This document shows, piece after piece, positions 1 to 64,000 of a DNA stretch of 64,000 nt. Below the pieces are notes generated by a model. That model was given only the letters and a program-made list of their open reading frames with translations, did not search any database and was not told the origin of the DNA. Every line of letters begins with the position of its first letter. Position 1 is the stretch's first letter. The translations under genes were made by a program, and so were the position numbers. The stretch is from an uncultured bacterium (lineage in GTDB: Bacteria; Armatimonadota; Abditibacteriia; Abditibacteriales; Abditibacteriaceae): contig CAWJLW010000006.1 of the NCBI GenBank assembly GCA_963843795.1, forward strand, positions 3,360,375-3,424,374, read 5' to 3'.

Positions 1-844
1 TAACTCGTCCAACCAACGCAATGGAATTGGCGGCAGAGGAGCTGGCGGTTTGGGGTCAGGTGGCGCAGGTAGTGGTGGATTCGGAGGGCGCGGAGCCGGT
101 GGGCGCGGTGGCTTTGGTTTTGGCCGCACGCAAACCGTCGAGCGCATTTTTGGCATTTCCGCAGCGCCTGTTGTACTGGCCGGACAAGCGTTTGTCTTGG
201 GCGACAACGCCGCGTTGTACGCTTTTGACGCTGGCATAATGGATGCCGCGCCGCCACGCGTGGTCGAACCCTCGATCAGCGTAACGGCAGCCGAAGGTGG
301 TTTATCGACACGCGCGCTGGACGCTGACCGGCCACTTTTGATTCCGGGTCGCGCGCCAGTTTACTTTGCAGCGATTTTGAACGATAGCGGTTCGGGCATT
401 AATCCAGACTCAATCAAAGCCAACCTGGATAACGAAGCAGTGCCCGCAGCACGCACCGTTTTTAACATCGCCAGCGGCATATTGACCGTTACGCTCAATT
501 CCAATGCGAATGGAGCGGGCACTAATTTGCCCGATGGCACACACACCATTACCATCGACGCCAAAGATTACGCCGGAAATCCTTTACGCTACACAGGTCG
601 TATTACCGTCGATAACTCAACTCCTCCGCCCTCGCAACAACCGGCAACCGGTGGACGCGGCGGTCGTGGTGGGCGTGGTGGATTTGGTGGACGCGGCGGC
701 AGTTCCGGCGGGTTCGGTGGCAATGATGGCGGATTCGGCGGCGCAGACGGCGGTTTTGACGGCGGCGGTTTCGGTGGATTTGATGGTGGTGGATTTGATG
801 GTGGCGGGTTTGGAGGCAGCAGCAGCGGAGGCCGACGCGAGTAA
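1..844 (+). CDS. 5'-truncated protein: last PQQ/BamB-like propeller blade, Ig-like domain, Gly/Arg/Phe low-complexity tails
   Basis: Frame is open from nt 2. ISAAPVVLAGQAFVLGDNAALYAFD resembles a PQQ-repeat blade, DSGSGINPDSI...DGTHTITIDAKDYAGN is Ig-like, and RGG/DGGF repeats follow. Confidence 0.55.
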   Translation, partial: NSSNQRNGIGGRGAGGLGSGGAGSGGFGGRGAGGRGGFGFGRTQTVERIFGISAAPVVLAGQAFVLGDNAALYAFDAGIMDAAPPRVVEPSISVTAAEGGLSTRALDADRPLLIPGRAPVYFAAILNDSGSGINPDSIKANLDNEAVPAARTVFNIASGILTVTLNSNANGAGTNLPDGTHTITIDAKDYAGNPLRYTGRITVDNSTPPPSQQPATGGRGGRGGRGGFGGRGGSSGGFGGNDGGFGGADGGFDGGGFGGFDGGGFDGGGFGGSSSGGRRE

Positions 845-920
845 TCGTAGCTCGGCGTTGGTCCATTCAGCGCATCGATCTTCAAAATATTGTTTCAAGA
901 AAATGGACGATTTGTCCTCT

Positions 921-955
921 AAGGCCCACGCGAGACGTTGCGTCGCGTGGGCCTT
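921..955 (+). terminator. Putative intrinsic terminator
   Basis: AAGGCCCACGCGA-N9-TCGCGTGGGCCTT followed by TCGTT, downstream of the first gene. Confidence 0.55.
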
Positions 956-978
956 TCGTTATATATTGCCATCACGTT

Positions 979-1022
979 TGCGCCACATCATCCTGCAAGT
1001 ACTTGCAGGATGATGTGGCGCA
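979..1022. repeat. Perfect 44-bp palindrome centred on TGCAAGTACTTGCA
   Basis: TGCGCCACATCATCCTGCAAGT|ACTTGCAGGATGATGTGGCGCA, ending 10 nt before the dprA ATG. Confidence 0.95.
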
Positions 1023-1032
1023 GTGAATTATC

Positions 1033-2292
1033 ATGGCAACGGCTTCCCGACAATTCGATGACAGCGACGCGATGCAGCTCGCGTGGCTGCGTTTGTCTTT
1101 CGTCGCTCTGCCTGCCGGACGTTGCCGTCGCGTGCTGGAGCGTTGGGAAACGCCGCTCGATTTGTTGCAGGCCGCTCACCGCGGATACGAAGCCGAATTG
1201 CTCGAAACTCAAGGATTAACACCGCGCACCGTTGACTTGCTGCGCCAGAACGCGGCGCGCGACCTGACGCCCGCTTTGCAGGCCATCGAAAAAAATCAAT
1301 TGTGGCTGCTTCTGGATTCGCACGAAGATTATCCCGCTGCCCTGCGCGCCATTCCCGACCCACCGCTTTATCTGTGGATGCGCGGCGAAATCGGTCGCGC
1401 CGATGATATGGGCATCGCTATCGTCGGCACGCGCGGCCCCACCGAATACGGCAAAGGCATGGCAATCAAGTTCGCTGGCGATCTGGCGCGGCGCGGTCTG
1501 ACAGTGATTTCGGGTCTAGCTCGCGGCATCGATACCGCCGCACACAAAGGCGCGCTCGCTGCAGGTGGTCGCACGCTCGCGTGTTGCGGCTGCGGTTTGG
1601 ACATCGCGTATCCCAAAGAAAATCGTGGGCTCATGGACGAAGTCTGCGAAAATGGCGCGTGTATCTCCGAATTTGCGCCGACGGTGCATCCCGAACCGTG
1701 GCACTTTCCCGCCCGCAATCGCATCATCAGTGGCCTCAGTCTGGGCACACTCGTCGTCGAGGCTGCACTGCGTTCGGGCGCTTTGCTGACTGCCAACAGC
1801 GCGCTTGAGCAAGGACGTGAAGTTTTCGCGGTTCCGGGCAACGTGCTGAAATCGCAAAGTCGCGGGCCGCACGGATTGATTAAACAAGGCGCCGCGTTGG
1901 TGGAAAACGCCGAAGACATTGTAGAGATTTTGCAGTCGCGCACGTTGCCCTTCGACCGCGATGTGGCACTGGTTTTGAACGAGGTGGGCGACGAGAGCGC
2001 ACAGGAAGAAAGGGAACCCAAAACCAACTTGCAAGTATTTGAGGCGTCCTCAACGACGCCAAAACAGAAACCTCTCGACGCTTCCGCTGCGATTTCCCAG
2101 CGTGTGCGCGCCGATTTGAACGAAACCGAAAATCGCGTTTACAGTCAACTGGAACTTGATGGCCGTCACATGGACGACATCGCGCTGGCTGCTGGAATGA
2201 GTGCAGGTGAAGCGAGCGCAACTTTGTTGATGCTGGAATTAAAACAGTTGGCGCGACGCCTGCCAGGCGGCTTTTTCGAGCGCCTCTCTTGA
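1033..2292 (+). CDS. dprA: DNA-processing protein DprA
   Basis: IAIVGTR, ISGLARGIDTAAH, FPARNRIISGLS and GREVFAVPG motifs, C-terminal winged helix, upstream of topA. Confidence 0.96.
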   Translation: MATASRQFDDSDAMQLAWLRLSFVALPAGRCRRVLERWETPLDLLQAAHRGYEAELLETQGLTPRTVDLLRQNAARDLTPALQAIEKNQLWLLLDSHEDYPAALRAIPDPPLYLWMRGEIGRADDMGIAIVGTRGPTEYGKGMAIKFAGDLARRGLTVISGLARGIDTAAHKGALAAGGRTLACCGCGLDIAYPKENRGLMDEVCENGACISEFAPTVHPEPWHFPARNRIISGLSLGTLVVEAALRSGALLTANSALEQGREVFAVPGNVLKSQSRGPHGLIKQGAALVENAEDIVEILQSRTLPFDRDVALVLNEVGDESAQEEREPKTNLQVFEASSTTPKQKPLDASAAISQRVRADLNETENRVYSQLELDGRHMDDIALAAGMSAGEASATLLMLELKQLARRLPGGFFERLS

Positions 2293-2401
2293 AACTATTC
2301 TGCAATCGACTTGCAACCCTGCGCCCAAACAGCGAAAATACGCGCCGCAAGTACTTGCAAGCACTTGTAGCGACTTGAATTGAAAATTTACAATTACGAC
2401 C

Positions 2402-4771
2402 ATGGCTAAATCTCTATTAATCGTCGAATCTCCGACGAAAGTGAAAACTTTGAAATCGTTTTTAGGCCCCGATTTCACGATCATGGGTTCGCAGGGTCAC
2501 GTCCGCGACCTGCCCAAAAGCGGCCTTTCCGTAGACATCGAACACGATTTCAAACCCGAATACGAACTCCTCGAAGATCGCGGTCATATCATTGACGCCA
2601 TGCGCAAAGCCGCGCGTAACGCCGATCATATTTATCTCGCGTCCGACCCCGACCGTGAAGGCGAAGCCATCGCGTGGCACATTCGCGAAGCCTTGAATTT
2701 GAAAAAAGTGCATCGCATCCAGTTCAACGAAATCACTAAAACCGCCGTGCAACGCGCGATTGACAGTCCCGGCGAAATTAATATGGATCGCGTCAACGCT
2801 CAGCAAGCGCGCCGCGTGCTCGACCGCATCATCGGCTACAAAGTTTCGCCATTGCTGGCACGCAAAATCGTGCGCGGCTTGTCTGCTGGCCGCGTGCAAT
2901 CGGTCGCGGTGCGTTTAGTTTGCGACCGCGAACGCGAAATTCAAGCCTTTAAAATTGAAGAATACTGGAGCGTCACCGCGCTCGTTTCGCCGCAAGACAA
3001 AGATTTTCCGTTTCCCGCAAAATTGTTGACACGCGAAAACAAAAAGCTCGAAATTCACAACGAAGACGAAGCGATGGAACTCGTTGAAGCGCTACGTCCG
3101 CTGCCTTATATTGTGAAAGACGTAAAGCGCCGCGAGAAAAAACGCAACGCGCCCGCGCCGTTCATCACCAGCACTTTGCAGCAAGAAGCCAGCAAGCAAT
3201 TAGGTTTTTCTGCCAAACGAACCATGATTGTCGCGCAGCAACTTTACGAAGGCATCGCGCTTGGCGGCAGCGAAAGCGTTGGCTTGATTACCTATATGCG
3301 CACCGACTCAACTGCCATTGCCAAGGAAGCGCAGGAAAAAGCGCGCGAAGTAATTACCGAGCGTTTCGGCGCGGAATTTCTGCCCGACAAGCCGCCGGTG
3401 TTCAAAAATCGCAAAAGTGCACAAGAAGCGCACGAAGCGATTCGGCCTTCTTATATCGACCGCATTCCCGAAGAAATCGAAGGTTACCTCGAGCGTGATC
3501 AATTCCGTTTGTATCGCTTGATCTGGCGTCGGTTTGTCGCCTCGCAGATGAAACCCGCTGTCATGGATGTGACAACGGTTGATATCGCGGCGGGCGAATT
3601 TGGTTTGCGCGCCAGCGGTTCAATTATCAAATTTGCCGGTTTCCTGAGCGTTTATCAGGAAGCGCGTGACGAAGACGCTGCCGAAGAAAGCGCCGATGAC
3701 GAAAACAACGAGCGCACCTTGCCGGAATTGCATAACGACCAAGCACTTGATTTGAAAGAATTGCTGCCCAAGCAACATTTCACGCAACCGCCGCCGCGCT
3801 ATACCGAAGCGACTTTGGTGAAAGCGCTGGAAGAAAACGGCATTGGTCGGCCTTCAACTTATGCACAAACGATGTCCACGATTCAAGATCGCGGTTATGT
3901 TGAGCAAGAGCAGCGTCGCTTTTCACCCACGGAACTTGGCTTTTTGGTGAATGATAAATTGATGCAGCATTTTCCAGATGTGGTCGATGTGCAGTTCACA
4001 GCAGGCGTCGAAGCCAAATTGGATGATGTGGAAGAAGGCAAGCAGAATTGGGTCGATTTATTGAAAGAATGGTATGAGCCGTTCTCCAAAGAATTGGCTT
4101 TGGCCAAAACCGAAATGGAAAAAGTCGGGCCGGTGGAAACCGATTTCGATTGTCCGAATTGTGGCAAGAAAATGGTTTTGAAGCGCGGACGTTTTGGTAA
4201 CTTCTTATCGTGCTCGGATTATCCCGAATGTAAAACTTCAATGGATATCGACGCCGAAGGCAATCCGGCGCCGCGCGAGGAAAAAGTCGCGCCGGTTATT
4301 GAAGGCATCGACCCCGAAGCCACGCGCGATTGCGAAAAATGCGGCAAACCCATGGCCGTGCGCACTTCGCGCATGGGCGTTTTCTGGGGCTGCACCGGCT
4401 ACCCGAAATGCAAAAACCTCATTCCCATTGAAGGCGCCAAAGTGCAAGGCCAAACCGCGCCACCGGTCGAATTGACCGATCACGCGTGTCCGAATTGCGG
4501 CAAACCATTGGCTTTGCGAAAGGGTCGTTTCGGCCCATTCTTAGGTTGCAGCGGTTATCCCGATTGCAAAACAATTGTCAAGTTGGACAAAGATGGCAAT
4601 CCGCGTATGGATACAGCGACCGCGCCTGATGGCAAACGCCCTGATGCTCCAGCTAAAGCAACGGCGAAAAAGACGACCAAGAAAGCACCTGCGAAGAAGA
4701 AAACGACGGCCAAAAAACCGGCTGCCAAAAAAGCGCCTGCCAAAAAGGAAGTTGTAGAAGTCGGAGCCTGA
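2402..4771 (+). CDS. topA: Type IA DNA topoisomerase I
   Basis: LIVESPTK and SDPDREGEAI (TOPRIM), SAGRVQS, active site LITYMRTDS, GIGRPSTY, three C4 zinc ribbons, Lys/Ala-rich tail. Confidence 0.98.
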   Translation: MAKSLLIVESPTKVKTLKSFLGPDFTIMGSQGHVRDLPKSGLSVDIEHDFKPEYELLEDRGHIIDAMRKAARNADHIYLASDPDREGEAIAWHIREALNLKKVHRIQFNEITKTAVQRAIDSPGEINMDRVNAQQARRVLDRIIGYKVSPLLARKIVRGLSAGRVQSVAVRLVCDREREIQAFKIEEYWSVTALVSPQDKDFPFPAKLLTRENKKLEIHNEDEAMELVEALRPLPYIVKDVKRREKKRNAPAPFITSTLQQEASKQLGFSAKRTMIVAQQLYEGIALGGSESVGLITYMRTDSTAIAKEAQEKAREVITERFGAEFLPDKPPVFKNRKSAQEAHEAIRPSYIDRIPEEIEGYLERDQFRLYRLIWRRFVASQMKPAVMDVTTVDIAAGEFGLRASGSIIKFAGFLSVYQEARDEDAAEESADDENNERTLPELHNDQALDLKELLPKQHFTQPPPRYTEATLVKALEENGIGRPSTYAQTMSTIQDRGYVEQEQRRFSPTELGFLVNDKLMQHFPDVVDVQFTAGVEAKLDDVEEGKQNWVDLLKEWYEPFSKELALAKTEMEKVGPVETDFDCPNCGKKMVLKRGRFGNFLSCSDYPECKTSMDIDAEGNPAPREEKVAPVIEGIDPEATRDCEKCGKPMAVRTSRMGVFWGCTGYPKCKNLIPIEGAKVQGQTAPPVELTDHACPNCGKPLALRKGRFGPFLGCSGYPDCKTIVKLDKDGNPRMDTATAPDGKRPDAPAKATAKKTTKKAPAKKKTTAKKPAAKKAPAKKEVVEVGA

Positions 4772-4783
4772 CTGTTGTTTTGA

Positions 4784-4817
4784 AAATCGGCCCTGCAAGT
4801 ACTTGCAGGGCCGATTT
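4784..4817. terminator. 34-bp perfect palindrome (motif-centred) after topA
   Basis: AAATCGGCCCTGCAAGT|ACTTGCAGGGCCGATTT, 12 nt after the stop codon. Confidence 0.6.
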
Positions 4818-4847
4818 CGTGTCTGATATTCAACATTTCACTCAATT

Positions 4848-5612
4848 ATGATTCGTTTGGGCGTAGTTTCTTATCTCAATTCGCTGCCATTATGGAAGCC
4901 GTTACAAGGGCGCGACGATATCGAAATTGTGCGCGCGGTGCCGTCAAAGCTGCAAGGTTTGCTGGATGCGGGCGAAGTCGATGCAGCGCTCCTGCCGATT
5001 GTCGATCACTTCCGACACGGCGGCCATCTGGTTTCCGATGCGTGCATTGGTGCCGAGGGCGCGGTGCGCTCGGTGCTTTTGTTGTCGCAAAAACCTTTGG
5101 CCGAAATTGAAAGCGTCGCCGCCGATACCAGTTCGCATTCTTCGGTCGCCCTGACGCGCGTTTTGTTACAAGACGCAATTGGCATCGCGCCGCCGTTTTT
5201 CGATTTTAAGCCCGATTTGCCCGCAATGTGGCAGGAACACGACGCCGCGCTGATTATCGGCGATGCCGCGCTCGAAGCGGTGCAAAAAGGTTTGCCCAAA
5301 AACGCTGTCGTGTGGGATTATGGCGCGGCGTGGCAGGAATTAACCGGCTTACCGTTCGTCTTTGCTGCGTGGATCGCGCGCGACAATTTGTCGCAAAACC
5401 AATTGGATGAACTGAGCGTTTTGCTTTCGAGTGCGCGCGACGTGGGCGAAACACGAATTCCGCAATTAGCGCGCGAAGCCAATCATCAGACGCTTCCGAC
5501 CGCACTTATCGAAAGCTATCTCAGCGATGCAATCGGTTACCACATCACCCCCAAACACCAAGAGGCAATTAACGAATTTCGCGCGCGTTGCGCCAAATAT
5601 CATTTGATTTAA
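4848..5612 (+). CDS. mqnA: Chorismate dehydratase, futalosine menaquinone pathway
   Basis: IRLGVVSYLNSLPL, GAVRSVLL, SHSSVAL, ALIIGDAAL, WQELTGLPFVFAAW. Confidence 0.9.
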   Translation: MIRLGVVSYLNSLPLWKPLQGRDDIEIVRAVPSKLQGLLDAGEVDAALLPIVDHFRHGGHLVSDACIGAEGAVRSVLLLSQKPLAEIESVAADTSSHSSVALTRVLLQDAIGIAPPFFDFKPDLPAMWQEHDAALIIGDAALEAVQKGLPKNAVVWDYGAAWQELTGLPFVFAAWIARDNLSQNQLDELSVLLSSARDVGETRIPQLAREANHQTLPTALIESYLSDAIGYHITPKHQEAINEFRARCAKYHLI

Positions 5613-5614
5613 GC

Positions 5615-5650
5615 GAAAAGCACGCTGCAAGTACTTGCAGCGTGCTTTTC
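5615..5650. terminator. 36-bp perfect palindrome, likely bidirectional terminator
   Basis: GAAAAGCACGCTGCAAGT|ACTTGCAGCGTGCTTTTC between convergent genes. Confidence 0.7.
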
Positions 5651-6476
5651 ATTTTTCCCACGCCATCCAATGCGGATGCTTATCCAGTCGCATTTGCATA
5701 TCGCGCCACGCATCTAAACTCGCGCGCAAATTCGCGTATGCATCGCCGCCGATGCCGTAACCTTGAAAGCCGACCGACCCTTGATAATCGATTTCGCGCA
5801 GCAAGGCCGCGATGGAAAAATTGTCCAATTCGCCACGATCTAAAGTTTCAATTGTGCAATCGCGCTGATTATTTTGAACCTTGGCGGTGCTGCCGTTCAA
5901 ATTCACCGCGCGCAAAAGCGGCGCGGCATCTTTCAATAATTTCGGTAAATCGTGCAGATTTTGATTGGGCAAAGCGAACCAGTGATAAGCGCAAAACACG
6001 ACGCCTAAACGTGGCTGCAGGAAGTTGCGGGCAACTTGTAACGCCGTTTCCAAACGGTCGAGCCAGAAACCGATGTGCGGATAAAGCGCAATTTGTAAAT
6101 CGTTTTCATCCGCTGCCCGTAAAATCGACTGAAGCCATTTTTCCAGACGCGCATCGTTGGTCGAAAACGCTTCTGCGCCCACAATTGCCAATTCGATACG
6201 CGTGTTGGCAGGCATGGTTTTCATCGCTTCGAGAAAGCGATGGTTCGCGCCTCCGCGATCATCCAAATCTAAAGTCCAGTAAACGCCGGAAACCTGAATG
6301 CCGAAATCGCGAAAGACGTGCTTGATTTTCGGCAAATCTTCCCACGCTTCTTCGCTCCACAAAGTGAGATAAGTGCCATCGTAACCCAATTGGTGCAATA
6401 TTTCGCAACGCGCTTCCCAACGGTAAACACCCAGAGAATTGTAAAAGTAGGTGTCCATCGCGTAAACGGAATTCAT
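5649..6476 (-). CDS. Sugar phosphate isomerase/epimerase (xylose isomerase-like TIM barrel)
   Basis: IALYPH, GVVFCAYHW, LDRGELD and YQGSVG motifs; GGAGGA RBS before the ATG at 6476. Confidence 0.7.
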   Translation of the reverse strand: MNSVYAMDTYFYNSLGVYRWEARCEILHQLGYDGTYLTLWSEEAWEDLPKIKHVFRDFGIQVSGVYWTLDLDDRGGANHRFLEAMKTMPANTRIELAIVGAEAFSTNDARLEKWLQSILRAADENDLQIALYPHIGFWLDRLETALQVARNFLQPRLGVVFCAYHWFALPNQNLHDLPKLLKDAAPLLRAVNLNGSTAKVQNNQRDCTIETLDRGELDNFSIAALLREIDYQGSVGFQGYGIGGDAYANLRASLDAWRDMQMRLDKHPHWMAWEK

Positions 6477-6504
6477 GTTTTCCTCCTGCAAGTACTTGCA
6501 GCGC

Positions 6505-9246
6505 TTATGGCTTCTTCGGCGCTGTCATTTGCGCGTCGATGCGATACCAGACGGTTCCGTCGGCGGGCGAAATAATGAATTTTAAGCGCCCGTTTTCCAG
6601 TTGCGCGGGAATTTCGCCTTTCACTGTGCCAGTCGTATCTAAAGCGTAAACGCGCGCCGACGAAGCCAGAGTGGGCAGCGAAACTTGAGCTTGCACGCCC
6701 CACACTTGCACCGGCCCGTTCGACCACGCATCGGCTGCGAAATTACGCTCCTGATTCCATTGCAAAGCGGGATTTTCCGCTTTGTCAATCGCCGTCAACA
6801 GCAGCGAACTCGAAAGCTGCGTCGGTTTGCCGTCCATCGCGGTTAGTAAGATATTGGCGAAATTACGCGGCGTGGGCGCGACTTGCAAGCGCAGGCCGCC
6901 AACTTCGGTAGGCAAACCGCCCAGAAAACCCACCGCGCCTTTGGCACCGGGCGAATTAATGAGAAAACGCGACTGCGCATCGGTGTGCAGCCATTCCAAT
7001 TGCGAGGGCGCCGCATCGCTGACATCGCGCTCCTGACGTTCTAAAGCCGCTTCGCGCGCATCGTTATCGAAACGCAGCGCCGAGCGATATTTCACAAAAT
7101 CGCGCGCTTCAACTTTCGGTTGGTTCGTGGCAGCATTGTCCTTTGCTTCGGCTTTTGTATCGCTTTTCAAAGCCTGCGGCCAGAAATCGTATTCGCTGCG
7201 CGCGGCGACGAGTTCATCAATGCGGCGTGTAGGCACAGTTAAAACCTGACGTTGCGGCGCGCGGCCAATGTAACCGCGCAGCCACATTTGCGCGGCTCCG
7301 GGCAGAAAGGCCATTTTGGCGGGATGCGCGGCGATGTCGAAATAACCGTCGATGTGGTCGCGGCGAAATTCGGTTTGGCCATTGTAGGCGAACAAGAAAA
7401 TGCCGTCCCAATCTTGCCACGCGGCGTAAGAAAAAATCATTGGCACCATTTCGCCTGCAAATTCGTTGGGTGCGGGATGATCATATTCGGTCACGATAAA
7501 CGGTTTGTCAAGCACGCGGTGCATTGCCAGACCGCTGAGCGTTCCTGCTTTGCTATCGGCGACCATTGAACTGTTGGCAATACGATAATCATTGGCGTCC
7601 CACGCTTGGTTGGGAAAATTGGGATGCTGCCAGTAAGCGTGCATATCAATGACATCGAGATTCGATTCGCGCCACACACCGCCCAAGCCGCCATAGCTGG
7701 CCTGAGAACTGAGAAGAGGCGCGCGGCTTCCGGTCTGGCGAATGGTTTCGCTCATTACGCGCGTGTAATCGCCCTCGACACCGCGCAGGAAATTGGCGTA
7801 ATCGCGACCCGCTGCGGTCGCACTCAAAGCAGGCAGAGGAATGGAGGCATCATCAATGGTTTGGTCGGCCCGCAGTTCCACGCTGCCGCCACCGCTGCGT
7901 AGCGAAACGTCGCCGATTTGAAAATCGACCGCGCTGTTGCCAAAAGTGAACGAGATGCGCGTGTGGTCGGCTACAACGTCCTGTGCGCGGAATGAATAAG
8001 AAAAGCGCTTCCAGTTGGTATCCAATGCGGCGGGCGCATCCAGGCCCACAAAACTCCAAGGATCGACATCGCGGCGCGCGCCCACGGTTACATTGCGTGC
8101 GGCTTCGGCGCGCGCGGCAAAAGTCAAGGTGTAGAGTTGGCCTTCCTGCAAATTCAAGCCTTTGAAATGCAACTGCAAATGCCAGTCGGTGCTATCAGTT
8201 TGAATCGGATGCACGCGCAACACGCGGCCACCGGGCGCATTGGTCGCGCCGGTCGGGTCCTCGACGCGAAGTTCGGCTTTGGTCTCACCCTGATTTTCCA
8301 TGCTCCAACCGTCAGTACCCGTCGTGAAACGCGCGTTGGTCAACAGTTCGGCGCCCAGCGGCATCGCGTCGCGGTTCCAGCCTTCCACAACTTTCGCAGT
8401 CGTTTTGTAACGCCCGCGCAGCCACGCGTTCCAACGCGTTTGCAGTTCCTGCACATACGGCTGGGGCAGTTCGCGCACCGCGTTGGCCTGCCCCAAAAGT
8501 GTGTCCTCGTTAGTCATTTCGACAATCGCTACGACCGGGTCTTGCGCGTAGGTTTGCTTGGTGTAAAGGTTGGTGTGGCCGAGAATTTTGCGCGCGAAAT
8601 CTTGCTGCAACTGAATGGCTCGCTGATCGAAATACGACACGACTTTGCCCTGCGGATCGATTTTATCGGCATCGGGAAAGCCATCTGCCGTGCTCCATTC
8701 GCGCGTGACGTGCAAGTTCAAATCGACGTAAATGCCATGCTGTTTGAGTTGAAAAACCAGCCAGTCCAAGCGCTCCATGCTTTCAGGCGAAAGTTCGCCT
8801 GCCGTCGTTTTGCCCTGCGAAGCGCCCTCGAAATAGAACAGATTTGGCTTGGCCCACGGTGCGTCCATGTGATGTAAACGCACGCAATTGAAACCATATT
8901 TGCGCAAACGCGCGGCGATAGCCGGCGCATCAGCTTTGGGCGGAAAACACGCGCCCGCCGCGAAATTGGTGCCCAGAAAGCGCACGCGACGTCCGGTGGC
9001 ATCGCGAAAATGTCCGTCTTGAACTTTCAAACGCCGCGTCTCATCAATCGGGGCCGGATTGAGACTCGATACATCGGTGATCGTCACCAATTTGTCGTCC
9101 CACGGCAGAGCGAAATCAAACGGTTTGGGATCCATTGGCGCAGTTGTTGTGGCATTAACATCGGAAAGCTGAGCGTTGACTTCCTGAGCGCACAACGTGG
9201 CAGAAGAAAAAAACAGCAGAGCGAGAACGGGAAAGAATGGTTTCAC
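6505..9246 (-). CDS. Secreted glycoside hydrolase (GH5-like TIM barrel with inserted CBM4/9 module)
   Basis: Signal peptide, GFNCVRLHHMD, EMTNED (acid/base), HAYWQHP, FIVTEY (nucleophile), CBM4/9-like WHLQL...LTFAARA. GTG start inferred. Confidence 0.75.
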   Translation of the reverse strand: MKPFFPVLALLFFSSATLCAQEVNAQLSDVNATTTAPMDPKPFDFALPWDDKLVTITDVSSLNPAPIDETRRLKVQDGHFRDATGRRVRFLGTNFAAGACFPPKADAPAIAARLRKYGFNCVRLHHMDAPWAKPNLFYFEGASQGKTTAGELSPESMERLDWLVFQLKQHGIYVDLNLHVTREWSTADGFPDADKIDPQGKVVSYFDQRAIQLQQDFARKILGHTNLYTKQTYAQDPVVAIVEMTNEDTLLGQANAVRELPQPYVQELQTRWNAWLRGRYKTTAKVVEGWNRDAMPLGAELLTNARFTTGTDGWSMENQGETKAELRVEDPTGATNAPGGRVLRVHPIQTDSTDWHLQLHFKGLNLQEGQLYTLTFAARAEAARNVTVGARRDVDPWSFVGLDAPAALDTNWKRFSYSFRAQDVVADHTRISFTFGNSAVDFQIGDVSLRSGGGSVELRADQTIDDASIPLPALSATAAGRDYANFLRGVEGDYTRVMSETIRQTGSRAPLLSSQASYGGLGGVWRESNLDVIDMHAYWQHPNFPNQAWDANDYRIANSSMVADSKAGTLSGLAMHRVLDKPFIVTEYDHPAPNEFAGEMVPMIFSYAAWQDWDGIFLFAYNGQTEFRRDHIDGYFDIAAHPAKMAFLPGAAQMWLRGYIGRAPQRQVLTVPTRRIDELVAARSEYDFWPQALKSDTKAEAKDNAATNQPKVEARDFVKYRSALRFDNDAREAALERQERDVSDAAPSQLEWLHTDAQSRFLINSPGAKGAVGFLGGLPTEVGGLRLQVAPTPRNFANILLTAMDGKPTQLSSSLLLTAIDKAENPALQWNQERNFAADAWSNGPVQVWGVQAQVSLPTLASSARVYALDTTGTVKGEIPAQLENGRLKFIISPADGTVWYRIDAQMTAPKKP

Positions 9247-9307
9247 AGATAAGCCTTCTGACAAAGATGGCTTGCAGTGTGCAACTATCGCCAATAATCG
9301 GCAAACA

Positions 9308-9341
9308 AAAACGCTCCTGCAGGTAGCTGCAGGAGCGTTTT
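9308..9341 (-). terminator. Hairpin with variant core TGCAGGTAGCTGCA
   Basis: AAAACGCTCCTGCAG-GTAG-CTGCAGGAGCGTTTT, downstream of the DUF3072 gene. Confidence 0.6.
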
Positions 9342-9367
9342 GCGCATGTCGCTTTCGTGTCCGACGC

Positions 9368-9613
9368 TTATTCTTTACCGCGTCCGGTTTGGCTTTGAAG
9401 TTCGTCGATGCGCTTGGAAGCCTCGGCTTTGGTCAAGTTTTCGTCGAACTCTTCGCCAGCTTGATCGGACAAAGTTTTCAAATACGATTTCTGTGCGCCA
9501 GTCATCGGCTCATCGCCGGTCGTCCACTCGTCAGGATCCTTCACAGCATTAGAATTGTCGTCGCTATTTATCGCGTCGTGCGCGGCGTTGTCTTGCGGTG
9601 TGTTAACGCTCAT
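9368..9613 (-). CDS. DUF3072 family small protein
   Basis: KDPDEWTTGDEPMTGAQKSYLKTL...LTKAEASKRIDEL is typical of the family. Confidence 0.88.
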   Translation of the reverse strand: MSVNTPQDNAAHDAINSDDNSNAVKDPDEWTTGDEPMTGAQKSYLKTLSDQAGEEFDENLTKAEASKRIDELQSQTGRGKE

Positions 9614-9724
9614 AATCTAATCATCCTCCGCCGATTTGGCAAAGCAAAACAAGTGCCGGTTGCAAGTACTTGCACGGCATTTGCTGCAAGTACTCGCAGA
9701 AAACTTTCTGACTTCCACTTTATT

Positions 9725-11167
9725 ATGAATAATCCACAACGCTTATCGCCTTCGTATTCGTTGACTTTGCGCATCGAATATCCCAATTCTGTTGGAATGT
9801 TGGGCCGGGTCACCAGCGCGATTGGCGAAAATGGCGGCGATATCGGCGCGGTTGACATCGTGCAAACCGACCGCGCCATCATCACGCGTGACATCACCTT
9901 CGTCGCCATCGACCGCGAACACGCCAACACCATCATTACCGCTGTACGCGAAATTCCACAAATTGATGTGGTTTCGGTTTCCGACCGCACATTTTTGTCG
10001 CACCTGGGCGGCAAATTAGAAATTAATGGCCGCGTAAGCGTGAAATCGCGCGACGATTTATCGATGATTTATGTCCCCGGCGTCACGCGCATCGCCGAAG
10101 CGATTCTGGAAAACCCCGACGACGTGTGGAATTTATCCATCAAAAAGAACACCGTCGCCGTCATCTCCGACGGCAGCGAATTGTTGGGATTGGGCAATGC
10201 CGGGCCAAGCGCGGCGCTTCCCGTTATGGAATCGAAGGCGCTTTTGTTCAAAGAATTCGCTGAAGTCGATGCCTTTCCGCTGTGTTTGAATGTGAAAACT
10301 GTCGATGAATTTGTCGCCGCAGTGAAGGCGGTCGCGCCGACGTTTGGCGCGATTCATCTCGAAGACATTGGCTTGCCGCAATGTTTTGAAATCGAGAAAC
10401 GTTTGTCGCAAGAATTGGACATCGCGGTTTTGCACAACGATCAGCACGGCACGGCGATTGTGGTTTTGGCCGCTCTGATGAACGCCTTGAAATTGGTGGG
10501 CAAAAGCGCGGCAGATTTGCGTGTGGTGATAAACGGTACCGGCGCGGCGGGTACGGCAACCGCGCGTTTGCTGATGCAATGGGGCGTGCGCGATGTGATT
10601 GTGTGCCAGCAAACCGGTGGTCAAACGCTATATGCGGGCCGTGTTGATGAAGCTGAATTTGCCGAATTGGACGATTTGCGCAATTTGGCTCACGAAACCA
10701 ATCCGCGTAATATCGAAGGCGATTTGAAAACTGCGCTGCACGGTGCCGACGTGTTCATCGGTTTCGGGCGCAAACAATTGTTGCACAAAGCCGATTTAGA
10801 GCAGATGAACGAAGCGGCCATTATCTTTATGATGGCCTATCCCGAACCCGAAGTTTCCATTGCCGAAGCCAGTCAAATCGCGCGCATCGTAGCAACCGGA
10901 CGCAGCGATTTCCCCAACCAAATCAACAATATGCTGTGCTTTCCCGGCTTCTTTCGCGGATTGTTGGATGCGCGTGCGACGGGTGTGACGCAGGAAATGA
11001 AATTGGCCGCCGCGCGCGCAATTGCCGATCTGGTGGCGCGCGATGAACTCAACGATGATTACATCATTCCCAGCGTTTTCAATCGCCGTGTTGCCAAAGC
11101 CGTTGCCAAAGCTGTTGTCGATTCGGCAGAAGATAGCGGCGTCGCGCGCGGGTCAGTGCGCGCTTAA
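9725..11167 (+). CDS. NAD(P)-dependent malic enzyme with N-terminal ACT domain
   Basis: ACT domain (GMLGRVTSAIGENGGDI), DDLSMIYVPGV, HLEDI, NDQHGTA, GTGAAG, ATGRSDFPNQINN. Confidence 0.92.
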   Translation: MNNPQRLSPSYSLTLRIEYPNSVGMLGRVTSAIGENGGDIGAVDIVQTDRAIITRDITFVAIDREHANTIITAVREIPQIDVVSVSDRTFLSHLGGKLEINGRVSVKSRDDLSMIYVPGVTRIAEAILENPDDVWNLSIKKNTVAVISDGSELLGLGNAGPSAALPVMESKALLFKEFAEVDAFPLCLNVKTVDEFVAAVKAVAPTFGAIHLEDIGLPQCFEIEKRLSQELDIAVLHNDQHGTAIVVLAALMNALKLVGKSAADLRVVINGTGAAGTATARLLMQWGVRDVIVCQQTGGQTLYAGRVDEAEFAELDDLRNLAHETNPRNIEGDLKTALHGADVFIGFGRKQLLHKADLEQMNEAAIIFMMAYPEPEVSIAEASQIARIVATGRSDFPNQINNMLCFPGFFRGLLDARATGVTQEMKLAAARAIADLVARDELNDDYIIPSVFNRRVAKAVAKAVVDSAEDSGVARGSVRA

Positions 11168-11178
11168 TTTTGGCAAGC

Positions 11179-11212
11179 AAAAGCGCGCTGCAAGTACTTG
11201 CAGCGCGCTTTT
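11179..11212. terminator. 34-bp perfect palindrome, likely bidirectional terminator
   Basis: AAAAGCGCGCTGCAAGT|ACTTGCAGCGCGCTTTT plus a T tract, between convergent genes. Confidence 0.72.
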
Positions 11213-11226
11213 TTGTTTTTCAATTT

Positions 11227-11826
11227 TCAAAGACTGACAATCGGCGGCTCGGTTTCTAAGGGCGTGCCATTGGGAGAACCTTTTGGTGCGTTGTAGGGTG
11301 CAGATTTTTCCACTGGCAAGACCGATTCGACGCGATACGCGCCGTCTTCGAGCACCATAAAATACAGTGCGCTCACTACAATATCGTCTTTACCAATTAC
11401 GAAAACCTGCGTTTGCACATGAGCGCCATCGGGCGTCATGATAGCTTCACCGTAGTGCACGCTTTTCGAGTGCGCGAATTGCGGATAGGCTTGTGTAATC
11501 GCGCTGCGAAAGTCTTCGACCGTCGGGAAATTCTGACGTAAACCGCGACTTTGCCAGCGCGCGGCGGCCTGATAATCGTCTTTACGAAAAGCTTCCAATT
11601 GATTTGAAATTGCTTGTTGCACTGCTTTCTTTTCTTTCGCGCCCGCCGTTTTCCAATCTTGCGCCGCCTCGTTTTGCGCGCCACGCATTGCTTCCAAGCG
11701 CCGCGCCATCAACGCATCGCGCTGATTTTGATCGGCGTCGCTTCTATCGCGCAGCCACAATGCGCTGCCGATAACTAAGAGCGCGCTCATCGCCAACAAC
11801 AAGCGTAATTTGTTTTTCAAATCCAT
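11227..11826 (-). CDS. DUF4864-like membrane-anchored protein
   Basis: N-terminal hydrophobic helix; ISNQLEAFRKDDYQAA...FPTVEDFRSAITQAYP. Confidence 0.7.
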   Translation of the reverse strand: MDLKNKLRLLLAMSALLVIGSALWLRDRSDADQNQRDALMARRLEAMRGAQNEAAQDWKTAGAKEKKAVQQAISNQLEAFRKDDYQAAARWQSRGLRQNFPTVEDFRSAITQAYPQFAHSKSVHYGEAIMTPDGAHVQTQVFVIGKDDIVVSALYFMVLEDGAYRVESVLPVEKSAPYNAPKGSPNGTPLETEPPIVSL

Positions 11827-11853
11827 TGGATTTTCCTGTAAAAATCAAGACGC

Positions 11854-13129
11854 TCAATACAGCAAGTAACTTGCGCCGCCAATTCGCGAAATTATCGCGC
11901 CCTTTGTTCCAGCGCGCCCACAACTGCGCGCCACTTTCGCCCTTCAGAAACGCTCGCCGTATGTCCGAAGTGCCGCATACCAGATCGAACATTTTAGTTT
12001 TGGCACTGTTAGGAAACCATTTCTCAGAAGCAAAACGTTGGCCGTCGATTTTACGCAGCGCATCCATCAATTCGAAATTCACGCGAGTGAGTTGCGCGCG
12101 TTGCACATCGGTCACGATAACCTGCACGCCCTGACAATTTCGGCCCGCGTAGGTGCCGCTTTTCGGCGTCCATTGCGCGGCGCGAAATTCGATGCCCACA
12201 ACTTTGCGCCGCGCCAATTCCTGTTCCAAACGCCGCGCATCGAGACTGGGCGCACCCGCAACTTGAAACTGATATGGCGTTCCGATGCCAATCGACAGCA
12301 GCGAAAGTTCGCCCACAATTCCCGTCGCCGCGTAATAAAATGGGCTTTCCGAACGCGGAATATTCGGACTGGTCGGAATCCATGGCAAACCGGTGTCGTT
12401 CCACGTCATTGTGCGCTTGTAACCGCGCAATTTAACGACTTTCAAATCGCACGAAATTTTGCCCGGCAAGTATCTGCGCGCATTGATTAAAGTCGCCACT
12501 TCGCCCATCGTCAAACCGTGACAATAAGCAATCGGATACGGCGACACAAACGACAAATAAGAATATTGCGCCGAAGATCCTTCGACACGATTGCCGCCAA
12601 TCGGATTGGGCCTGTCTAAAACGACAAGCGTTTTTTTATCGCGTGCGCACGCCGCCATCACTTCGCCGAGGGTGGAAATGTAAGTGTAAGAGCGCGAGCC
12701 GATGTCCTGCATATCGAAGACCAAAATATCCAACGTTTTCATTACCGCTGCGCTGGGTCGTTTACTGGAACCGTAAAGCGAATAAATCGGCAGGTTGGTT
12801 TGGGCATCGCGCCCATTTTTCACGGTCGCGCCCGCCGTGGCCGTGCCGCGCAAACCGTGTTCGGGGCCAAAAAGCGCCACTAATTTGCAATTTTTGGCGC
12901 GATAGAGAATGTCGATAGTCGAAGTTCCATCGCGCGCAATGCCGGTCTGATTGGTGACAAGTCCGACGCGCTTGCCGCGCAAGATGGCGAAATCGTCGTC
13001 GCGTAACACATCAATGCCGGGCGTAACAGAGTTTTGTGCACGCGCCGGAATTTGGCATTGTGGCGCTGCAAGTACTTGCAGCGCGATGAGGAAAAAAGTG
13101 CAGATTAAGGAAAACTGTTTCAGTTGCAT
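11854..13129 (-). CDS. DUF1343 / NamZ-family exo-beta-N-acetylmuramidase, with an apparent 1-nt insertion near the 3' end
   Basis: VGLVTNQTG, LFGPEHG, FDMQDIGSRSYTY, LDRPNP, HGLTMGE, WIPTSPN. The family-like end RKYLLY* is restored by deleting one A at 11868/11869. Confidence 0.88.
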
Positions 13130-13217
13130 AAGTCCTGAACAGTATGCGTTGCGCTGCAAGTACTTGCAGCGCGCTTTATCGCCACCAAATTATTTATCAG
13201 GTTTCCAAACCGTTTCT

Positions 13218-15455
13218 ATGCGCCTTCTTCTTTGCTGTTTATTGCTGGCTTTTACTTCCCAGACGCGCGCCCAAAATGCGCCTCAATTGCAAAATCTGAC
13301 TCCCACACAGCACGTCTGGCAACGCAGCGAATGGGCTTTGTCCGGCATCGAAAACCAAAATGCCAATCCATACGATCCCGATCAAATCGCCATTGACGCA
13401 ACTTTCACTTCGCCGACGGGCAAAACCCAGAAAATCGCCGCGTTTTGGATGCAGGATTTCACGCGCACGCAAGGCGAGAAAGACAAAGAAATTCTCAGCG
13501 ATAAAGGCGCCGGACAATGGCGCTTGCGCTGGACGCCAACCGAAAGCGGAATGCATCGCATCGCGATTGTCGTCAGTCGCAATGGCAACGCTGCACAACG
13601 CATCGCAAGTACTTGCAGCGTAAAATCTGCCGTCAAAAGCTCACGCGGCTTTGCGCGCGTGAACGCCAACCAACGTTATTTGCGCACCGATAATGGCGCG
13701 CCGCTTCCGCTGCTGGGCGAGAACGTCTGCTGGCCGGATGCTAATCGTGGCACTTACGATTACGACCGTTGGCTGCCTGCAATGCAAAATGCCGGCATGA
13801 ATTACGGGCGTTTGTGGATGTGGCACAATTCGTTCGGCGCGGAATTTTATGGCAATGAGCGATTGAATTACAATCAAAAACGTCTGTGGCAATTAGATTA
13901 CACGCTGGATGAAGCAAACTCGCGCGGCATTTATATGATGTTGTGCTTGGATTATCACGGAATTTTCCAAACCGAACCCGATATGTGGGGCGGCAACGCA
14001 TTCTGGAATCAGCACGCTTATCAAAAGAAAAATGGTGGCCCGTGCGACGTGCCCAACGATTTTTTCACTATGCCAGCCGCGCAGGAATTGTATCGCAAAC
14101 GTTTACGCTACATCGTGGCGCGTTTTGGCGCGGATACGAACATCTTGAGCTGGCAATTTTTCAACGAAATCAACAACGTTTACGGCGATGGCCCGTTGAA
14201 ATTGAAACCCGCCGATGTAGTCGCGTGGCACGCCAAGATGTCCGATTACCTGCGTGGCATTGATCCTTACGATCATTTGCAAACCAGCAGTTTGGGTTCC
14301 GATGGGCGTCAGGACGCGCTGTGGCAACTGCCCGGAATGGATTACGCGCAATATCACTGGTATGGCAACTGGGGCGGCGCTTACACCGAAATCACACACA
14401 TGGCGGATGACATCGCCGCAACTTATCATCAAAAGTTCAACAAGCCGATGGTAGTCAGCGAATTTGGCACCGATGGCAGCGGAGCCAACAGCAAAAGCGA
14501 CCCACATCGGCGTGGTTTGCGCCAAGCGCTGTGGGGCGGCATTTTCGGCGGTAGCGCGGGCACCGCGATGCCGTGGTGGTGGGAAAACATTCACGACGAA
14601 AATCTATATCCTTTGTGGCGCAGTTTGCGCGACTTTTTGCCTGCTGATTTTGGTAATCAAAAGTGGCAACCGCTGGGCACGCAACGTCCCGCACAAGATG
14701 CAATTTTGGGCGCGATTAAACCCGGTGGCCAAGCCTTTACCGAACCAATCGCTCTGCGCGATCAATGGGGCGGCACACCGCGCGGCGCGCTAACCATTAA
14801 CGCCGTGGGCGATGGCGCTAACAGTTCGCTGAACGGCTTCGTGCACGGAAAAGACAAGCCCGATTTACAGCGTCCGTTTCGCATTCTGGCACAATTGGGC
14901 GAAGGTGCGAAACTGATTTTGCATCTCAATTCGGTGGCAAACGGACCAATTTTGCGCGTGCGCCAGAACGGACGCGAACTGTTAAAGCGCGAACTGCCCA
15001 ACAAAGATGGCGGCTACGAGCGCAACCACGAATACGATGAAGACATTGTCATTCCATTAGAAGCCGGGCGCGCCGACATTGAGGTCGATAACGTGGGCGC
15101 CGATTGGCTGTTTCTCGATTGGGCGCGTTTGGAAGGCGCGCTGCCGACGCAATTGGCTAACGATCAAATCAAATTGGAAACGCATTTGATGGGCGACGGG
15201 CGCAAGTACTTGCTATGGCTCGTCGATAATCGCTTCGTGTGGCCGCGCGGCGCACTCAGCGACGAGCAAAACGTCAGCGGCGCAACAGTAAATTTGCCAG
15301 AAATCAAAGCCGGAAACTATCAAATTCGTTGGTGGAACACGAAAACCGGAAAAGAATTAAAGCGCGCGAGTGCCAAAGTTGTCGATGGCAAGTTGCGTTT
15401 GCCGGTGGTTGATTTCACAACCGATGTCGCGGCGATTTTGGAGCCGCGCAACTAA
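13218..15455 (+). CDS. Secreted DUF5060-domain, GH5-like glycoside hydrolase
   Basis: Signal peptide, NPYDPDQIAIDATF...WRLRWTP (DUF5060-like), WQFFNEI, VVSEFG. Confidence 0.72.
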   Translation: MRLLLCCLLLAFTSQTRAQNAPQLQNLTPTQHVWQRSEWALSGIENQNANPYDPDQIAIDATFTSPTGKTQKIAAFWMQDFTRTQGEKDKEILSDKGAGQWRLRWTPTESGMHRIAIVVSRNGNAAQRIASTCSVKSAVKSSRGFARVNANQRYLRTDNGAPLPLLGENVCWPDANRGTYDYDRWLPAMQNAGMNYGRLWMWHNSFGAEFYGNERLNYNQKRLWQLDYTLDEANSRGIYMMLCLDYHGIFQTEPDMWGGNAFWNQHAYQKKNGGPCDVPNDFFTMPAAQELYRKRLRYIVARFGADTNILSWQFFNEINNVYGDGPLKLKPADVVAWHAKMSDYLRGIDPYDHLQTSSLGSDGRQDALWQLPGMDYAQYHWYGNWGGAYTEITHMADDIAATYHQKFNKPMVVSEFGTDGSGANSKSDPHRRGLRQALWGGIFGGSAGTAMPWWWENIHDENLYPLWRSLRDFLPADFGNQKWQPLGTQRPAQDAILGAIKPGGQAFTEPIALRDQWGGTPRGALTINAVGDGANSSLNGFVHGKDKPDLQRPFRILAQLGEGAKLILHLNSVANGPILRVRQNGRELLKRELPNKDGGYERNHEYDEDIVIPLEAGRADIEVDNVGADWLFLDWARLEGALPTQLANDQIKLETHLMGDGRKYLLWLVDNRFVWPRGALSDEQNVSGATVNLPEIKAGNYQIRWWNTKTGKELKRASAKVVDGKLRLPVVDFTTDVAAILEPRN

Positions 15456-15500
15456 AAATGTGCGCAGCAAGTACTTGCACACCCTTTCAAATTAAGAATC

Positions 15501-17300
15501 ATGTCACTTATCAAAAATTTCACTTTAGCCACTTTCATTTGCAGTGCTCATTCTGCTTTTGCCACAACGTATCAAGTCGCGCCACAGCCGTTGCCCAACG
15601 TGCCCGCAACGCTGCAATTTCGCACTATTAGCGACGCTGCACAAAAAGTCGCGCCGGGCGATGTGGTGCAATTGCATTCGGGCACTTATCGTGAAACCGT
15701 GAATATCAAAACTAGCGGGACGCGCGAAAAACCGATTCGCTTTGAGGCCGCGCCGGCAGCCAATGTCACGGTCAGCGGGGCCGATATTCTGGACAAATGG
15801 GAAAAAGTCGCTGATACCGGTGCGGATAATGTTTTCGTCACCGATTGGGATCATCGTTTCATCAATTGGAGCAAAAACATGACGCATCCCGATGACGATT
15901 ACCATCTGCTCATCGGGCGCGGCGAACAAGTGACGGTCAATAATTACGCGCTGCGTCAGGTGTTGTCACGCGATAAATTGACGCGGGGGACTTTTTTCTC
16001 GGATGTCGAAAACAAAAAGCTTTATCTGCAAACTTCGGATAATTCCGATCAGTTGGCCAAAGATGATGGCTGGAAGCCGCGTGTCGAAGCCGCAGTGCGT
16101 GAGGTATCGTGGAATTGTGGCGGCGATTGGGTGCAGTTGCGCGGCGTGACGTTTTCGATGTGCGCCAATTCAGCGCAAAACGGCATGGCCAAATTCAGCG
16201 GTCGCTTCAACAGCATTTCGGATTGTAACTTTCTCAATTCCAACGGTTCGGGCGCTAATTTTCTGGCTCCTGATATTACGGTGCGGCGCTGCACTTTCGC
16301 CGATAACGGCCAACTTGGTTGGAGCGCAAAAGGTGCGCATCGGATGCTGATGAGCGATTGCCTGACCACGCGCAACAACCTCAAAAATTTTTCGCGCGGT
16401 TGGGAAGCGGGTGGCGATAAAATTGTGCTATCGCGCGAGATGATTATCGAAAAATCGCGCTTCATCGCCAATCGCGGCATCGGTATCTGGTTCGATATCG
16501 GCAACGAAAACAACACCGTGCGCAACTGCCTTATCGCCGATAACGAAGACGCGGGTATTTTCTACGAAATTTCTTACGGTTTGCACGCGCACGACAACGT
16601 CATTATTAACAACGGTTTCACCGCTGACCCGTATGCGTGGGGCGCAAACGGCGGCATCGCATTGAGTTCCTCGCCGGGTTGCGAAATCGAGCGCAATTTA
16701 ATACTCGGTAATAAAGAAGGCTTTCAGTTCCGCGAAGCCAAACGCACCACGCCACGCATCAACGACACAATGAGCACCGACGATGTTATTAACAAAGCCC
16801 CTAACGAAGAAGCGGTGTGGAATCACGATCAGAAAATTCACAACAACGTTTTTGCATGGAATCGCGATGCGGGCGTGTGGGGCTGGTTTGATGTGAACGA
16901 TCAGCGGATGTGGCCGCGCGCGCTGTGGGAAAAAAATACTGCCGACAAAGCCGCGCCCGGCGATATGGCAGCGGACTACGTGGCGAAAGGCCAAGTAAAA
17001 ACGCCACAAAATATGGCGTTGCCCGATTTGAATTTTCAGTTTTCCAACAACCTATACACGCCCGGCGATAACGGCGGCGTGTTCAACTGGGGCACGGGCT
17101 GGAAACGCAACCGCAAGTACTTGCAAATCGCCGAAGTCAATAAAGAGTTGAATCTGGAACAAAACAGCGTGGTCGCGCCGTTTGCCGTGAAAGATTATCT
17201 GACACGAGATTTGCGCGTGCCAGCAGATTCGCTCGCTCTGAAAATGAAATGTTATCCGCAAGGCGAAGTTCCGGGCGTGATGCTGGGCGTTTTGAAATAA
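15501..17300 (+). CDS. Secreted right-handed parallel beta-helix protein
   Basis: Signal peptide, FRTISDAAQKVAPGDVVQLHSGTYRE, GIWFDIGN, GIFYEIS. Confidence 0.82.
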   Translation: MSLIKNFTLATFICSAHSAFATTYQVAPQPLPNVPATLQFRTISDAAQKVAPGDVVQLHSGTYRETVNIKTSGTREKPIRFEAAPAANVTVSGADILDKWEKVADTGADNVFVTDWDHRFINWSKNMTHPDDDYHLLIGRGEQVTVNNYALRQVLSRDKLTRGTFFSDVENKKLYLQTSDNSDQLAKDDGWKPRVEAAVREVSWNCGGDWVQLRGVTFSMCANSAQNGMAKFSGRFNSISDCNFLNSNGSGANFLAPDITVRRCTFADNGQLGWSAKGAHRMLMSDCLTTRNNLKNFSRGWEAGGDKIVLSREMIIEKSRFIANRGIGIWFDIGNENNTVRNCLIADNEDAGIFYEISYGLHAHDNVIINNGFTADPYAWGANGGIALSSSPGCEIERNLILGNKEGFQFREAKRTTPRINDTMSTDDVINKAPNEEAVWNHDQKIHNNVFAWNRDAGVWGWFDVNDQRMWPRALWEKNTADKAAPGDMAADYVAKGQVKTPQNMALPDLNFQFSNNLYTPGDNGGVFNWGTGWKRNRKYLQIAEVNKELNLEQNSVVAPFAVKDYLTRDLRVPADSLALKMKCYPQGEVPGVMLGVLK

Positions 17301-17344
17301 AAATTGGCGCGGCAAGTACTTGCGGGGCAGTTTTAACAAATCTT

Positions 17345-18223
17345 ATGCTTGACAATACTTTAAATCGTCGCAAATTTTTGGGCATAACCGGCGTGGCCGC
17401 ATTTTCGGTCACGCGCCGTAGCTGGGCGCAAAATCCGGCGCAGCTTAAAATTGTTCGCGCCCGGCGTCCACAAGCGCCGTTTCGCGTCTGGTTTCAACCG
17501 CGTTTATTCGACCGCGACATGGACTTGTATGCGAATATGACGGTTGATGCCAGCGGTTGGCTCGATCCACGTTTGGCCGAATTGACCGGTAAAACTACGC
17601 TCGTTTGGGCTTATGGGCTGAATTATCCTTACGAAGACGGTGCCAATTACTGGCGCGAAGTGGCGACGGAAAAAGCGCGTTCTCGTTCGAGTGCGGATTC
17701 GCAATTCATCGCAGCGGGCATCGCGGTTGATGAGTGGGTGCCACCAGCGCGGCCCGACAACGAACAACATTTAGCCGCTGGCTTGCGCGCCGCCAAACGT
17801 GCCGACCCAAACTTGTTCATCGCCGTCTGGCTGACTGATGCCACGCCCGCGCTGTATGAATTGGCGCGCGATGGCACCGTCGATTTGCTGATTATTGAAG
17901 GCTACACGCATAGTGTTGAGCCAGAACTGAGCACCAACTGGGACACCGCGTTGCGCCGTTGTGCTGAAGCTAAAGCGGCGGGTGTGATGGACAAAACCAT
18001 CTTTTGCTTTGGCCACATCACCGACCGGCTCAACGTGCGCGGCGAACACATCACAGCCGCCTCAATTCGACAGCGCGCACAGCAATTGAAGGCTTTGTAT
18101 CCACAAATGCCCGGCATAGCATTTTTTCAAAGTACTGATCCAGAAACGCCCGAATTGCGCGAATTGGTGCGCGCCTGCGACCGCATTAGCGCCGAAATGT
18201 GGCCCAACATCGCACAAGCTTGA
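17345..18223 (+). CDS. Tat-exported hypothetical protein
   Basis: NRRKFLG twin-arginine signal ending in SWA; no family recognised. Confidence 0.6.
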   Translation: MLDNTLNRRKFLGITGVAAFSVTRRSWAQNPAQLKIVRARRPQAPFRVWFQPRLFDRDMDLYANMTVDASGWLDPRLAELTGKTTLVWAYGLNYPYEDGANYWREVATEKARSRSSADSQFIAAGIAVDEWVPPARPDNEQHLAAGLRAAKRADPNLFIAVWLTDATPALYELARDGTVDLLIIEGYTHSVEPELSTNWDTALRRCAEAKAAGVMDKTIFCFGHITDRLNVRGEHITAASIRQRAQQLKALYPQMPGIAFFQSTDPETPELRELVRACDRISAEMWPNIAQA

Positions 18224-18276
18224 AACTCGATAAGCGATAAGGAAGAGACGCCGCAAGTACTTGCATCACAACTTTT

Positions 18277-18702
18277 ATGCAAATTCAAGAACTTACTACA
18301 CCCGAACAATGGCGCGAAGCCTATCCCGTTATGCACGAATTGCGCGTCGATGTAAACCAAGATGATTATTTCGATTTACTGCAAGTGATGATTACAGAAG
18401 GTTATCGAATGTTTGCCCTACGCGATGATAACAACGCAATTGTTGCGCTCGCTGGCGTCGCGGTTTTGACTAATTTTTATTACGGTCGCTACATCTGGGT
18501 TTACGATTTGGTGACTGCAGACGCGGCGCGTTCGCGCGGTTACGGCGCGCAATTATTGGGGTTCATTGAAGAATTTGCGCGCGAGGAAAATTGCCAAACC
18601 ATCGCGCTGTCGTCGGGGATGCAGCGCGTTGATGCGCATCGGTTCTATCTGGATAAAATGAATTACACCAAACAAAGCTTTGTTTTTACTAAAAGGTTGT
18701 AA
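18277..18702 (+). CDS. GNAT family N-acetyltransferase
   Basis: DLVTADAARSRGYG acetyl-CoA motif; AHRFY. Confidence 0.9.
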   Translation: MQIQELTTPEQWREAYPVMHELRVDVNQDDYFDLLQVMITEGYRMFALRDDNNAIVALAGVAVLTNFYYGRYIWVYDLVTADAARSRGYGAQLLGFIEEFAREENCQTIALSSGMQRVDAHRFYLDKMNYTKQSFVFTKRL

Positions 18703-18711
18703 ATTGGAAGT

Positions 18712-19314
18712 ATGAAAATTGAACGCGCCAACATTCGCGTGGTCGCTTTGTGCGGCAGTCTCAACGATGACAGTTCGACGCGTCACGCGTTGGAAATCGC
18801 GCTCGAAGGCGCACAAAATCAGGGCGCACAAACCGAACTCATCGATTTGCGCGATTGGAAATTGCCGTTTTGTGGACAAGATTACAAGACGCAAGACTTC
18901 CCCGATGTGGCGCGTTTACAAAATTCCATCGGACAAGCTCATGGTTTATTATGGGGCACGCCGGAGTATCACGGCAGCTTTAGCGGCGTATTGAAAAACG
19001 CGCTCGATTTGCTGGGTTTCGATGAAATCGGCGGCAAAATGATCGGATTAGTCGGCACAGCGGGCGGCAGTATGGGCGCGTTGAATTCCCTCAATCATCT
19101 GCGCACCGTCGGGCGACAGTTGCACGCCTGGGTTTTACCGGCACAAGTTTCTATCGGCAGTTCTCATCAGGCTTTCGACGAAAACAGTGCGGCGCGCGAT
19201 GAAAAAATCGAAGCGCGTTTGCACGATTTGGGGCGAGATGTGGCTCATTTCGCGTATTTGCATTCCATCGCCGACGATGAATTTCTGCACGCGTGGGAAA
19301 ATCGCAGCGCTTAA
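18712..19314 (+). CDS. NAD(P)H-dependent FMN reductase
   Basis: CGSLNDDSST, TPEYHGSFSGVLKNALD, TAGG. Confidence 0.9.
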   Translation: MKIERANIRVVALCGSLNDDSSTRHALEIALEGAQNQGAQTELIDLRDWKLPFCGQDYKTQDFPDVARLQNSIGQAHGLLWGTPEYHGSFSGVLKNALDLLGFDEIGGKMIGLVGTAGGSMGALNSLNHLRTVGRQLHAWVLPAQVSIGSSHQAFDENSAARDEKIEARLHDLGRDVAHFAYLHSIADDEFLHAWENRSA

Positions 19315-19359
19315 AACGCCCTGCAATTACTTGCAGAGCATCAGGAGAACTTCAATTCC

Positions 19360-22254
19360 ATGCGCAATTTATTCTCGCTGCTTTGTTTGTGCTTGCTTAT
19401 CACGACCGCGCGCGCGCAGAACCCTGGCGCTTACGAAAGCAATTTTGCGCAGCTCGATGCGAAAACTTTCGCTAAGAATTGGGAAATTTCCGACATCGGT
19501 TGGCAATTAATACAGAAAAACGGTGGGCAAGTACTTGCAGCGGATGTTCCGCACGGACGCGGCGTGGCGCTGTGGCAACCCGAACCGCAACTGTGGCTGC
19601 GCGATGGTGTGTGGGAAAGCACGCTCACGCCGTTGCGTTCGCACGGCGCAGATTCGCAATGGAAAACTGTCGGCATCGGTTTGTGGATTGATGAGCGCAA
19701 TTTCTGGCAATTATCGCTGGTTGAAGCGCCCAAAACGGGCCAAACCGCACCCTTTGTCGAGTTGTCGCAGATGCGCGATGGACAATGGAACGCGCAAAGC
19801 AATGACGCAACCAAGCGTCCGGTTTTGGAAGCTTCGCCGCCGTTGGCGTGGCAATATGGCGAAACGTATCGTTTGCGCTTGAGCGCGCAAGGCTCGCCTT
19901 ATGGCGGCGCGCGCAGCTTGCTGGGTGAAGTGTGGCAAGGACAAAAGCGCGTCTGGCACATCAACTACGCGCTGGAACCAGTCGAGCGCGCCGATATTAT
20001 GAGTGTGAATATCGGGCGTCCGGTTCTCACAGCAAGCGGACTTGTCACCGACTTTTCGCGCGCCGTTTTGAGCGATGTGCATACGGCAGCGCCGCCAGAT
20101 GAACCGATTGTGCCGCCCTATCAAGGCGCGGTGATTTCGGGCGCGAGTAAAATGCAAAATGCGACGGGATTTTTTGGTGTGGAGCAGCGCGAGAATCGTT
20201 GGTGGCTGCGCGACCCCAACGGCGCGCTAACGCTTTCGATTGGCACCGATCACGTCAATTACGATGTGCATTTCAGCGAAATTTTGGGCTACGCGCCCTA
20301 TGCGCGCAACGCTCGTCAAAAATATCCTGATGAAGATGCGTGGGCCAACAATGCCGCTACGCGCTTGAAAAATTGGGGCTTCACGACACTGGGCGGCAAC
20401 AGCAGCGCGAGCGTGCGCTATCGCGGCTTGGCGCATTTCGACAATTTGCAAATGGGCGCCAGTTTCGCCGATACCGCGACCTTAGTCGAAAAAACCTGGT
20501 GGACGGGTTTTCCCGATGTGTTCGATGCGCGCTGGGCGCAGCACTGCGATTTGCGTGCGCGCCAATTGTGCGAATCGCAACGCGATAATCCATGGCTGGT
20601 CGGCTATTATCTGGACAACGAACTCGAATGGCTGGGCAAAAGCTGGCAGCCACAAGGCATCGTTCTGGACATCATTCAACGCGCGCCCGATAGCGCGGGC
20701 AAAATCGCCTTAGGACAAATCTGGCGCGATTATTATCAGAACAATGTGACCGATTTCAATCAGGATTTCAGCAGCAATTTGGCTGCGTTTGATAATTTCC
20801 CCGCTTTAAAAACTCTCCAATTGCCACAAAACGCACGCGGCAAAATTGCCATTGATAAATATTTGGATGAAATGGCGCGGCGTTATTTTTCGGTAGCCAC
20901 CGCAGCGATTCGGCGTTACGACCCGAATCACTTGATTTGCGGCAGCCGTTTCGCGGGCAGCGCGCCCGCAGCCGCGTGGATTTGGGCGGGCAAAACCTGC
21001 GATGTGGTGAGCTTCAATTTGTATCCGCGCATCGACTTTACGCGCGGCGAAGTCGTCGATTTGAACGCGACCATTCAGCGCAATTATCAGCTCACACAGA
21101 AACCGATGATGCTGACCGAATGGAGTTTTCCCGCATTGGATGCCGTAGATTCGCAAGGCACGCCGATTCCCTCGCAACACGGCGCGGGTATGCGCGTCGA
21201 TACGCAGGCGCAAAAGGCACAAGCGTTTGCGATGATGCAGGAAGCGCTGTTGCGCTCGCCGTATATTGTCGGCTCACATTATTTCATGTGGGCCGACGAA
21301 CCAGCCAGCGGCATCAGCAAAAGTTTTCCCGAAGATTCCAATTACGGATTGGTCGATGAAAACGACCGCGCTTATCCCGCGCTCACAAAAGCCGCGACGC
21401 AAGTGAATCAGCGCGCGCGACAACTGCATCTCGAAGGCCCACGAAAATCAACGACATCGGCGCGCGTGGCCACTGCGCCATTGCAGGTACTTGCAGGCGC
21501 GATTATCCATTATCAGCAGAAAAATAATGCTGATTTCACGCTCGATAACGGCGTTTTGCATCTGCAAAGCGATAGTAAGACGCTGCAAGTGCTTGCGGGC
21601 GGCAAATCGCCAATCGAATTGGGAAGTTATGCGCCATTGGTGCAATGGCAACGCGGCACGGAAGTGCATTGGGAGCGCGCGCAGAAATTGGATGCGATAA
21701 ACATCATCGAAAACAACGCACGCCGCATCGTGATGGACACGACTTGGAGCGCGCCACTCAATCAAGGTGTTCCCGCGTGGCGCGCGCTTGTGCGTTTGAC
21801 AATGGACGCGGGCGTGCCATATTTTCGCGCGCAATTGCGTTGGATAGAAAACACGTCGGCGCAAGCGTGGCAAAGCATGGGATATTTTCACGCGACGCCC
21901 TCACAAATCGGCGGCGACGGCAGCGATGATACATTGGGCACGCCGAATGCGCCCAATTACTGGCTCGAAGTCGGCGCATGGACGGACAAAAGCGGCTGGC
22001 AATTCGGCCAATTGCCATTACGCTCCGACAAGCGTTTCAGCGTGAATTTCTGGCTCGACAACGGCGCGCAACATCCCGATGCTTTTCGTCGCTTTCAAGA
22101 TGCTGCGGGCGAAAACCAACCGCGCAGTTTCGCGCCCGGCGAGCGTTGGAACGCGCCGAATGATGAACCGGTTTCGCTGATATTTGGCTTGCATTCTACG
22201 CCACAAAATCAGCGTCCGTGGACGAATTTGGCGCTGCATCGACCGGAAAAGTGA
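19360..22254 (+). CDS. Secreted multidomain glycoside hydrolase (GH50/GH42 agarase-like core)
   Basis: ATGFFGVEQRENRWWLRDPNG, RLKNWGFTTLG, VGYYLDNEL, DPNHLICGSRF, MLTEWSF, HYFMWADEP...NYGLVD. Confidence 0.72.
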   Translation: MRNLFSLLCLCLLITTARAQNPGAYESNFAQLDAKTFAKNWEISDIGWQLIQKNGGQVLAADVPHGRGVALWQPEPQLWLRDGVWESTLTPLRSHGADSQWKTVGIGLWIDERNFWQLSLVEAPKTGQTAPFVELSQMRDGQWNAQSNDATKRPVLEASPPLAWQYGETYRLRLSAQGSPYGGARSLLGEVWQGQKRVWHINYALEPVERADIMSVNIGRPVLTASGLVTDFSRAVLSDVHTAAPPDEPIVPPYQGAVISGASKMQNATGFFGVEQRENRWWLRDPNGALTLSIGTDHVNYDVHFSEILGYAPYARNARQKYPDEDAWANNAATRLKNWGFTTLGGNSSASVRYRGLAHFDNLQMGASFADTATLVEKTWWTGFPDVFDARWAQHCDLRARQLCESQRDNPWLVGYYLDNELEWLGKSWQPQGIVLDIIQRAPDSAGKIALGQIWRDYYQNNVTDFNQDFSSNLAAFDNFPALKTLQLPQNARGKIAIDKYLDEMARRYFSVATAAIRRYDPNHLICGSRFAGSAPAAAWIWAGKTCDVVSFNLYPRIDFTRGEVVDLNATIQRNYQLTQKPMMLTEWSFPALDAVDSQGTPIPSQHGAGMRVDTQAQKAQAFAMMQEALLRSPYIVGSHYFMWADEPASGISKSFPEDSNYGLVDENDRAYPALTKAATQVNQRARQLHLEGPRKSTTSARVATAPLQVLAGAIIHYQQKNNADFTLDNGVLHLQSDSKTLQVLAGGKSPIELGSYAPLVQWQRGTEVHWERAQKLDAINIIENNARRIVMDTTWSAPLNQGVPAWRALVRLTMDAGVPYFRAQLRWIENTSAQAWQSMGYFHATPSQIGGDGSDDTLGTPNAPNYWLEVGAWTDKSGWQFGQLPLRSDKRFSVNFWLDNGAQHPDAFRRFQDAAGENQPRSFAPGERWNAPNDEPVSLIFGLHSTPQNQRPWTNLALHRPEK

Positions 22255-22300
22255 AACGCAAAAAGGCGCTGCAAGTACTTGCAGCGCCTTTTTGCGTTTC
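22253..22300. terminator. 48-bp perfect palindrome, likely bidirectional terminator
   Basis: GAAACGCAAAAAGGCGCTGCAAGT|ACTTGCAGCGCCTTTTTGCGTTTC between convergent genes. Confidence 0.75.
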
Positions 22301-22307
22301 TCAGCAA

Positions 22308-22832
22308 CTATTCTTCGTGCGACAACACATTTGCGGGCACGATTTGCTTTTCGACATCCGAGCCTTGCCACGAAAACAAACAGTGCGCTCCGTTGGTATT
22401 TTCAAAGTATTCGACTTTCAAATCATGCGCGCCCGCGCTCAATTCGATTTCGCCGCTTCTTTCTTGTCCGGGATGCGTTCCACCGTTATCAACGATTTGC
22501 CGACCATCGATAAAGACGCGCGAGCCGTCATCGGAATCGGTGAAAAACGTGTATTTGCCCGCTTTGGCGATATTGATGTGGCCCGTCCAGCGGGCGTAAC
22601 AATAATCGGCGATATTGGTGCCTGCGAAACCGCCGTTGGTATCAGGGAAATTAATTTGTGCATCAATGCGCGAAACATCGGGCTTTTCTGTATCGGAGAT
22701 GATGGGAAAATCGTTCACGTCAAATAAACGGTCGAAATATTCGCCGCGCAAGCCGGCCTTTTCCTCGGCATGCGCTGCGATTGTCATACTGCAAGTACTT
22801 GCGGCTAAGGCCAACATCCAAAAATAACGCAT
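22308..22832 (-). CDS. Secreted PA14-domain protein
   Basis: GLRGEYF, ARWTGHI, SDDGSRVFIDG, VDNGGTH, VEYFEN; AAGGAG RBS. Confidence 0.88.
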   Translation of the reverse strand: MRYFWMLALAASTCSMTIAAHAEEKAGLRGEYFDRLFDVNDFPIISDTEKPDVSRIDAQINFPDTNGGFAGTNIADYCYARWTGHINIAKAGKYTFFTDSDDGSRVFIDGRQIVDNGGTHPGQERSGEIELSAGAHDLKVEYFENTNGAHCLFSWQGSDVEKQIVPANVLSHEE

Positions 22833-22849
22833 AAATTCTCCTTGCCTCT

Positions 22850-23590
22850 ATGTATTCGATTTATCCACTGCACAACTCAACTTTGACCACCGCCGGGCCA
22901 GCCATTTTTTATCAGAATAAAGTGCGTGAACAAGTGACCATAAAGGGCTGGGTTTTCCTCTTGGAAAGCGCCGCACCCAACGGCACGACGCGCCGCGTTC
23001 TGGTCGATTGCGGCATCGGCCAACCTTCGCAAGTCGAGCGCAAACGCTTCGCTTTTATGATTGCTCCAGGCCACGACACGCACAGTTTACTCGCCGCGCG
23101 CGGTTTAGCGCCCAACGACATCGACGACGTCATCCTGACGCATCTGCACTGGGATCATTGCACCAACGCGCTCTTGTTCGAGCGCGCGCAATTTCATGTT
23201 TCGCGGCGCGGCTGGCGCGATGTCGTCGAGCAGCCCGCGCATCCGCTTCTGGTGCCCGAACGCAGTTTCCCGCGCCATGTTTACGATTGGCTGAGCGCAT
23301 CGGGCAACTTGAATTTACTGGACGACGAAGCCCAACCACTTCCCGGCATTCGCACGTTTTGGATCGGCGGCCACACGCCGTGCTGTCAAGCGGTGGCGAT
23401 TGAAACCAAAGACGGCACCGCGATTATCACCAGCGACACGGTTTCGACGTGGGAACACTTGGAGAAAAACATTCCGCCCGCTTCGCTGTGGAATTTGCCG
23501 CAATGCTTCGCCGCCTATGATCGCATTCGGCGCGAGGCCGATACGGTTTTACCCACGCATGAGCCGAATTTGGCAGAACAGTACGGTTGA
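22850..23590 (+). CDS. MBL-fold metallohydrolase, AHL-lactonase-like family
   Basis: LVDCG, THLHWDH, GHTP, TSD and PTHE motifs. Confidence 0.85.
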   Translation: MYSIYPLHNSTLTTAGPAIFYQNKVREQVTIKGWVFLLESAAPNGTTRRVLVDCGIGQPSQVERKRFAFMIAPGHDTHSLLAARGLAPNDIDDVILTHLHWDHCTNALLFERAQFHVSRRGWRDVVEQPAHPLLVPERSFPRHVYDWLSASGNLNLLDDEAQPLPGIRTFWIGGHTPCCQAVAIETKDGTAIITSDTVSTWEHLEKNIPPASLWNLPQCFAAYDRIRREADTVLPTHEPNLAEQYG

Positions 23591-23615
23591 ACGGGTGCTG
23601 CAAGTACTTGCAGCA

Positions 23616-23987
23616 TTAAATTTCGGTAATCTGCTCGACAATTAAATCTGCTGTTGCTAGATTTGTCGCGAGCGGGACGTTGTGCGTGTCGCAGACTTTG
23701 ACCAAAGCGGAAATGTCCGGTTCGTGGGGATGCGGTGTGAGTGGGTCGCGCAGAAAAATGACGGCTTTCACTTGTTCGGTGGCGATTAAAGCGCCGATTT
23801 GTAAGTCGCCGCCCATTGGGCCGGAAAGCATTTTCAAAACGTTCAAGCCAACTTCGTTTTCCAGCAGCGTTCCGGTCGTGCGCGTGGCGACCATGTTTTG
23901 GGTTTGCAGACGCGCGTGATGGCGACGCGCCCAACTTATCATGTCAGCTTTTTTGCCGTCGTGCGCGATGAGGGCGAGATATTGCAT
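23616..23987 (-). CDS. mgsA: Methylglyoxal synthase
   Basis: LALIAHDGKK, SGPMGGDLQIG, RDPLTPHPHEPD, LATNLATA. Confidence 0.96.
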   Translation of the reverse strand: MQYLALIAHDGKKADMISWARRHHARLQTQNMVATRTTGTLLENEVGLNVLKMLSGPMGGDLQIGALIATEQVKAVIFLRDPLTPHPHEPDISALVKVCDTHNVPLATNLATADLIVEQITEI

Positions 23988-24126
23988 TTTTCGATTCCGT
24001 GATATTTCAATTTCAATCGGCAAATAAGGGAAATTTTTATTTGACCAACACACATCCCGTATAGCGAATATTGTTAAATTTAGAGGTGCCTTGTGCGTTT
24101 TTGTCGATAGTGATCTTTCTCCAATT

Positions 24127-25098
24127 ATGAATTCATCGCAAAGGTTATTCCCGATCTCATGGTTTTCCCGCCTGTTCTGCGCCACGATATTCCTGTTCTC
24201 GTGCGGGGCGAAAGCTGCGCCCTCCGCACCAACCGAGCCAATTGGTACCGTCCGATTACAGCCGGTAGTCGATAGTTGGCCCAAAGCTACACCGCGCTGG
24301 CGCGACATTTCAAATTCGCTTTATTCGTCCGCTTTTCGCAGTACCTTTTCGTATGATAACGCACAGGCTCAATTGAGTTATCGCCGCGTGCCAAGCGCGC
24401 CTTATTTTCAATGTCACATTTCGGCGCGCGGATTGAAGCCGAATTTCGCTTATCAAATGAAACTGGCCGGAAAGCCCATCGGCGGGCCGCAAGGTTGGGG
24501 CACCTCGCGTTCATACGTCGATGCCAGTTCGCGTTTGAACGGTGCGAGCGCGCTGCCTTTCGATGTCGGTGGCACAGCGGTTGGCGGAGATGATTGGAGC
24601 AACCAGCAGTTGGGCTATCTTGGGCGCTGGTGGGACGACACCCTCGCGCCTTCAACCAATTTAGACGATGCTTATTTTCAAGCGAATTATCCGTTTCACA
24701 CTGTTTACGGCTATATTTTCATGGGTGACTTTGTGACGGATGCGCTGGGCCGCGCCGAGACAACCATTCTGGGCAATCGTTCGCTTCACATTACCTGGCA
24801 GGACACGCAATACGGCTACAAAGAAGCGCCGTTTGGCCGCTTTAATGTCGCGCGCACGCCTTACGGTTACGACAAGCGCGCGCCTAATGAGCGCGTGGGC
24901 CTGTGGTATGAATTGCAGGGTGGGCGCACGCAACCAGTGCGTTTGCCTAAAGGAATTTATCATTGTCGTTTGCTCGTTACCGAAGAGGCCTTTCATGGCG
25001 AAGGCGGCGCGGGCGGCGGCGTGTGGCAAACCGTTTTGGCGAGCGAAACCAACGGCGATCAAAATCCGACCAACGATATCGTATTCACGATTCGTTGA
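24127..25098 (+). CDS. Secreted hypothetical protein
   Basis: Signal-peptide-like N-terminus ending AKA; long ORF rich in G/W/Y; no family recognised. Confidence 0.6.
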   Translation: MNSSQRLFPISWFSRLFCATIFLFSCGAKAAPSAPTEPIGTVRLQPVVDSWPKATPRWRDISNSLYSSAFRSTFSYDNAQAQLSYRRVPSAPYFQCHISARGLKPNFAYQMKLAGKPIGGPQGWGTSRSYVDASSRLNGASALPFDVGGTAVGGDDWSNQQLGYLGRWWDDTLAPSTNLDDAYFQANYPFHTVYGYIFMGDFVTDALGRAETTILGNRSLHITWQDTQYGYKEAPFGRFNVARTPYGYDKRAPNERVGLWYELQGGRTQPVRLPKGIYHCRLLVTEEAFHGEGGAGGGVWQTVLASETNGDQNPTNDIVFTIR

Positions 25099-25110
25099 TT
25101 TCAAACTCAT

Positions 25111-25160
25111 CAAAAAGCGCGCTGCAAGTGCTTGCGCAAGTACTTGCAGCGCGCTTTTTG
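25111..25160. terminator. Tandem double-core palindrome between convergent genes
   Basis: CAAAAAGCGCGCT-GCAAGTGCTTGC-GCAAGTACTTGC-AGCGCGCTTTTTG. Confidence 0.7.
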
Positions 25161-25165
25161 CGTTT

Positions 25166-26305
25166 TCATTTGATAACAAAGCGACGATTTTCTGTGCTGG
25201 CGACCGCTTCGCCATCGCGTAAAGCGGGTTTCCAACGCCAACGTCGCGCAGTGGCCAGCACCACATCATCGATTTCACCGCTCCCATACGAGCCACGCAG
25301 TTCTGGATTGCTGTGGCCATTGGCACTGATCGAAAAACGCACGATAACTGAACGCTTGGTGGCTTTAGCGGCCAAGGTATCGGAAATATTGGGCTGCGGT
25401 TGTCGCGTGGCAATTGCATCACGCGTCTCGCCTTGAGGGCGTGGCGTTGGCTCAGGTTTGGGCGTTGGTTTCGGTGTGGAAGTTAGTTCTGGTTTGGAAG
25501 TTGGTTCTGGTTCTGGTTTTGGAATTGGCGTCGCTTCGGGTTTGGGCGTCTGGGTTGGCTTGGGTAACGGCGTCTGGGTTGGTGTTGGTTCAGATTTGGG
25601 GGTCGCAGTCGGCAACGGTTTGGGTTTTGTGGTGGGTATTGGCGTGGGAGAAGGCGGAATTGGCGTAGGTTCAATCAGCGATGGCCCCGATTGAGGCGCT
25701 CCCTGCTCCGCGTTTTCTTCGGTTTCGACGCCGTTGGGATTTGAAATTTTTGCGCCATTTGTGGAATCGCCATTTGTGGAATCGCCATTGGCATCTTGAT
25801 TGGAATTTGCATCGCCCGCATCAGAATTCCCAAGCGCGTTTTCCGACGTTGAGTCCCCTGGCGCCGCATCAGCGGGAACGCCATTTTGCGTGGGCGAAGC
25901 ATTATTTGGCGGCAGATTTCGCAATGAGGAAACTGGCGGTTTAGGCGCGGTGGTGGCGGCGATTTCGGGGCGCAACTGAAAATTCGGCGCCGCAACTGCT
26001 GCCACGCGCGATGACGGCGAGTGACGATTGGAAGGCGCACTTGTTGTCGTGACACGACGATTGCGGCGTTTGGTTTGTCGTTGAATTTGCGCCACGCGGC
26101 GAGCGCTGTGCGCTTTGGCTACGTTTTTGGTTTTCGCGCCTTTTGGCCCGATGATCACGCGGCGCACTTCAATAGCGCCCATTTTCGGAGCGATTTTGTG
26201 GCCGTTCATAATGGTCGCCAAAACGCTCCACACGGCCACATTGGCGAGCAGTGAAAGCGGCGCGGCACGACACCAGCGCGACCAAAAGGAATTGGAGAAT
26301 TTCAC
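25166..26305 (-). CDS. tonB: Energy transducer TonB
   Basis: N-terminal TM helix, long Pro-rich linker, C-terminal WRWKPALRDGEAV; follows exbB-exbD. GTG start inferred. Confidence 0.78.
   Translation of the reverse strand: MKFSNSFWSRWCRAAPLSLLANVAVWSVLATIMNGHKIAPKMGAIEVRRVIIGPKGAKTKNVAKAHSARRVAQIQRQTKRRNRRVTTTSAPSNRHSPSSRVAAVAAPNFQLRPEIAATTAPKPPVSSLRNLPPNNASPTQNGVPADAAPGDSTSENALGNSDAGDANSNQDANGDSTNGDSTNGAKISNPNGVETEENAEQGAPQSGPSLIEPTPIPPSPTPIPTTKPKPLPTATPKSEPTPTQTPLPKPTQTPKPEATPIPKPEPEPTSKPELTSTPKPTPKPEPTPRPQGETRDAIATRQPQPNISDTLAAKATKRSVIVRFSISANGHSNPELRGSYGSGEIDDVVLATARRWRWKPALRDGEAVASTENRRFVIK
25753..25789. repeat. 15-bp tandem repeat (about 2.5 copies) in the tonB linker
   Basis: CGCCATTTGTGGAAT twice plus CGCCATT; encodes NGDST-NGDST. 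Confidence 0.85.
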
Positions 26306-26309
26306 GAGA

Positions 26310-26741
26310 TTACTTAGGTGGCGCTTGCGATGGCGCAGTCGCAATCGCATAGCGCGTGATGCCAATGTCGCGCGCGACATCAATCACGCGCACCACGATA
26401 CCATGAGCCACGCGCGCATCGGCGTTGATGATGACGGACACGTTCGCCAGATTCGCGCGCGCGCGCCCAGACTTTTCGACTAACTTCGTTTGCAAATTTT
26501 CCCAGTTGGCGGGCGCTTGGTTGACTTGCAAACGACCGTCGCGGGCAATGGTAACAGTGAGTTCAGTCGGAGGTTGCGAGGGCGCAGTTTTGGCTTCAGG
26601 CAAATTGACTGGCAAACCGTTCAAGCGCGTCAGCGCCAAGCTCGACAGCATGAAAAAAACCAGCAGAAAGAAAATCGTGTCGATCATCGGAATGATTTCG
26701 ATTTTTGTGCGCTTCAATTCGCGGCGCTGTTTAAATTTCAT
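26310..26741 (-). CDS. exbD: Biopolymer transporter ExbD
   Basis: IIPMIDTIFFLLVFFM, VNLPEA, IINADARV. Confidence 0.92.
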   Translation of the reverse strand: MKFKQRRELKRTKIEIIPMIDTIFFLLVFFMLSSLALTRLNGLPVNLPEAKTAPSQPPTELTVTIARDGRLQVNQAPANWENLQTKLVEKSGRARANLANVSVIINADARVAHGIVVRVIDVARDIGITRYAIATAPSQAPPK

Positions 26742-27378
26742 CGCGTTTTGCCTTACAAGTACTTGCGATTTCACTCAAAGCGTTCATCAGGCGCGTGACC
26801 GCCATTTCGGTTTCGGCCTGCACATTTCGCAGACGCGTAGCGAAAGCGTTGTAAGCCACAAAACACACGACGGCGATGACGATGCCCGCTGCGGTCGCGT
26901 ACAGCGCTTCGCCGACACCTTGCAAAACGCCATCGGCGTTGCCGCGCTGCGTTTGCGCGCTAATCGCGTTGAACGCGCCGATCATGCCCAGAATTGTGCC
27001 CAGCAAGCCGAGCAAAGGCGAAATCGTGGTTGTGGTGTCTAAAACCGCCAGCCCGCGCTCCAAACGCACGAAATATTCCTGTCCGGTTTGTTCGACCCAA
27101 CGCTCGATAATTTCCGCTTTTTGGTCGCGACGTTTCAACACTTCACCCAGACACGCGGCTACCGGCCCGCAAGTACTTGCGCAGGCTTTTTCGGCTTCAT
27201 CGAAGCGATTTTCGCCGCACAATGCCAGCACGCGCGGCAACAAGTTGGGCGCAGTGTGGCCCAGTTCGCGAAACGCCAGAATGCGTTCGATGATAACGCC
27301 GCCGCACAACAGGGAAAGCGCCAATAGCGGCCACATGATGAAGCCACCGGCGCGGAACAGTTCGATTAAATTAGTCAT
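26731..27378 (-). CDS. exbB: MotA/TolQ/ExbB proton channel protein
   Basis: GGFIMWPL, SPLLGLLGTILGMI, GVGEALYATAAG. Confidence 0.92.
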   Translation of the reverse strand: MTNLIELFRAGGFIMWPLLALSLLCGGVIIERILAFRELGHTAPNLLPRVLALCGENRFDEAEKACASTCGPVAACLGEVLKRRDQKAEIIERWVEQTGQEYFVRLERGLAVLDTTTTISPLLGLLGTILGMIGAFNAISAQTQRGNADGVLQGVGEALYATAAGIVIAVVCFVAYNAFATRLRNVQAETEMAVTRLMNALSEIASTCKAKRDEI

Positions 27379-27476
27379 AGAAAAACGCGGTGCAAGTACT
27401 TGCACCGCGTTGGCAGTTTAAAACAAGCGTTTCAATCCAGTCGTGCAAATATCTTTAGACTTACTCGCAATGCGTT

Positions 27477-29999
27477 TCAATTCGACTCTTCGTCGTCCGA
27501 CGCATTTTCTTCCCCGATTTCCGGTTCTATGAGCGACACATAATCGGTACGCGTGCGACGCATTTCTGCCGACAAACCTTGCAGAATCGGGTCGGAAGCC
27601 GTCCCCGCGCGACCGGTGCCGGGTGGCGCAGCGGCTTGCGGAGCGCCGCGCGGGACGAGTTGAAAATCGCTGGACGAAGCCGCGCTTTGGGCGTTAATTT
27701 TTTGCGCACTGGAAGCGTTGATTTTTTCGGTCGCAGTGACCATCGGTTGCGCCATCGTGGCGCGACGAATCGGCGGCCATTCGGTGTTATCCAGCGTTTC
27801 TTCAGCACGCTCCAAAAGCCAGCGTTGCGAACGCAATGGCTTTTCTCCGCCGCGTCGTTTGACGCGAATGTGCGCGCCGTCGGCTTGAATTTCGCGAGCT
27901 TTCACGTTGTCGTGCAAGCTCGCCCACAGAATTTCATCGCGCAAACGCGCGCGCAAAGCTGCATTCGCAACCGGAAAAACCACTTCGATGCGGCGGAAAA
28001 AGTTACGCGGCATCCAATCGCTCGAACCGCAATACACTTCTTCTTCCCCGTTATTGGCGAAATACCAGATGCGCGAATGTTCCAGAAACCTGTCCACGAC
28101 CGAAATCACGCGGATATTTTCGCTCACACCCGGAATGCCGGGTCGCAAACAACATACGCCGCGCACGATGAGGTCAATTTCGACGCCCGCCTGACTAGCG
28201 CGATACAAAGCCTGAATAATTGAGGGATCGACTAAGGCGTTCATTTTGGCAATAATGCGTGGCGGCGCGACCGGCTTACGCTTGCGTGCGTGCGCAGTTT
28301 CGCGCTCGACCAGTTCACGAAACTTTTCGGCCAAACCAAAAGGTGCCATTTGCAATGCGTCCAAACCTGGAAAACGGCTCATGCCGGTGAGCAAATTAAA
28401 AATCTTCGCCGCGTCTTCGCCAATCTCCGGTCGCGCAGTCAATAAACCCACATCGGTGTATAAACGCGCTGTGACTTCGTTGTAATTGCCGGTTCCCAGA
28501 TGCACATAACGCCGCATCGCGCTGCCTTCGCGCCGCACGACCAGGCACATTTTGCAATGTGTTTTCAAACCGACCAAACCATACAAAACATGCACGCCCG
28601 CTTCTTCCATCTGGCGCGCCCACTGAATATTATTTTCTTCATCGAAGCGCGCTTTGAGTTCGACCAGAGCCGTGACCTGCTTGCCATTTTCCGCCGCGCG
28701 CATCAGGGCGCGCACAATCGGCGATTGCGCGCTGGCGCGATAAAGCGTTTGCTTGATGGCCAGAACATTTGGATCATCGGCGGCCATAATAATGAAATCA
28801 TCGACCGGCTGAAAACTTTCGTAGGGATGATGCAACAGAATATCTTCCTGCCGAATCGCTTTGAACATTTCTTCGGCGGTTTCGACACCGCGCAGCGCGC
28901 GCGGCACAGCGGGCCGAAAGCTGGGGTCTTTCAAGTCGGGTCGCTTTTCACCCGAGTAAACCGCCATCAGACGCGGCAAATTCACCGGCCCATCGGCCTC
29001 ATATAAATCCATCGGCTGCAAATCGAAAGTTTTCAATAACAGTTCGACCACGCGCGGATCAGCCCCGCGCTGCACTTCTAAGCGCACCGCATCGCCGCGC
29101 CGCCTGCGCTGCAATTGTTCCTGCATCGCTTCGAGCAAATTATCCGCTTCGTCCTCGTCCAAATAAAGCTCCGAATTGCGCGTGACGCGAAACGCATAAC
29201 AACCTTCAACTTCCAAACCCGGAAACAAACTATCGATGTATTCCGAAACAATAGAAGATTGAAAAACGTAAATTTTCTGACCATCGGGTGACAATTCCGC
29301 TGGCAGCGCGACCAAACGCGGCAAGACGCGCGGCACCTGCACAACACCAAAACGCTCAGCCAGCGAAGCTGGGGTTTCGCCATCGCGATGCTGCGAACGC
29401 GTGTGTTCTTCGCTGTTGAAAGGTACGCACAACTTCACCACTAAATTCAAACTTTTATTGAGCAATTGCGGAAACGGATGCGCCGGATCAATCGCCAGCG
29501 GCGTGAGGACGGGAAAGACTTCGTTTTGGAAGTAAGTTTCGGTCCACTGGCGCGCGCGCTCGTCCAAATCGGAAACCGTCGAAAGATGAATGCCCGCTGC
29601 GGCCAAACCGGGCACGATGTCTTGACCATAGCAACGATATTGATCGCGCGTCATGCGTTGGGCGCGCTCGGCGATAGCGTCCAAAGTCTGCTGCGCAGTC
29701 AAACCGTCCGGCCCGCTGCGATGCGGCTGTGTATCGGCTTGCTGCTGCAAACCGGCCACGCGCACCTCGAAAAACTCGTCCAGATTCGACGACACAATCG
29801 CCAGAAACTTCAAGCGCTCTAACAGTGGATTAGTCGCGTCCTGCGCTTCTTCCAAAACGCGCTGATTAAATTCCAGCCACGACAATTCGCGGTTAAAATA
29901 CCAGCGCGCTTGCTCTAAATCGCGCACCTTGGCGACTCGCTTGGGCGTTGCGGTTTTCGCAGAAGTTTTGGCACGCGCGGACGTTTTCGATTTTTGCAT
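27477..29999 (-). CDS. ppk1: Polyphosphate kinase 1
   Basis: FNRELSWLEFNQRVL, HPFP, LLHHPYESF, ELKARFDEE, HLGTGNYN, RFLEHSR. Confidence 0.97.
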   Translation of the reverse strand: MQKSKTSARAKTSAKTATPKRVAKVRDLEQARWYFNRELSWLEFNQRVLEEAQDATNPLLERLKFLAIVSSNLDEFFEVRVAGLQQQADTQPHRSGPDGLTAQQTLDAIAERAQRMTRDQYRCYGQDIVPGLAAAGIHLSTVSDLDERARQWTETYFQNEVFPVLTPLAIDPAHPFPQLLNKSLNLVVKLCVPFNSEEHTRSQHRDGETPASLAERFGVVQVPRVLPRLVALPAELSPDGQKIYVFQSSIVSEYIDSLFPGLEVEGCYAFRVTRNSELYLDEDEADNLLEAMQEQLQRRRRGDAVRLEVQRGADPRVVELLLKTFDLQPMDLYEADGPVNLPRLMAVYSGEKRPDLKDPSFRPAVPRALRGVETAEEMFKAIRQEDILLHHPYESFQPVDDFIIMAADDPNVLAIKQTLYRASAQSPIVRALMRAAENGKQVTALVELKARFDEENNIQWARQMEEAGVHVLYGLVGLKTHCKMCLVVRREGSAMRRYVHLGTGNYNEVTARLYTDVGLLTARPEIGEDAAKIFNLLTGMSRFPGLDALQMAPFGLAEKFRELVERETAHARKRKPVAPPRIIAKMNALVDPSIIQALYRASQAGVEIDLIVRGVCCLRPGIPGVSENIRVISVVDRFLEHSRIWYFANNGEEEVYCGSSDWMPRNFFRRIEVVFPVANAALRARLRDEILWASLHDNVKAREIQADGAHIRVKRRGGEKPLRSQRWLLERAEETLDNTEWPPIRRATMAQPMVTATEKINASSAQKINAQSAASSSDFQLVPRGAPQAAAPPGTGRAGTASDPILQGLSAEMRRTRTDYVSLIEPEIGEENASDDEESN

Positions 30000-30159
30000 A
30001 TGAGGAAATGGTAGCAAAAATCGGGCGCACACAATGTTAAGAAATTGAGCTCCGAAATCGCTATCGCAAGTACTTGCACAAATAGTTTATGGTTCACAGC
30101 GATTCTTAATACGATTACAATATCCTTTGTGTATATTTGCACAAAGGAATTTGCTGAAT

Positions 30160-32442
30160 ATGATGAGGTTTCTACTTACCCGTCTCTTTTCTCGCCTTCA
30201 CGCCAAAGGCAGCCAACCATTTTTCATAACTGTGTACTTGCTCACGGTGTTGTTCTCGTTGAGTATTTGTGGCGTCACGACCGCCCTTGCAGCAACCTTT
30301 ACAGTGACATCATTAGCCGATACCGATGGGGGCGTGTGCAACGCAGATTGCACCTTGCGTCAGGCAATCAATGCGGCTCAGTACGCAACAGGCGAAGATA
30401 CGATTGAATTTGGTGTGGCGGGCACCGTTCGATTGAGTCGAAATTTACCCAATTTGTATGGCCCGGTGACAATTCGTAATGCGCAACGTGAAGGAGTCGC
30501 TATCAGCGGCGATGTCAATGGTGATGGCGTGGCCAGCGACGGTGATGTTCATATCTTTCTTGTGCTTGGTAACGAACAGGTGACTATCGAAAATCTCACG
30601 CTCCGCGATGGATTTGATAGCGAATATGATGGGGCACTTGCCGGTGGTATTTATAACAACGGGAACGCTCTGCTCATCAATTGCACCTTAACTCGCAATC
30701 GCGCCGAGCAAGGTGGCGGCGCCATCTACAACAATGGCGGAACGCTGTCTCTGCTCAATTGCACATTCGCTTTGAATTCAACCGCAGGCAATGGTGGCGC
30801 TATCTACACCGATGGAAACTTCACTGCCATAGGCTGCACGTTCTCAGGCAATTTGGCCGGTTCTACCGGCGGTGCGATCTTCACCTATCCTTTCATTCGC
30901 GGTCGTTTTACCCTGCTGCGCAATTGTACTCTCAGCGGCAATACTGCTGGCGGCGTGGGCGGCGCTTTGAATAACATCGGCGGTCAAACCACGATAGAAA
31001 ACTGTACGATTACCGCCAATAAAGCGCTGTTTTACGGTGGCAGTGGCATTTACGCTTCCGATAATTACCAACCTACCGCTACCATTGTGAGCAACAGCAT
31101 CATTGTAGGCAATATCGGTCTGGATGGTCTATCGGGCAATGATGTAGATTTGGTTAGTCAGGGACGAAATTCTTTTATCAGCGGTGGCTACAACCTTATT
31201 GGTAAAGGCTCGGCAGCAGAAAACTTCGACCAGTCGGGTGATAAGCGCGGCGTTAGCGACATCAAGCTTGGCCCATTGGAGAACAACGGAGGCACGACGC
31301 AAACTCATGCCTTACTTGAAGGAAGTCCGGCGATTAACGGCGGCGATCCAAATTTTGCCACAGATGCTATTGCATTTGATCAGCGCGGGACAGGCTTCCT
31401 TCGTGTGCGGGCCGGGCGCTTAGATATTGGAGCCTTTGAATTTCAAACCGATGTGGCGCCATCGCCTTCTGTCACTGCCATTGACGATAGTTACGATTTG
31501 TTATTGGCGCCCTCACAAAATCCGGGTTCGGGTGTAACTCTGCAAACCAACGGCATTTTTCGTATTGATGCTCCGGGTGTGCTAGCCAACGATAGCGACT
31601 CACAGAATAGCGCATTGACCACAATTTTGGAAACGAATCCTCAACATGGACGAATTCAGTTGCGCACCGACGGTACGATTTTCTATTTGCCCAGTGCAGG
31701 ATTTGCCGGAACTGACGATTTCACTTATCGGGTTAGTAACGGTTTCAACTCAACTGTCGCCCGCGTACGATTGAACCTTATCGACCGATTGGCTCCCGAA
31801 CTACGTTTTGACACTCCCATTAATGGCGCGACAGTCGAATCTATTACCAAAATTGCCGGACGGGTACGCGACCGTAATGCGGGCATACAATCGCTAACTC
31901 TCCTATGGCGTCGCTCTGATGGCACGTTCTGGAACGGAACTTACTGGACAGCAATTGTCACGGAATTGCCCTTGACCATGCGTGGTATTAACTGGACTTA
32001 CGAGGGCAAATTGCCTACAACCGGCACCAACAATGTGCGCGATTTGCTAGATGGCGTCTACAATTTGCGTGTAACCGCAATTGACAAGAGTAGCAATACA
32101 ACCGTCATCACGAATCGTGTCACTGTTAAAAATCAAACCACGCCCACTCCGGAAGTTTCCGATGTGCGTTTGTCATCTGCTACGGCTTCGGTCGCTCAAA
32201 AACAATTGGGGTTGAAGTTCACGGGCGCATTGGATGTGGCTTCGGTAGATAAGGCCAGCTACAAACTATTGATCAACGGCGTCGCCACCCCATTACGAGA
32301 GATCTATTATTACAACCAAACGCTAGTTTTTGCGAGTTTGGATTTTGACAGCGGTGACAAAATCACGCTGCAAATCGCTAATCTGCGCGATGCCAGCGGC
32401 AAAACCATCGCGGGCGGCACAATTCAATTAACTGCGCGCTGA
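30160..32442 (+). CDS. CSLREA / choice-of-anchor Q surface protein with Ig-like domains, paralog 1
   Basis: CTLRQAI, GGAI repeats, LGPLENNGGTTQTHALLEGSPAINGG...DQRG...DIGAFE, PGVLANDSD. Confidence 0.82.
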   Translation: MMRFLLTRLFSRLHAKGSQPFFITVYLLTVLFSLSICGVTTALAATFTVTSLADTDGGVCNADCTLRQAINAAQYATGEDTIEFGVAGTVRLSRNLPNLYGPVTIRNAQREGVAISGDVNGDGVASDGDVHIFLVLGNEQVTIENLTLRDGFDSEYDGALAGGIYNNGNALLINCTLTRNRAEQGGGAIYNNGGTLSLLNCTFALNSTAGNGGAIYTDGNFTAIGCTFSGNLAGSTGGAIFTYPFIRGRFTLLRNCTLSGNTAGGVGGALNNIGGQTTIENCTITANKALFYGGSGIYASDNYQPTATIVSNSIIVGNIGLDGLSGNDVDLVSQGRNSFISGGYNLIGKGSAAENFDQSGDKRGVSDIKLGPLENNGGTTQTHALLEGSPAINGGDPNFATDAIAFDQRGTGFLRVRAGRLDIGAFEFQTDVAPSPSVTAIDDSYDLLLAPSQNPGSGVTLQTNGIFRIDAPGVLANDSDSQNSALTTILETNPQHGRIQLRTDGTIFYLPSAGFAGTDDFTYRVSNGFNSTVARVRLNLIDRLAPELRFDTPINGATVESITKIAGRVRDRNAGIQSLTLLWRRSDGTFWNGTYWTAIVTELPLTMRGINWTYEGKLPTTGTNNVRDLLDGVYNLRVTAIDKSSNTTVITNRVTVKNQTTPTPEVSDVRLSSATASVAQKQLGLKFTGALDVASVDKASYKLLINGVATPLREIYYYNQTLVFASLDFDSGDKITLQIANLRDASGKTIAGGTIQLTAR

Positions 32443-32483
32443 AAATACGCGCTGCAAGTACTTGCAGCACACAATTATCAACT

Positions 32484-32517
32484 AAAAGCGCCTTGCAAGT
32501 ACTTGCAAGGCGCTTTT
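32484..32517. terminator. 34-bp perfect palindrome between the CSLREA paralogs
   Basis: AAAAGCGCCTTGCAAGT|ACTTGCAAGGCGCTTTT; a second core lies at 32453-32466. Confidence 0.6.
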
Positions 32518-32575
32518 GGGCGTTTGAGAATTGGCGTATCCTATTCTCAACAATTGCACAAAGGAATTTGCCATC

Positions 32576-34774
32576 ATGATTCGCACGTTCGCCAAATCTC
32601 ACCGCTCACTTTCTGCACCACGATATACGTTTTCTTTGTTCGCCACGTTGGGCGTTGCAACAACCTGCGCCGCGCTGAACGCGCCTGCTGCGCGCGCGGC
32701 CAATTTCGTCGTTACTTCGCTTAATGACAGCGAAGGCACGACGTGCGGTGTGGATTGTTCGCTGCGTCAGGCGATTAATGCCGGTAATGGCGAAAATACC
32801 AACATCACTTTTGGTGTTTCGGGAACAATTCGTTTGCTGCGCGCGCTGCCCGAATTGCGCGGCACGGCCACCATCAATAACACGCAGCGAAACCGCGTCA
32901 CGATTAGCGGCGACGCGAACAACAATGGCAGTGCCGACAGCGGCGATGTACGCGTTTTTACCATCGCGCGCGCGGCGAATGTGACATTCAATAATCTTAG
33001 CATCCGCAACGGCTTTGGCAGCGAAGGCGGCGGCATTTATAATAGTGGCACGCTTCTCATCAATAACAGCGTCCTTGCTGACAATGCCGCGACTTATGGC
33101 GGTGCGATTCACAACAATGGCGGCAACTTGCGCGTCAATAACAGTACGCTGTCCGGCAATGCGGCGAGCGATGGCGGTGGCGCAATCAGCAACAATGGCA
33201 CGCTCGCGCTGACTAACAGCACGCTGTCCGGCAACGCGGCCAACGATGGCGGCGGAATTCGCAATTACGCGACTTTGAGCGTCGCGAACAGCACATTTTC
33301 CGGCAACACAGCCCAAGATGCAGGCGGCGGCATTTTTAATACCGGCAGCGCTAACGTCGCGCGCAGTACAATAGCGAATAACTTAGCCGTACGCGGCGGC
33401 GGCATTGCTGCCGCGGTTTATCGAGAAAGCGGCACGGCGCTGAACAATAGCATCGTGGCGGGCAACAGCAGGATAGACGGCGCGACCGGCGATGATGTGA
33501 CTTTTACCAGCAACAATTCTTTCACCAGTGGCGGCTATAACTTGATTGGCAAAGGCAATGCGCTCACCCGCTTTGGTCAAGCGGGAGATCAGACCGGCGT
33601 TAATGATGCGCGGCTTGGCCCGCTGCAAGATAATGGCGGCCCGACTTTCACGCGCTCACTGCTGGCGGGCAGCAAAGCCATTAATGGCGGCGATCCCAAC
33701 GCCGCACCAAACAGTTTCGATCAGCGCGGCACTGGTTTCCCACGCGTGCGCGCCGGACGCATGGATATTGGCGCTGTGGAATTGCAGGTCGATGTTGTGC
33801 CGCCCGCTCCGATTGAGGCAGTTGACGACAATTACAATTTGCTTTTCGGCGCGCCCGGACAAGCTCAACAAGCTGGCGTAACACTGCTTTCTAGCGGCGT
33901 TTTTCTCATCGGCGCGCCGGGCGTGCTAGCCAACGACAGCGATCCATCCCAAGGTGCTCTAACCGTCGCTTTGTCGCGCAATCCGGTCGCGGGGCGCATT
34001 CAAGTGCGCAGTAATGGCAGCTTCTACTATTTGCCCAACAGTGGTTTTGCGGGTGTCGATGAATTCACTTATCTAGTCAGCAATGGCCAAACTTCTTCAC
34101 AGGCGAAGGTGACATTGAACATCATCGACCAGCGCACGCCCGAAGTGCGCTTGGATACGCCGTCCAACGGCACGTCGGTGAAAATTATGCCCGATATCAA
34201 AGGTCGCGTGCGCGATCAGCAATCGGGCGTGCAATCAGTGACGCTGCTGTGGCAACGTTTCGATGGCGCGTATTGGAACGGCGATGCGTGGACAGCCAAC
34301 GCAGTTCAATTGCCGCTGGGCGTGCAAGGCATCAACTGGGCGTATCTGGGCGATTTGCCCGCACCCGGCACCGATCGCGCGCGTTCGCTACTGGATGGCA
34401 GCTATCTTCTGACCGCTACGGCGACAGATAACAGCGGCAACACCAGTCAGGCCAGCAGCCGCTTCAACGTCAAAAACGCGCCGCCCGCTTCTGAAGTGCG
34501 CTTATCAAGCGCCGTGGCTTCAGCCGAACAGGATATTATCGTGCTGAGTTTCACGGGCGCTTTGGACGCGACTTCAGCGAACAGCATCGCCAATTACCGC
34601 GTGCGCGCCAATGGTGTCCTTGTGGCAATCGGTGCTGTAACTTACGCTAATAATTCGGTGACATTGAGCGGTTTAACTTTGAACGTGGGCGATGCGATTA
34701 CGCTGCAAATCGGCAATCTGCGCGACACCGCCGGCAAAACCCTCAGTGGCACGATTCAATTGACTGCGCGCTAA
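32576..34774 (+). CDS. CSLREA / choice-of-anchor Q surface protein, paralog 2
   Basis: CSLRQAI, same domain order, same C-terminus (ITLQI.NLRD..GKT..GTIQLTAR). Confidence 0.82.
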   Translation: MIRTFAKSHRSLSAPRYTFSLFATLGVATTCAALNAPAARAANFVVTSLNDSEGTTCGVDCSLRQAINAGNGENTNITFGVSGTIRLLRALPELRGTATINNTQRNRVTISGDANNNGSADSGDVRVFTIARAANVTFNNLSIRNGFGSEGGGIYNSGTLLINNSVLADNAATYGGAIHNNGGNLRVNNSTLSGNAASDGGGAISNNGTLALTNSTLSGNAANDGGGIRNYATLSVANSTFSGNTAQDAGGGIFNTGSANVARSTIANNLAVRGGGIAAAVYRESGTALNNSIVAGNSRIDGATGDDVTFTSNNSFTSGGYNLIGKGNALTRFGQAGDQTGVNDARLGPLQDNGGPTFTRSLLAGSKAINGGDPNAAPNSFDQRGTGFPRVRAGRMDIGAVELQVDVVPPAPIEAVDDNYNLLFGAPGQAQQAGVTLLSSGVFLIGAPGVLANDSDPSQGALTVALSRNPVAGRIQVRSNGSFYYLPNSGFAGVDEFTYLVSNGQTSSQAKVTLNIIDQRTPEVRLDTPSNGTSVKIMPDIKGRVRDQQSGVQSVTLLWQRFDGAYWNGDAWTANAVQLPLGVQGINWAYLGDLPAPGTDRARSLLDGSYLLTATATDNSGNTSQASSRFNVKNAPPASEVRLSSAVASAEQDIIVLSFTGALDATSANSIANYRVRANGVLVAIGAVTYANNSVTLSGLTLNVGDAITLQIGNLRDTAGKTLSGTIQLTAR

Positions 34775-34866
34775 GAACACAAGCCGAATTTCCGGTACAT
34801 CAAACGGGCGCTGCAAGTACTTGCAGCATATTATCGGCACGCCGTTTGGTGCGAAACGCAGCGAAT

Positions 34867-35424
34867 ATGAACATTCTTGACACCGAAATTGGCGGAGAAA
34901 AAATCGAAACCCGCTTACTCATGCGTTGGCAATTGCCCGCGATGCCGATTTCAATTCGTGTGTTGCAGGAAAGCGATGTCCGTTTGCTGGAATGGCAGGG
35001 CGGCGCCGATTTGCGTTCGTTCTACGAATGGCAATGGTTGCAGCACCAAATCGGCGAGCGCGAAGTTTTAGTGGCCGATTTCAACGGCTTTCCCATCGCT
35101 CAGGTCGCGCTGCACTGGGGTGGTAAAATTGCGCATCCCGGAATTCCCGACATTCAATCGCTGCGCGTGATGCCCGCCTTTCGCGGCCTCAACATCGGTA
35201 CGAAATTGATTGAAGCCTGTGAAAGCGAAGTCGCTCAACAAAATGGTAAGAGAATTGGCTTGGCCGTTGCGCTCAATAACGGCGCGGCGCGGCGTTTGTA
35301 CGAACGTTTGGGCTATGTGGCCGATGGCGAACCGTATGACGACAAATGGGATTATCTCGACGCTCGCGGTCAAAAAATCAATGTCGTCGAGCGCGTGATT
35401 GATATGCTGAAAAATTTGCCATAA
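34867..35424 (+). CDS. GNAT family N-acetyltransferase
   Basis: LRVMPAFRGLNIGTKLI, NGAARRLYERLGY. Confidence 0.88.
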   Translation: MNILDTEIGGEKIETRLLMRWQLPAMPISIRVLQESDVRLLEWQGGADLRSFYEWQWLQHQIGEREVLVADFNGFPIAQVALHWGGKIAHPGIPDIQSLRVMPAFRGLNIGTKLIEACESEVAQQNGKRIGLAVALNNGAARRLYERLGYVADGEPYDDKWDYLDARGQKINVVERVIDMLKNLP

Positions 35425-35466
35425 TTGTGCGTGGCAGATACTTGCAGAAACCCAAAGGACAAGATT

Positions 35467-36759
35467 ATGGCTATTGCAGCGGATAAGCGACAATTGCAAG
35501 AATGGCGCGCTTTAGATGATCTATCGGCGTATCAATCGGTCAATCATCAGTTCGATAAGGCCGCGAAAATCTTGAAACTTAAAGACGATGAAAGCACGCT
35601 GATAAAAAGTCCGTTCCGTGAATTGCGCGTCGAGGTGCCAGTCAAAATGGATGATGGCGCGTGGCGCGTTTTCAATGGTTATCGCGTGCAGCATGATAAT
35701 TCGCGCGGCCCGTGCAAAGGAGGTTTGCGCTTTCACCCCAGCGTCGATGAAGATGAAGTGCGCGCGCTGGCCGCGCTGATGACGTGGAAAACTGCGCTCG
35801 TCGATTTGCCGTTTGGCGGTGCCAAAGGCGGCATCGCCTGTGAACCTAAGCGAATGAGCAGTGATGAGCGCCAGCGCCTGACGCGCGCTTTCGTGCGCGC
35901 CATCGGCGATATTATCGGCCCACATCAGGACATTCCCGCGCCCGACGTGAACACTAACGCGCAAACCATGGCGTGGATTATGGACGAATATTCGCAGCGT
36001 CACGGCTACGCGCCCAGCGTCGTAACCGGAAAACCGCCCGCATTAGGTGGCAGCGTCGGGCGCGAAGATGCGACCGGACGCGGTGTGGCGCTCTTAACGC
36101 GCGCGATTTGCGATGTCATCGGTTTGCCGCTGCACGGAGCGCCGGTCGCGATTCAAGGCTTTGGCAACGTTGGCGGCAACGCCGGTCTTTTGCTGCACGA
36201 ATTGGGCGCGAAAATCGTCGCTGTGTCCGATGCCAACGGCGCGCTCGCGCATCCCGATGGTTTGGACGTGAAAGCCTTGTTTGCCCATCAAAGTGCGACC
36301 GGTTCGATCATGGGCTTTGATGCGCCCGGTGTGAAGCAAATTGATCCCGATGAACTGCTGGAATGGGATTGCGATATTCTCATTCCCGCAGCATTGGGTG
36401 GCGTGATCGATGTCGATACCGCATTGAAAGTCCGCGCGCGTTTGATTATCGAAGGCGCTAACGCGCCAATTAAACCGGGCGCGGTGCAGGTACTTGCCGC
36501 GCGCAGCATTCCCGTTTTGCCCGATATTCTGGCCAACGCGGGCGGCGTGATTGTAAGTTATTTCGAATGGACGCAGAACCTGACCGAATTTCGCTGGAAA
36601 TTATCGCGCGTGCATCAAGAACTCGAAGAATGGCTATTCGGCGCTTTGGACGATGTTTTGCGCGTCGCCAAGAAACACGACACCGATTGGCGCACCGCCA
36701 GCTACGTTTTAGCAGTTGATCGCGTGGCGATTGCGACACGAGCGAGATTCTTGGCTTAA
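35467..36759 (+). CDS. gdhA: Glutamate dehydrogenase (Glu/Leu/Phe/Val dehydrogenase family)
   Basis: KGGLRFHP, PFGGAKGG, DIPAPDV, QGFGNVG, EGAN, PDILANAGGV. Confidence 0.92.
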   Translation: MAIAADKRQLQEWRALDDLSAYQSVNHQFDKAAKILKLKDDESTLIKSPFRELRVEVPVKMDDGAWRVFNGYRVQHDNSRGPCKGGLRFHPSVDEDEVRALAALMTWKTALVDLPFGGAKGGIACEPKRMSSDERQRLTRAFVRAIGDIIGPHQDIPAPDVNTNAQTMAWIMDEYSQRHGYAPSVVTGKPPALGGSVGREDATGRGVALLTRAICDVIGLPLHGAPVAIQGFGNVGGNAGLLLHELGAKIVAVSDANGALAHPDGLDVKALFAHQSATGSIMGFDAPGVKQIDPDELLEWDCDILIPAALGGVIDVDTALKVRARLIIEGANAPIKPGAVQVLAARSIPVLPDILANAGGVIVSYFEWTQNLTEFRWKLSRVHQELEEWLFGALDDVLRVAKKHDTDWRTASYVLAVDRVAIATRARFLA

Positions 36760-36774
36760 TTATGATTTCAAAGC

Positions 36775-36809
36775 AAAAGCGGTGCTCCAAGATTTGGCGC
36801 ACCGCTTTT
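36775..36809. terminator. Bidirectional terminator between gdhA and prfB
   Basis: AAAAGCGGTGC-TCCAAGATTTGGC-GCACCGCTTTT. Confidence 0.68.
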
Positions 36810-36823
36810 CTTTTCAGTTTTTG

Positions 36824-37927
36824 TCAATTCTGTCCGGCGAAATGCTCCAGATACGCGTACATAAAGCCGTTGAAATCGCCGTCCATAACGCCATCGACAT
36901 CCGAGGTTTCGTGGCTGGTGCGATGGTCTTTCACCATTTGATACGGTTGGAAGACATACGAGCGAATCTGGCTGCCCCATTCGTTGCTTTTCACGTCGCC
37001 GCGCACGCGGGCAATTTCTTCCTGCTGCTCGCGCCATTGCTTCTCAAATAAGCGCGATTCCAAAACTCGCATCGCCACATCGCGGTTGCGGCCCTGACTG
37101 CGCTCGTTCTGACATTGCGCGACAATACCGGTTGGAATGTGCGTGATGCGGACCGCAGTTTCGTTTTTCTGCACGTTCTGTCCGCCCGCGCCGCCCGACA
37201 AATAGGTGTCGATGCGAATATCTTTAGGGTCGATTTCAATTTTAATATCGTCGCTGATTTCCGGCACCACATCGACGCTACAAAAGCTCGTCATGCGTTT
37301 GCCCGCCGAGTTGAACGGGCTGATGCGCACCAAACGATGCACGCCCGCCTCGCTGCGAATGTGGCCGTAAGCGTTTGGGCCGGAAAAAATCGCCTGAAAG
37401 CCTTTCAATCCAGCTTCTTCGCCGGGCGATTCTTCCAGCACTTCAACTTTGAAACCTTCGCGTTGCGCCCAGCGCAAATAAGCGCGCACCAGCATTTGCG
37501 CCCAATCTTGGGCTTCGGTGCCGCCCGCGCCCGCATTCACCGAAACGATGGCGTTGTTGGAATCGTATTCGCCGCTGAACAATAGCGCGCGTTCGAGTTC
37601 GTCGTAATCTTTCTGCACACCGGTTAAGTCTTTTTGAATTTCGCGCGCCAAGTCAGCATCGTTTTCCATGCGCGCCAGTTCGACTAGTTCCATCAAATCA
37701 TCGACGCGTTTTTCCGCATCGTTGAAGGGCGCGACCATCTGACGCGCGGCGGACATTTTCTGCATCAACAGTTGCGCGGCAGTCGGATCGTCCCACAAAT
37801 CGGGCGCATTCGACTGCGTTTCCAGTTCGGATAATTCGCCACGACGCGACTCGATGTCGATGGCCGCGCCTTTTGATTTCAATCCATCGCGCATATTTTG
37901 CAGCGCGCTTTGCACTTCTTCAAGCAT
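36824..37927 (-). CDS. prfB: Peptide chain release factor 2 (continuous ORF)
   Basis: SPF specificity motif (RISPF), GGQ motif, WGSQIRSYVFQPY. Confidence 0.97.
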   Translation of the reverse strand: MLEEVQSALQNMRDGLKSKGAAIDIESRRGELSELETQSNAPDLWDDPTAAQLLMQKMSAARQMVAPFNDAEKRVDDLMELVELARMENDADLAREIQKDLTGVQKDYDELERALLFSGEYDSNNAIVSVNAGAGGTEAQDWAQMLVRAYLRWAQREGFKVEVLEESPGEEAGLKGFQAIFSGPNAYGHIRSEAGVHRLVRISPFNSAGKRMTSFCSVDVVPEISDDIKIEIDPKDIRIDTYLSGGAGGQNVQKNETAVRITHIPTGIVAQCQNERSQGRNRDVAMRVLESRLFEKQWREQQEEIARVRGDVKSNEWGSQIRSYVFQPYQMVKDHRTSHETSDVDGVMDGDFNGFMYAYLEHFAGQN

Positions 37928-38050
37928 AATTTTCCCTTCCGTTTTCGTGCTGCAAGTACTTGCAGCGCGTTTAAATTATAGCGCGAACAGCTAACAGACA
38001 CGCAAAAACGCCCCTGCAAGTACTTGCAGGGGCGTTCGATTGTAAAAACG

Positions 38051-39373
38051 TCAAGCGCCAAATTCTTTGCGGTCGAGCTTGGTTTTGCCCGGCATTGGCA
38101 CAGCGGGAATCGCCAGTTTCGTGTCCATTTTCAACTGATCCAAAGGCACAGGAGCCAGGCTCAGCGACGAGTTCATGATCTGATCCCACGTCACTTCCTG
38201 TCCGGTATAAGCCGATTCGCGCGCCATGATCGCCGTCAGCGTGCTTTCCGCGATGCGTTTGGCTTCGTTCAGCGGCTCGCCTTTTTGAATGCTGGCAATC
38301 AAATCAACGTGTTCTTGTTCATACGGATTGCGTTCGTCGCCCTCAAATCGCCACGCCTTATCGCCGCGAATGCCGCCTACCCACGCCGAACCCTTGGAGC
38401 CGGTGATATCTTCGGTGACGCGGCTCGCCGTTCCGTCGATCTGGCGGCACTGTCCGGCCCAACGTGCGCCATTGGCGAATTCGTATTCGATGGCGAAATG
38501 GTCGAAAATGTGTCCATACGCCGGATCGGTGCGCACCTGACGTCCGCCCATGCCGTAAGCCTTGGTCGGAGTTGCATTCATCACCCAGTTCATGACGTCG
38601 ATGTTGTGAACATGCTGTTCAACAATGTGATCGCCCGACAGCCAGGTGAAATACAACCAGTTGCGCAACTGCCATTCGACATCCGACCAATTTTCTTCGC
38701 GCTTATTCATCCACAAACCGCCCTGATTCCAGTAAATGCGGCCAGCGGTCACATCGCCAATATCGCCGTTGTGAATGCGCTGAATGGTTTCCAGATAACG
38801 CTGCTGATGGCGGCGCTGCGTGCCAGTTACAATAGCCAACTTTTTTTGTTTGGCGATTTCACCGCTGGCCATAATCGAACGCGCGCCGACCGGATCGACG
38901 GCGACCGGCTTTTCCATAAAAACGTGCTTACCTTTATCGACCGCATAGGCAACATGAAGCGGACGAAAACCGGGCGGCGTGGCGAAAATCACCAGATCAA
39001 CGCCGCCGTTATCAACGACCTGCTTATATGCATCAAAACCGGTAAAAGTTTTGTTATCGGCAACAGCGAACTGCTCGCCCAAACCTTTCAAACCGTTGCG
39101 CGCGCCATCGACGCGCCACTGGAACACATCGCCCAAAGCGACGATTTGCACGTCTTTAGAAGCTTTGGAAATATCGCCCGCCGCGCCGGTTCCGCGTCCG
39201 CCGCAACCCACCAGGCCGACTTTGATGCGTCCGTTGCCTTGCGCCCACGCGTAGTTGGTTTTCAGCGCGCCAAAAGTCGCCATCGCGCCCAAAGCCGCAC
39301 CGGTTTTAATGATGTCGCGGCGCGTCATTTTAATTTCGTTTTTGGCTTCGTCTTTCTGAATTTCGTCGTTCAT
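38051..39373 (-). CDS. Tat-exported Gfo/Idh/MocA oxidoreductase
   Basis: TRRDIIK signal, GCGGRG, ATPPGFRP, MEKP, EQHVHNID; AAGGAG RBS. Confidence 0.9.
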   Translation of the reverse strand: MNDEIQKDEAKNEIKMTRRDIIKTGAALGAMATFGALKTNYAWAQGNGRIKVGLVGCGGRGTGAAGDISKASKDVQIVALGDVFQWRVDGARNGLKGLGEQFAVADNKTFTGFDAYKQVVDNGGVDLVIFATPPGFRPLHVAYAVDKGKHVFMEKPVAVDPVGARSIMASGEIAKQKKLAIVTGTQRRHQQRYLETIQRIHNGDIGDVTAGRIYWNQGGLWMNKREENWSDVEWQLRNWLYFTWLSGDHIVEQHVHNIDVMNWVMNATPTKAYGMGGRQVRTDPAYGHIFDHFAIEYEFANGARWAGQCRQIDGTASRVTEDITGSKGSAWVGGIRGDKAWRFEGDERNPYEQEHVDLIASIQKGEPLNEAKRIAESTLTAIMARESAYTGQEVTWDQIMNSSLSLAPVPLDQLKMDTKLAIPAVPMPGKTKLDRKEFGA

Positions 39374-39411
39374 ATTTCTCCTTGATTTTCGCTCGGCAAG
39401 TACTTGCCGCG

Positions 39412-40233
39412 TTATTTCTTTTCTAAGTCGCCTTCGCAAACTACGCGAAAGCCGACAAACGGTGCATCGCTGAGCCACCATAAACTTTTCGGATTCTGCG
39501 GATCGGTCTGATTCCACTTCGGCTGCTGCGTCTGGCGCGCGGTGTAACTGACATCGGGCTTTTTCGATAAATAACCGCCGCCGCGCACCACGCCCGAAGG
39601 CTTTTCGGCAGTGCTATCGCTGGCCAAACACCATTCCCACACATTGCCCAGCGTATCATGCAAGCCCCACGCGTTGGCTTTTTTAGATGCGACTTCGCGC
39701 GCCTTGTCTTCGGCGTTGTCCCAATACCACGCGACTTCGTTCAGCGATTCCGGCGCGGTCTTGTCGCTGCCCGCGCGTGCCGCGTGTTCCCATTCGGTTT
39801 CGGTCGGCAAACGATATTTCTTGCCGGTTTTTTTGGTCAACCACTCGCAATAACCTTGCGCCGAATGAAATGTCATCGCCAGAGCGGCGAAATTATGATG
39901 GCCAAATCCACGATCCGGCGCGCCATAAGGTTTGCTCGGACGCGATTTGGCATCAACGCCCGCAGCCTGCTCTTCCTGCGTTAAATCGAGACGAAAGGCG
40001 TAAACGTCATATTCATCCCACGTCACTTCGGTTTTGCCAATCCAGAACGGCTTGAGCGACGGAGTTTCGCCGCCGCCTTGCAAAGCTGGAATCGCTTTCA
40101 TTTCAAATTTGACCAGCGTGCCGGGAATTTCCTGCACGAAATCGGTCGCTTTAACTGTCTTTTCCTGTGCGCGCGCGGGCGCAACTAGCGCCGTCGCGAC
40201 ACCACAAGCGACGACGAAGTTCCAAAAACGCAT
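39412..40233 (-). CDS. Secreted FGE-sulfatase (SUMF1/PvdO) domain protein
   Basis: IGKTEVTW, YRLPTETEWEHAARAG, NAWGLHDTLGNVWEW, RGG, GFRVV. Confidence 0.9.
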   Translation of the reverse strand: MRFWNFVVACGVATALVAPARAQEKTVKATDFVQEIPGTLVKFEMKAIPALQGGGETPSLKPFWIGKTEVTWDEYDVYAFRLDLTQEEQAAGVDAKSRPSKPYGAPDRGFGHHNFAALAMTFHSAQGYCEWLTKKTGKKYRLPTETEWEHAARAGSDKTAPESLNEVAWYWDNAEDKAREVASKKANAWGLHDTLGNVWEWCLASDSTAEKPSGVVRGGGYLSKKPDVSYTARQTQQPKWNQTDPQNPKSLWWLSDAPFVGFRVVCEGDLEKK

Positions 40234-40273
40234 AGTGTTTAGATATTCCCCAAATTTCAATTTCTTCATCCCT

Positions 40274-41236
40274 GTGTTTAAAATTTACGCCATTGCAATA
40301 TCGATTTTAGTTGCGTGCGTTGCGCTCGTCACGCGCGCTCAAACCATTGAAATTCCGACCAATCTGCAACAACGCTTTGAATTTCGCGAAATTCACATGG
40401 GCGTTGCGGCGCGTTTGGTCCTGTACGCACGAAACGAAACCGACGCGCAAAATGCCGCGCGCGCCGCTTTTGCGCGCGTGGCTGAATTGGAACAGATCGC
40501 TTCCGATTATCGCGCCGACAGCGAAGTGCGTTTGGCAAGTCGTCATTTCGACCGGCCAAACGCCGCACAGTTGCGCATCAGCGCCGATCTGTTCGCGATG
40601 TTGAGCCTGTCGCGCCGCGTCGCGCACGCTTCAAACGGGCTTTTCGACCCGACGATTTCGCCGCTCGTCACCCTGTGGCGCCGTGCGCGCCAAACCCAAA
40701 AATTGCCTTCTCAAAATGAAATCAGGGCCGCGAAAAAACTCGTGGGCTGGCGAAAAATGAAGTTGAACCAACGCGCGCAAACTTTACAACTGCAGCCCGG
40801 AATGCGCTTGGATTTGGGCGGAGTCGCCAAAGGTTACGCGTGCGATAAGGCGCTGCAAGTACTTGCAGCGCATAAAATTCGCAGTGCGATGATTGAACTG
40901 GGTGGCGACATTGCCGTTGGCGCTCCGCCGCCTCAGCAAACCGGATGGCACATTGAAGCGCCGGACAATCGCGTGTGGATTTTAAAAAACTGCGCGATTT
41001 CAACTTCGGGTGACAGCGTGCAATGGCTTGAAATCGGTGGCGTTCGCTATTCGCATCTCGTTGATGTGCGCAGCGGTTTGGGCCGAACCGATCATTATTC
41101 CGCGACCGTCATTGCGCCAAATGCTACGCTGAGCGATGCGCTGTCGAGCGCGGCGGGTTTAATGGGAACGAAAAAAGCGCAGAAATTAAAGCGCGAATTT
41201 CCGGTTCTGCGGCTGCAAGTACTTGCAGGATACTAA
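40274..41236 (+). CDS. apbE: FAD:protein FMN transferase, exported
   Basis: HMG, FDPTI, DLGGVAKGY, GGD, STSGD, YSHLVD, DALSSA. GTG start and signal peptide inferred. Confidence 0.88.
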   Translation: MFKIYAIAISILVACVALVTRAQTIEIPTNLQQRFEFREIHMGVAARLVLYARNETDAQNAARAAFARVAELEQIASDYRADSEVRLASRHFDRPNAAQLRISADLFAMLSLSRRVAHASNGLFDPTISPLVTLWRRARQTQKLPSQNEIRAAKKLVGWRKMKLNQRAQTLQLQPGMRLDLGGVAKGYACDKALQVLAAHKIRSAMIELGGDIAVGAPPPQQTGWHIEAPDNRVWILKNCAISTSGDSVQWLEIGGVRYSHLVDVRSGLGRTDHYSATVIAPNATLSDALSSAAGLMGTKKAQKLKREFPVLRLQVLAGY

Positions 41237-41285
41237 AACCACTAGAGAGAATAGAAATGTGCATTTCTATTTTCTCTAGTGGTTT
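41236..41285. terminator. AT-rich 24-bp-stem hairpin between convergent genes
   Basis: AAACCACTAGAGAGAATAGAAATG-TG-CATTTCTATTTTCTCTAGTGGTTT, with one G-T pair. Confidence 0.7.
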
Positions 41286-41301
41286 CCCAATGACGCGAAA
41301 A

Positions 41302-42795
41302 TCACGAAAGCGGAACTAAGACGATGTTGCGAAATTGAATCGCTGCGCCTTCGGATTGCAGACCGATGGTGCCGGGGATGACGGCCACATCGCTGGCCAC
41401 GTTTTGCTCCATGTTGTTCACTTTGAGCGAAAGGTCGGTACCCTGGAGCTTGATTTCGTAATCGTTCCACTGCCCGACCGGACGTTCGTTGGTCGGATGA
41501 GCTTTGACGGTGTGACGATCATTGGTGCGCTCTTGCGCGACTTTCATCGGAAATTTGTCGATGTTCCAAATATCGCCCGCGTTTTCATGCTGCAACTGCG
41601 CTTCAATCGAGCGTGGCCACACTTTATCATCGCTGTGCAAACGCATCAGAACGCCGCTGTTGCCCGGCTTATCAAAGCGCCACTGCAAACGCAGCAAGTA
41701 GTTCGTGTATTCTTTACAGGTTCGAATGTAGCCCGCGGGCTGGCCCGAACATTTCAACACGCCATCTTCGACTTTCCACACATTTTCGACCGGCGTTTTG
41801 CCATCGCCCGAAACCCAAACCCAGCCATCTAAATTCTGACCGTTGAACAATTTGATTTCGTTGGGCGCGGGCGGGGCAGCCGCCAACTTTTTCGCGACCA
41901 TGTTCATCGCTTGCAAATCACCAAAGGCGCGCACGAAGCCGATGCACTGCGCGACATCGGTAATTGAATTATCCCAGTTATATTCGTATTCCACCGACAG
42001 ACTGCCAGCGAAATTTTGGCGCTTCAATTCGGCCAGAATTGCTGGAATTTCGCTGACGCCGCTGCCGTAAGGCACATCGTGACCATTGGGCGAAAATTCG
42101 TTCAAATCTTTAAGATGGCTCGAAACAATGCGTCCCTGCAAAATTTTCAGTGCATCAACCGGACGCACGCCCGAACGCACCCAATGTCCGGTATCGGCGC
42201 ACGCGCCAATGCGCATATCGCGGTCTTTAACCACCGATAAAACGTAATTCGGGTCCCACATTTTGTAATTCGGGTCGTTGTCGCGCTTTGGATGATCATG
42301 AAAGCCAACTTTGATATCGAATTCCTTGACCATTTTTTCGATCATATCAATCGCATCGACCGACTCGGTATTGAGAATGCCGATGTCCATCGTTTTGGCC
42401 CACTGGAACAATTTGCGCGCTTCGTCTTCGTTGCGCGAAATGCCCGTCACACCAAAAGCGACGACCTTGACATTTTTCTCGGCCAAATGCTTTTTCAGCT
42501 TTTCGATGGCTTCGGGCGACATATTCTGATCGACTTTATCTTCGCCGTCCGCGCTGAGTTTCTGACCCGGAAACAGCTCGATAACGTGACCGCCCGCTTG
42601 AGCCGTTTTGTCGATGGCTTCAAACGTCGTGAATTTGTTGAACGTCCACGCCTGTGCGCCGATAGCGAAACCGCCAATTTTCACATTATCGGGAATCGGC
42701 GCCGCTTGAGCCGCGCGCTCGGTGTGTGTGATAACGCCGCCGAATAATGTCGTGCTGGCCAAAGTGAGGGCCAGAATGGGAAATTTCCATTTCAT
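41302..42795 (-). CDS. Secreted xylose-isomerase-like TIM barrel fused to DUF1080
   Basis: Signal peptide, QAWTFN, DTGHWVRSG, HLKD, SVEYE, then LFNGQNLDGW, GNSGV, IEAQL, IGLQSEG, FRNI. Confidence 0.85.
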   Translation of the reverse strand: MKWKFPILALTLASTTLFGGVITHTERAAQAAPIPDNVKIGGFAIGAQAWTFNKFTTFEAIDKTAQAGGHVIELFPGQKLSADGEDKVDQNMSPEAIEKLKKHLAEKNVKVVAFGVTGISRNEDEARKLFQWAKTMDIGILNTESVDAIDMIEKMVKEFDIKVGFHDHPKRDNDPNYKMWDPNYVLSVVKDRDMRIGACADTGHWVRSGVRPVDALKILQGRIVSSHLKDLNEFSPNGHDVPYGSGVSEIPAILAELKRQNFAGSLSVEYEYNWDNSITDVAQCIGFVRAFGDLQAMNMVAKKLAAAPPAPNEIKLFNGQNLDGWVWVSGDGKTPVENVWKVEDGVLKCSGQPAGYIRTCKEYTNYLLRLQWRFDKPGNSGVLMRLHSDDKVWPRSIEAQLQHENAGDIWNIDKFPMKVAQERTNDRHTVKAHPTNERPVGQWNDYEIKLQGTDLSLKVNNMEQNVASDVAVIPGTIGLQSEGAAIQFRNIVLVPLS

Positions 42796-42926
42796 AAATT
42801 GTCTCCTTGATTGAAACGCCAATTGAATGATCGTGAGTTTTTGTGATGGGAATTTGTAACAAATTTGTGCTTTCTCATCGACAAGCCATGTGCCCAATGG
42901 TTTCGATGCCCAATTATAGAAGAATT

Positions 42927-42966
42927 GCGAAAGGCGCACTGCAAGTACTTGCAGTGCGCCTTTCGC
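42927..42966. terminator. 40-bp perfect palindrome (motif-centred)
   Basis: GCGAAAGGCGCACTGCAAGT|ACTTGCAGTGCGCCTTTCGC, downstream of the HEAT-repeat gene. Confidence 0.62.
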
Positions 42967-42992
42967 GGTTTCCAAAGCTCACCTGTACAGCT

Positions 42993-45161
42993 TTAATTGG
43001 TACGCTTGATTTGTTCCTGCAATTTGTTCTTGGTATCGTTGTTGGCGCTGGAGGCGAGGGCTTTTTCCAAAATCGGGCGCGCATCTCTTAACTGTTGGCC
43101 GCGCAAACCTTCACTAATTTTGACAATAGTCGCGCCTGCGCTATCTTTCAAGCCATCATCGGCCAACAGCGGCTCGGCCAGTTTCAAAGCGTTCAGGGTT
43201 TTGATGTCGCCCAATGCGCCCAGCAACAGTTGTTTTTCTTCACCGCGTTTGGCGACTTCCATCGCGTTTTTGAGAATCGCGACTTTTTCATCGCCATTTT
43301 GTTCGCTGCGACCGACCAAACGCGCCACGCCGCGCAAAGCCAGCACATTATAAACCGGCTTCTGCGCCGCGCCCGCCACTTCAATTAGAGTCGGAATCGC
43401 TTGCGGCGAAGGCCAATCGGCTAAAGCGCGAATCGCGGCGTCGCTGACATCGGCGTCGGCGTCTTTGGTCGCCGCCGCTACGCGATCGAAACCTTGCATG
43501 CTGCCCAGCGTGCCCAGCAAACGAAAAGTGCTGGCTCGCAGCGGCGTGGCCAAATTCGGCGTGGCAAGTACTTGCAGCAGCGGTTCGGGCGAGATTTGAG
43601 TTTTATCGTTGCGATTATAAATCGCACTCACGGCTTTTTCGCCCACGCCCACATCGCCGCCTTTTTGCAGCCACAGCATCAGCGCTGGCACTGCTGTGGG
43701 TGTGCCGATTTCTCCAATTGAACGCGCCGCTTCTTTGGCCACATCGCCCGTTCCGTTTAGCAGCGTAATCATTGCAGGCAAAGCACTTATCTCGCGGCGC
43801 GCTGTCAAAGCGCGCAAGGCTTCGGTTTGGCGCGCCGAATCGGTGCCTTTCAAAACCGCCATCAGTTTTGTATTGACCGCTGCGCCTTCGGTTCCGGTCG
43901 CGCCCAGAACGCTAAGAGCGCTGCGCGCTGCCGCTTGCGCATCGCCTTCAACAGCGGCCACAGCCAGCAGACGATCGACATCGGCACTGTTGCCCAGTGC
44001 GCCCAGCGCATTGGCCGCCGCAACTTTCACTTCGGCTGAAGAACTGTTTTGCAGCGCGATAACAGCGTTCTTCACGCTGTTATCGCCACGATCTGCGAGC
44101 GCGTCCAGTAGTAAAACCTGAGCGGGCGCGGGCAGCTTGGGCAACAATTCGCCCAGCATCTTGGTCGAATTAGCACCCGGCATCAAGAGGGTGAGACGTG
44201 CGGCGTGAGCGCGCATTTTTTCATCCGAACCCATCAACGCCGCACTGATTTGCGGAAGCGCGCCAGTTCCGCGCGCCAGTACCAGGCCCCGCAGCGCGCC
44301 TTGACGCACATAAGCACTCGCAGTGGGTTGATACAACGTGTCGTAAAGTTTGGCGGCATCGGGCGCGCGTTTTTCACGCACAGCGCGCGCGGCGTTTTCC
44401 AGCAGCGCATTGGTCACGGCCACTCGCAAAGTCGCGGGCGCCACGCCGTTGAAGCGTGCCAGTAATTTCAATGATTCGGCATTGCCGATTTCGCCCAGGG
44501 CTAGCACCGCTTGATGCGCCACTTCGCCATTCGCATCCTGCAAGTACTTGCCAATGAGATTCACGCTGGTATCGGTATCTGCATCACGCACCACGTTGTC
44601 GGGTGCATAGCGAAAACCCAGCGCGTTGATTAAGCTGGCGCGCATTTCCGGCGTTTTGGCATTCGATACTGCGGTGCGTAGCGCTTGCGCGGCAGTCGGC
44701 GCGGGATTATGCGCTAAGGCGCGACGCGCGCGTTCTTGAACTTGCGGCTCGGCATCATTCAAAAGAGGTGCAATTCCAGCTACGCTTTCCGCTGCGCCGC
44801 TAAGTTCAAGCATTTTCAGCATCCATAAACGCACTTCGAGGGGCGAATCGGCGCTGATATGTTTCAACATCACTTGCGCAACCGAAGAGCGCTGTACTTC
44901 ACGCTGCGGACGCGCAGCGTGCATTACAACATCTTCCCAATCGCTCTGCGCTTTTTCGCGCGCCTTGAGATCATCGCTTGCCAGCGCGGGCAACAGCGAT
45001 TGCAAAACTTGTTCGTAATCGGCCTGCCAAGTTTTGGCGTCGCGCGTTTGCAGCACGCTTTGATCGCGAAATTCGCGCATCAAATCACCTGTATCAGCGG
45101 CAAGTACTTGCAGTGGAAAAGCGCACAGCAAGCTCAACAAAGTCATTCCAGTTTTTTTCAT
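42993..45161 (-). CDS. Secreted HEAT-repeat (PBS lyase-like) protein
   Basis: Signal peptide; many ALGxxG helical repeats; AIRALADWP. Confidence 0.82.
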   Translation of the reverse strand: MKKTGMTLLSLLCAFPLQVLAADTGDLMREFRDQSVLQTRDAKTWQADYEQVLQSLLPALASDDLKAREKAQSDWEDVVMHAARPQREVQRSSVAQVMLKHISADSPLEVRLWMLKMLELSGAAESVAGIAPLLNDAEPQVQERARRALAHNPAPTAAQALRTAVSNAKTPEMRASLINALGFRYAPDNVVRDADTDTSVNLIGKYLQDANGEVAHQAVLALGEIGNAESLKLLARFNGVAPATLRVAVTNALLENAARAVREKRAPDAAKLYDTLYQPTASAYVRQGALRGLVLARGTGALPQISAALMGSDEKMRAHAARLTLLMPGANSTKMLGELLPKLPAPAQVLLLDALADRGDNSVKNAVIALQNSSSAEVKVAAANALGALGNSADVDRLLAVAAVEGDAQAAARSALSVLGATGTEGAAVNTKLMAVLKGTDSARQTEALRALTARREISALPAMITLLNGTGDVAKEAARSIGEIGTPTAVPALMLWLQKGGDVGVGEKAVSAIYNRNDKTQISPEPLLQVLATPNLATPLRASTFRLLGTLGSMQGFDRVAAATKDADADVSDAAIRALADWPSPQAIPTLIEVAGAAQKPVYNVLALRGVARLVGRSEQNGDEKVAILKNAMEVAKRGEEKQLLLGALGDIKTLNALKLAEPLLADDGLKDSAGATIVKISEGLRGQQLRDARPILEKALASSANNDTKNKLQEQIKRTN

Positions 45162-45214
45162 ATTTCAATTCCCAATCACAATTTTTACGCTGCAAGTACG
45201 TGCAGACTTCAATT

Positions 45215-46531
45215 TCAAATGTGACGCTGACCCGAGTCGCGGACAGGCGCGTTTGCAATCTGCGGAGTGGCTCCTTCAACATCTTCGATGTAACTCAACA
45301 AGCGCGCTTGCATCTCGTCCGCGACACCGCGAAAAGCTTTGATGCCGCTGAGATCGCACAATTCATACGGATCGGATTCCAAATCGTACAACGCATCTTC
45401 TTGATACAATGACGCTGCCGGTTTTCGGTAACCTTCGCCTTCGGGCGCGCGCACGCTATATTTCCAACGTTTGGTGCGCACCGCACGACCGATTTGCGAT
45501 TCGGAAATTTGCACGAAAATATCATCGCGCGGCTTTTCTTTCGACGAAAACGAGCGGCCCTGCATCGTTTCGGGAATCGGCACATCGCATGCGTCCAACA
45601 ACGTCGGCGGCAAATCAATCAGCGAAACCAGACCCGGAACTTGCCCGCGATTGCGAAACGGGCCACCATCCAAAGCTAATGGTACGCGAATTGAGGCTTC
45701 GTGGCATGAACGCTTGTATTCATCGTTGCGCGTCTTGAAGTGACAAGCGTGATCGGAAGTCCACAGCACGATAGTTTCTTCATCCAAATTCAGGCTATAA
45801 AGCGCGTCTTGAATGCGTCCGAAGGCTTCGTCCAAACGCTTGATCATGCCGCAGTAGCCGTTCCAATGTTCGGGTGCACTACCGCCCAATTTTTGCAAAT
45901 CCGGCGGCATCCACGCGTTGCCCCAGCCATTTTCGTAGCCATGTGGCGCGGGATAATTATCGCGGTGATTCTGATGATGCGGCTCCAGATACGAAGTGAA
46001 CAAAAAAAACGGTTGTTCGGGCTTTGATTTCTGATGTTTATCAATCCAGCGAATCGTGGCATCGGCGAGAGCATCGACACGATAGCCGGGCAAATCGATC
46101 GCATTTTCGTCTTCGTCGAAAAGCCGCGTTTGATAAGCATCGGAACTCATTTCCAGAGCATTGGCTGCCAACCAGCTTTGATAACCTCCGCGATATTTTT
46201 CTGGCACCGCGCCGCACGATTCATTAGGCGACAGATGCCATTTTCCGATGTAGCCGGTGCGATAACCGGCATCATTGAAATGGTGCGCCAGCGTGCGTTT
46301 TTGCGGATCGAGCGCGATTCCATTGCGCCAGCAGCCATTTTGGGTGGCATAAGTTCCGGTTTGCAAACAAGCGCGCGCCGGACCACAAACCGGCTGCATG
46401 GTGAAAGTGTGCGTGGCGTGCGTGCCGCGCGCTGCCATCGCGTCGTAATGCGGCGTCAATCCCAACGGACAGCCCAGAACACCGGTCGTGTCGTGACGTT
46501 GCTGATCAGTGAAAAATACCAGCACGTTCAT
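45215..46531 (-). CDS. Sulfatase (Cys-type, formylglycine-dependent)
   Basis: FTDQQR, CGPAR (CxPxR), GYIGKWHL, EPH, TSDH, YDLESDPYE. Confidence 0.92.
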   Translation of the reverse strand: MNVLVFFTDQQRHDTTGVLGCPLGLTPHYDAMAARGTHATHTFTMQPVCGPARACLQTGTYATQNGCWRNGIALDPQKRTLAHHFNDAGYRTGYIGKWHLSPNESCGAVPEKYRGGYQSWLAANALEMSSDAYQTRLFDEDENAIDLPGYRVDALADATIRWIDKHQKSKPEQPFFLFTSYLEPHHQNHRDNYPAPHGYENGWGNAWMPPDLQKLGGSAPEHWNGYCGMIKRLDEAFGRIQDALYSLNLDEETIVLWTSDHACHFKTRNDEYKRSCHEASIRVPLALDGGPFRNRGQVPGLVSLIDLPPTLLDACDVPIPETMQGRSFSSKEKPRDDIFVQISESQIGRAVRTKRWKYSVRAPEGEGYRKPAASLYQEDALYDLESDPYELCDLSGIKAFRGVADEMQARLLSYIEDVEGATPQIANAPVRDSGQRHI

Positions 46532-46610
46532 AGTGGTGGTTTAAGTGGTGGTCTAAAAGCGCGCTGCAGATACCTGCGCAAGTACTTGCAGCGCGCTTTG
46601 GGTTCAACAA

Positions 46611-47885
46611 TTAAATTGTCCACGGCGAACGGCGCGGTCGGTCGAGCCAGCGTGCGGCTTCGGGATCGCCGTCGATGGTTTCAGTCACGGGATTCCAGTT
46701 GATGGGCCGCTCGACCCACTGGGCAATATTGCCCAGATGACAAACCGTCGCACTGCGCGCGCCGACTTCCACGTCGCAAATCGGGAGCTGTCGCGTGCGA
46801 ATGCTATTGACCCAATCGGCGATCTGGTTGTTGGAATTGTGCAGGTGAATTTCGTTGGCACCAATCGGCTGACGCGTGATTTCATCAGGCCAACTGCGGA
46901 TTAAACCACGATTCACGAAAATTTTGCCTTCGGTTCCAGTGAATAAAACTCCGTTCCCATCCGGCATACCTTCGGGCATCCCGTTATACATCTCGACGCC
47001 GTTAGCGTAGCGATAAGTCAGGGTTTTAATGTCTTTGCCATCTGGCGGCAAAACCTGAGTCGGGCCGCTGTTGTCCATGCCCAAGGCCCACTGCGCGATG
47101 TCGAAGTGATGCGCGCCCCAGTCGGTCAGCATTCCACCCGAATAATCGCGAAAATAACGCCAACCGCCGCCGTAGTCGCCGCTCACGCGCGTGCTGTTGA
47201 ACGGTTTGAACGGCGCCGGGCCGAGCCACATGTTGTAATCGAAGCCATCGGGAATTGGTTCGGTTGGCACGACCTGTTCGCTTGACTGCTTACCATTGTT
47301 GGGCAGGCCAATGTGAATCGTTTTGATTTGTCCGATGCGACCATTGCGCACCAGTTCGCACGCTTGACGGAACTGCGCCATCGAGCGCTGCATCGAACCA
47401 GTTTGCAAGATGCGATCGTAGCGACGCACAGCGTTCACCATACCGCGCGCTTCGGCAATCGTCAGGCTCAGCGGCTTTTCACAGTAAATATCTTTGCCGC
47501 TTTGCGCCGCCAGAATCGCCATCGGCGCGTGCCAATGATCTGGCACTGCCATTACAATCGCATCGATGTCGGGGCGCGCCAGCAGTTCGCGGAAATCAGC
47601 ATAAGCCGTGACGCCTTTATTTTTTTCCTCGGCTTTGGCCTTCCATTCTTCGCGGCGTTCGCGACGCACATCAGAGACCGCGACAATCGGCGTATCATCG
47701 CGCCCGCGCACCGTGTAAAACAAACCCGGCATCTGATTGCCATGACCGATCGTGCCAACGACGATGCGGTTGGAGGCCGCGGGCGTCGTATCATCGCCCA
47801 AGGCTTTAGAAGTGATGATGTAGGGAATGGCCAACGTCCCGGCGGCGGCGCCCAAAAAGCGGCGGCGTGTAAGATTCTCGGACAT
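46611..47885 (-). CDS. Tat-exported Gfo/Idh/MocA oxidoreductase
   Basis: TRRRFLG signal, PDHWH, YCEKP, GSMQRS, DWGAHHFD. Confidence 0.92.
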   Translation of the reverse strand: MSENLTRRRFLGAAAGTLAIPYIITSKALGDDTTPAASNRIVVGTIGHGNQMPGLFYTVRGRDDTPIVAVSDVRRERREEWKAKAEEKNKGVTAYADFRELLARPDIDAIVMAVPDHWHAPMAILAAQSGKDIYCEKPLSLTIAEARGMVNAVRRYDRILQTGSMQRSMAQFRQACELVRNGRIGQIKTIHIGLPNNGKQSSEQVVPTEPIPDGFDYNMWLGPAPFKPFNSTRVSGDYGGGWRYFRDYSGGMLTDWGAHHFDIAQWALGMDNSGPTQVLPPDGKDIKTLTYRYANGVEMYNGMPEGMPDGNGVLFTGTEGKIFVNRGLIRSWPDEITRQPIGANEIHLHNSNNQIADWVNSIRTRQLPICDVEVGARSATVCHLGNIAQWVERPINWNPVTETIDGDPEAARWLDRPRRSPWTI

Positions 47886-48014
47886 AATTTTCCTCGCTTA
47901 AAACCGCTGCCGAGAATGCAGCGAACAAAAAATTTCAAAATCGGCTCTGCAAGTACTTGCAGAATACAATTTCCTAAAATTTATGTTGCGATTTTCTCGG
48001 CAGCGATTTTCAAA

Positions 48015-49616
48015 TTAAACTTTGAATTCGTCTTCGGTGAAGAACAGCGTTTTTTGCGCGGCCACGGCGTCGTTGGCTTTCAATACCGCGACGCAGGTTT
48101 CAAAGCCAACTTCGGGCGGGCAGCTCAACTTGGTGCCATCGCGCACGGCAGAAAAGAAGTTTTCCAAGTGCAATTGATGCGGTGCTTTTTCGGTCATCGC
48201 TTCTAAACGCTCTTCTTTGGGCCGGCCGCTGGCTTTCAGGGTTTCGCCGACTTTGAGCGCCATCGCTTCAACGCCCATGCCTTTCACTTTTTCCGCGTCA
48301 TCTTCCCATTTCTTGGGTGGCGCGCCCGGATTGCGCACGATGAAACCTTTTTTGGTGTCTTCCGACACTTCCAAAACGCCCTGATCGCCCATGAAGACTT
48401 CGTAGTAACCGCCCCAACCGGTCGTGTTGAGTACTTGATACATCGAGCGCACCGGCCCGGCCCCAGCATCGTACTGGTAAATTGCCATCACGTAATCGTA
48501 CCAGTCGCCGTTTTTGTAGTACGAGTTGTCGCCCGCTGCCATCACCGAAACCGGATTGCTTTGCATGAACCACGAGAAAATATCGATCTGGTGCGAACCT
48601 AAATCGGCAATCGCGCCACCCGAATACTGATGATACCAGCGCCAGTTGCGGAATCGCTCCATGGTTTCATAACCATATTTATCCAGCACATCTTGCGGCA
48701 CTTCCAAGCCTTTGGGCCAGCCCAGTTCCAAACGAGCTTGGCGGTTCCACTGACCGTAAGTATGCGTCGGGCGACCAATGATTTTTTCGGGGCCGTTAAT
48801 CAATTCATAGGAATGCCAGTAGCGCGGATTGGAGCGGCGCTGATGGCCGATTTGCAGCAGCTTGCCGGTTTCTCGCGCCGCCAGAACCATCTTGCGAGCA
48901 CCTTCGACCGTGTTCGACATTTCCTTTTCGCAGTAAACGTGCTTGCCCGCTTTCAGACAATCGATGGTAATCGGCGAATGGTAAAAATCGGGCGTGGCGA
49001 TAATCACCGCTTCGATGGAAGGTTCTTTTTCCAGCATATCGTGATAATCGACATACGCTTTGACATCTTGACCGTATTTCTTCAAGATGTTGGTCGCGTA
49101 GCGCTGCGAATATTCCCAGATGTCGCAAACCGCGACATATTTCACGCCGGGAATTTTCAAACTATTGAGCAACAGGTTGCGGCCCTGACTGCCTGCGCCG
49201 ATAATCGCGACTTTAACTTCTTCGACTTTGGGCGTGGCTTTGTCTTTAGCGATTTCGGCTTGAGGCTTGGTCGCGTCCTTGACTTCTTTGGTTACCGCAG
49301 TGTTCTTTTTCGGCACGCTGGTGTTGGCGTCTTTTTTGGCCGCGTTGGTTTTGCCAAGTGGTGAATTTTTGGTCGCCGCTGACGGTGATGCGGTTTTGGG
49401 CGCGGGCTTCGCCACCGGTTTCGACGGAGCTGCCAGCGCACTGGCGCTCAAGCGCGGCAAAACCAGACCGGCAGCGCCAGCCAAACCCATCGCGCGCAAA
49501 AATTCGCGGCGGCGCGGCGTTAAAATTAGTCCGGCTTCTTCAGTCATTTTTTCTTCAGCAGCCACGTCGTCGTGCTGCAAATTTTCTTCCTGCTCTTGGT
49601 TCTTCAATTCGTCCAT
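48015..49616 (-). CDS. Gfo/Idh/MocA oxidoreductase with Tat motif and K/A/P-rich linker
   Basis: RRREFLR after an acidic extension, GAGSQG, TPDFYH, YCEKE, GHQRRS, DLGSHQID. Confidence 0.9.
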   Translation of the reverse strand: MDELKNQEQEENLQHDDVAAEEKMTEEAGLILTPRRREFLRAMGLAGAAGLVLPRLSASALAAPSKPVAKPAPKTASPSAATKNSPLGKTNAAKKDANTSVPKKNTAVTKEVKDATKPQAEIAKDKATPKVEEVKVAIIGAGSQGRNLLLNSLKIPGVKYVAVCDIWEYSQRYATNILKKYGQDVKAYVDYHDMLEKEPSIEAVIIATPDFYHSPITIDCLKAGKHVYCEKEMSNTVEGARKMVLAARETGKLLQIGHQRRSNPRYWHSYELINGPEKIIGRPTHTYGQWNRQARLELGWPKGLEVPQDVLDKYGYETMERFRNWRWYHQYSGGAIADLGSHQIDIFSWFMQSNPVSVMAAGDNSYYKNGDWYDYVMAIYQYDAGAGPVRSMYQVLNTTGWGGYYEVFMGDQGVLEVSEDTKKGFIVRNPGAPPKKWEDDAEKVKGMGVEAMALKVGETLKASGRPKEERLEAMTEKAPHQLHLENFFSAVRDGTKLSCPPEVGFETCVAVLKANDAVAAQKTLFFTEDEFKV

Positions 49617-49701
49617 AATCTTTTCGTCCTTTCACCCTGCAAGTACTTGCAGGACGTTTTCGTTGAATGTTCGTGCAAATCGGCAAGAAACTTGTGCCAA
49701 T

Positions 49702-52215
49702 TTATTTCAATTCGCGCACTTTGATATTGCGGTACCACACGTCGCCACCGGGATGCTCCTGCAATTCGATGTGGCCCAAGCGCGGCATATTCGCGTAAGC
49801 CGTTCCGAATTTATTCTTCGAGCCATCGGGATTTTTGCCGGCTTCTTTCCACTGGCTCAAATCCTGATCCAAAACCAGTTCGCCGTTCATTACGACTTTG
49901 ATGTTCTGACCCTTAGCAGTAATTTGCGTGTGATTCCATTCGCCCGGCGCTTTAACGGCGATTTTCATCGGCGGCGCCACGTCGTAATTGCCACCGGCAT
50001 CTTCGCGTGTCGGCGGATTGTTGCCAAAGGAGTCTTTGATCTGAATTTCCATACCCGCATACCAATCTCCCGGCTTCGGGTTACGAATAAACACACCAGA
50101 ATTGGCGCCTTTATTCACTTTCCAATCGAAATCCATTACGAAGTCGCCGTATTGGTCATTTGTCCAGATGTCGCCGGTGCCTTGCGCGAAGTGCATCGCG
50201 CCATCTTCGATTTTCGGTCCATCGGCAGCTTTACCCCATCCGTCTAAATTCTGACCGTTGAAAAGGATTTTCTGTCCTGCGTTCGGGTCGGGATTGGCGA
50301 CCGGCGTGTAAGGCATATCGGTCAGTTCCTGCACCCACATATTGCGGAAACGCACCGGCCAGTGATGGTCTTGCAAGCGCAAAGGCGCTTTGGCAACGGG
50401 CGACATCGAAGCCGCGCCACCGGTCGGCGATTTCAATTCCACGTTGTCTTGAATCGTCGTGCCGTTAAACACAACAGTAACAGTTGCGGGTTTGGCTTGC
50501 GTGCCATCGGTGTACAAACGCGGCGCACGGAAAGTAATATCGTAGGTCTGCCAAGTGCCCGGCGGCAAGCCAGCGTTCACGCTGGGTTTGGAAACTTTGT
50601 ACAAACCGCCAGCATCGTTGTCCTGCGAATCCAAGCCGAATGAATCCAGGACTTGCACTTCGTAGCGATCTTGCAGATAAACGCCGGAATTGCCGCGCTC
50701 TTGGCCACGCTTGTCGGGCAAGAGTGGTGTGAGCCATTCGACGTGCAATTTGATATCGCCAAACTCTTGTTTGGTGCGATTGTCGCCTTGACCGGCTTGC
50801 ATCGAGCCATCGTCACGCACCGTCCAGTTCGGATTCGTCCACGCCGAAACATCAGTAGTCTTCGCGCCCGCACTATACGGCAGCAAAATCGTCGCGCCAG
50901 CGGGCGCTTTCGCACCCAAAGTCGGCGAAACGCGCGTAATTTTATTCAGAGTTTTTGGCTTTTCCTGACCGCGACCGAGCACGACACCGGTACCGTTCCA
51001 ACGTGCCGTGACGTCTTGAGCGCCGTCTTTGCCGCTAAAAGCAATGGCACCATTTTCCAGTTTGCCATCTAGTTCGATGCGCTTTTTCGGATCGTTGTCC
51101 AAACCGATAACTGCAGCGCGATACGTATTACCGCCTTGGGGATAAACGCGTACCAAGGGCAACACGCGCATCGCATCGGCCATAGTTTTGGCGTTGCGCG
51201 CCAGGGAGTATTCGCCCATCGCAGGGTCGCTGTAATTCATTGCGGGCTGAGGCATCTTCGCCATCAGTTGCGCGTTGGCCAAAGTAACCGGCGTGGCGTC
51301 GGCTTTGAGATCGCCGAGGGCGTACTGAATGCCAGCCAGATAAACCCCAAGCACGCGAGAATCGGAGTATTTGTCTTCGCGATGGCCCAGTGAACAATAG
51401 AAAACGCGACCTTTGCCCTGCTCACGGATCCACGTCACCGGATAATCATTGTCTTCGCGCTTCATACCGCCAACTTTGGCGGTTTTGTCCATATTCAACC
51501 CCATCAAAACGCGCTGTCGGTCGCGCGAATACGGGGCTTTAAACTGATAAATTTCTTCTTTGAAATCCATCTCTTGCCCATTTAACGCTTTGGTAATCGG
51601 GCTGGTTGGGTCTTCAACGCGCACCGTGACATCGGTGCCCGCGCCCCAGGGATGGCCATCGAAGTAACCGCCGATCATATTGCCGTAATCGGCCCAGCCA
51701 TATAGCGTATCCGTTGCGGCATGAATGCCAACGAAACCCTTGCCACCATTGACGAAATTCAGCAGGTTCGCCTTGTATTTCATCTCATTTGCACGCGCGA
51801 CTTCTTTGTCGGCGTCGCTGAGCTTGTCGAAATCAGCGGGCAGAAACACTTCGCCAGTCGTATTGAGAAAAATGACGGCATCGTAGCCACTGAGATCGGC
51901 GAAGGTTTTGGGATCATCCGTCGAAGTCGCCGTCCAAGCGCCGGTTTTTTCGCCCAAAATTTTCATGGCGGCGCTACCAGTTTCAATCGACGAATGGCGA
52001 AAGCCCGCAGCGCGCGTAAACACCAAAACTTTGCGCGCCTTCTGGGGTTGGGCCACCGGCTTGGTGGGTGAAGCCGCGCTGATGGCGGTCAAAGCTTTGT
52101 CGTCGGGCATTTCGGCGCGCGCGCAGGCGCTCATCAAAACACAACACGCACCGGCGAAAACCGGCGTCCAGACTGTGATGCGGCGATTGCGCGCCATTTT
52201 TCCTGTCATTTGCAT
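49702..52215 (-). CDS. Secreted ThuA-like domain fused to two DUF1080 domains
   Basis: VLVFTRAAGFRHSSI, GFVGIHAATD, GRVFYCSLGH (ThuA-like); two NSGV...EVQ/EIQ...LQDH/LQEH...FRN/YRN units. Start uncertain. Confidence 0.85.
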   Translation of the reverse strand: MQMTGKMARNRRITVWTPVFAGACCVLMSACARAEMPDDKALTAISAASPTKPVAQPQKARKVLVFTRAAGFRHSSIETGSAAMKILGEKTGAWTATSTDDPKTFADLSGYDAVIFLNTTGEVFLPADFDKLSDADKEVARANEMKYKANLLNFVNGGKGFVGIHAATDTLYGWADYGNMIGGYFDGHPWGAGTDVTVRVEDPTSPITKALNGQEMDFKEEIYQFKAPYSRDRQRVLMGLNMDKTAKVGGMKREDNDYPVTWIREQGKGRVFYCSLGHREDKYSDSRVLGVYLAGIQYALGDLKADATPVTLANAQLMAKMPQPAMNYSDPAMGEYSLARNAKTMADAMRVLPLVRVYPQGGNTYRAAVIGLDNDPKKRIELDGKLENGAIAFSGKDGAQDVTARWNGTGVVLGRGQEKPKTLNKITRVSPTLGAKAPAGATILLPYSAGAKTTDVSAWTNPNWTVRDDGSMQAGQGDNRTKQEFGDIKLHVEWLTPLLPDKRGQERGNSGVYLQDRYEVQVLDSFGLDSQDNDAGGLYKVSKPSVNAGLPPGTWQTYDITFRAPRLYTDGTQAKPATVTVVFNGTTIQDNVELKSPTGGAASMSPVAKAPLRLQDHHWPVRFRNMWVQELTDMPYTPVANPDPNAGQKILFNGQNLDGWGKAADGPKIEDGAMHFAQGTGDIWTNDQYGDFVMDFDWKVNKGANSGVFIRNPKPGDWYAGMEIQIKDSFGNNPPTREDAGGNYDVAPPMKIAVKAPGEWNHTQITAKGQNIKVVMNGELVLDQDLSQWKEAGKNPDGSKNKFGTAYANMPRLGHIELQEHPGGDVWYRNIKVRELK

Positions 52216-52231
52216 TCTCAAATACTCCCAC

Positions 52232-53296
52232 TCAACTTCGTTCTGTCTTTAGATTTGTTTTCGTCTGATTTTTTAACTCCGCCACGTCCCAAATGTCTCG
52301 ACCGTAACAATGCCAACGGTTTTTTGCATCCAGCACGAGAGCCCCAATCGCCGGTTGCTGCCGACAAAAAGCCTTGATTTCGCTTGCGTCCATCACCATA
52401 AATGCTGTTGAACACGCGTCTGAAAGCGCCGCCGAAGGCGCAACAGCCCACGTCGCCCGCCACTGTTGAGCGCTCCGGCCACTTCTTGGGTCTATGATGT
52501 GATACCCATGCAGCGCCTGCGCCGAACCCGACAACGCCATATTTTCGACTTTCGCTCGCCCCACCGCAAAACTTTCGTTTTCGCTTGATTCGGGCGAACG
52601 CAACTCCAGCATCCACCCTTTTTCAGCCCCCGAAGTACTTGAGGCAGCGGTTGCGGGCGCATCGCCGAGCGTGAGAACCGTGCTTTGACCGGCATAAAGC
52701 AAAGCATTTTCGATACTCCAGTCGCGCAGAAGTTGCGCGACTAAATCTAAAGCGAAACCTTTGCCGATGGCACCCAAATCTAATTGCGCGTCGGGATGGC
52801 GCAATCGCGCGCGCAACGGCTCTTCGGCCAACTGCAAGTACTTGCTGCCGCTTCCACCCCAATTATCGATCATTTCCGCACGCGCGATGCGATCATCTTC
52901 CTGACGACGCGCTTCGAGCGTCGCGCCCAACGTCAAATCAAAAGCGCCGCCACTCAACTCATTGACGGCCAGGCCCAGCAGCAAACATTCCCACGCATCA
53001 CTGCCGATTTCCAGCCAACTTTCATCCTTTTGCCGCGCGCGCTCGTTCAAACGCGCGATGTCAGAAGTCGGCAAAAAGCGCGACAATTCGCCTTCGATGC
53101 GATCCACTTCGTCCCACACGTCCTGCGCCAAACGCGACGCGTAATCGAATTCAGTGGTTTCTGGAATCCACAAACCCCAAGCGCACGCCATCGCCCAATG
53201 CGGAAAACGATGCGTTCCCTCAACCGTAACCGGTTGCGGGCGCGTGCCAAGTTCGGTTGGCGGCGAAAACGAAACGCCGGGTATTACATTCATCAT
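52232..53296 (-). CDS. apbE: FAD:protein FMN transferase, second copy, no evident signal peptide
   Basis: AMAC, LSRF..SDIARLN, GAFDLT, DLGAIGKGF, HIIDPRSG, DACSTA. Confidence 0.85.
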   Translation of the reverse strand: MMNVIPGVSFSPPTELGTRPQPVTVEGTHRFPHWAMACAWGLWIPETTEFDYASRLAQDVWDEVDRIEGELSRFLPTSDIARLNERARQKDESWLEIGSDAWECLLLGLAVNELSGGAFDLTLGATLEARRQEDDRIARAEMIDNWGGSGSKYLQLAEEPLRARLRHPDAQLDLGAIGKGFALDLVAQLLRDWSIENALLYAGQSTVLTLGDAPATAASSTSGAEKGWMLELRSPESSENESFAVGRAKVENMALSGSAQALHGYHIIDPRSGRSAQQWRATWAVAPSAALSDACSTAFMVMDASEIKAFCRQQPAIGALVLDAKNRWHCYGRDIWDVAELKNQTKTNLKTERS

Positions 53297-53311
53297 ATAA
53301 GTATTGAAATT

Positions 53312-54964
53312 TTAACGCGTGGCCAAATACTTTTCCCATAGCGCTTTTTTCACATACAAACCAAATAAAACTTTGGGGCGCAAACCGTAAAATTCGCTGT
53401 GATAATTGGCCTCGAAATTGGGCCCCAACCGTTTTTGCACCGCTTCGCTTTGGCTTTGCGCGACCAGCAAAATTTCCGGTTTGGCGCCGCCCAAGTCGGG
53501 CAATTGCTCGAAATAACCAACCTGATTTTGCGCGCGTAAATTCCACGGCAAAGGCCAATAATCGCCACCAGGCGCGACCACCAGAATCGGTGTGTTATTT
53601 TTTTGTGGGGTAAATGCTGTCAGTTCATTGATGCGTTTTTCGATGCGCCCGACATCGCGCGTGGGATGCGCGTAAACCCACGGATTGCGCCCATCAGCGA
53701 AAAATCGTGTGTTCGACATCTGAACTTGCCCATATAAATGCCAGCAGCCAAAGCCCAAAATCGCCAAAATCGGCAATTGAAGGACGCGACCGACAGCGGG
53801 AAAGCGGGCAAGTACTTGCAGCGGCCAATGTAGCAACTGCGCCGCACCAAAGCCTGAAACCATCAACGCGCCCTGCCAAAAGCCCAGCGCGCACCACGGA
53901 GTTTTGTAAGGAATCGCGCTGTAAATTGCGAACATCAAAAGCGCATAAAGCGCGAAAAAGCGCGAAAGCGGCGCACTTTTATCGCGTTTGAACAAGGACC
54001 ACACCACCGATAGCAAGCCGATAACAAACAAACCCGCGGCGAAAATCTCTGTCCAGCGCGGCCCGGCTTTGGGTTGGTACCACAACAGCCATTCCAGGTA
54101 TTGAAACCAGGGATGACGGTGCAAATCGCCCTGCACTTCTCCTGTTGTCGCGCCCAATCCGGCACGCGTGAAATAAGTGCCAAACGCCAGCAACGCATCC
54201 AACGCGCCCTGCGGACGACGCCCAAAATTAGAAAACAGCAATGCCGCGACAAAAAGCGCGATAACTGTCGGCCACAACCATTCGCGCACGGACGGGCGCA
54301 TGCTTTTTTCTCGGGAGCCTAAAACAGCACTCACACGCGATTCTGCACGGTTATCGGCGCGCAATGTCAGCAGCCAGGAAAAAGCGACGCACACCAGAGC
54401 GATAATCGCGGTTTCTTTACTTGCCAGCATCAAGCCTGCGAACACACCCGCGCCGATGCGCCAGCCAGTCTTCGCGCGCGGGTTCAGATTTTCGCGCGCG
54501 CGCCATAAACACGCGATAAAAGCGAGCGTAAAACAAACAAGCAAGGTTTCCTGAATGAAGTAGCGCGCGTAGAAAACGAAAAGCGGCGAAAGTGCAGTAA
54601 GTAGCGCGGCCCAGAAAACGGCCCAGCGGCGCGCGCCAAAACCGTCGTGAAGCAGCCACAAAAGCGAAATTATCAGAGTGCCAAAAATTACTGGCACGAT
54701 GCGCAGAGTGGCCGAAGTCAAAGTTTTAAAATCGGGCACATTCGCAAATTGCACGACAGGAACCGCAAAGTCATACAGCGTTGGGCCGTGATATTCGTTG
54801 GGATCGTAAGCGTATTGGCCTTGTGTCCACAGGTCGCGGAATTTGATGGCATGAACGGCTTCATCACCGTGCATCGGTCGCAGTTCCAGTTGTGGAGCGC
54901 GCAGGGCGAACGCGCCTAAAACGACCAAAAGTAAGGCAAAGAAAAGTAGGGGCGCAGAGCGCAT
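53312..54964 (-). CDS. GT-C / PMT-like polytopic membrane protein (TIGR03663/Agl23-like)
   Basis: RPMHGDEAVH, YDPNEYHGP, SKET, IYSAIPYKTPW, NPWVYAH, YWPLPW; many TM helices. Confidence 0.72.
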   Translation of the reverse strand: MRSAPLLFFALLLVVLGAFALRAPQLELRPMHGDEAVHAIKFRDLWTQGQYAYDPNEYHGPTLYDFAVPVVQFANVPDFKTLTSATLRIVPVIFGTLIISLLWLLHDGFGARRWAVFWAALLTALSPLFVFYARYFIQETLLVCFTLAFIACLWRARENLNPRAKTGWRIGAGVFAGLMLASKETAIIALVCVAFSWLLTLRADNRAESRVSAVLGSREKSMRPSVREWLWPTVIALFVAALLFSNFGRRPQGALDALLAFGTYFTRAGLGATTGEVQGDLHRHPWFQYLEWLLWYQPKAGPRWTEIFAAGLFVIGLLSVVWSLFKRDKSAPLSRFFALYALLMFAIYSAIPYKTPWCALGFWQGALMVSGFGAAQLLHWPLQVLARFPAVGRVLQLPILAILGFGCWHLYGQVQMSNTRFFADGRNPWVYAHPTRDVGRIEKRINELTAFTPQKNNTPILVVAPGGDYWPLPWNLRAQNQVGYFEQLPDLGGAKPEILLVAQSQSEAVQKRLGPNFEANYHSEFYGLRPKVLFGLYVKKALWEKYLATR

Positions 54965-55098
54965 AAAAGAAAAAAGATTAAATACGACAATTTTAAATAC
55001 GACAAAATGCCCTGCAAGTACTTGCAGGGCTGTTTGAGCCGTCAAAACGCAAACGGCACGGTTGCGCGAAATGCGCAACCGTGCCGGAAGAAAGAAAC

Positions 55099-55827
55099 TT
55101 ATTTGCCGTAGACTTCGATTTCGGTGTAGCGATTCTCGTCGCCACCAGTCGAGCCATTCGAGTAGAAGCGCACATAGCGACCTTTAACAGCTTTGACCGG
55201 CATCAGTCTACCTTCGGCGAGTTCAAAGTATTCGCGGTCGGTGCCTTTGCCCAATCCCGAACTGTTGTCCTGATCGTTGTTGAACACGGTTTTCACGCCT
55301 TCAACGAAATCTTTGTCGTCGGAAATCTGCACCACGACATCGCGGTAAACGTTGGCCACGGTGTGATCGTGCCACGAAACAATCGCGTAAATTGTGGCCG
55401 ACTTGCCCAGATCAATTTGCACCCACTGCTTGCCAAAACCGTATTCGATGAATTTACCATCGGCGGCTTCTTTATCGCCATCGGTAATTAGCGCATCTTC
55501 GCCAATAATGGGCGCGGTGTCGCTGGCCGTGACCGGTTTGCCCAAGGCCAGGTTCGACGTGCCCTTGGGCACATAAAAAGTCGGGCGCGCTTTCCCAGTC
55601 GGTTTTTCAACGCTTGTGCCCGGCGGAATGTTTTTCGGTGTGCCGATAAAAGTCGGCGCCGGCAATTTCAATTTCAACGGCACCATATCGCCAGCAGGTT
55701 TGGTGGCAGGCTTTGCGGCAGGCTTGGCTGGGGCTTTCTTCGCGGGCGCGGCGTACGAAGAAACGCTCCATAATGGAGCAATCGCCAAAGCCGACAAGGT
55801 CAAAATTTTTAAAGATGTTTTTTTCAT
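55099..55827 (-). CDS. Secreted discoidin / F5/8 type C domain protein
   Basis: Signal peptide, NLALGKPVTAS, ITDGD, QWVQIDLG, RYVRFYS, EIEVYG. Confidence 0.85.
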   Translation of the reverse strand: MKKTSLKILTLSALAIAPLWSVSSYAAPAKKAPAKPAAKPATKPAGDMVPLKLKLPAPTFIGTPKNIPPGTSVEKPTGKARPTFYVPKGTSNLALGKPVTASDTAPIIGEDALITDGDKEAADGKFIEYGFGKQWVQIDLGKSATIYAIVSWHDHTVANVYRDVVVQISDDKDFVEGVKTVFNNDQDNSSGLGKGTDREYFELAEGRLMPVKAVKGRYVRFYSNGSTGGDENRYTEIEVYGK

Positions 55828-55977
55828 TTTTTCTCCAATGTAAACGCGGGCTATAATATTTAAACGCTGCTTTTGCCCTTCAGGTTCAAGTTACCTTTGA
55901 GTTAAAGTTATCTTGACATCAGCACTCGACTAAGATGAACGTATAAACCTAAGCTCATAATTGCACAAACCAATGAC

Positions 55978-56039
55978 AAAGCCCGCCGCAGTGAGTTGCA
56001 TCTGCAAATTTGCAGGTGCAAGTACGTGCGGCGGGCTTT
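55978..56039 (-). terminator. Long nested hairpin downstream of tRNA-Pro
   Basis: Outer stem AAAGCCCGCCGCA...TGCGGCGGGCTTT encloses TTGCATCTGCAAA|TTTGCAGGTGCAA. Confidence 0.6.
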
Positions 56040-56058
56040 ATAGTCACACACCGATTAA

Positions 56059-56133
<75 letters not shown>

Positions 56134-56163
56134 ATCTTTAACTTTACAAACAAAGCACACGAT

Positions 56164-56192
56164 ATTATAACGCCAGGTTTCGCGTGCCGCAA
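56164..56192 (-). promoter_or_regulatory. Sigma70-type promoter of tRNA-Pro
   Basis: Minus strand TTGCGG-N17-TATAAT, about 30 nt upstream of the tRNA. Confidence 0.65.
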
Positions 56193-56406
56193 GGTTTCGC
56201 GTGCGCAAGTACTTGCCACACGCTGCGAAGCCCGAATTCTCCGCGAGGAGCATAATTAGCGCGGCCAATCTATACTGACTGGCCAAATACCCAGACCAGA
56301 ACTCGCGCATAACCTGCGTCTTAAAATTCGCCAACCACTTTCTGTTTTCATCTTGAGCAGTTCATTAAAGCCCGTTGCAAGCTCGTTTTGGGAATTTTTC
56401 AGCGAG

Positions 56407-56438
56407 TTATCCACAGGCATGGAAAAGTTTGTGGATAA
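56407..56438. promoter_or_regulatory. Two inverted consensus DnaA boxes upstream of dnaA
   Basis: TTATCCACA at 56407-56415 and TGTGGATAA at 56430-56438. Confidence 0.88.
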
Positions 56439-56525
56439 CTTATTGGTGAATGGGGCATAATTAAAGACGAAGTTTCTATCGTGCGCGCTCATCGTTTCCT
56501 GACGCGTCTTCTTTTTGTTTTCGCC

Positions 56526-58145
56526 ATGAAATCACCCGAACGCCATTCTTTCGCCAATGCCACTGCCGACGCGCAACTTTTGGCGCGCGCTTGGGACGAA
56601 GTTTTGGGCGTGCTACAAACCGAACTCTCCGGCCCCACTTTTAACAATTATCTCCGTCATATTCGTCCGATTGCTTTGCAGGGAGACCGCTACGTTTTGG
56701 AAGTGCCTTCGGAATTCGTCAAAGATTGGCTGGTGCGCCGGTTTTCCGGTCGCATCGAAAGCACGCTCGAACAATTTCTCGGACGCAGCATCGTTCTGGC
56801 TTTCCAAACCGGCTCGCAAGCGCCCGAAAATGCCAACGAACCCCCTTCAGAAACCAACGAAGCTATTGCGCCCGGCGAAATTGGTGCTTCTTTAATTCCT
56901 GCCGAAGAAACGGAAATTGCCAGCCCGCACGAAGCTGAAATCGCACCGCGCCCTTCAACATTATCGTTATTCGAAGGCGAAGGCACACCCGAAGAAAAGC
57001 GCAGTTTGCGTGGCGAAAGTCGCGCGGGCGGCGGTGGCGAAAGCGGCCCCAGCGGGCGTGGACGTGCGCGCGCTGTGCGCGATGTCAGCGATTTGGAAGA
57101 CTTTTCCAGCTCGCCACTCAACAAAAAATACACCTTCGATAACTTTATCGTTGGACGCAGCAACTATGTGTCGCACGCTGCGTCGTGGGCCGTTGCTAAT
57201 GCACCAGCCAAAGGTCAATACAATCCACTTTTTATTTACGGTGGGGTGGGTTTGGGCAAAACGCATTTGATGCAGGCGATTGGCCATCACATCAATTTGC
57301 AGCGCCAAAGTCCTGCAGAAATTGTCTATGTTTCGGGTGAAAATTTCCTGTATCAAGTGGTGCGCTGCATCCGCGAAGATCGTATGACGGCGTTCAGAAG
57401 AATGTATCGCAACGTGGATATTTGGCTGGTTGACGACATCCAATACATCTGCAACGCCGAGCGCACAGAAGTCGAGTTTTTCCACATTTTCAACACGTTG
57501 TACGATCAGGGCAAACAAATCGTGATTTGTTCGGACAAGCCACCCAAAGATTTGCAACTCACCGAAAGCCGCTTGATTTCGCGCTTTGAATGGGGTTTGA
57601 TTACTTATATCGAGCCGCCGGATTTGGAGCATCGCATCGCGATTTTGCAAAAACGTGCGATGGCCGAGGGTGTTCATGTCGAGCCTTCGGTTTTGCAATT
57701 TTTGGCCGAAAAAATTCGCTCCAATATTCGCAGTTTGGAAGGTTCATTAACACGACTTCTGGCGATGGCGTCTTTGGATGGCCGCAAAATCAATCTGGAT
57801 TTGGCAGCCGAAACTGTGCGCTACTATTCAACGATGGAATCGGAACCGGTGAAAGTCGAAGTCGATACGATTATTCAAGTGGTGGGCGAACATTTCACGG
57901 TTCCGGTCAGCGATATTTTGGGCAAAAAGCGTAACAAGGAAATTGTGACGCCGCGCCAAATCGCGATGTATCTAGCGCGCGAAATGGCGAGCATGAGCTA
58001 TCCCGATATCGGTCGCGCTTTTGCGCGCGATTACACGACGGTGATTCATTCCTACGAAAAAATCAAAGCCGAAATCAAGCGCGATCCGACGTTGAAAAAC
58101 ACGATTTCCGACATTCGCTCCAAAACTCACGCGCGCTCATCGTAA
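56526..58145 (+). CDS. dnaA: Chromosomal replication initiator DnaA
   Basis: YTFDNFIVG, YNPLFIYGGVGLGKTHL, LVDDIQ, RLISRFEWG, NIRSLEG, RQIAMYL, RDYTTV; long domain II. Confidence 0.97.
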   Translation: MKSPERHSFANATADAQLLARAWDEVLGVLQTELSGPTFNNYLRHIRPIALQGDRYVLEVPSEFVKDWLVRRFSGRIESTLEQFLGRSIVLAFQTGSQAPENANEPPSETNEAIAPGEIGASLIPAEETEIASPHEAEIAPRPSTLSLFEGEGTPEEKRSLRGESRAGGGGESGPSGRGRARAVRDVSDLEDFSSSPLNKKYTFDNFIVGRSNYVSHAASWAVANAPAKGQYNPLFIYGGVGLGKTHLMQAIGHHINLQRQSPAEIVYVSGENFLYQVVRCIREDRMTAFRRMYRNVDIWLVDDIQYICNAERTEVEFFHIFNTLYDQGKQIVICSDKPPKDLQLTESRLISRFEWGLITYIEPPDLEHRIAILQKRAMAEGVHVEPSVLQFLAEKIRSNIRSLEGSLTRLLAMASLDGRKINLDLAAETVRYYSTMESEPVKVEVDTIIQVVGEHFTVPVSDILGKKRNKEIVTPRQIAMYLAREMASMSYPDIGRAFARDYTTVIHSYEKIKAEIKRDPTLKNTISDIRSKTHARSS

Positions 58146-58251
58146 GGCAAGTAAGGCAAAATGCTCTGCAAGTACTTGCAGAATATATATCAGCGCTCAT
58201 CGAGTTGCGATTTCGCAGCTTTTTCAATTTCGAGGAAATTTTAGAATTTTG

Positions 58252-60210
58252 ATGAAGTGTTCATTGCTCTGGCGCCAATCGTTCTATCGCAGTGCTCTGG
58301 CCGTTATAGTGATTTGTGCATTGGCGGGGTGTGGGCCGCAAAAAGCCGAAGTCGTAACTAAGGAAACGGCGCAAACTTCCACAACACCCACACCAGAAAA
58401 TAGTACGATTTCCGAAGCCGAACAAAAAACGCATCCTTTAACGGCAGAAGTTCCGATTGCCCTTGTCGATGCCACTGACGCTTCCGGTATCAAGTTTAAG
58501 CACAACAACGGCGCCTTCGGCTTGAAATTGATGCCGGAAACCAACGGCAGTGGCGTAATTGTTTTCGACTTCGATAACGATGGACGTCAGGATTTGTATT
58601 TTGTGCAGGGCCGAGATTGGACGGATGCGGAATTGAATGAATTCCGCGACAGCAATCTTCAAAGGCATGGCGCGTGGCTGGCTCAGGCGATGAAGAAGCG
58701 TCCCACACCGCGCAAAGCTTTCGGCGCGCTTTATCGCAACAATGGCGATGGCACTTTTCGCGACGTTACCCAAAAAAGCGGCTTGGAAATCGAGATGCTG
58801 GGACAGGGCGGTTGTGCGGGCGATTACGACAACGACGGGCGCGTGGATTTGTATCTCACGTCTCTCAATCGCAATTATCTATTCCGCAACGAGGGAAAAG
58901 GCAAATTTCGTGAGATTTCGGCTCAAGTCGGCTTGCAAAGCATGGGTTGGAGTACTTCAGCGGCGTGGGTCGATTACGACAAGGACGGCTGGCTCGATTT
59001 GTTCGTGTGTCGTTATGTGAAATGGAAGCCGTCGCTTGATGTTTATCAGGAAAGCGCAATTCCCGGCGGCTTCGAAAAAAGTTACAGCGGCCCCAAGGTT
59101 TATCAAGGCCAGTCCAGCCTGCTTTTCAAAAACGAGCGCGGGCGTTTTCGCGATGTCAGCGTTGCGGCGGGCATCGCGAGCCAAAAGCTCAAAAATGGCA
59201 AAATATCGCCGCTGGAGGGCAAAGCTCTGGGCGTTTCCGTATTGGATTGCAACAACGATTTATGGCCCGATTTGGCTGTCGCCAACGACCGTGAGCGCAA
59301 TTTTCTGTTTCAGAACAATGGCGATGGCACTTTCAGCGAAATTGGCGTGCGTTCCGGGTTGGCGTATAACATGAGTGGTTCGGCACGTTCCGGCATGGGC
59401 ATTGATGCGGGCGACATCAACCGGACCAATCGCGATAGCGTAGTAATTGGAAACTTCGACGAAGAAATGATCGGTTTGTATCTCAACGATGGCAGCGGTC
59501 AATTCACTGATGTGGCGAAGGCTTCGGAAGTGGCGCAAGGCAGTTTTAGTTTTCTCACTTTCGGCTGTATGCTCACCGATGTCGATAACGATGGCTGGCT
59601 CGATTTGCTGACCGCGAACGGACATCTCAACCCCGGCATCGACAAAGTGCGGCAAGATGTAACTTACGCCGAACGCCCACTGCTTTTCCGTAGCGAAGGT
59701 ATTTTACCTGAGACCGCGACGACGGTAAAAATGCCATTTTTCCGCGATGTCAGTTTGCGTTCCGGGCCAGGTTTGCAAACGCGCGTGGTCGGGCGCGGAT
59801 TGGCAAGTGCCGATTTCGATCTGGATGGCGATCTAGATTTCATCATTTCTACCAACGGCCATAAACCGCTTTTTTTACGCAACGATACACCACGCGCCAA
59901 CAAAGTCGTTCGGGTGCAGTTAATTGGCAGCAAAAGTAACCGCGATGGAGTTGGCAGCGTTGTGTGGGCCGAATGGGGCGAAGGCACGCGCAAAAAGCGT
60001 TTGCGACGCACGGTGCGAACCGGCACCTCATTCTGCTCTCAAAGTGAACTTCCGCTTACCATTGGTCTGGGCGCTCAAACTCAAGTCGATACGCTGGCTG
60101 TGCGCTGGCCTTCGGGAAAATTATCGAAGTTCCAAAATGTGACAGCAGGCCACAGCGTCACTATTGATGAATCACGCGGCATTATCAAAAATATAACCCT
60201 TACCGACTAA
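58252..60210 (+). CDS. CRTAC1 family (FG-GAP repeats + ASPIC/UnbV) lipoprotein
   Basis: LAGC lipobox, multiple DYDNDG..DL repeats, GRGLASADFDLDGD, SNRDGVG, VRWPSG. Confidence 0.9.
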   Translation: MKCSLLWRQSFYRSALAVIVICALAGCGPQKAEVVTKETAQTSTTPTPENSTISEAEQKTHPLTAEVPIALVDATDASGIKFKHNNGAFGLKLMPETNGSGVIVFDFDNDGRQDLYFVQGRDWTDAELNEFRDSNLQRHGAWLAQAMKKRPTPRKAFGALYRNNGDGTFRDVTQKSGLEIEMLGQGGCAGDYDNDGRVDLYLTSLNRNYLFRNEGKGKFREISAQVGLQSMGWSTSAAWVDYDKDGWLDLFVCRYVKWKPSLDVYQESAIPGGFEKSYSGPKVYQGQSSLLFKNERGRFRDVSVAAGIASQKLKNGKISPLEGKALGVSVLDCNNDLWPDLAVANDRERNFLFQNNGDGTFSEIGVRSGLAYNMSGSARSGMGIDAGDINRTNRDSVVIGNFDEEMIGLYLNDGSGQFTDVAKASEVAQGSFSFLTFGCMLTDVDNDGWLDLLTANGHLNPGIDKVRQDVTYAERPLLFRSEGILPETATTVKMPFFRDVSLRSGPGLQTRVVGRGLASADFDLDGDLDFIISTNGHKPLFLRNDTPRANKVVRVQLIGSKSNRDGVGSVVWAEWGEGTRKKRLRRTVRTGTSFCSQSELPLTIGLGAQTQVDTLAVRWPSGKLSKFQNVTAGHSVTIDESRGIIKNITLTD

Positions 60211-60312
60211 CAACAAGAATATCAGGTATAGGCTGTTGGAAAGCCATCTTTTATGGTTTATAATAATAGATGTATCTCAGTTTTTCCCTATAATTTCAAA
60301 GGAGTCACTTTC

Positions 60313-60534
60313 ATGCGCTCGTTATCGAAAATGAAGTGGTTGGTAGTCGGTGCAATTGCAGTGTTTGCAGCCGGTTGTGGCGGTTCCAAAGAACCGGATT
60401 TGAAACCCAAAGCCAGTAATGTCGATGCTTCCGAAGCTTATGTGAACACGAAGCCCGAAGGCGCAAAAAGCGATGCCGACTATGCGGCCTCGCGACGCAG
60501 TGGATACGCCAACCAGCGCAAAAACAGTCGCTGA
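60313..60534 (+). CDS. Small lipoprotein
   Basis: AAGGAG RBS, hydrophobic signal, FAAGC lipobox. Confidence 0.65.
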   Translation: MRSLSKMKWLVVGAIAVFAAGCGGSKEPDLKPKASNVDASEAYVNTKPEGAKSDADYAASRRSGYANQRKNSR

Positions 60535-60578
60535 ATTGCGACAGCGTTGTGGTCGTTTCCTCCTTTAATAAGTCAATC

Positions 60579-60622
60579 ACTCGAAAGCAGCAGAGAAATG
60601 AATTTCTCTGCTGCTTTCGAGT
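60579..60622. terminator. Perfect 21-bp-stem hairpin
   Basis: ACTCGAAAGCAGCAGAGAAAT-GA-ATTTCTCTGCTGCTTTCGAGT. Confidence 0.65.
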
Positions 60623-60648
60623 CCAAGCTTTTCTTAACAATGAACCCG

Positions 60649-60704
60649 GAAACGTAAAAACGGGCGGCAAGCTTGCAAGTACTTGCCGCCCGTTTTTACG
60701 TTTC
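60649..60704. terminator. 23-bp-stem hairpin enclosing overlapping motif cores
   Basis: GAAACGTAAAAACGGGCGGCAAG-CTTGCAAGTA-CTTGCCGCCCGTTTTTACGTTTC. Confidence 0.68.
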
Positions 60705-60733
60705 AATTCGGCTTTGCCAATGAAGCAAACGCT

Positions 60734-61517
60734 TTATTTGTAGTCGCTTTCCAGATTCTGCATGCCCTGAAGAATGTTGGTATCGACCGTATCCACGTTG
60801 GGAGTCTTGCCACTGCGGCAGCAGCTTCCACCCATTTCGCCCCACATGTTGAACGGTGTCGCCGTTTGAGTCGGACGCAGCGATTTCACATGACCATCGG
60901 CGAACAGGTAGTTTGATGTGCCCAAATGACCGGCGAAACCGGAACCACCGGCAGATTCTTTGCGCCAGTCGGTTGTGTTTGTCCACCAGCTCGCACCGTA
61001 ATCTTTCCAATCGCGCGTGTTTTCAGCCACGATGATTTTTTGAGCGGGCGAGTTAATTTCAGACAAGTTACGACCACCATTTTCATCGATCATGCGCGGG
61101 TTGCAAGCGTAGGAAATCGGGATGGCCGGATAAGCTGGAAAGCGCGATTGTGCCAGCCACAACGGCTTGGTCGGCAGTCCCCTTGTTGTTGGGGTTGCTC
61201 GGACACGAGAACAATTGCGTGCTTTTCACATACGGCTGCACATTCTGGCGCCAACTTGGAACTTGGCCCGAACCATTCCACCAAAAATCTTTGGGCACCC
61301 ATTGTTCGTCATAGTCTTGCGAGTATTGCAAAATACCCAGACCGATCTGCTTCAAGTTGCTGGAACAGCTTGCACGACGCGCATTTTCACGAGCGCGCGC
61401 GAAAACCGGAAACAGAATGGCTGCCAAGATTGCGATGATAGCAATGACAACCAAAAGCTCGATAAGAGTAAAGCCTTTAACTTTGCGTGTACTGTGGTGA
61501 GTCTTGTTTGGTGACAT
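60734..61517 (-). pseudogene. Prepilin-type N-terminal / DUF1559 (H-X9-DG) gene split by a frameshift
   Basis: [37 protein letters not shown] lies in one frame; SYACN...HLGTSNYLFADGHVK lies in the +1 frame. The switch falls in the overlap of the two frames, near 61110-61170. Confidence 0.78.
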
Positions 61518-61622
61518 AATTTCCTCCATTATTATTGGGAATGATTGTCTTTATACCCACTTTGCGCCACTTCATAACATTTTCGGCGTCAAACTATGAT
61601 CTTTTTTAGAGGAAACAGTTAT

Positions 61623-63446
61623 TTATTTTTTCGTCGTTGAAGCAGCGTGCCGTGCAGTGATTCCGCGACCTTCGGTGAGGGTATAGAAAACGTTCGCTGG
61701 TAAATCGCGCAATGTTTCCCGTTTTCCACTGGGCCAGCGAATCGTAATCGATGTGACGCGTTCGGCTTTTCCCAGACCGAAATAAACGCGGCGGTCACTG
61801 GATGACAGATAGCTCGAACCTGCCCGCACTGTCGCAGTTTGGCGCGCGCCGCCAGCTTCAAGAATAAATTGCGCGTGCAAGCCATCGCGATTGCTTTTGG
61901 TGCCGAGGGTTTTAAAAGAAACCCAGTGATTGTCGTTAGCCTTTTGATTGCGGAACAACTGAGTTGGCGCATCTTTATTGGAGGCCAGTGCATCCACGCG
62001 GCCATCGTTATCGTAATCGCCAACTGCCAAACCGCGGCCGATGCGAGGCCTAACTAAATCGCCCAGCAAAGCCGTATCGGTCACTTCTTCGAACCCTTTT
62101 CCCGTGTTGCGCAAAAGTTGCTTGGCCTGTTCGTAGGTCACGTCCTGTCGCCGTTGTCCGGGCAGCATTTGAACGTGTCCGTTGTTGATAATGAGGTCTT
62201 TCCAGCCATCGGCGTCGTAATCGAAGAACTCGCAGCCAAATGACAAAAATTTGAGATGCGACAAGCCCAAACCGGCGCTCGCAGTCACATCTTCGAAAAC
62301 TCCCGGCGCAACGCGGTGGAATAAAATATTGGGTCGCTCGGAGAAATTAGTGACATACAAACTTTCGCGTCCCGAACGATCATAATCGGCAATTGCGACG
62401 CCCATGCCCGCCATCGCCTGACCATTTTCGCCAAAAGCCACGCCCGCCTCAACCGCAATATCGGTAAACGTGCCATCGCCGTTGTTACGCCACAAAAAGT
62501 TGGGTGTTAAATCGTTGGCTACGAAAACGTCCATGCGGCCATCATCGTTGGCATCAACCCAAGCGACCGCCAGACCACGACCTTTTTTCGCGTTGATTCC
62601 GACGCGCTGCGTGACATCGATAAAGCCGCGCGCGGTATTGTGGTAAAGTCGGTGCGGCTCGGCATCATACAACAGCGGCGAACAATAATCGCGCTTGCCA
62701 TCGGGCGTTTTGCACTCACGGTCGGTTTGCCAGCTCCATTGCGAGTAATAGCACACATACAGATCCAAGCGGCCATCGTTATCGTAGTCGCCCCACGCCG
62801 CGCTCGTTGCATAGCCAAACGATTTTCCCAAACCCTGAGCTTTGGTTACGTCCTGCCAGCGCCCGCTGCCGCTTTCATTGCGCAGCAAATGATTGGCACC
62901 GTAAGAAGTGATGAAGAGATCGTCGTAGCCGTCGTTGTCGTAATCGGCGACCGCGACGCCCTGGCCGTAACCGAAATCGCGGTCGATGCCGGAACCTTTG
63001 GTGACATCGACAAAAGTTCCCTCGCCCTGATTGCGATACAAACGACAGAACGGTCGCGGCGCGCCGGGTTTATCGCCTGTCGGACCCGACTGCACCAGAA
63101 AAATATCCAGATCGTCGTCATTATCGAAGTCGATAAAAGCACAGCCGGGCGGCGTGCTTTCCACGTAGAAGAAATCGCCCGTGCCGCCGCTGTCGTGCTT
63201 GAAATCGATGCCCGCGCGCCCTGCGACATCAACAAACAGCGCTTTGCTTTCATCTATCTCTATACTTTCTTGATTTTTCGTGCCCGAAGTACTTGCAGGA
63301 GCCGGAACAGAGTTGGAAACCGAATTTTCGGCACTTTGTGTATCGTGCCGACAACCGGTTAACGAGCCGCTCATCAGAACAATCAATAACACTAATCCGA
63401 CAAAATTCGTTGTGCGCAGCCGATGAGGAGAAAAAACACAAATCAT
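61623..63446 (-). CDS. CRTAC1 family (FG-GAP + ASPIC/UnbV) lipoprotein, second copy
   Basis: LTGC lipobox, DYDNDG repeats, GRGLAVGDYDNDG, GSSYLS, IRWPSG. Confidence 0.9.
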   Translation of the reverse strand: MICVFSPHRLRTTNFVGLVLLIVLMSGSLTGCRHDTQSAENSVSNSVPAPASTSGTKNQESIEIDESKALFVDVAGRAGIDFKHDSGGTGDFFYVESTPPGCAFIDFDNDDDLDIFLVQSGPTGDKPGAPRPFCRLYRNQGEGTFVDVTKGSGIDRDFGYGQGVAVADYDNDGYDDLFITSYGANHLLRNESGSGRWQDVTKAQGLGKSFGYATSAAWGDYDNDGRLDLYVCYYSQWSWQTDRECKTPDGKRDYCSPLLYDAEPHRLYHNTARGFIDVTQRVGINAKKGRGLAVAWVDANDDGRMDVFVANDLTPNFLWRNNGDGTFTDIAVEAGVAFGENGQAMAGMGVAIADYDRSGRESLYVTNFSERPNILFHRVAPGVFEDVTASAGLGLSHLKFLSFGCEFFDYDADGWKDLIINNGHVQMLPGQRRQDVTYEQAKQLLRNTGKGFEEVTDTALLGDLVRPRIGRGLAVGDYDNDGRVDALASNKDAPTQLFRNQKANDNHWVSFKTLGTKSNRDGLHAQFILEAGGARQTATVRAGSSYLSSSDRRVYFGLGKAERVTSITIRWPSGKRETLRDLPANVFYTLTEGRGITARHAASTTKK

Positions 63447-63491
63447 GAAAGTTCAAACGCCAACCGAGCCGCAGCCGATTTGGTGTTAAAT

Positions 63492-64000
63492 TTAGTTGGC
63501 GAAATCCGCTGTCGCGTTTCTGGGATCGAAACTATTGGCCTGGTTGCCAGAGCCCGCCGCAGCCAATTGTTGAGTGGCGCTTTGAGTACGCTCATCGCGC
63601 GGTTTCAGCATCGCAGCTTTGGTGATGTGCCAGTTTGCCTGCTGCTGATTATTTTTCTGTAGCGCACGTAAACCTTGCTGCAAATGCTGTTCATACATCT
63701 TCTCCAGACGCGCTTCGGCAGCTTTGACACGGGGATCGTTGGGCTTCAATTTTTTGGCAATTTCCAAATTCTTCTCTGCGCCCAGCGGTTGCTCCGAATC
63801 CATCAGCGCCAAAGCCAATTGCAACACGGTTTCAAAGTCTTGCGGATTATTGGCGTAACGTTGACGCAGCGAAGCCACGCGCGTGTTTTGCTTTTGCACT
63901 TCTTCAAAACGGCGCAACCATTTCTGTGCTTCGGCGGGCTGCCCGAGTTGCCGATGCGCGTTGCCCATTTCAAACAGATAAACCGGATTTGCCGTGGGCG
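63492..64000 (-). CDS. TPR-repeat protein, C-terminal part (5'-truncated)
   Basis: Frame is open to the window edge; FEMGNAHRQLGQPAEAQKWL and AKKLKPNDP are TPR-like helices. Confidence 0.72.
   Translation of the reverse strand, partial: PTANPVYLFEMGNAHRQLGQPAEAQKWLRRFEEVQKQNTRVASLRQRYANNPQDFETVLQLALALMDSEQPLGAEKNLEIAKKLKPNDPRVKAAEARLEKMYEQHLQQGLRALQKNNQQQANWHITKAAMLKPRDERTQSATQQLAAAGSGNQANSFDPRNATADFAN

Follow-up and report, generated by a model that had tools for sequence, protein, structure and literature searches.

The palindrome in the window and across the genome

The window, the whole 64-kb stretch of DNA analyzed here, lies near the origin of a 4.30-Mb Abditibacteriaceae genome. An earlier note on this sequence had estimated that it holds about 44 exact copies of the 12-letter palindrome GCAAGTACTTGC, and we counted 44, spanning positions 995 to 60686. 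Our own gene calls reproduced the division given in that note, with 30 intergenic copies (20 tandem, 6 convergent, and 4 divergent) and 14 coding copies. The features are listed below, with strand where one applies.

995..60686: 44 exact copies of GCAAGTACTTGC, a pattern that continues genome-wide
979..1022: copy 995, center of a perfect palindrome extended by 16 bp per side, upstream of dprA
1072..2292, + strand: dprA, transformation recombination mediator and one of the genome's competence genes (context only)
2347..2358: intergenic copy without a hairpin, folding like its shuffles (z -0.7)
4784..4817: copy 4795, terminator-like hairpin (extension 11), 23 bp past the topA stop codon
5615..5650: copy 5627, bidirectional terminator-like hairpin between convergent genes, with A-tract and T-tract flanks and a GUAC loop (-27.7 kcal/mol, z -7.6)
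11179..11212: copy 11190, bidirectional terminator-like hairpin (-29.6 kcal/mol, z -4.9)
13068..53819: 14 coding copies, in frame and mostly encoding x-Q-V-L-A, at 13068, 13605, 15202, 17113, 19527, 22791, 27169, 40855, 41215, 43564, 44540, 45100, 52834, and 53808
22253..22300: copy 22271, bidirectional terminator-like hairpin (-39.6 kcal/mol, z -9.9)
25124..25147: head-to-tail pair between convergent genes, a near-copy at 25124 (one mismatch) and an exact copy at 25136
32454..32506: two copies in one spacer, 41 bp apart (about four helical turns), the second in a hairpin
37952..38027: two copies in one spacer, 64 bp apart (about six helical turns)
42927..42966: copy 42941, hairpin with an extension of 14
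56526..58145, + strand: dnaA (context only)

None of 100 dinucleotide shuffles of the window contained GCAAGTACTTGC. Near-copies, put at about 17 in the earlier note, numbered 14, nine of them with one mismatch (shuffle mean, 0.16) and five with two; all 11 positions that the note had listed are real, with a shift of one base for that given as 63286 (63285, two mismatches). The longer form TGCAAGTACTTGCA is found at 23 of the 44 copies, and CTGCAAGTACTTGCAG at 20.

The proposal of a genome-wide signal was borne out by 2,567 evenly spread copies, against a fourth-order Markov expectation of 0.45, a density of about 600 per Mb or about one per 1.6 kb. Along the chromosome contig, C6, the density is flat, at 47 to 83 copies per 100 kb outside islands, and the 44 copies per 64 kb of the window equal the density of the rest of the chromosome; gaps fall over prophage-like, insertion sequence, restriction, and type IV secretion islands. 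A site of the parS, matS, SlmA, or Noc type was rejected on this flat density, with neither restriction to nor exclusion from origin or terminus; matS, SlmA, and Noc sites have an origin- or terminus-related distribution.

Exact copies predominate, the ratio of exact to one-off to two-off sites being 2567:506:371, versus 2:11:140 in simulation. Half-sites are few, since 5,412 of 5,747 occurrences of AGTACTTG lie inside the full CAAGTACTTG. Among one-off variants, position 4 is the most variable (154) and position 2 the least (40), and a disrupted GTAC is at least as common as a change at positions 2 and 3, so the core enjoys no special protection. On each side four bases are strict; phased flanks reach about +22, with T-rich stretches at +8 to +11 even on coding copies. 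Spacing is underdispersed (variance/mean of about 0.5 at 5 to 50 kb), and from coding copies the next copy is 618 bp away, versus 515 +/- 27. Close neighbors are phased at 10.5 bp, a periodicity that persists within single spacers (n = 174; matched by 0 of 500 jitters; P = 0.06 for the control GCGCGC), pointing to a protein that acts on duplex DNA.

Copies within genes and at gene ends

Genome-wide, 30% of the copies are coding and 70% intergenic. The 776 coding copies are divided 508/149/119 among the reading frames. Orthologue alignments at coding copies were gap-free in 16 of 19 cases against G001 and in 15 of 16 against G009, and GTAC stood in register in G001 at 8 of the 19 sites. Because these alignments are ungapped, the coding copies evidently arose in frame by substitution and not by insertion. 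The peptide QVLA occurs 579 times, versus 22 to 128 times for its permutations; uptake sequences likewise bias proteomes toward the peptides that they encode (PMC2817400). Enrichment in genome maintenance genes, reported for uptake sequences, is absent from this genome, where 24 such genes, a small sample, hold 10 copies versus 8.2 expected.

Intergenic DNA is enriched 15-fold (3,057 versus 209 copies per Mb). Over the whole genome a copy is present in 1,582 of the 2,858 spacers of at least 30 bp, which bears out the claim that most spacers have one. About a quarter of all copies form the center of terminator-like hairpins. In convergent spacers, 200 of 290 (69%) have a hairpin that is centered on the copy with an extension of at least 5 bp, 174 of these 200 with a T-tract. 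Copies that are coding or without hairpin extension number 1,956 of the 2,567, and some copies sit between ribosomal protein genes.

Dialects, GTAC, and methyltransferase in related genomes

Exact GCAAGTACTTGC is nearly species-specific (0 to 3 copies in each of 30 sampled relatives), while the AGTAC core is common to all dialects, which had escaped the earlier note. Five GTAC-cored dialects, including CAAAGTACTTTG and TCGAGTACTCGA, are spread over 7 of 28 genomes of the order and change quickly within one genus; DUS dialects also share a conserved core (PMC3630211). The G006 dialect is a REP-like, mostly intergenic 24-bp hairpin, and those of G009 and G012 are frequent in coding DNA and seldom hairpin extended. 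Of the same 28 genomes, 14 have all but eliminated GTAC and 7 iterate it. No iteration of AGTACT was seen in 235 genomes outside the order, and we found no description of this motif in the print literature.

An orphan methyltransferase, which the earlier note had suggested seeking, is encoded outside the window at C6:2517365-2518135. This family-wide enzyme is a beta-class DPPY type II methyltransferase, which was not found in 182 genomes of the phylum outside the family. It adjoins a partner PD-(D/E)xK endonuclease in G034, G017, G003, and four loci labeled Chlorobi or Acidobacteria. The endonuclease matches PADLOC REase_II (3e-8), and its fold matches NhoI (Z 7.4; rmsd 3.4; 119 aligned), MutH (Z 7.0; 4.1; 147), and DpnI (Z 6.6).

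All seven iterating genomes, which represent only about two to four independent events, carry the methyltransferase. The endonuclease was found in none of them, an absence not proven in G001, G038, and G015, which are only 63, 77, and 89% complete; none of the 13 endonuclease carriers iterates. This correlation of iteration with the absence of the partner endonuclease had also gone unnoticed in the earlier note. That GTAC-cored iteration was seen only where the methyltransferase is kept and the endonuclease lacking suggests that a defense mark was reused as a label for self DNA.

The pair most likely recognizes GTAC, a target deduced solely from depletion and with exceptions. GTAC is depleted around close methyltransferase homologues in other phyla (comparing methyltransferase-bearing loci only), and a lone Poribacteria locus is not depleted (42 versus 52 expected). 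Avoidance of GTAC without this enzyme, in G016, G019, and four other Armatimonadota, argues against that target. A PabI-family gene was matched in 0 of the 28 genomes, though no positive-control genome gave a match either.

Explanations for the repeat

The model we favor, which falls slightly short of an even chance, is that the palindrome is a methylated self tag, resembling HIP1 and uptake sequences, that was driven up by biased uptake or recombination once the restriction system had been orphaned. The enzyme pair likely targets GTAC, and most genomes with both enzymes have nearly purged it; lineages with the methyltransferase and no endonuclease can, as the correlation indicates, hold thousands of GTAC sites. 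A sequence-specific protein, acting as a symmetric pair on duplex DNA, would then read 10 to 12 bp around a probably methylated GTAC. Because such a reader would favor the uptake or recombination of site-bearing fragments, point mutations toward the consensus would spread by molecular drive, even where amino acids change, and changes in the reader would yield the dialects. The extension of copies behind stop codons into intrinsic-terminator hairpins, visible in their anatomy, would be a secondary use. Uptake in Campylobacter is reported to require methylated RAATTY (PMC10046745), and transformation to be raised by methylated HIP1 (10.1101/2024.09.10.611283).

This genome has a type IV pilus, ComEA, ComEC, DprA, and ComM, as well as minor pilin genes seen by motif scan, none of them assigned as a receptor pilin of the ComP or ComN/PpdA type. 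Competence machinery is also present in noniterators, ComEC being encoded in all 28 genomes whatever their iteration state. No protein that reads the motif was found. Several further observations count against the self tag: known uptake sequences are nonpalindromic, unlike GCAAGTACTTGC; the GTAC core is not specially protected; maintenance genes are not enriched; in the G015 methyltransferase EPPY replaces DPPY; no iteration was seen in 245 kb of G004 or 60 kb of G007, both of which carry the methyltransferase without the endonuclease; and a chromosome-binding protein would account for the helical phasing just as well.

Such a protein is the basis of a competing explanation, which we consider rather unlikely, that the sites are selected for binding an abundant dimeric nucleoid protein, possibly methylation sensitive, with selection on their spacing, as proposed for HIP1 (a chromosome role is argued in PMC5861425). 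The perfect palindrome with few half-sites, the phasing inside single spacers, the phased A/T flanks, and the more-even-than-random spacing all suit it, but the density has no origin or terminus pattern, the small basic proteins, mostly ribosomal, offer no candidate, selection at each of 776 coding sites must outweigh amino acid changes, and dialects that differ inside a single genus would require thousands of sites to be remade rapidly. Less probable again is a by-product of methylation-directed repair, in which a nicking or repair factor at hemimethylated GTAC keeps context-completing mutations (the ratchet that Elhai proposed for HIP1), with saturation at around one site per 1 to 2 kb. An orphan methyltransferase whose inferred site falls within the motif, the presence of MutS and MutL, the substitution origin, and the underdispersed spacing agree with such a ratchet, whose HIP1 model saturates near one site per kb (PMC4390886, section 3.4). 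A ratchet, however, adds one base per side of the methylase site, against four strict bases here and flanks to about +22; one-off variants of HIP1 sit at end positions (PMC4390886), unlike the pattern of variation in GCAAGTACTTGC; and the MutH-fold protein of the system is the one that iterators lack.

A primary function at the RNA level, with a standard terminator or RNA-stabilizing hairpin bearing a GUAC loop spreading among spacers, would explain the intergenic enrichment, the extended and T-tract-bearing copies of convergent spacers, and the G006 hairpin. We judge it very improbable: most copies are coding or unextended, the G009 and G012 dialects are often coding, copies lie between ribosomal protein genes, and helical phasing is a property of duplex DNA. 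REPs are 20- to 40-bp intergenic units that spread by insertion and flank a cognate Y1 transposase. An origin as a REP or miniature mobile element that RAYT/TnpA spreads or an Ssn-type nuclease cuts would suit the intergenic bias, the tandem duplicates at 10- to 13-bp spacing, and the form in G006, and we give it a slighter chance still. The transposase target raised in the earlier note found no support: coding copies arose as substitutions, the sole Y1 transposase of this genome has another repeat on its flanks, a GTAG-type REP whose 16-mer occurs 14 times, and G006 has no Y1 match. RAYT membership was rejected for a 12-bp motif that is 30% coding and flanks no Y1 gene, and NTS/Ssn membership for the lack of a small GIY-YIG nuclease gene in this genome, G006, and G012; this genome has only UvrC and a Cho-like protein present in 23 of 28 genomes. 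G009 has two small GIY-YIG genes, each 3.2-kb locus holding four copies, near background. A library or assembly artifact, allowed for in the earlier note, would draw on the frameshifts and 289-base poly-A run of the assembly and on the near absence of the exact 12-mer from sampled relatives. We rejected it as scarcely credible, given that the copies show reading-frame bias and terminator anatomy and are absent from islands, that a sister species has homologous sites, and that metagenome contigs from other species also contain the 12-mer (104 copies, 33 by selection, in 268 kb; median protein identity, 64%). The motif is confirmed as real and genome-wide.

Returning to the methylated self tag, we propose only tentatively that this is a third bacterial lineage with sequence-specific recognition of self DNA, in which, after loss of a GTAC endonuclease, the methyl mark became the core of a 10- to 12-bp tag read by a fast-evolving dimeric receptor. 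If so, one family shows the whole path from purged site through orphan methylase, HIP1-like iteration, and DUS-like dialects to terminator use. How HIP1 and uptake sequences come about has long been debated, and for the cases known so far there are no close sister genomes that still show the "before" state. In this family GTAC-purging, neutral, and iterating genomes occur together, their state tracking which half of the restriction-modification pair is present, so that the idea of an orphaned methyl mark as the seed of such motifs can be tested directly. The model also suggests an undescribed DNA-binding protein with a specificity that shifts between species and predicts a methylation-dependent tag relevant to any transformation of these bacteria.

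As the earlier note had supposed, the motif behaves like both HIP1 and uptake sequences. HIP1 (GCGATCGC) and the alternate HIPs of cyanobacteria (PMC4390886, PMC5861425, PMC13756078) are likewise short perfect palindromes, overrepresented beyond Markov expectation at hundreds per Mb genome-wide, found in all coding frames by substitution, with lineage-specific alternatives and proposed roles in transformation or chromosome structure. They also come with an orphan methyltransferase whose site lies inside the palindrome, as the putative GTAC target would in GCAAGTACTTGC. HIP1 proper, a cyanobacterial motif with GATC/CGATCG methylases, was rejected: the sequence and phylum differ, the relatives of this genome being Abditibacteriaceae, CGATCG is depleted in this genome (observed/expected, 0.2), and no D12 Dam-like enzyme was found in it. 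HIP1 also has a periodicity of tens of kilobases; the spacing analysis of GCAAGTACTTGC covered dispersion and the 10.5-bp phasing. Unlike HIP1, with 8 strict bases around 6, our motif has 10 to 12 around a 4-base core, a strong intergenic and terminator bias in this genome, fast within-genus dialect change, and sister genomes in which the core is purged and the partner endonuclease present. DUS of Neisseriaceae and USS of Pasteurellaceae (PMC3630211, PMC2817400, 10.1101/2025.10.24.684340) are similar in length, exact-copy dominance, conserved-core dialects, terminator use, reading-frame bias, peptide enrichment, A/T-rich flanks, and competence genes. They are asymmetric and make terminators from two inverted copies. 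In our genome a single palindrome makes up the hairpin center, no receptor was identified, maintenance genes are not enriched, and there is a methyltransferase link, of a kind not known for DUS or USS.

The CtsM-methylated RAATTY of Campylobacter jejuni, as described in PMC10046745, is also a palindromic methyl mark that tells self DNA at uptake (a putative role here), but it is the 6-base methylase site itself, in contrast to the longer strict context with dialects around our inferred site. NTS/Ssn repeats (PMC11893778) and REP/RAYT repeats are likewise intergenic palindromes in the hundreds; GCAAGTACTTGC is too short, is often in coding frames, arose by substitution, and flanks no cognate nuclease gene. 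For the GTAC restriction-modification systems HpyAXII/PabI, RsaI, MjaV, and CviQI, PMC2588503, as far as its text was available to us, does not describe GTAC-motif iteration after nuclease loss; it does report strong GTAC avoidance in long-term carriers and methyltransferases retained more often than nucleases, as here, where the enzymes differ in being a beta-class DPPY methyltransferase and an unnamed PD-(D/E)xK nuclease.

Abundance and distribution of the palindrome

The GTAC-centred 12-mer GCAAGTACTTGC is a real and genome-wide feature of G000, the source Abditibacteriaceae genome. The window holds 44 exact copies, whereas none of 100 shuffled sets held any, and the division into 30 intergenic and 14 coding copies reported in the earlier note was reproduced with our own gene calls, made on G000 with a hexamer model built for this analysis (3,481 genes, 86% coding). 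Near-copies in the window comprised nine with one mismatch and five with two. The enrichment extends across the 4.30-Mb assembly (11 contigs), where 2,567 copies were found against 0.45 expected under a fourth-order Markov model. Density along the main contig, C6, was 47 to 83 copies per 100 kb, contig ends excepted, with no origin- or terminus-linked pattern. A literature search (subscription journals lay outside its coverage) found no description of the 12-mer, of an Abditibacter palindromic repeat, or of AGTACT iteration, and the motif is apparently undescribed in print. Family placement in the Abditibacteriaceae follows the record titles of the closest methyltransferase loci.

Copy-free gaps longer than 7 kb numbered 32, and gene content was inspected in 16 of these, with labels assigned by reading the sequences. 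Genes of phage-tail-like, prophage-like, IS-rich, restriction, and type IV secretion kinds occupy the longest, and in several of the shorter gaps the genes are ordinary, those of the pilM-Q region among them. Contig C3 carries at 2634-27317 a contiguous phage-tail-like cluster (sheath, tube, and baseplate-like genes), motif-free over 32 kb, whose gene content resembles an extracellular contractile injection system. The end of the main contig (C6:3590136-3623414), with GC of up to 67% and type IV secretion and metal-resistance-like genes, is also motif-free; either an element has integrated there or the contig is mis-joined. A glutamate synthase gene in many pieces (C6:2673962-2678744) and a 289-base poly-A run (C6:529517) are signs of assembly indel errors.

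A copy lies within 100 bp of 24 of the 48 tRNA/tmRNA genes in G000, and the tRNA at 56059-56132 of the window has a near-copy on one side, at 56018, and on the other an exact one, at 56205. An Rfam search returned one tRNA and nothing more, no RNA carrier was listed, and nowhere were four copies packed into 260 bp, a density that might mark a cognate gene. Six viral contigs with one 16-mer each, in unrelated contexts, were taken as chance.

Copy anatomy and spacing

Copies are far denser between genes (3,057 per Mb) than within them (209 per Mb), and 1,582 of the 2,858 spacers of at least 30 bp contain one. The palindrome extends by at least 5 bp in 200 of 290 copies in convergent spacers, 365 of 1,236 in tandem spacers, 43 of 259 in divergent spacers, and 32 of 776 in coding sequence; a T-tract is present at 174 of the 200 extended convergent copies. 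Three extended sites folded into terminator-like hairpins in which GUAC forms the loop (z of -4.9 to -9.9 against shuffles), while two non-extended sites folded no better than shuffles.

Exact, one-off, and two-off matches occur in the proportion 2,567 : 506 : 371, compared with 2 : 11 : 140 in simulation. One-off variation at half-site positions 1 to 6 (110, 40, 62, 154, 60, and 80) indicates that GTAC is kept no better than positions 2 and 3. Flanking preferences (AG at +1/+2, G/C as far as +6, T from +8 through +11, and A/T at about +18 to +22) hold for coding copies too. Coding copies use the three frames 508/149/119, and the peptide QVLA occurs 579 times, against 22 to 128 for its 23 permutations.

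Pairs of copies separated by 16 to 120 bp show 10.5-bp phasing (Rayleigh 19.7 for 150 exact pairs and 27.2 for 242 pairs when near-copies are included; the maxima of 1,000 jittered control sets were 9.9 and 9.1, respectively). The phasing persists when both copies share one spacer (n = 174) and when a pair touches coding sequence (n = 68, p = 0.002), and was not significant for two control words (p = 0.06 and 0.78), on which this comparison rests, five more words having too few pairs. Copy counts are under-dispersed, with a variance-to-mean ratio of 0.51 to 0.63 at scales of 2 to 50 kb, and the median distance from a coding copy to other copies is 618 bp, versus 515 +/- 27 bp when re-placed (n = 656). 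Phasing and under-dispersion suggest that a symmetric protein acts on the DNA duplex and that the benefit saturates at the level of the single fragment. Both signals may owe something to gene structure or A-tract curvature.

Dialects and enzymes among relatives

The exact 12-mer occurs 0 to 3 times in each of 30 relatives sampled, and some relatives iterate GTAC-cored dialects of their own. Counts of AAGTAC and AGTACT divide the 28 genomes of the order into 14 nearly purged of the word, 7 intermediate, and 7 iterating, a set that offers an unusually clean natural comparison for an iterated motif. The purged genomes contain 5 to 77 AAGTAC on both strands, and the reversed control word numbers 1,331 to 3,913. 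AGTACT stayed at or below about 240 per Mb in all 235 genomes of the phylum that lie outside the order.

Dialects of the iterating relatives
G001: CAAAGTACTTTG; 10-mer core at 592 per Mb in 191 kb
G009: TCGAGTACTCGA; 892 per Mb in 240 kb
G015 and G038: G009 dialect, observed in short loci; AGTACT 3,453 and 2,813
G012: YGAGTACTCR; 943 per Mb in 140 kb
G006: 24-bp AGTACGGTCGA-WW-TCGACCGTACT; 128 half-sites in 160 kb

Other species carry the G000 dialect too, in 33 stretches of metagenome sequence (GC 50-69%; 85 proteins with a median identity of 64%) that contain 104 copies in 268 kb, 33 of these by selection. Run X1 spans the window in short contigs and, as it may be the source sample, was left out. 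In codon alignments no gap fell at the G000 coding site in 16 of 19 comparisons with G001 and in 15 of 16 with G009, so sites arise by substitution. GTAC stood in register at 8 of 19 sites in G001, 0 of 8 in G006, 1 of 11 in G012, and none among the rows listed for G009; some sites switched dialect in place. Three purged genomes (G007, G016, and G018; L066, L068, and L070) have another repeated word in common, CAGCCACG with extensions, found 41 times in 60 kb of G007.

The orphan methyltransferase sought at the earlier note's suggestion exists: G000 encodes one N6/N4 family enzyme (C6:2517365-2518135, 256 aa, DPPY), with no nuclease adjoining. Orthologues occur in 22 of the 28 order genomes, two of them with internal stops, and in none of the 182 genomes of the phylum that fall outside the family. 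The closest named methyltransferases share at most 36% identity, and a further search gave weak matches only. In G034, G017, G003, and four Chlorobi- or Acidobacteria-labelled loci, the gene adjoins one of 215 to 240 aa whose product matches the PADLOC Type II endonuclease model (E = 3e-8). Its predicted structure, alignment-based (pLDDT 91.5; a single-sequence prediction gave 34), resembles NhoI, MutH, DpnI, and PvuII at middling Z scores of 6.3 to 7.4, and all top 15 rows of the fold search were endonucleases. No named homologue was among its matches; the single strong viral hit by fold, A7RBT9 (E = 1e-11), is itself without a name. A7RBT9 may be a chlorovirus protein, perhaps a CviQI-type GTAC cutter; PMC7019647 gave no confirmation of this. 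The endonuclease was detected in 13 of the 28 genomes, and in G000 there was no match even at E = 1.

Enzyme complement by genome group
Iterators (7): methyltransferase only in 7
Purged (14): both enzymes in 11; methyltransferase only in 1 (G007); neither in 2 (G016, G019)
Intermediate (7): both in 2 (G017, G003); methyltransferase only in 1 (G004); neither in 4

Among the 22 methyltransferase carriers Fisher's p is 2e-4, which is overstated, because a quick ComEC tree (the G011 row, spanning 23% of columns, was ignored) suggests only about two to four independent iteration events. Iterators surround G017 in this tree; that genome carries both enzymes, and 101 kb of it contained no motif. By raw length, the longest branches of full-length ComEC are those of G000 (1.13) and G006 (1.07; L042 and L049). 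The linked methyltransferase-endonuclease pair of G034, a g2 genome (C88, L116), clusters with the enzyme of G000 (75% identity, support 86) and not with other g2 enzymes, and likely reflects transfer of an intact pair. In purged G036 (C336) and G013 (C20; L135 and L136), internal stops interrupt the methyltransferase and the endonuclease has an open frame; AGTACT occurs 3 times in the 4.8 Mb of G036. Lack of sites may protect these genomes, or the assembly may be in error. Several purged genomes (G005, G014, and G033; L130, L132, and L134) have a HARE-HTH + Mrr nuclease gene immediately next to their methyltransferase.

GTAC is the probable target of both enzymes, judging from site avoidance. 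Observed/expected GTAC was 0.53 over 80 homologue loci. It was 0.55 in 63 Verrucomicrobia-labelled loci, 0.23 in the 4 from Chlorobi, and 0.20 in the 2 from Acidobacteria, but one Poribacteria locus had 42 versus 52 expected. In enzyme-free genomes it was 41/42 (G031), 31/33 (G010), and 25/36 (G037). Against this target stand G016, G019, and four other AGTACT avoiders without the methyltransferase. The Armatimonadota families f11 and f34 (e.g., G029, G065, G101, and G112) avoid AGTACT almost totally, with 0 to 54 per genome, and lack this methyltransferase; another GTAC or AGTACT system is likely there.

Competing readings of the motif

We tentatively favour an uptake or recombination tag, in which GTAC within the motif would be methylated, a dimeric reader would recognise the tag, and uptake or recombination would drive it up. 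Pointing this way are the strict four-base context that flanks the core on each side, fixation even where amino acids change, the dialects, and the motif's loss from islands of foreign origin, because biased turnover yields these features in DUS/USS. No reader protein was found. G000 has type IV pilus, ComEA, ComEC, DprA, ComF, ComM, RecA, MutS, and MutL genes; competence does not discriminate, because ComEC is present in all 28 genomes, and ComEA was rejected as an iterator discriminator, being present in five of five genomes, iterating or not. A nucleoid-protein site would explain symmetry and phasing equally well, and we consider it rather unlikely. Less likely still is a repair ratchet, which would account for the methylase link but leaves the long sequence context unexplained.

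The motif resembles HIP1 in combining a palindrome with an orphan methylase (PMC4390886) and DUS/USS in its dialects, terminators, and peptide bias (PMC3630211 and PMC2817400). It belongs to neither by sequence or host, and an uptake role is proposed here by analogy.

Several other candidates were set aside. A C5 methylase motif scan of G000 gave no credible match, so a Vsr/deamination origin was dropped. The D12 Dam-like methylase was absent from G000, G001, G009, and G005, and the R.PabI family was found in 0 of 28 genomes by a search without a working control, hence uninformative. A Cho-like GIY-YIG protein that seemed iterator-specific in five genomes proved to be present in 23 of 28. The motif fits neither REP/RAYT nor Ssn systems. 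G000 does carry a RAYT-like Y1 transposase (C6:751650-752470, L107), apparently broken at its start and flanked by its own GTAG-type REP pairs, with 14 genomic copies of the REP 16-mer.
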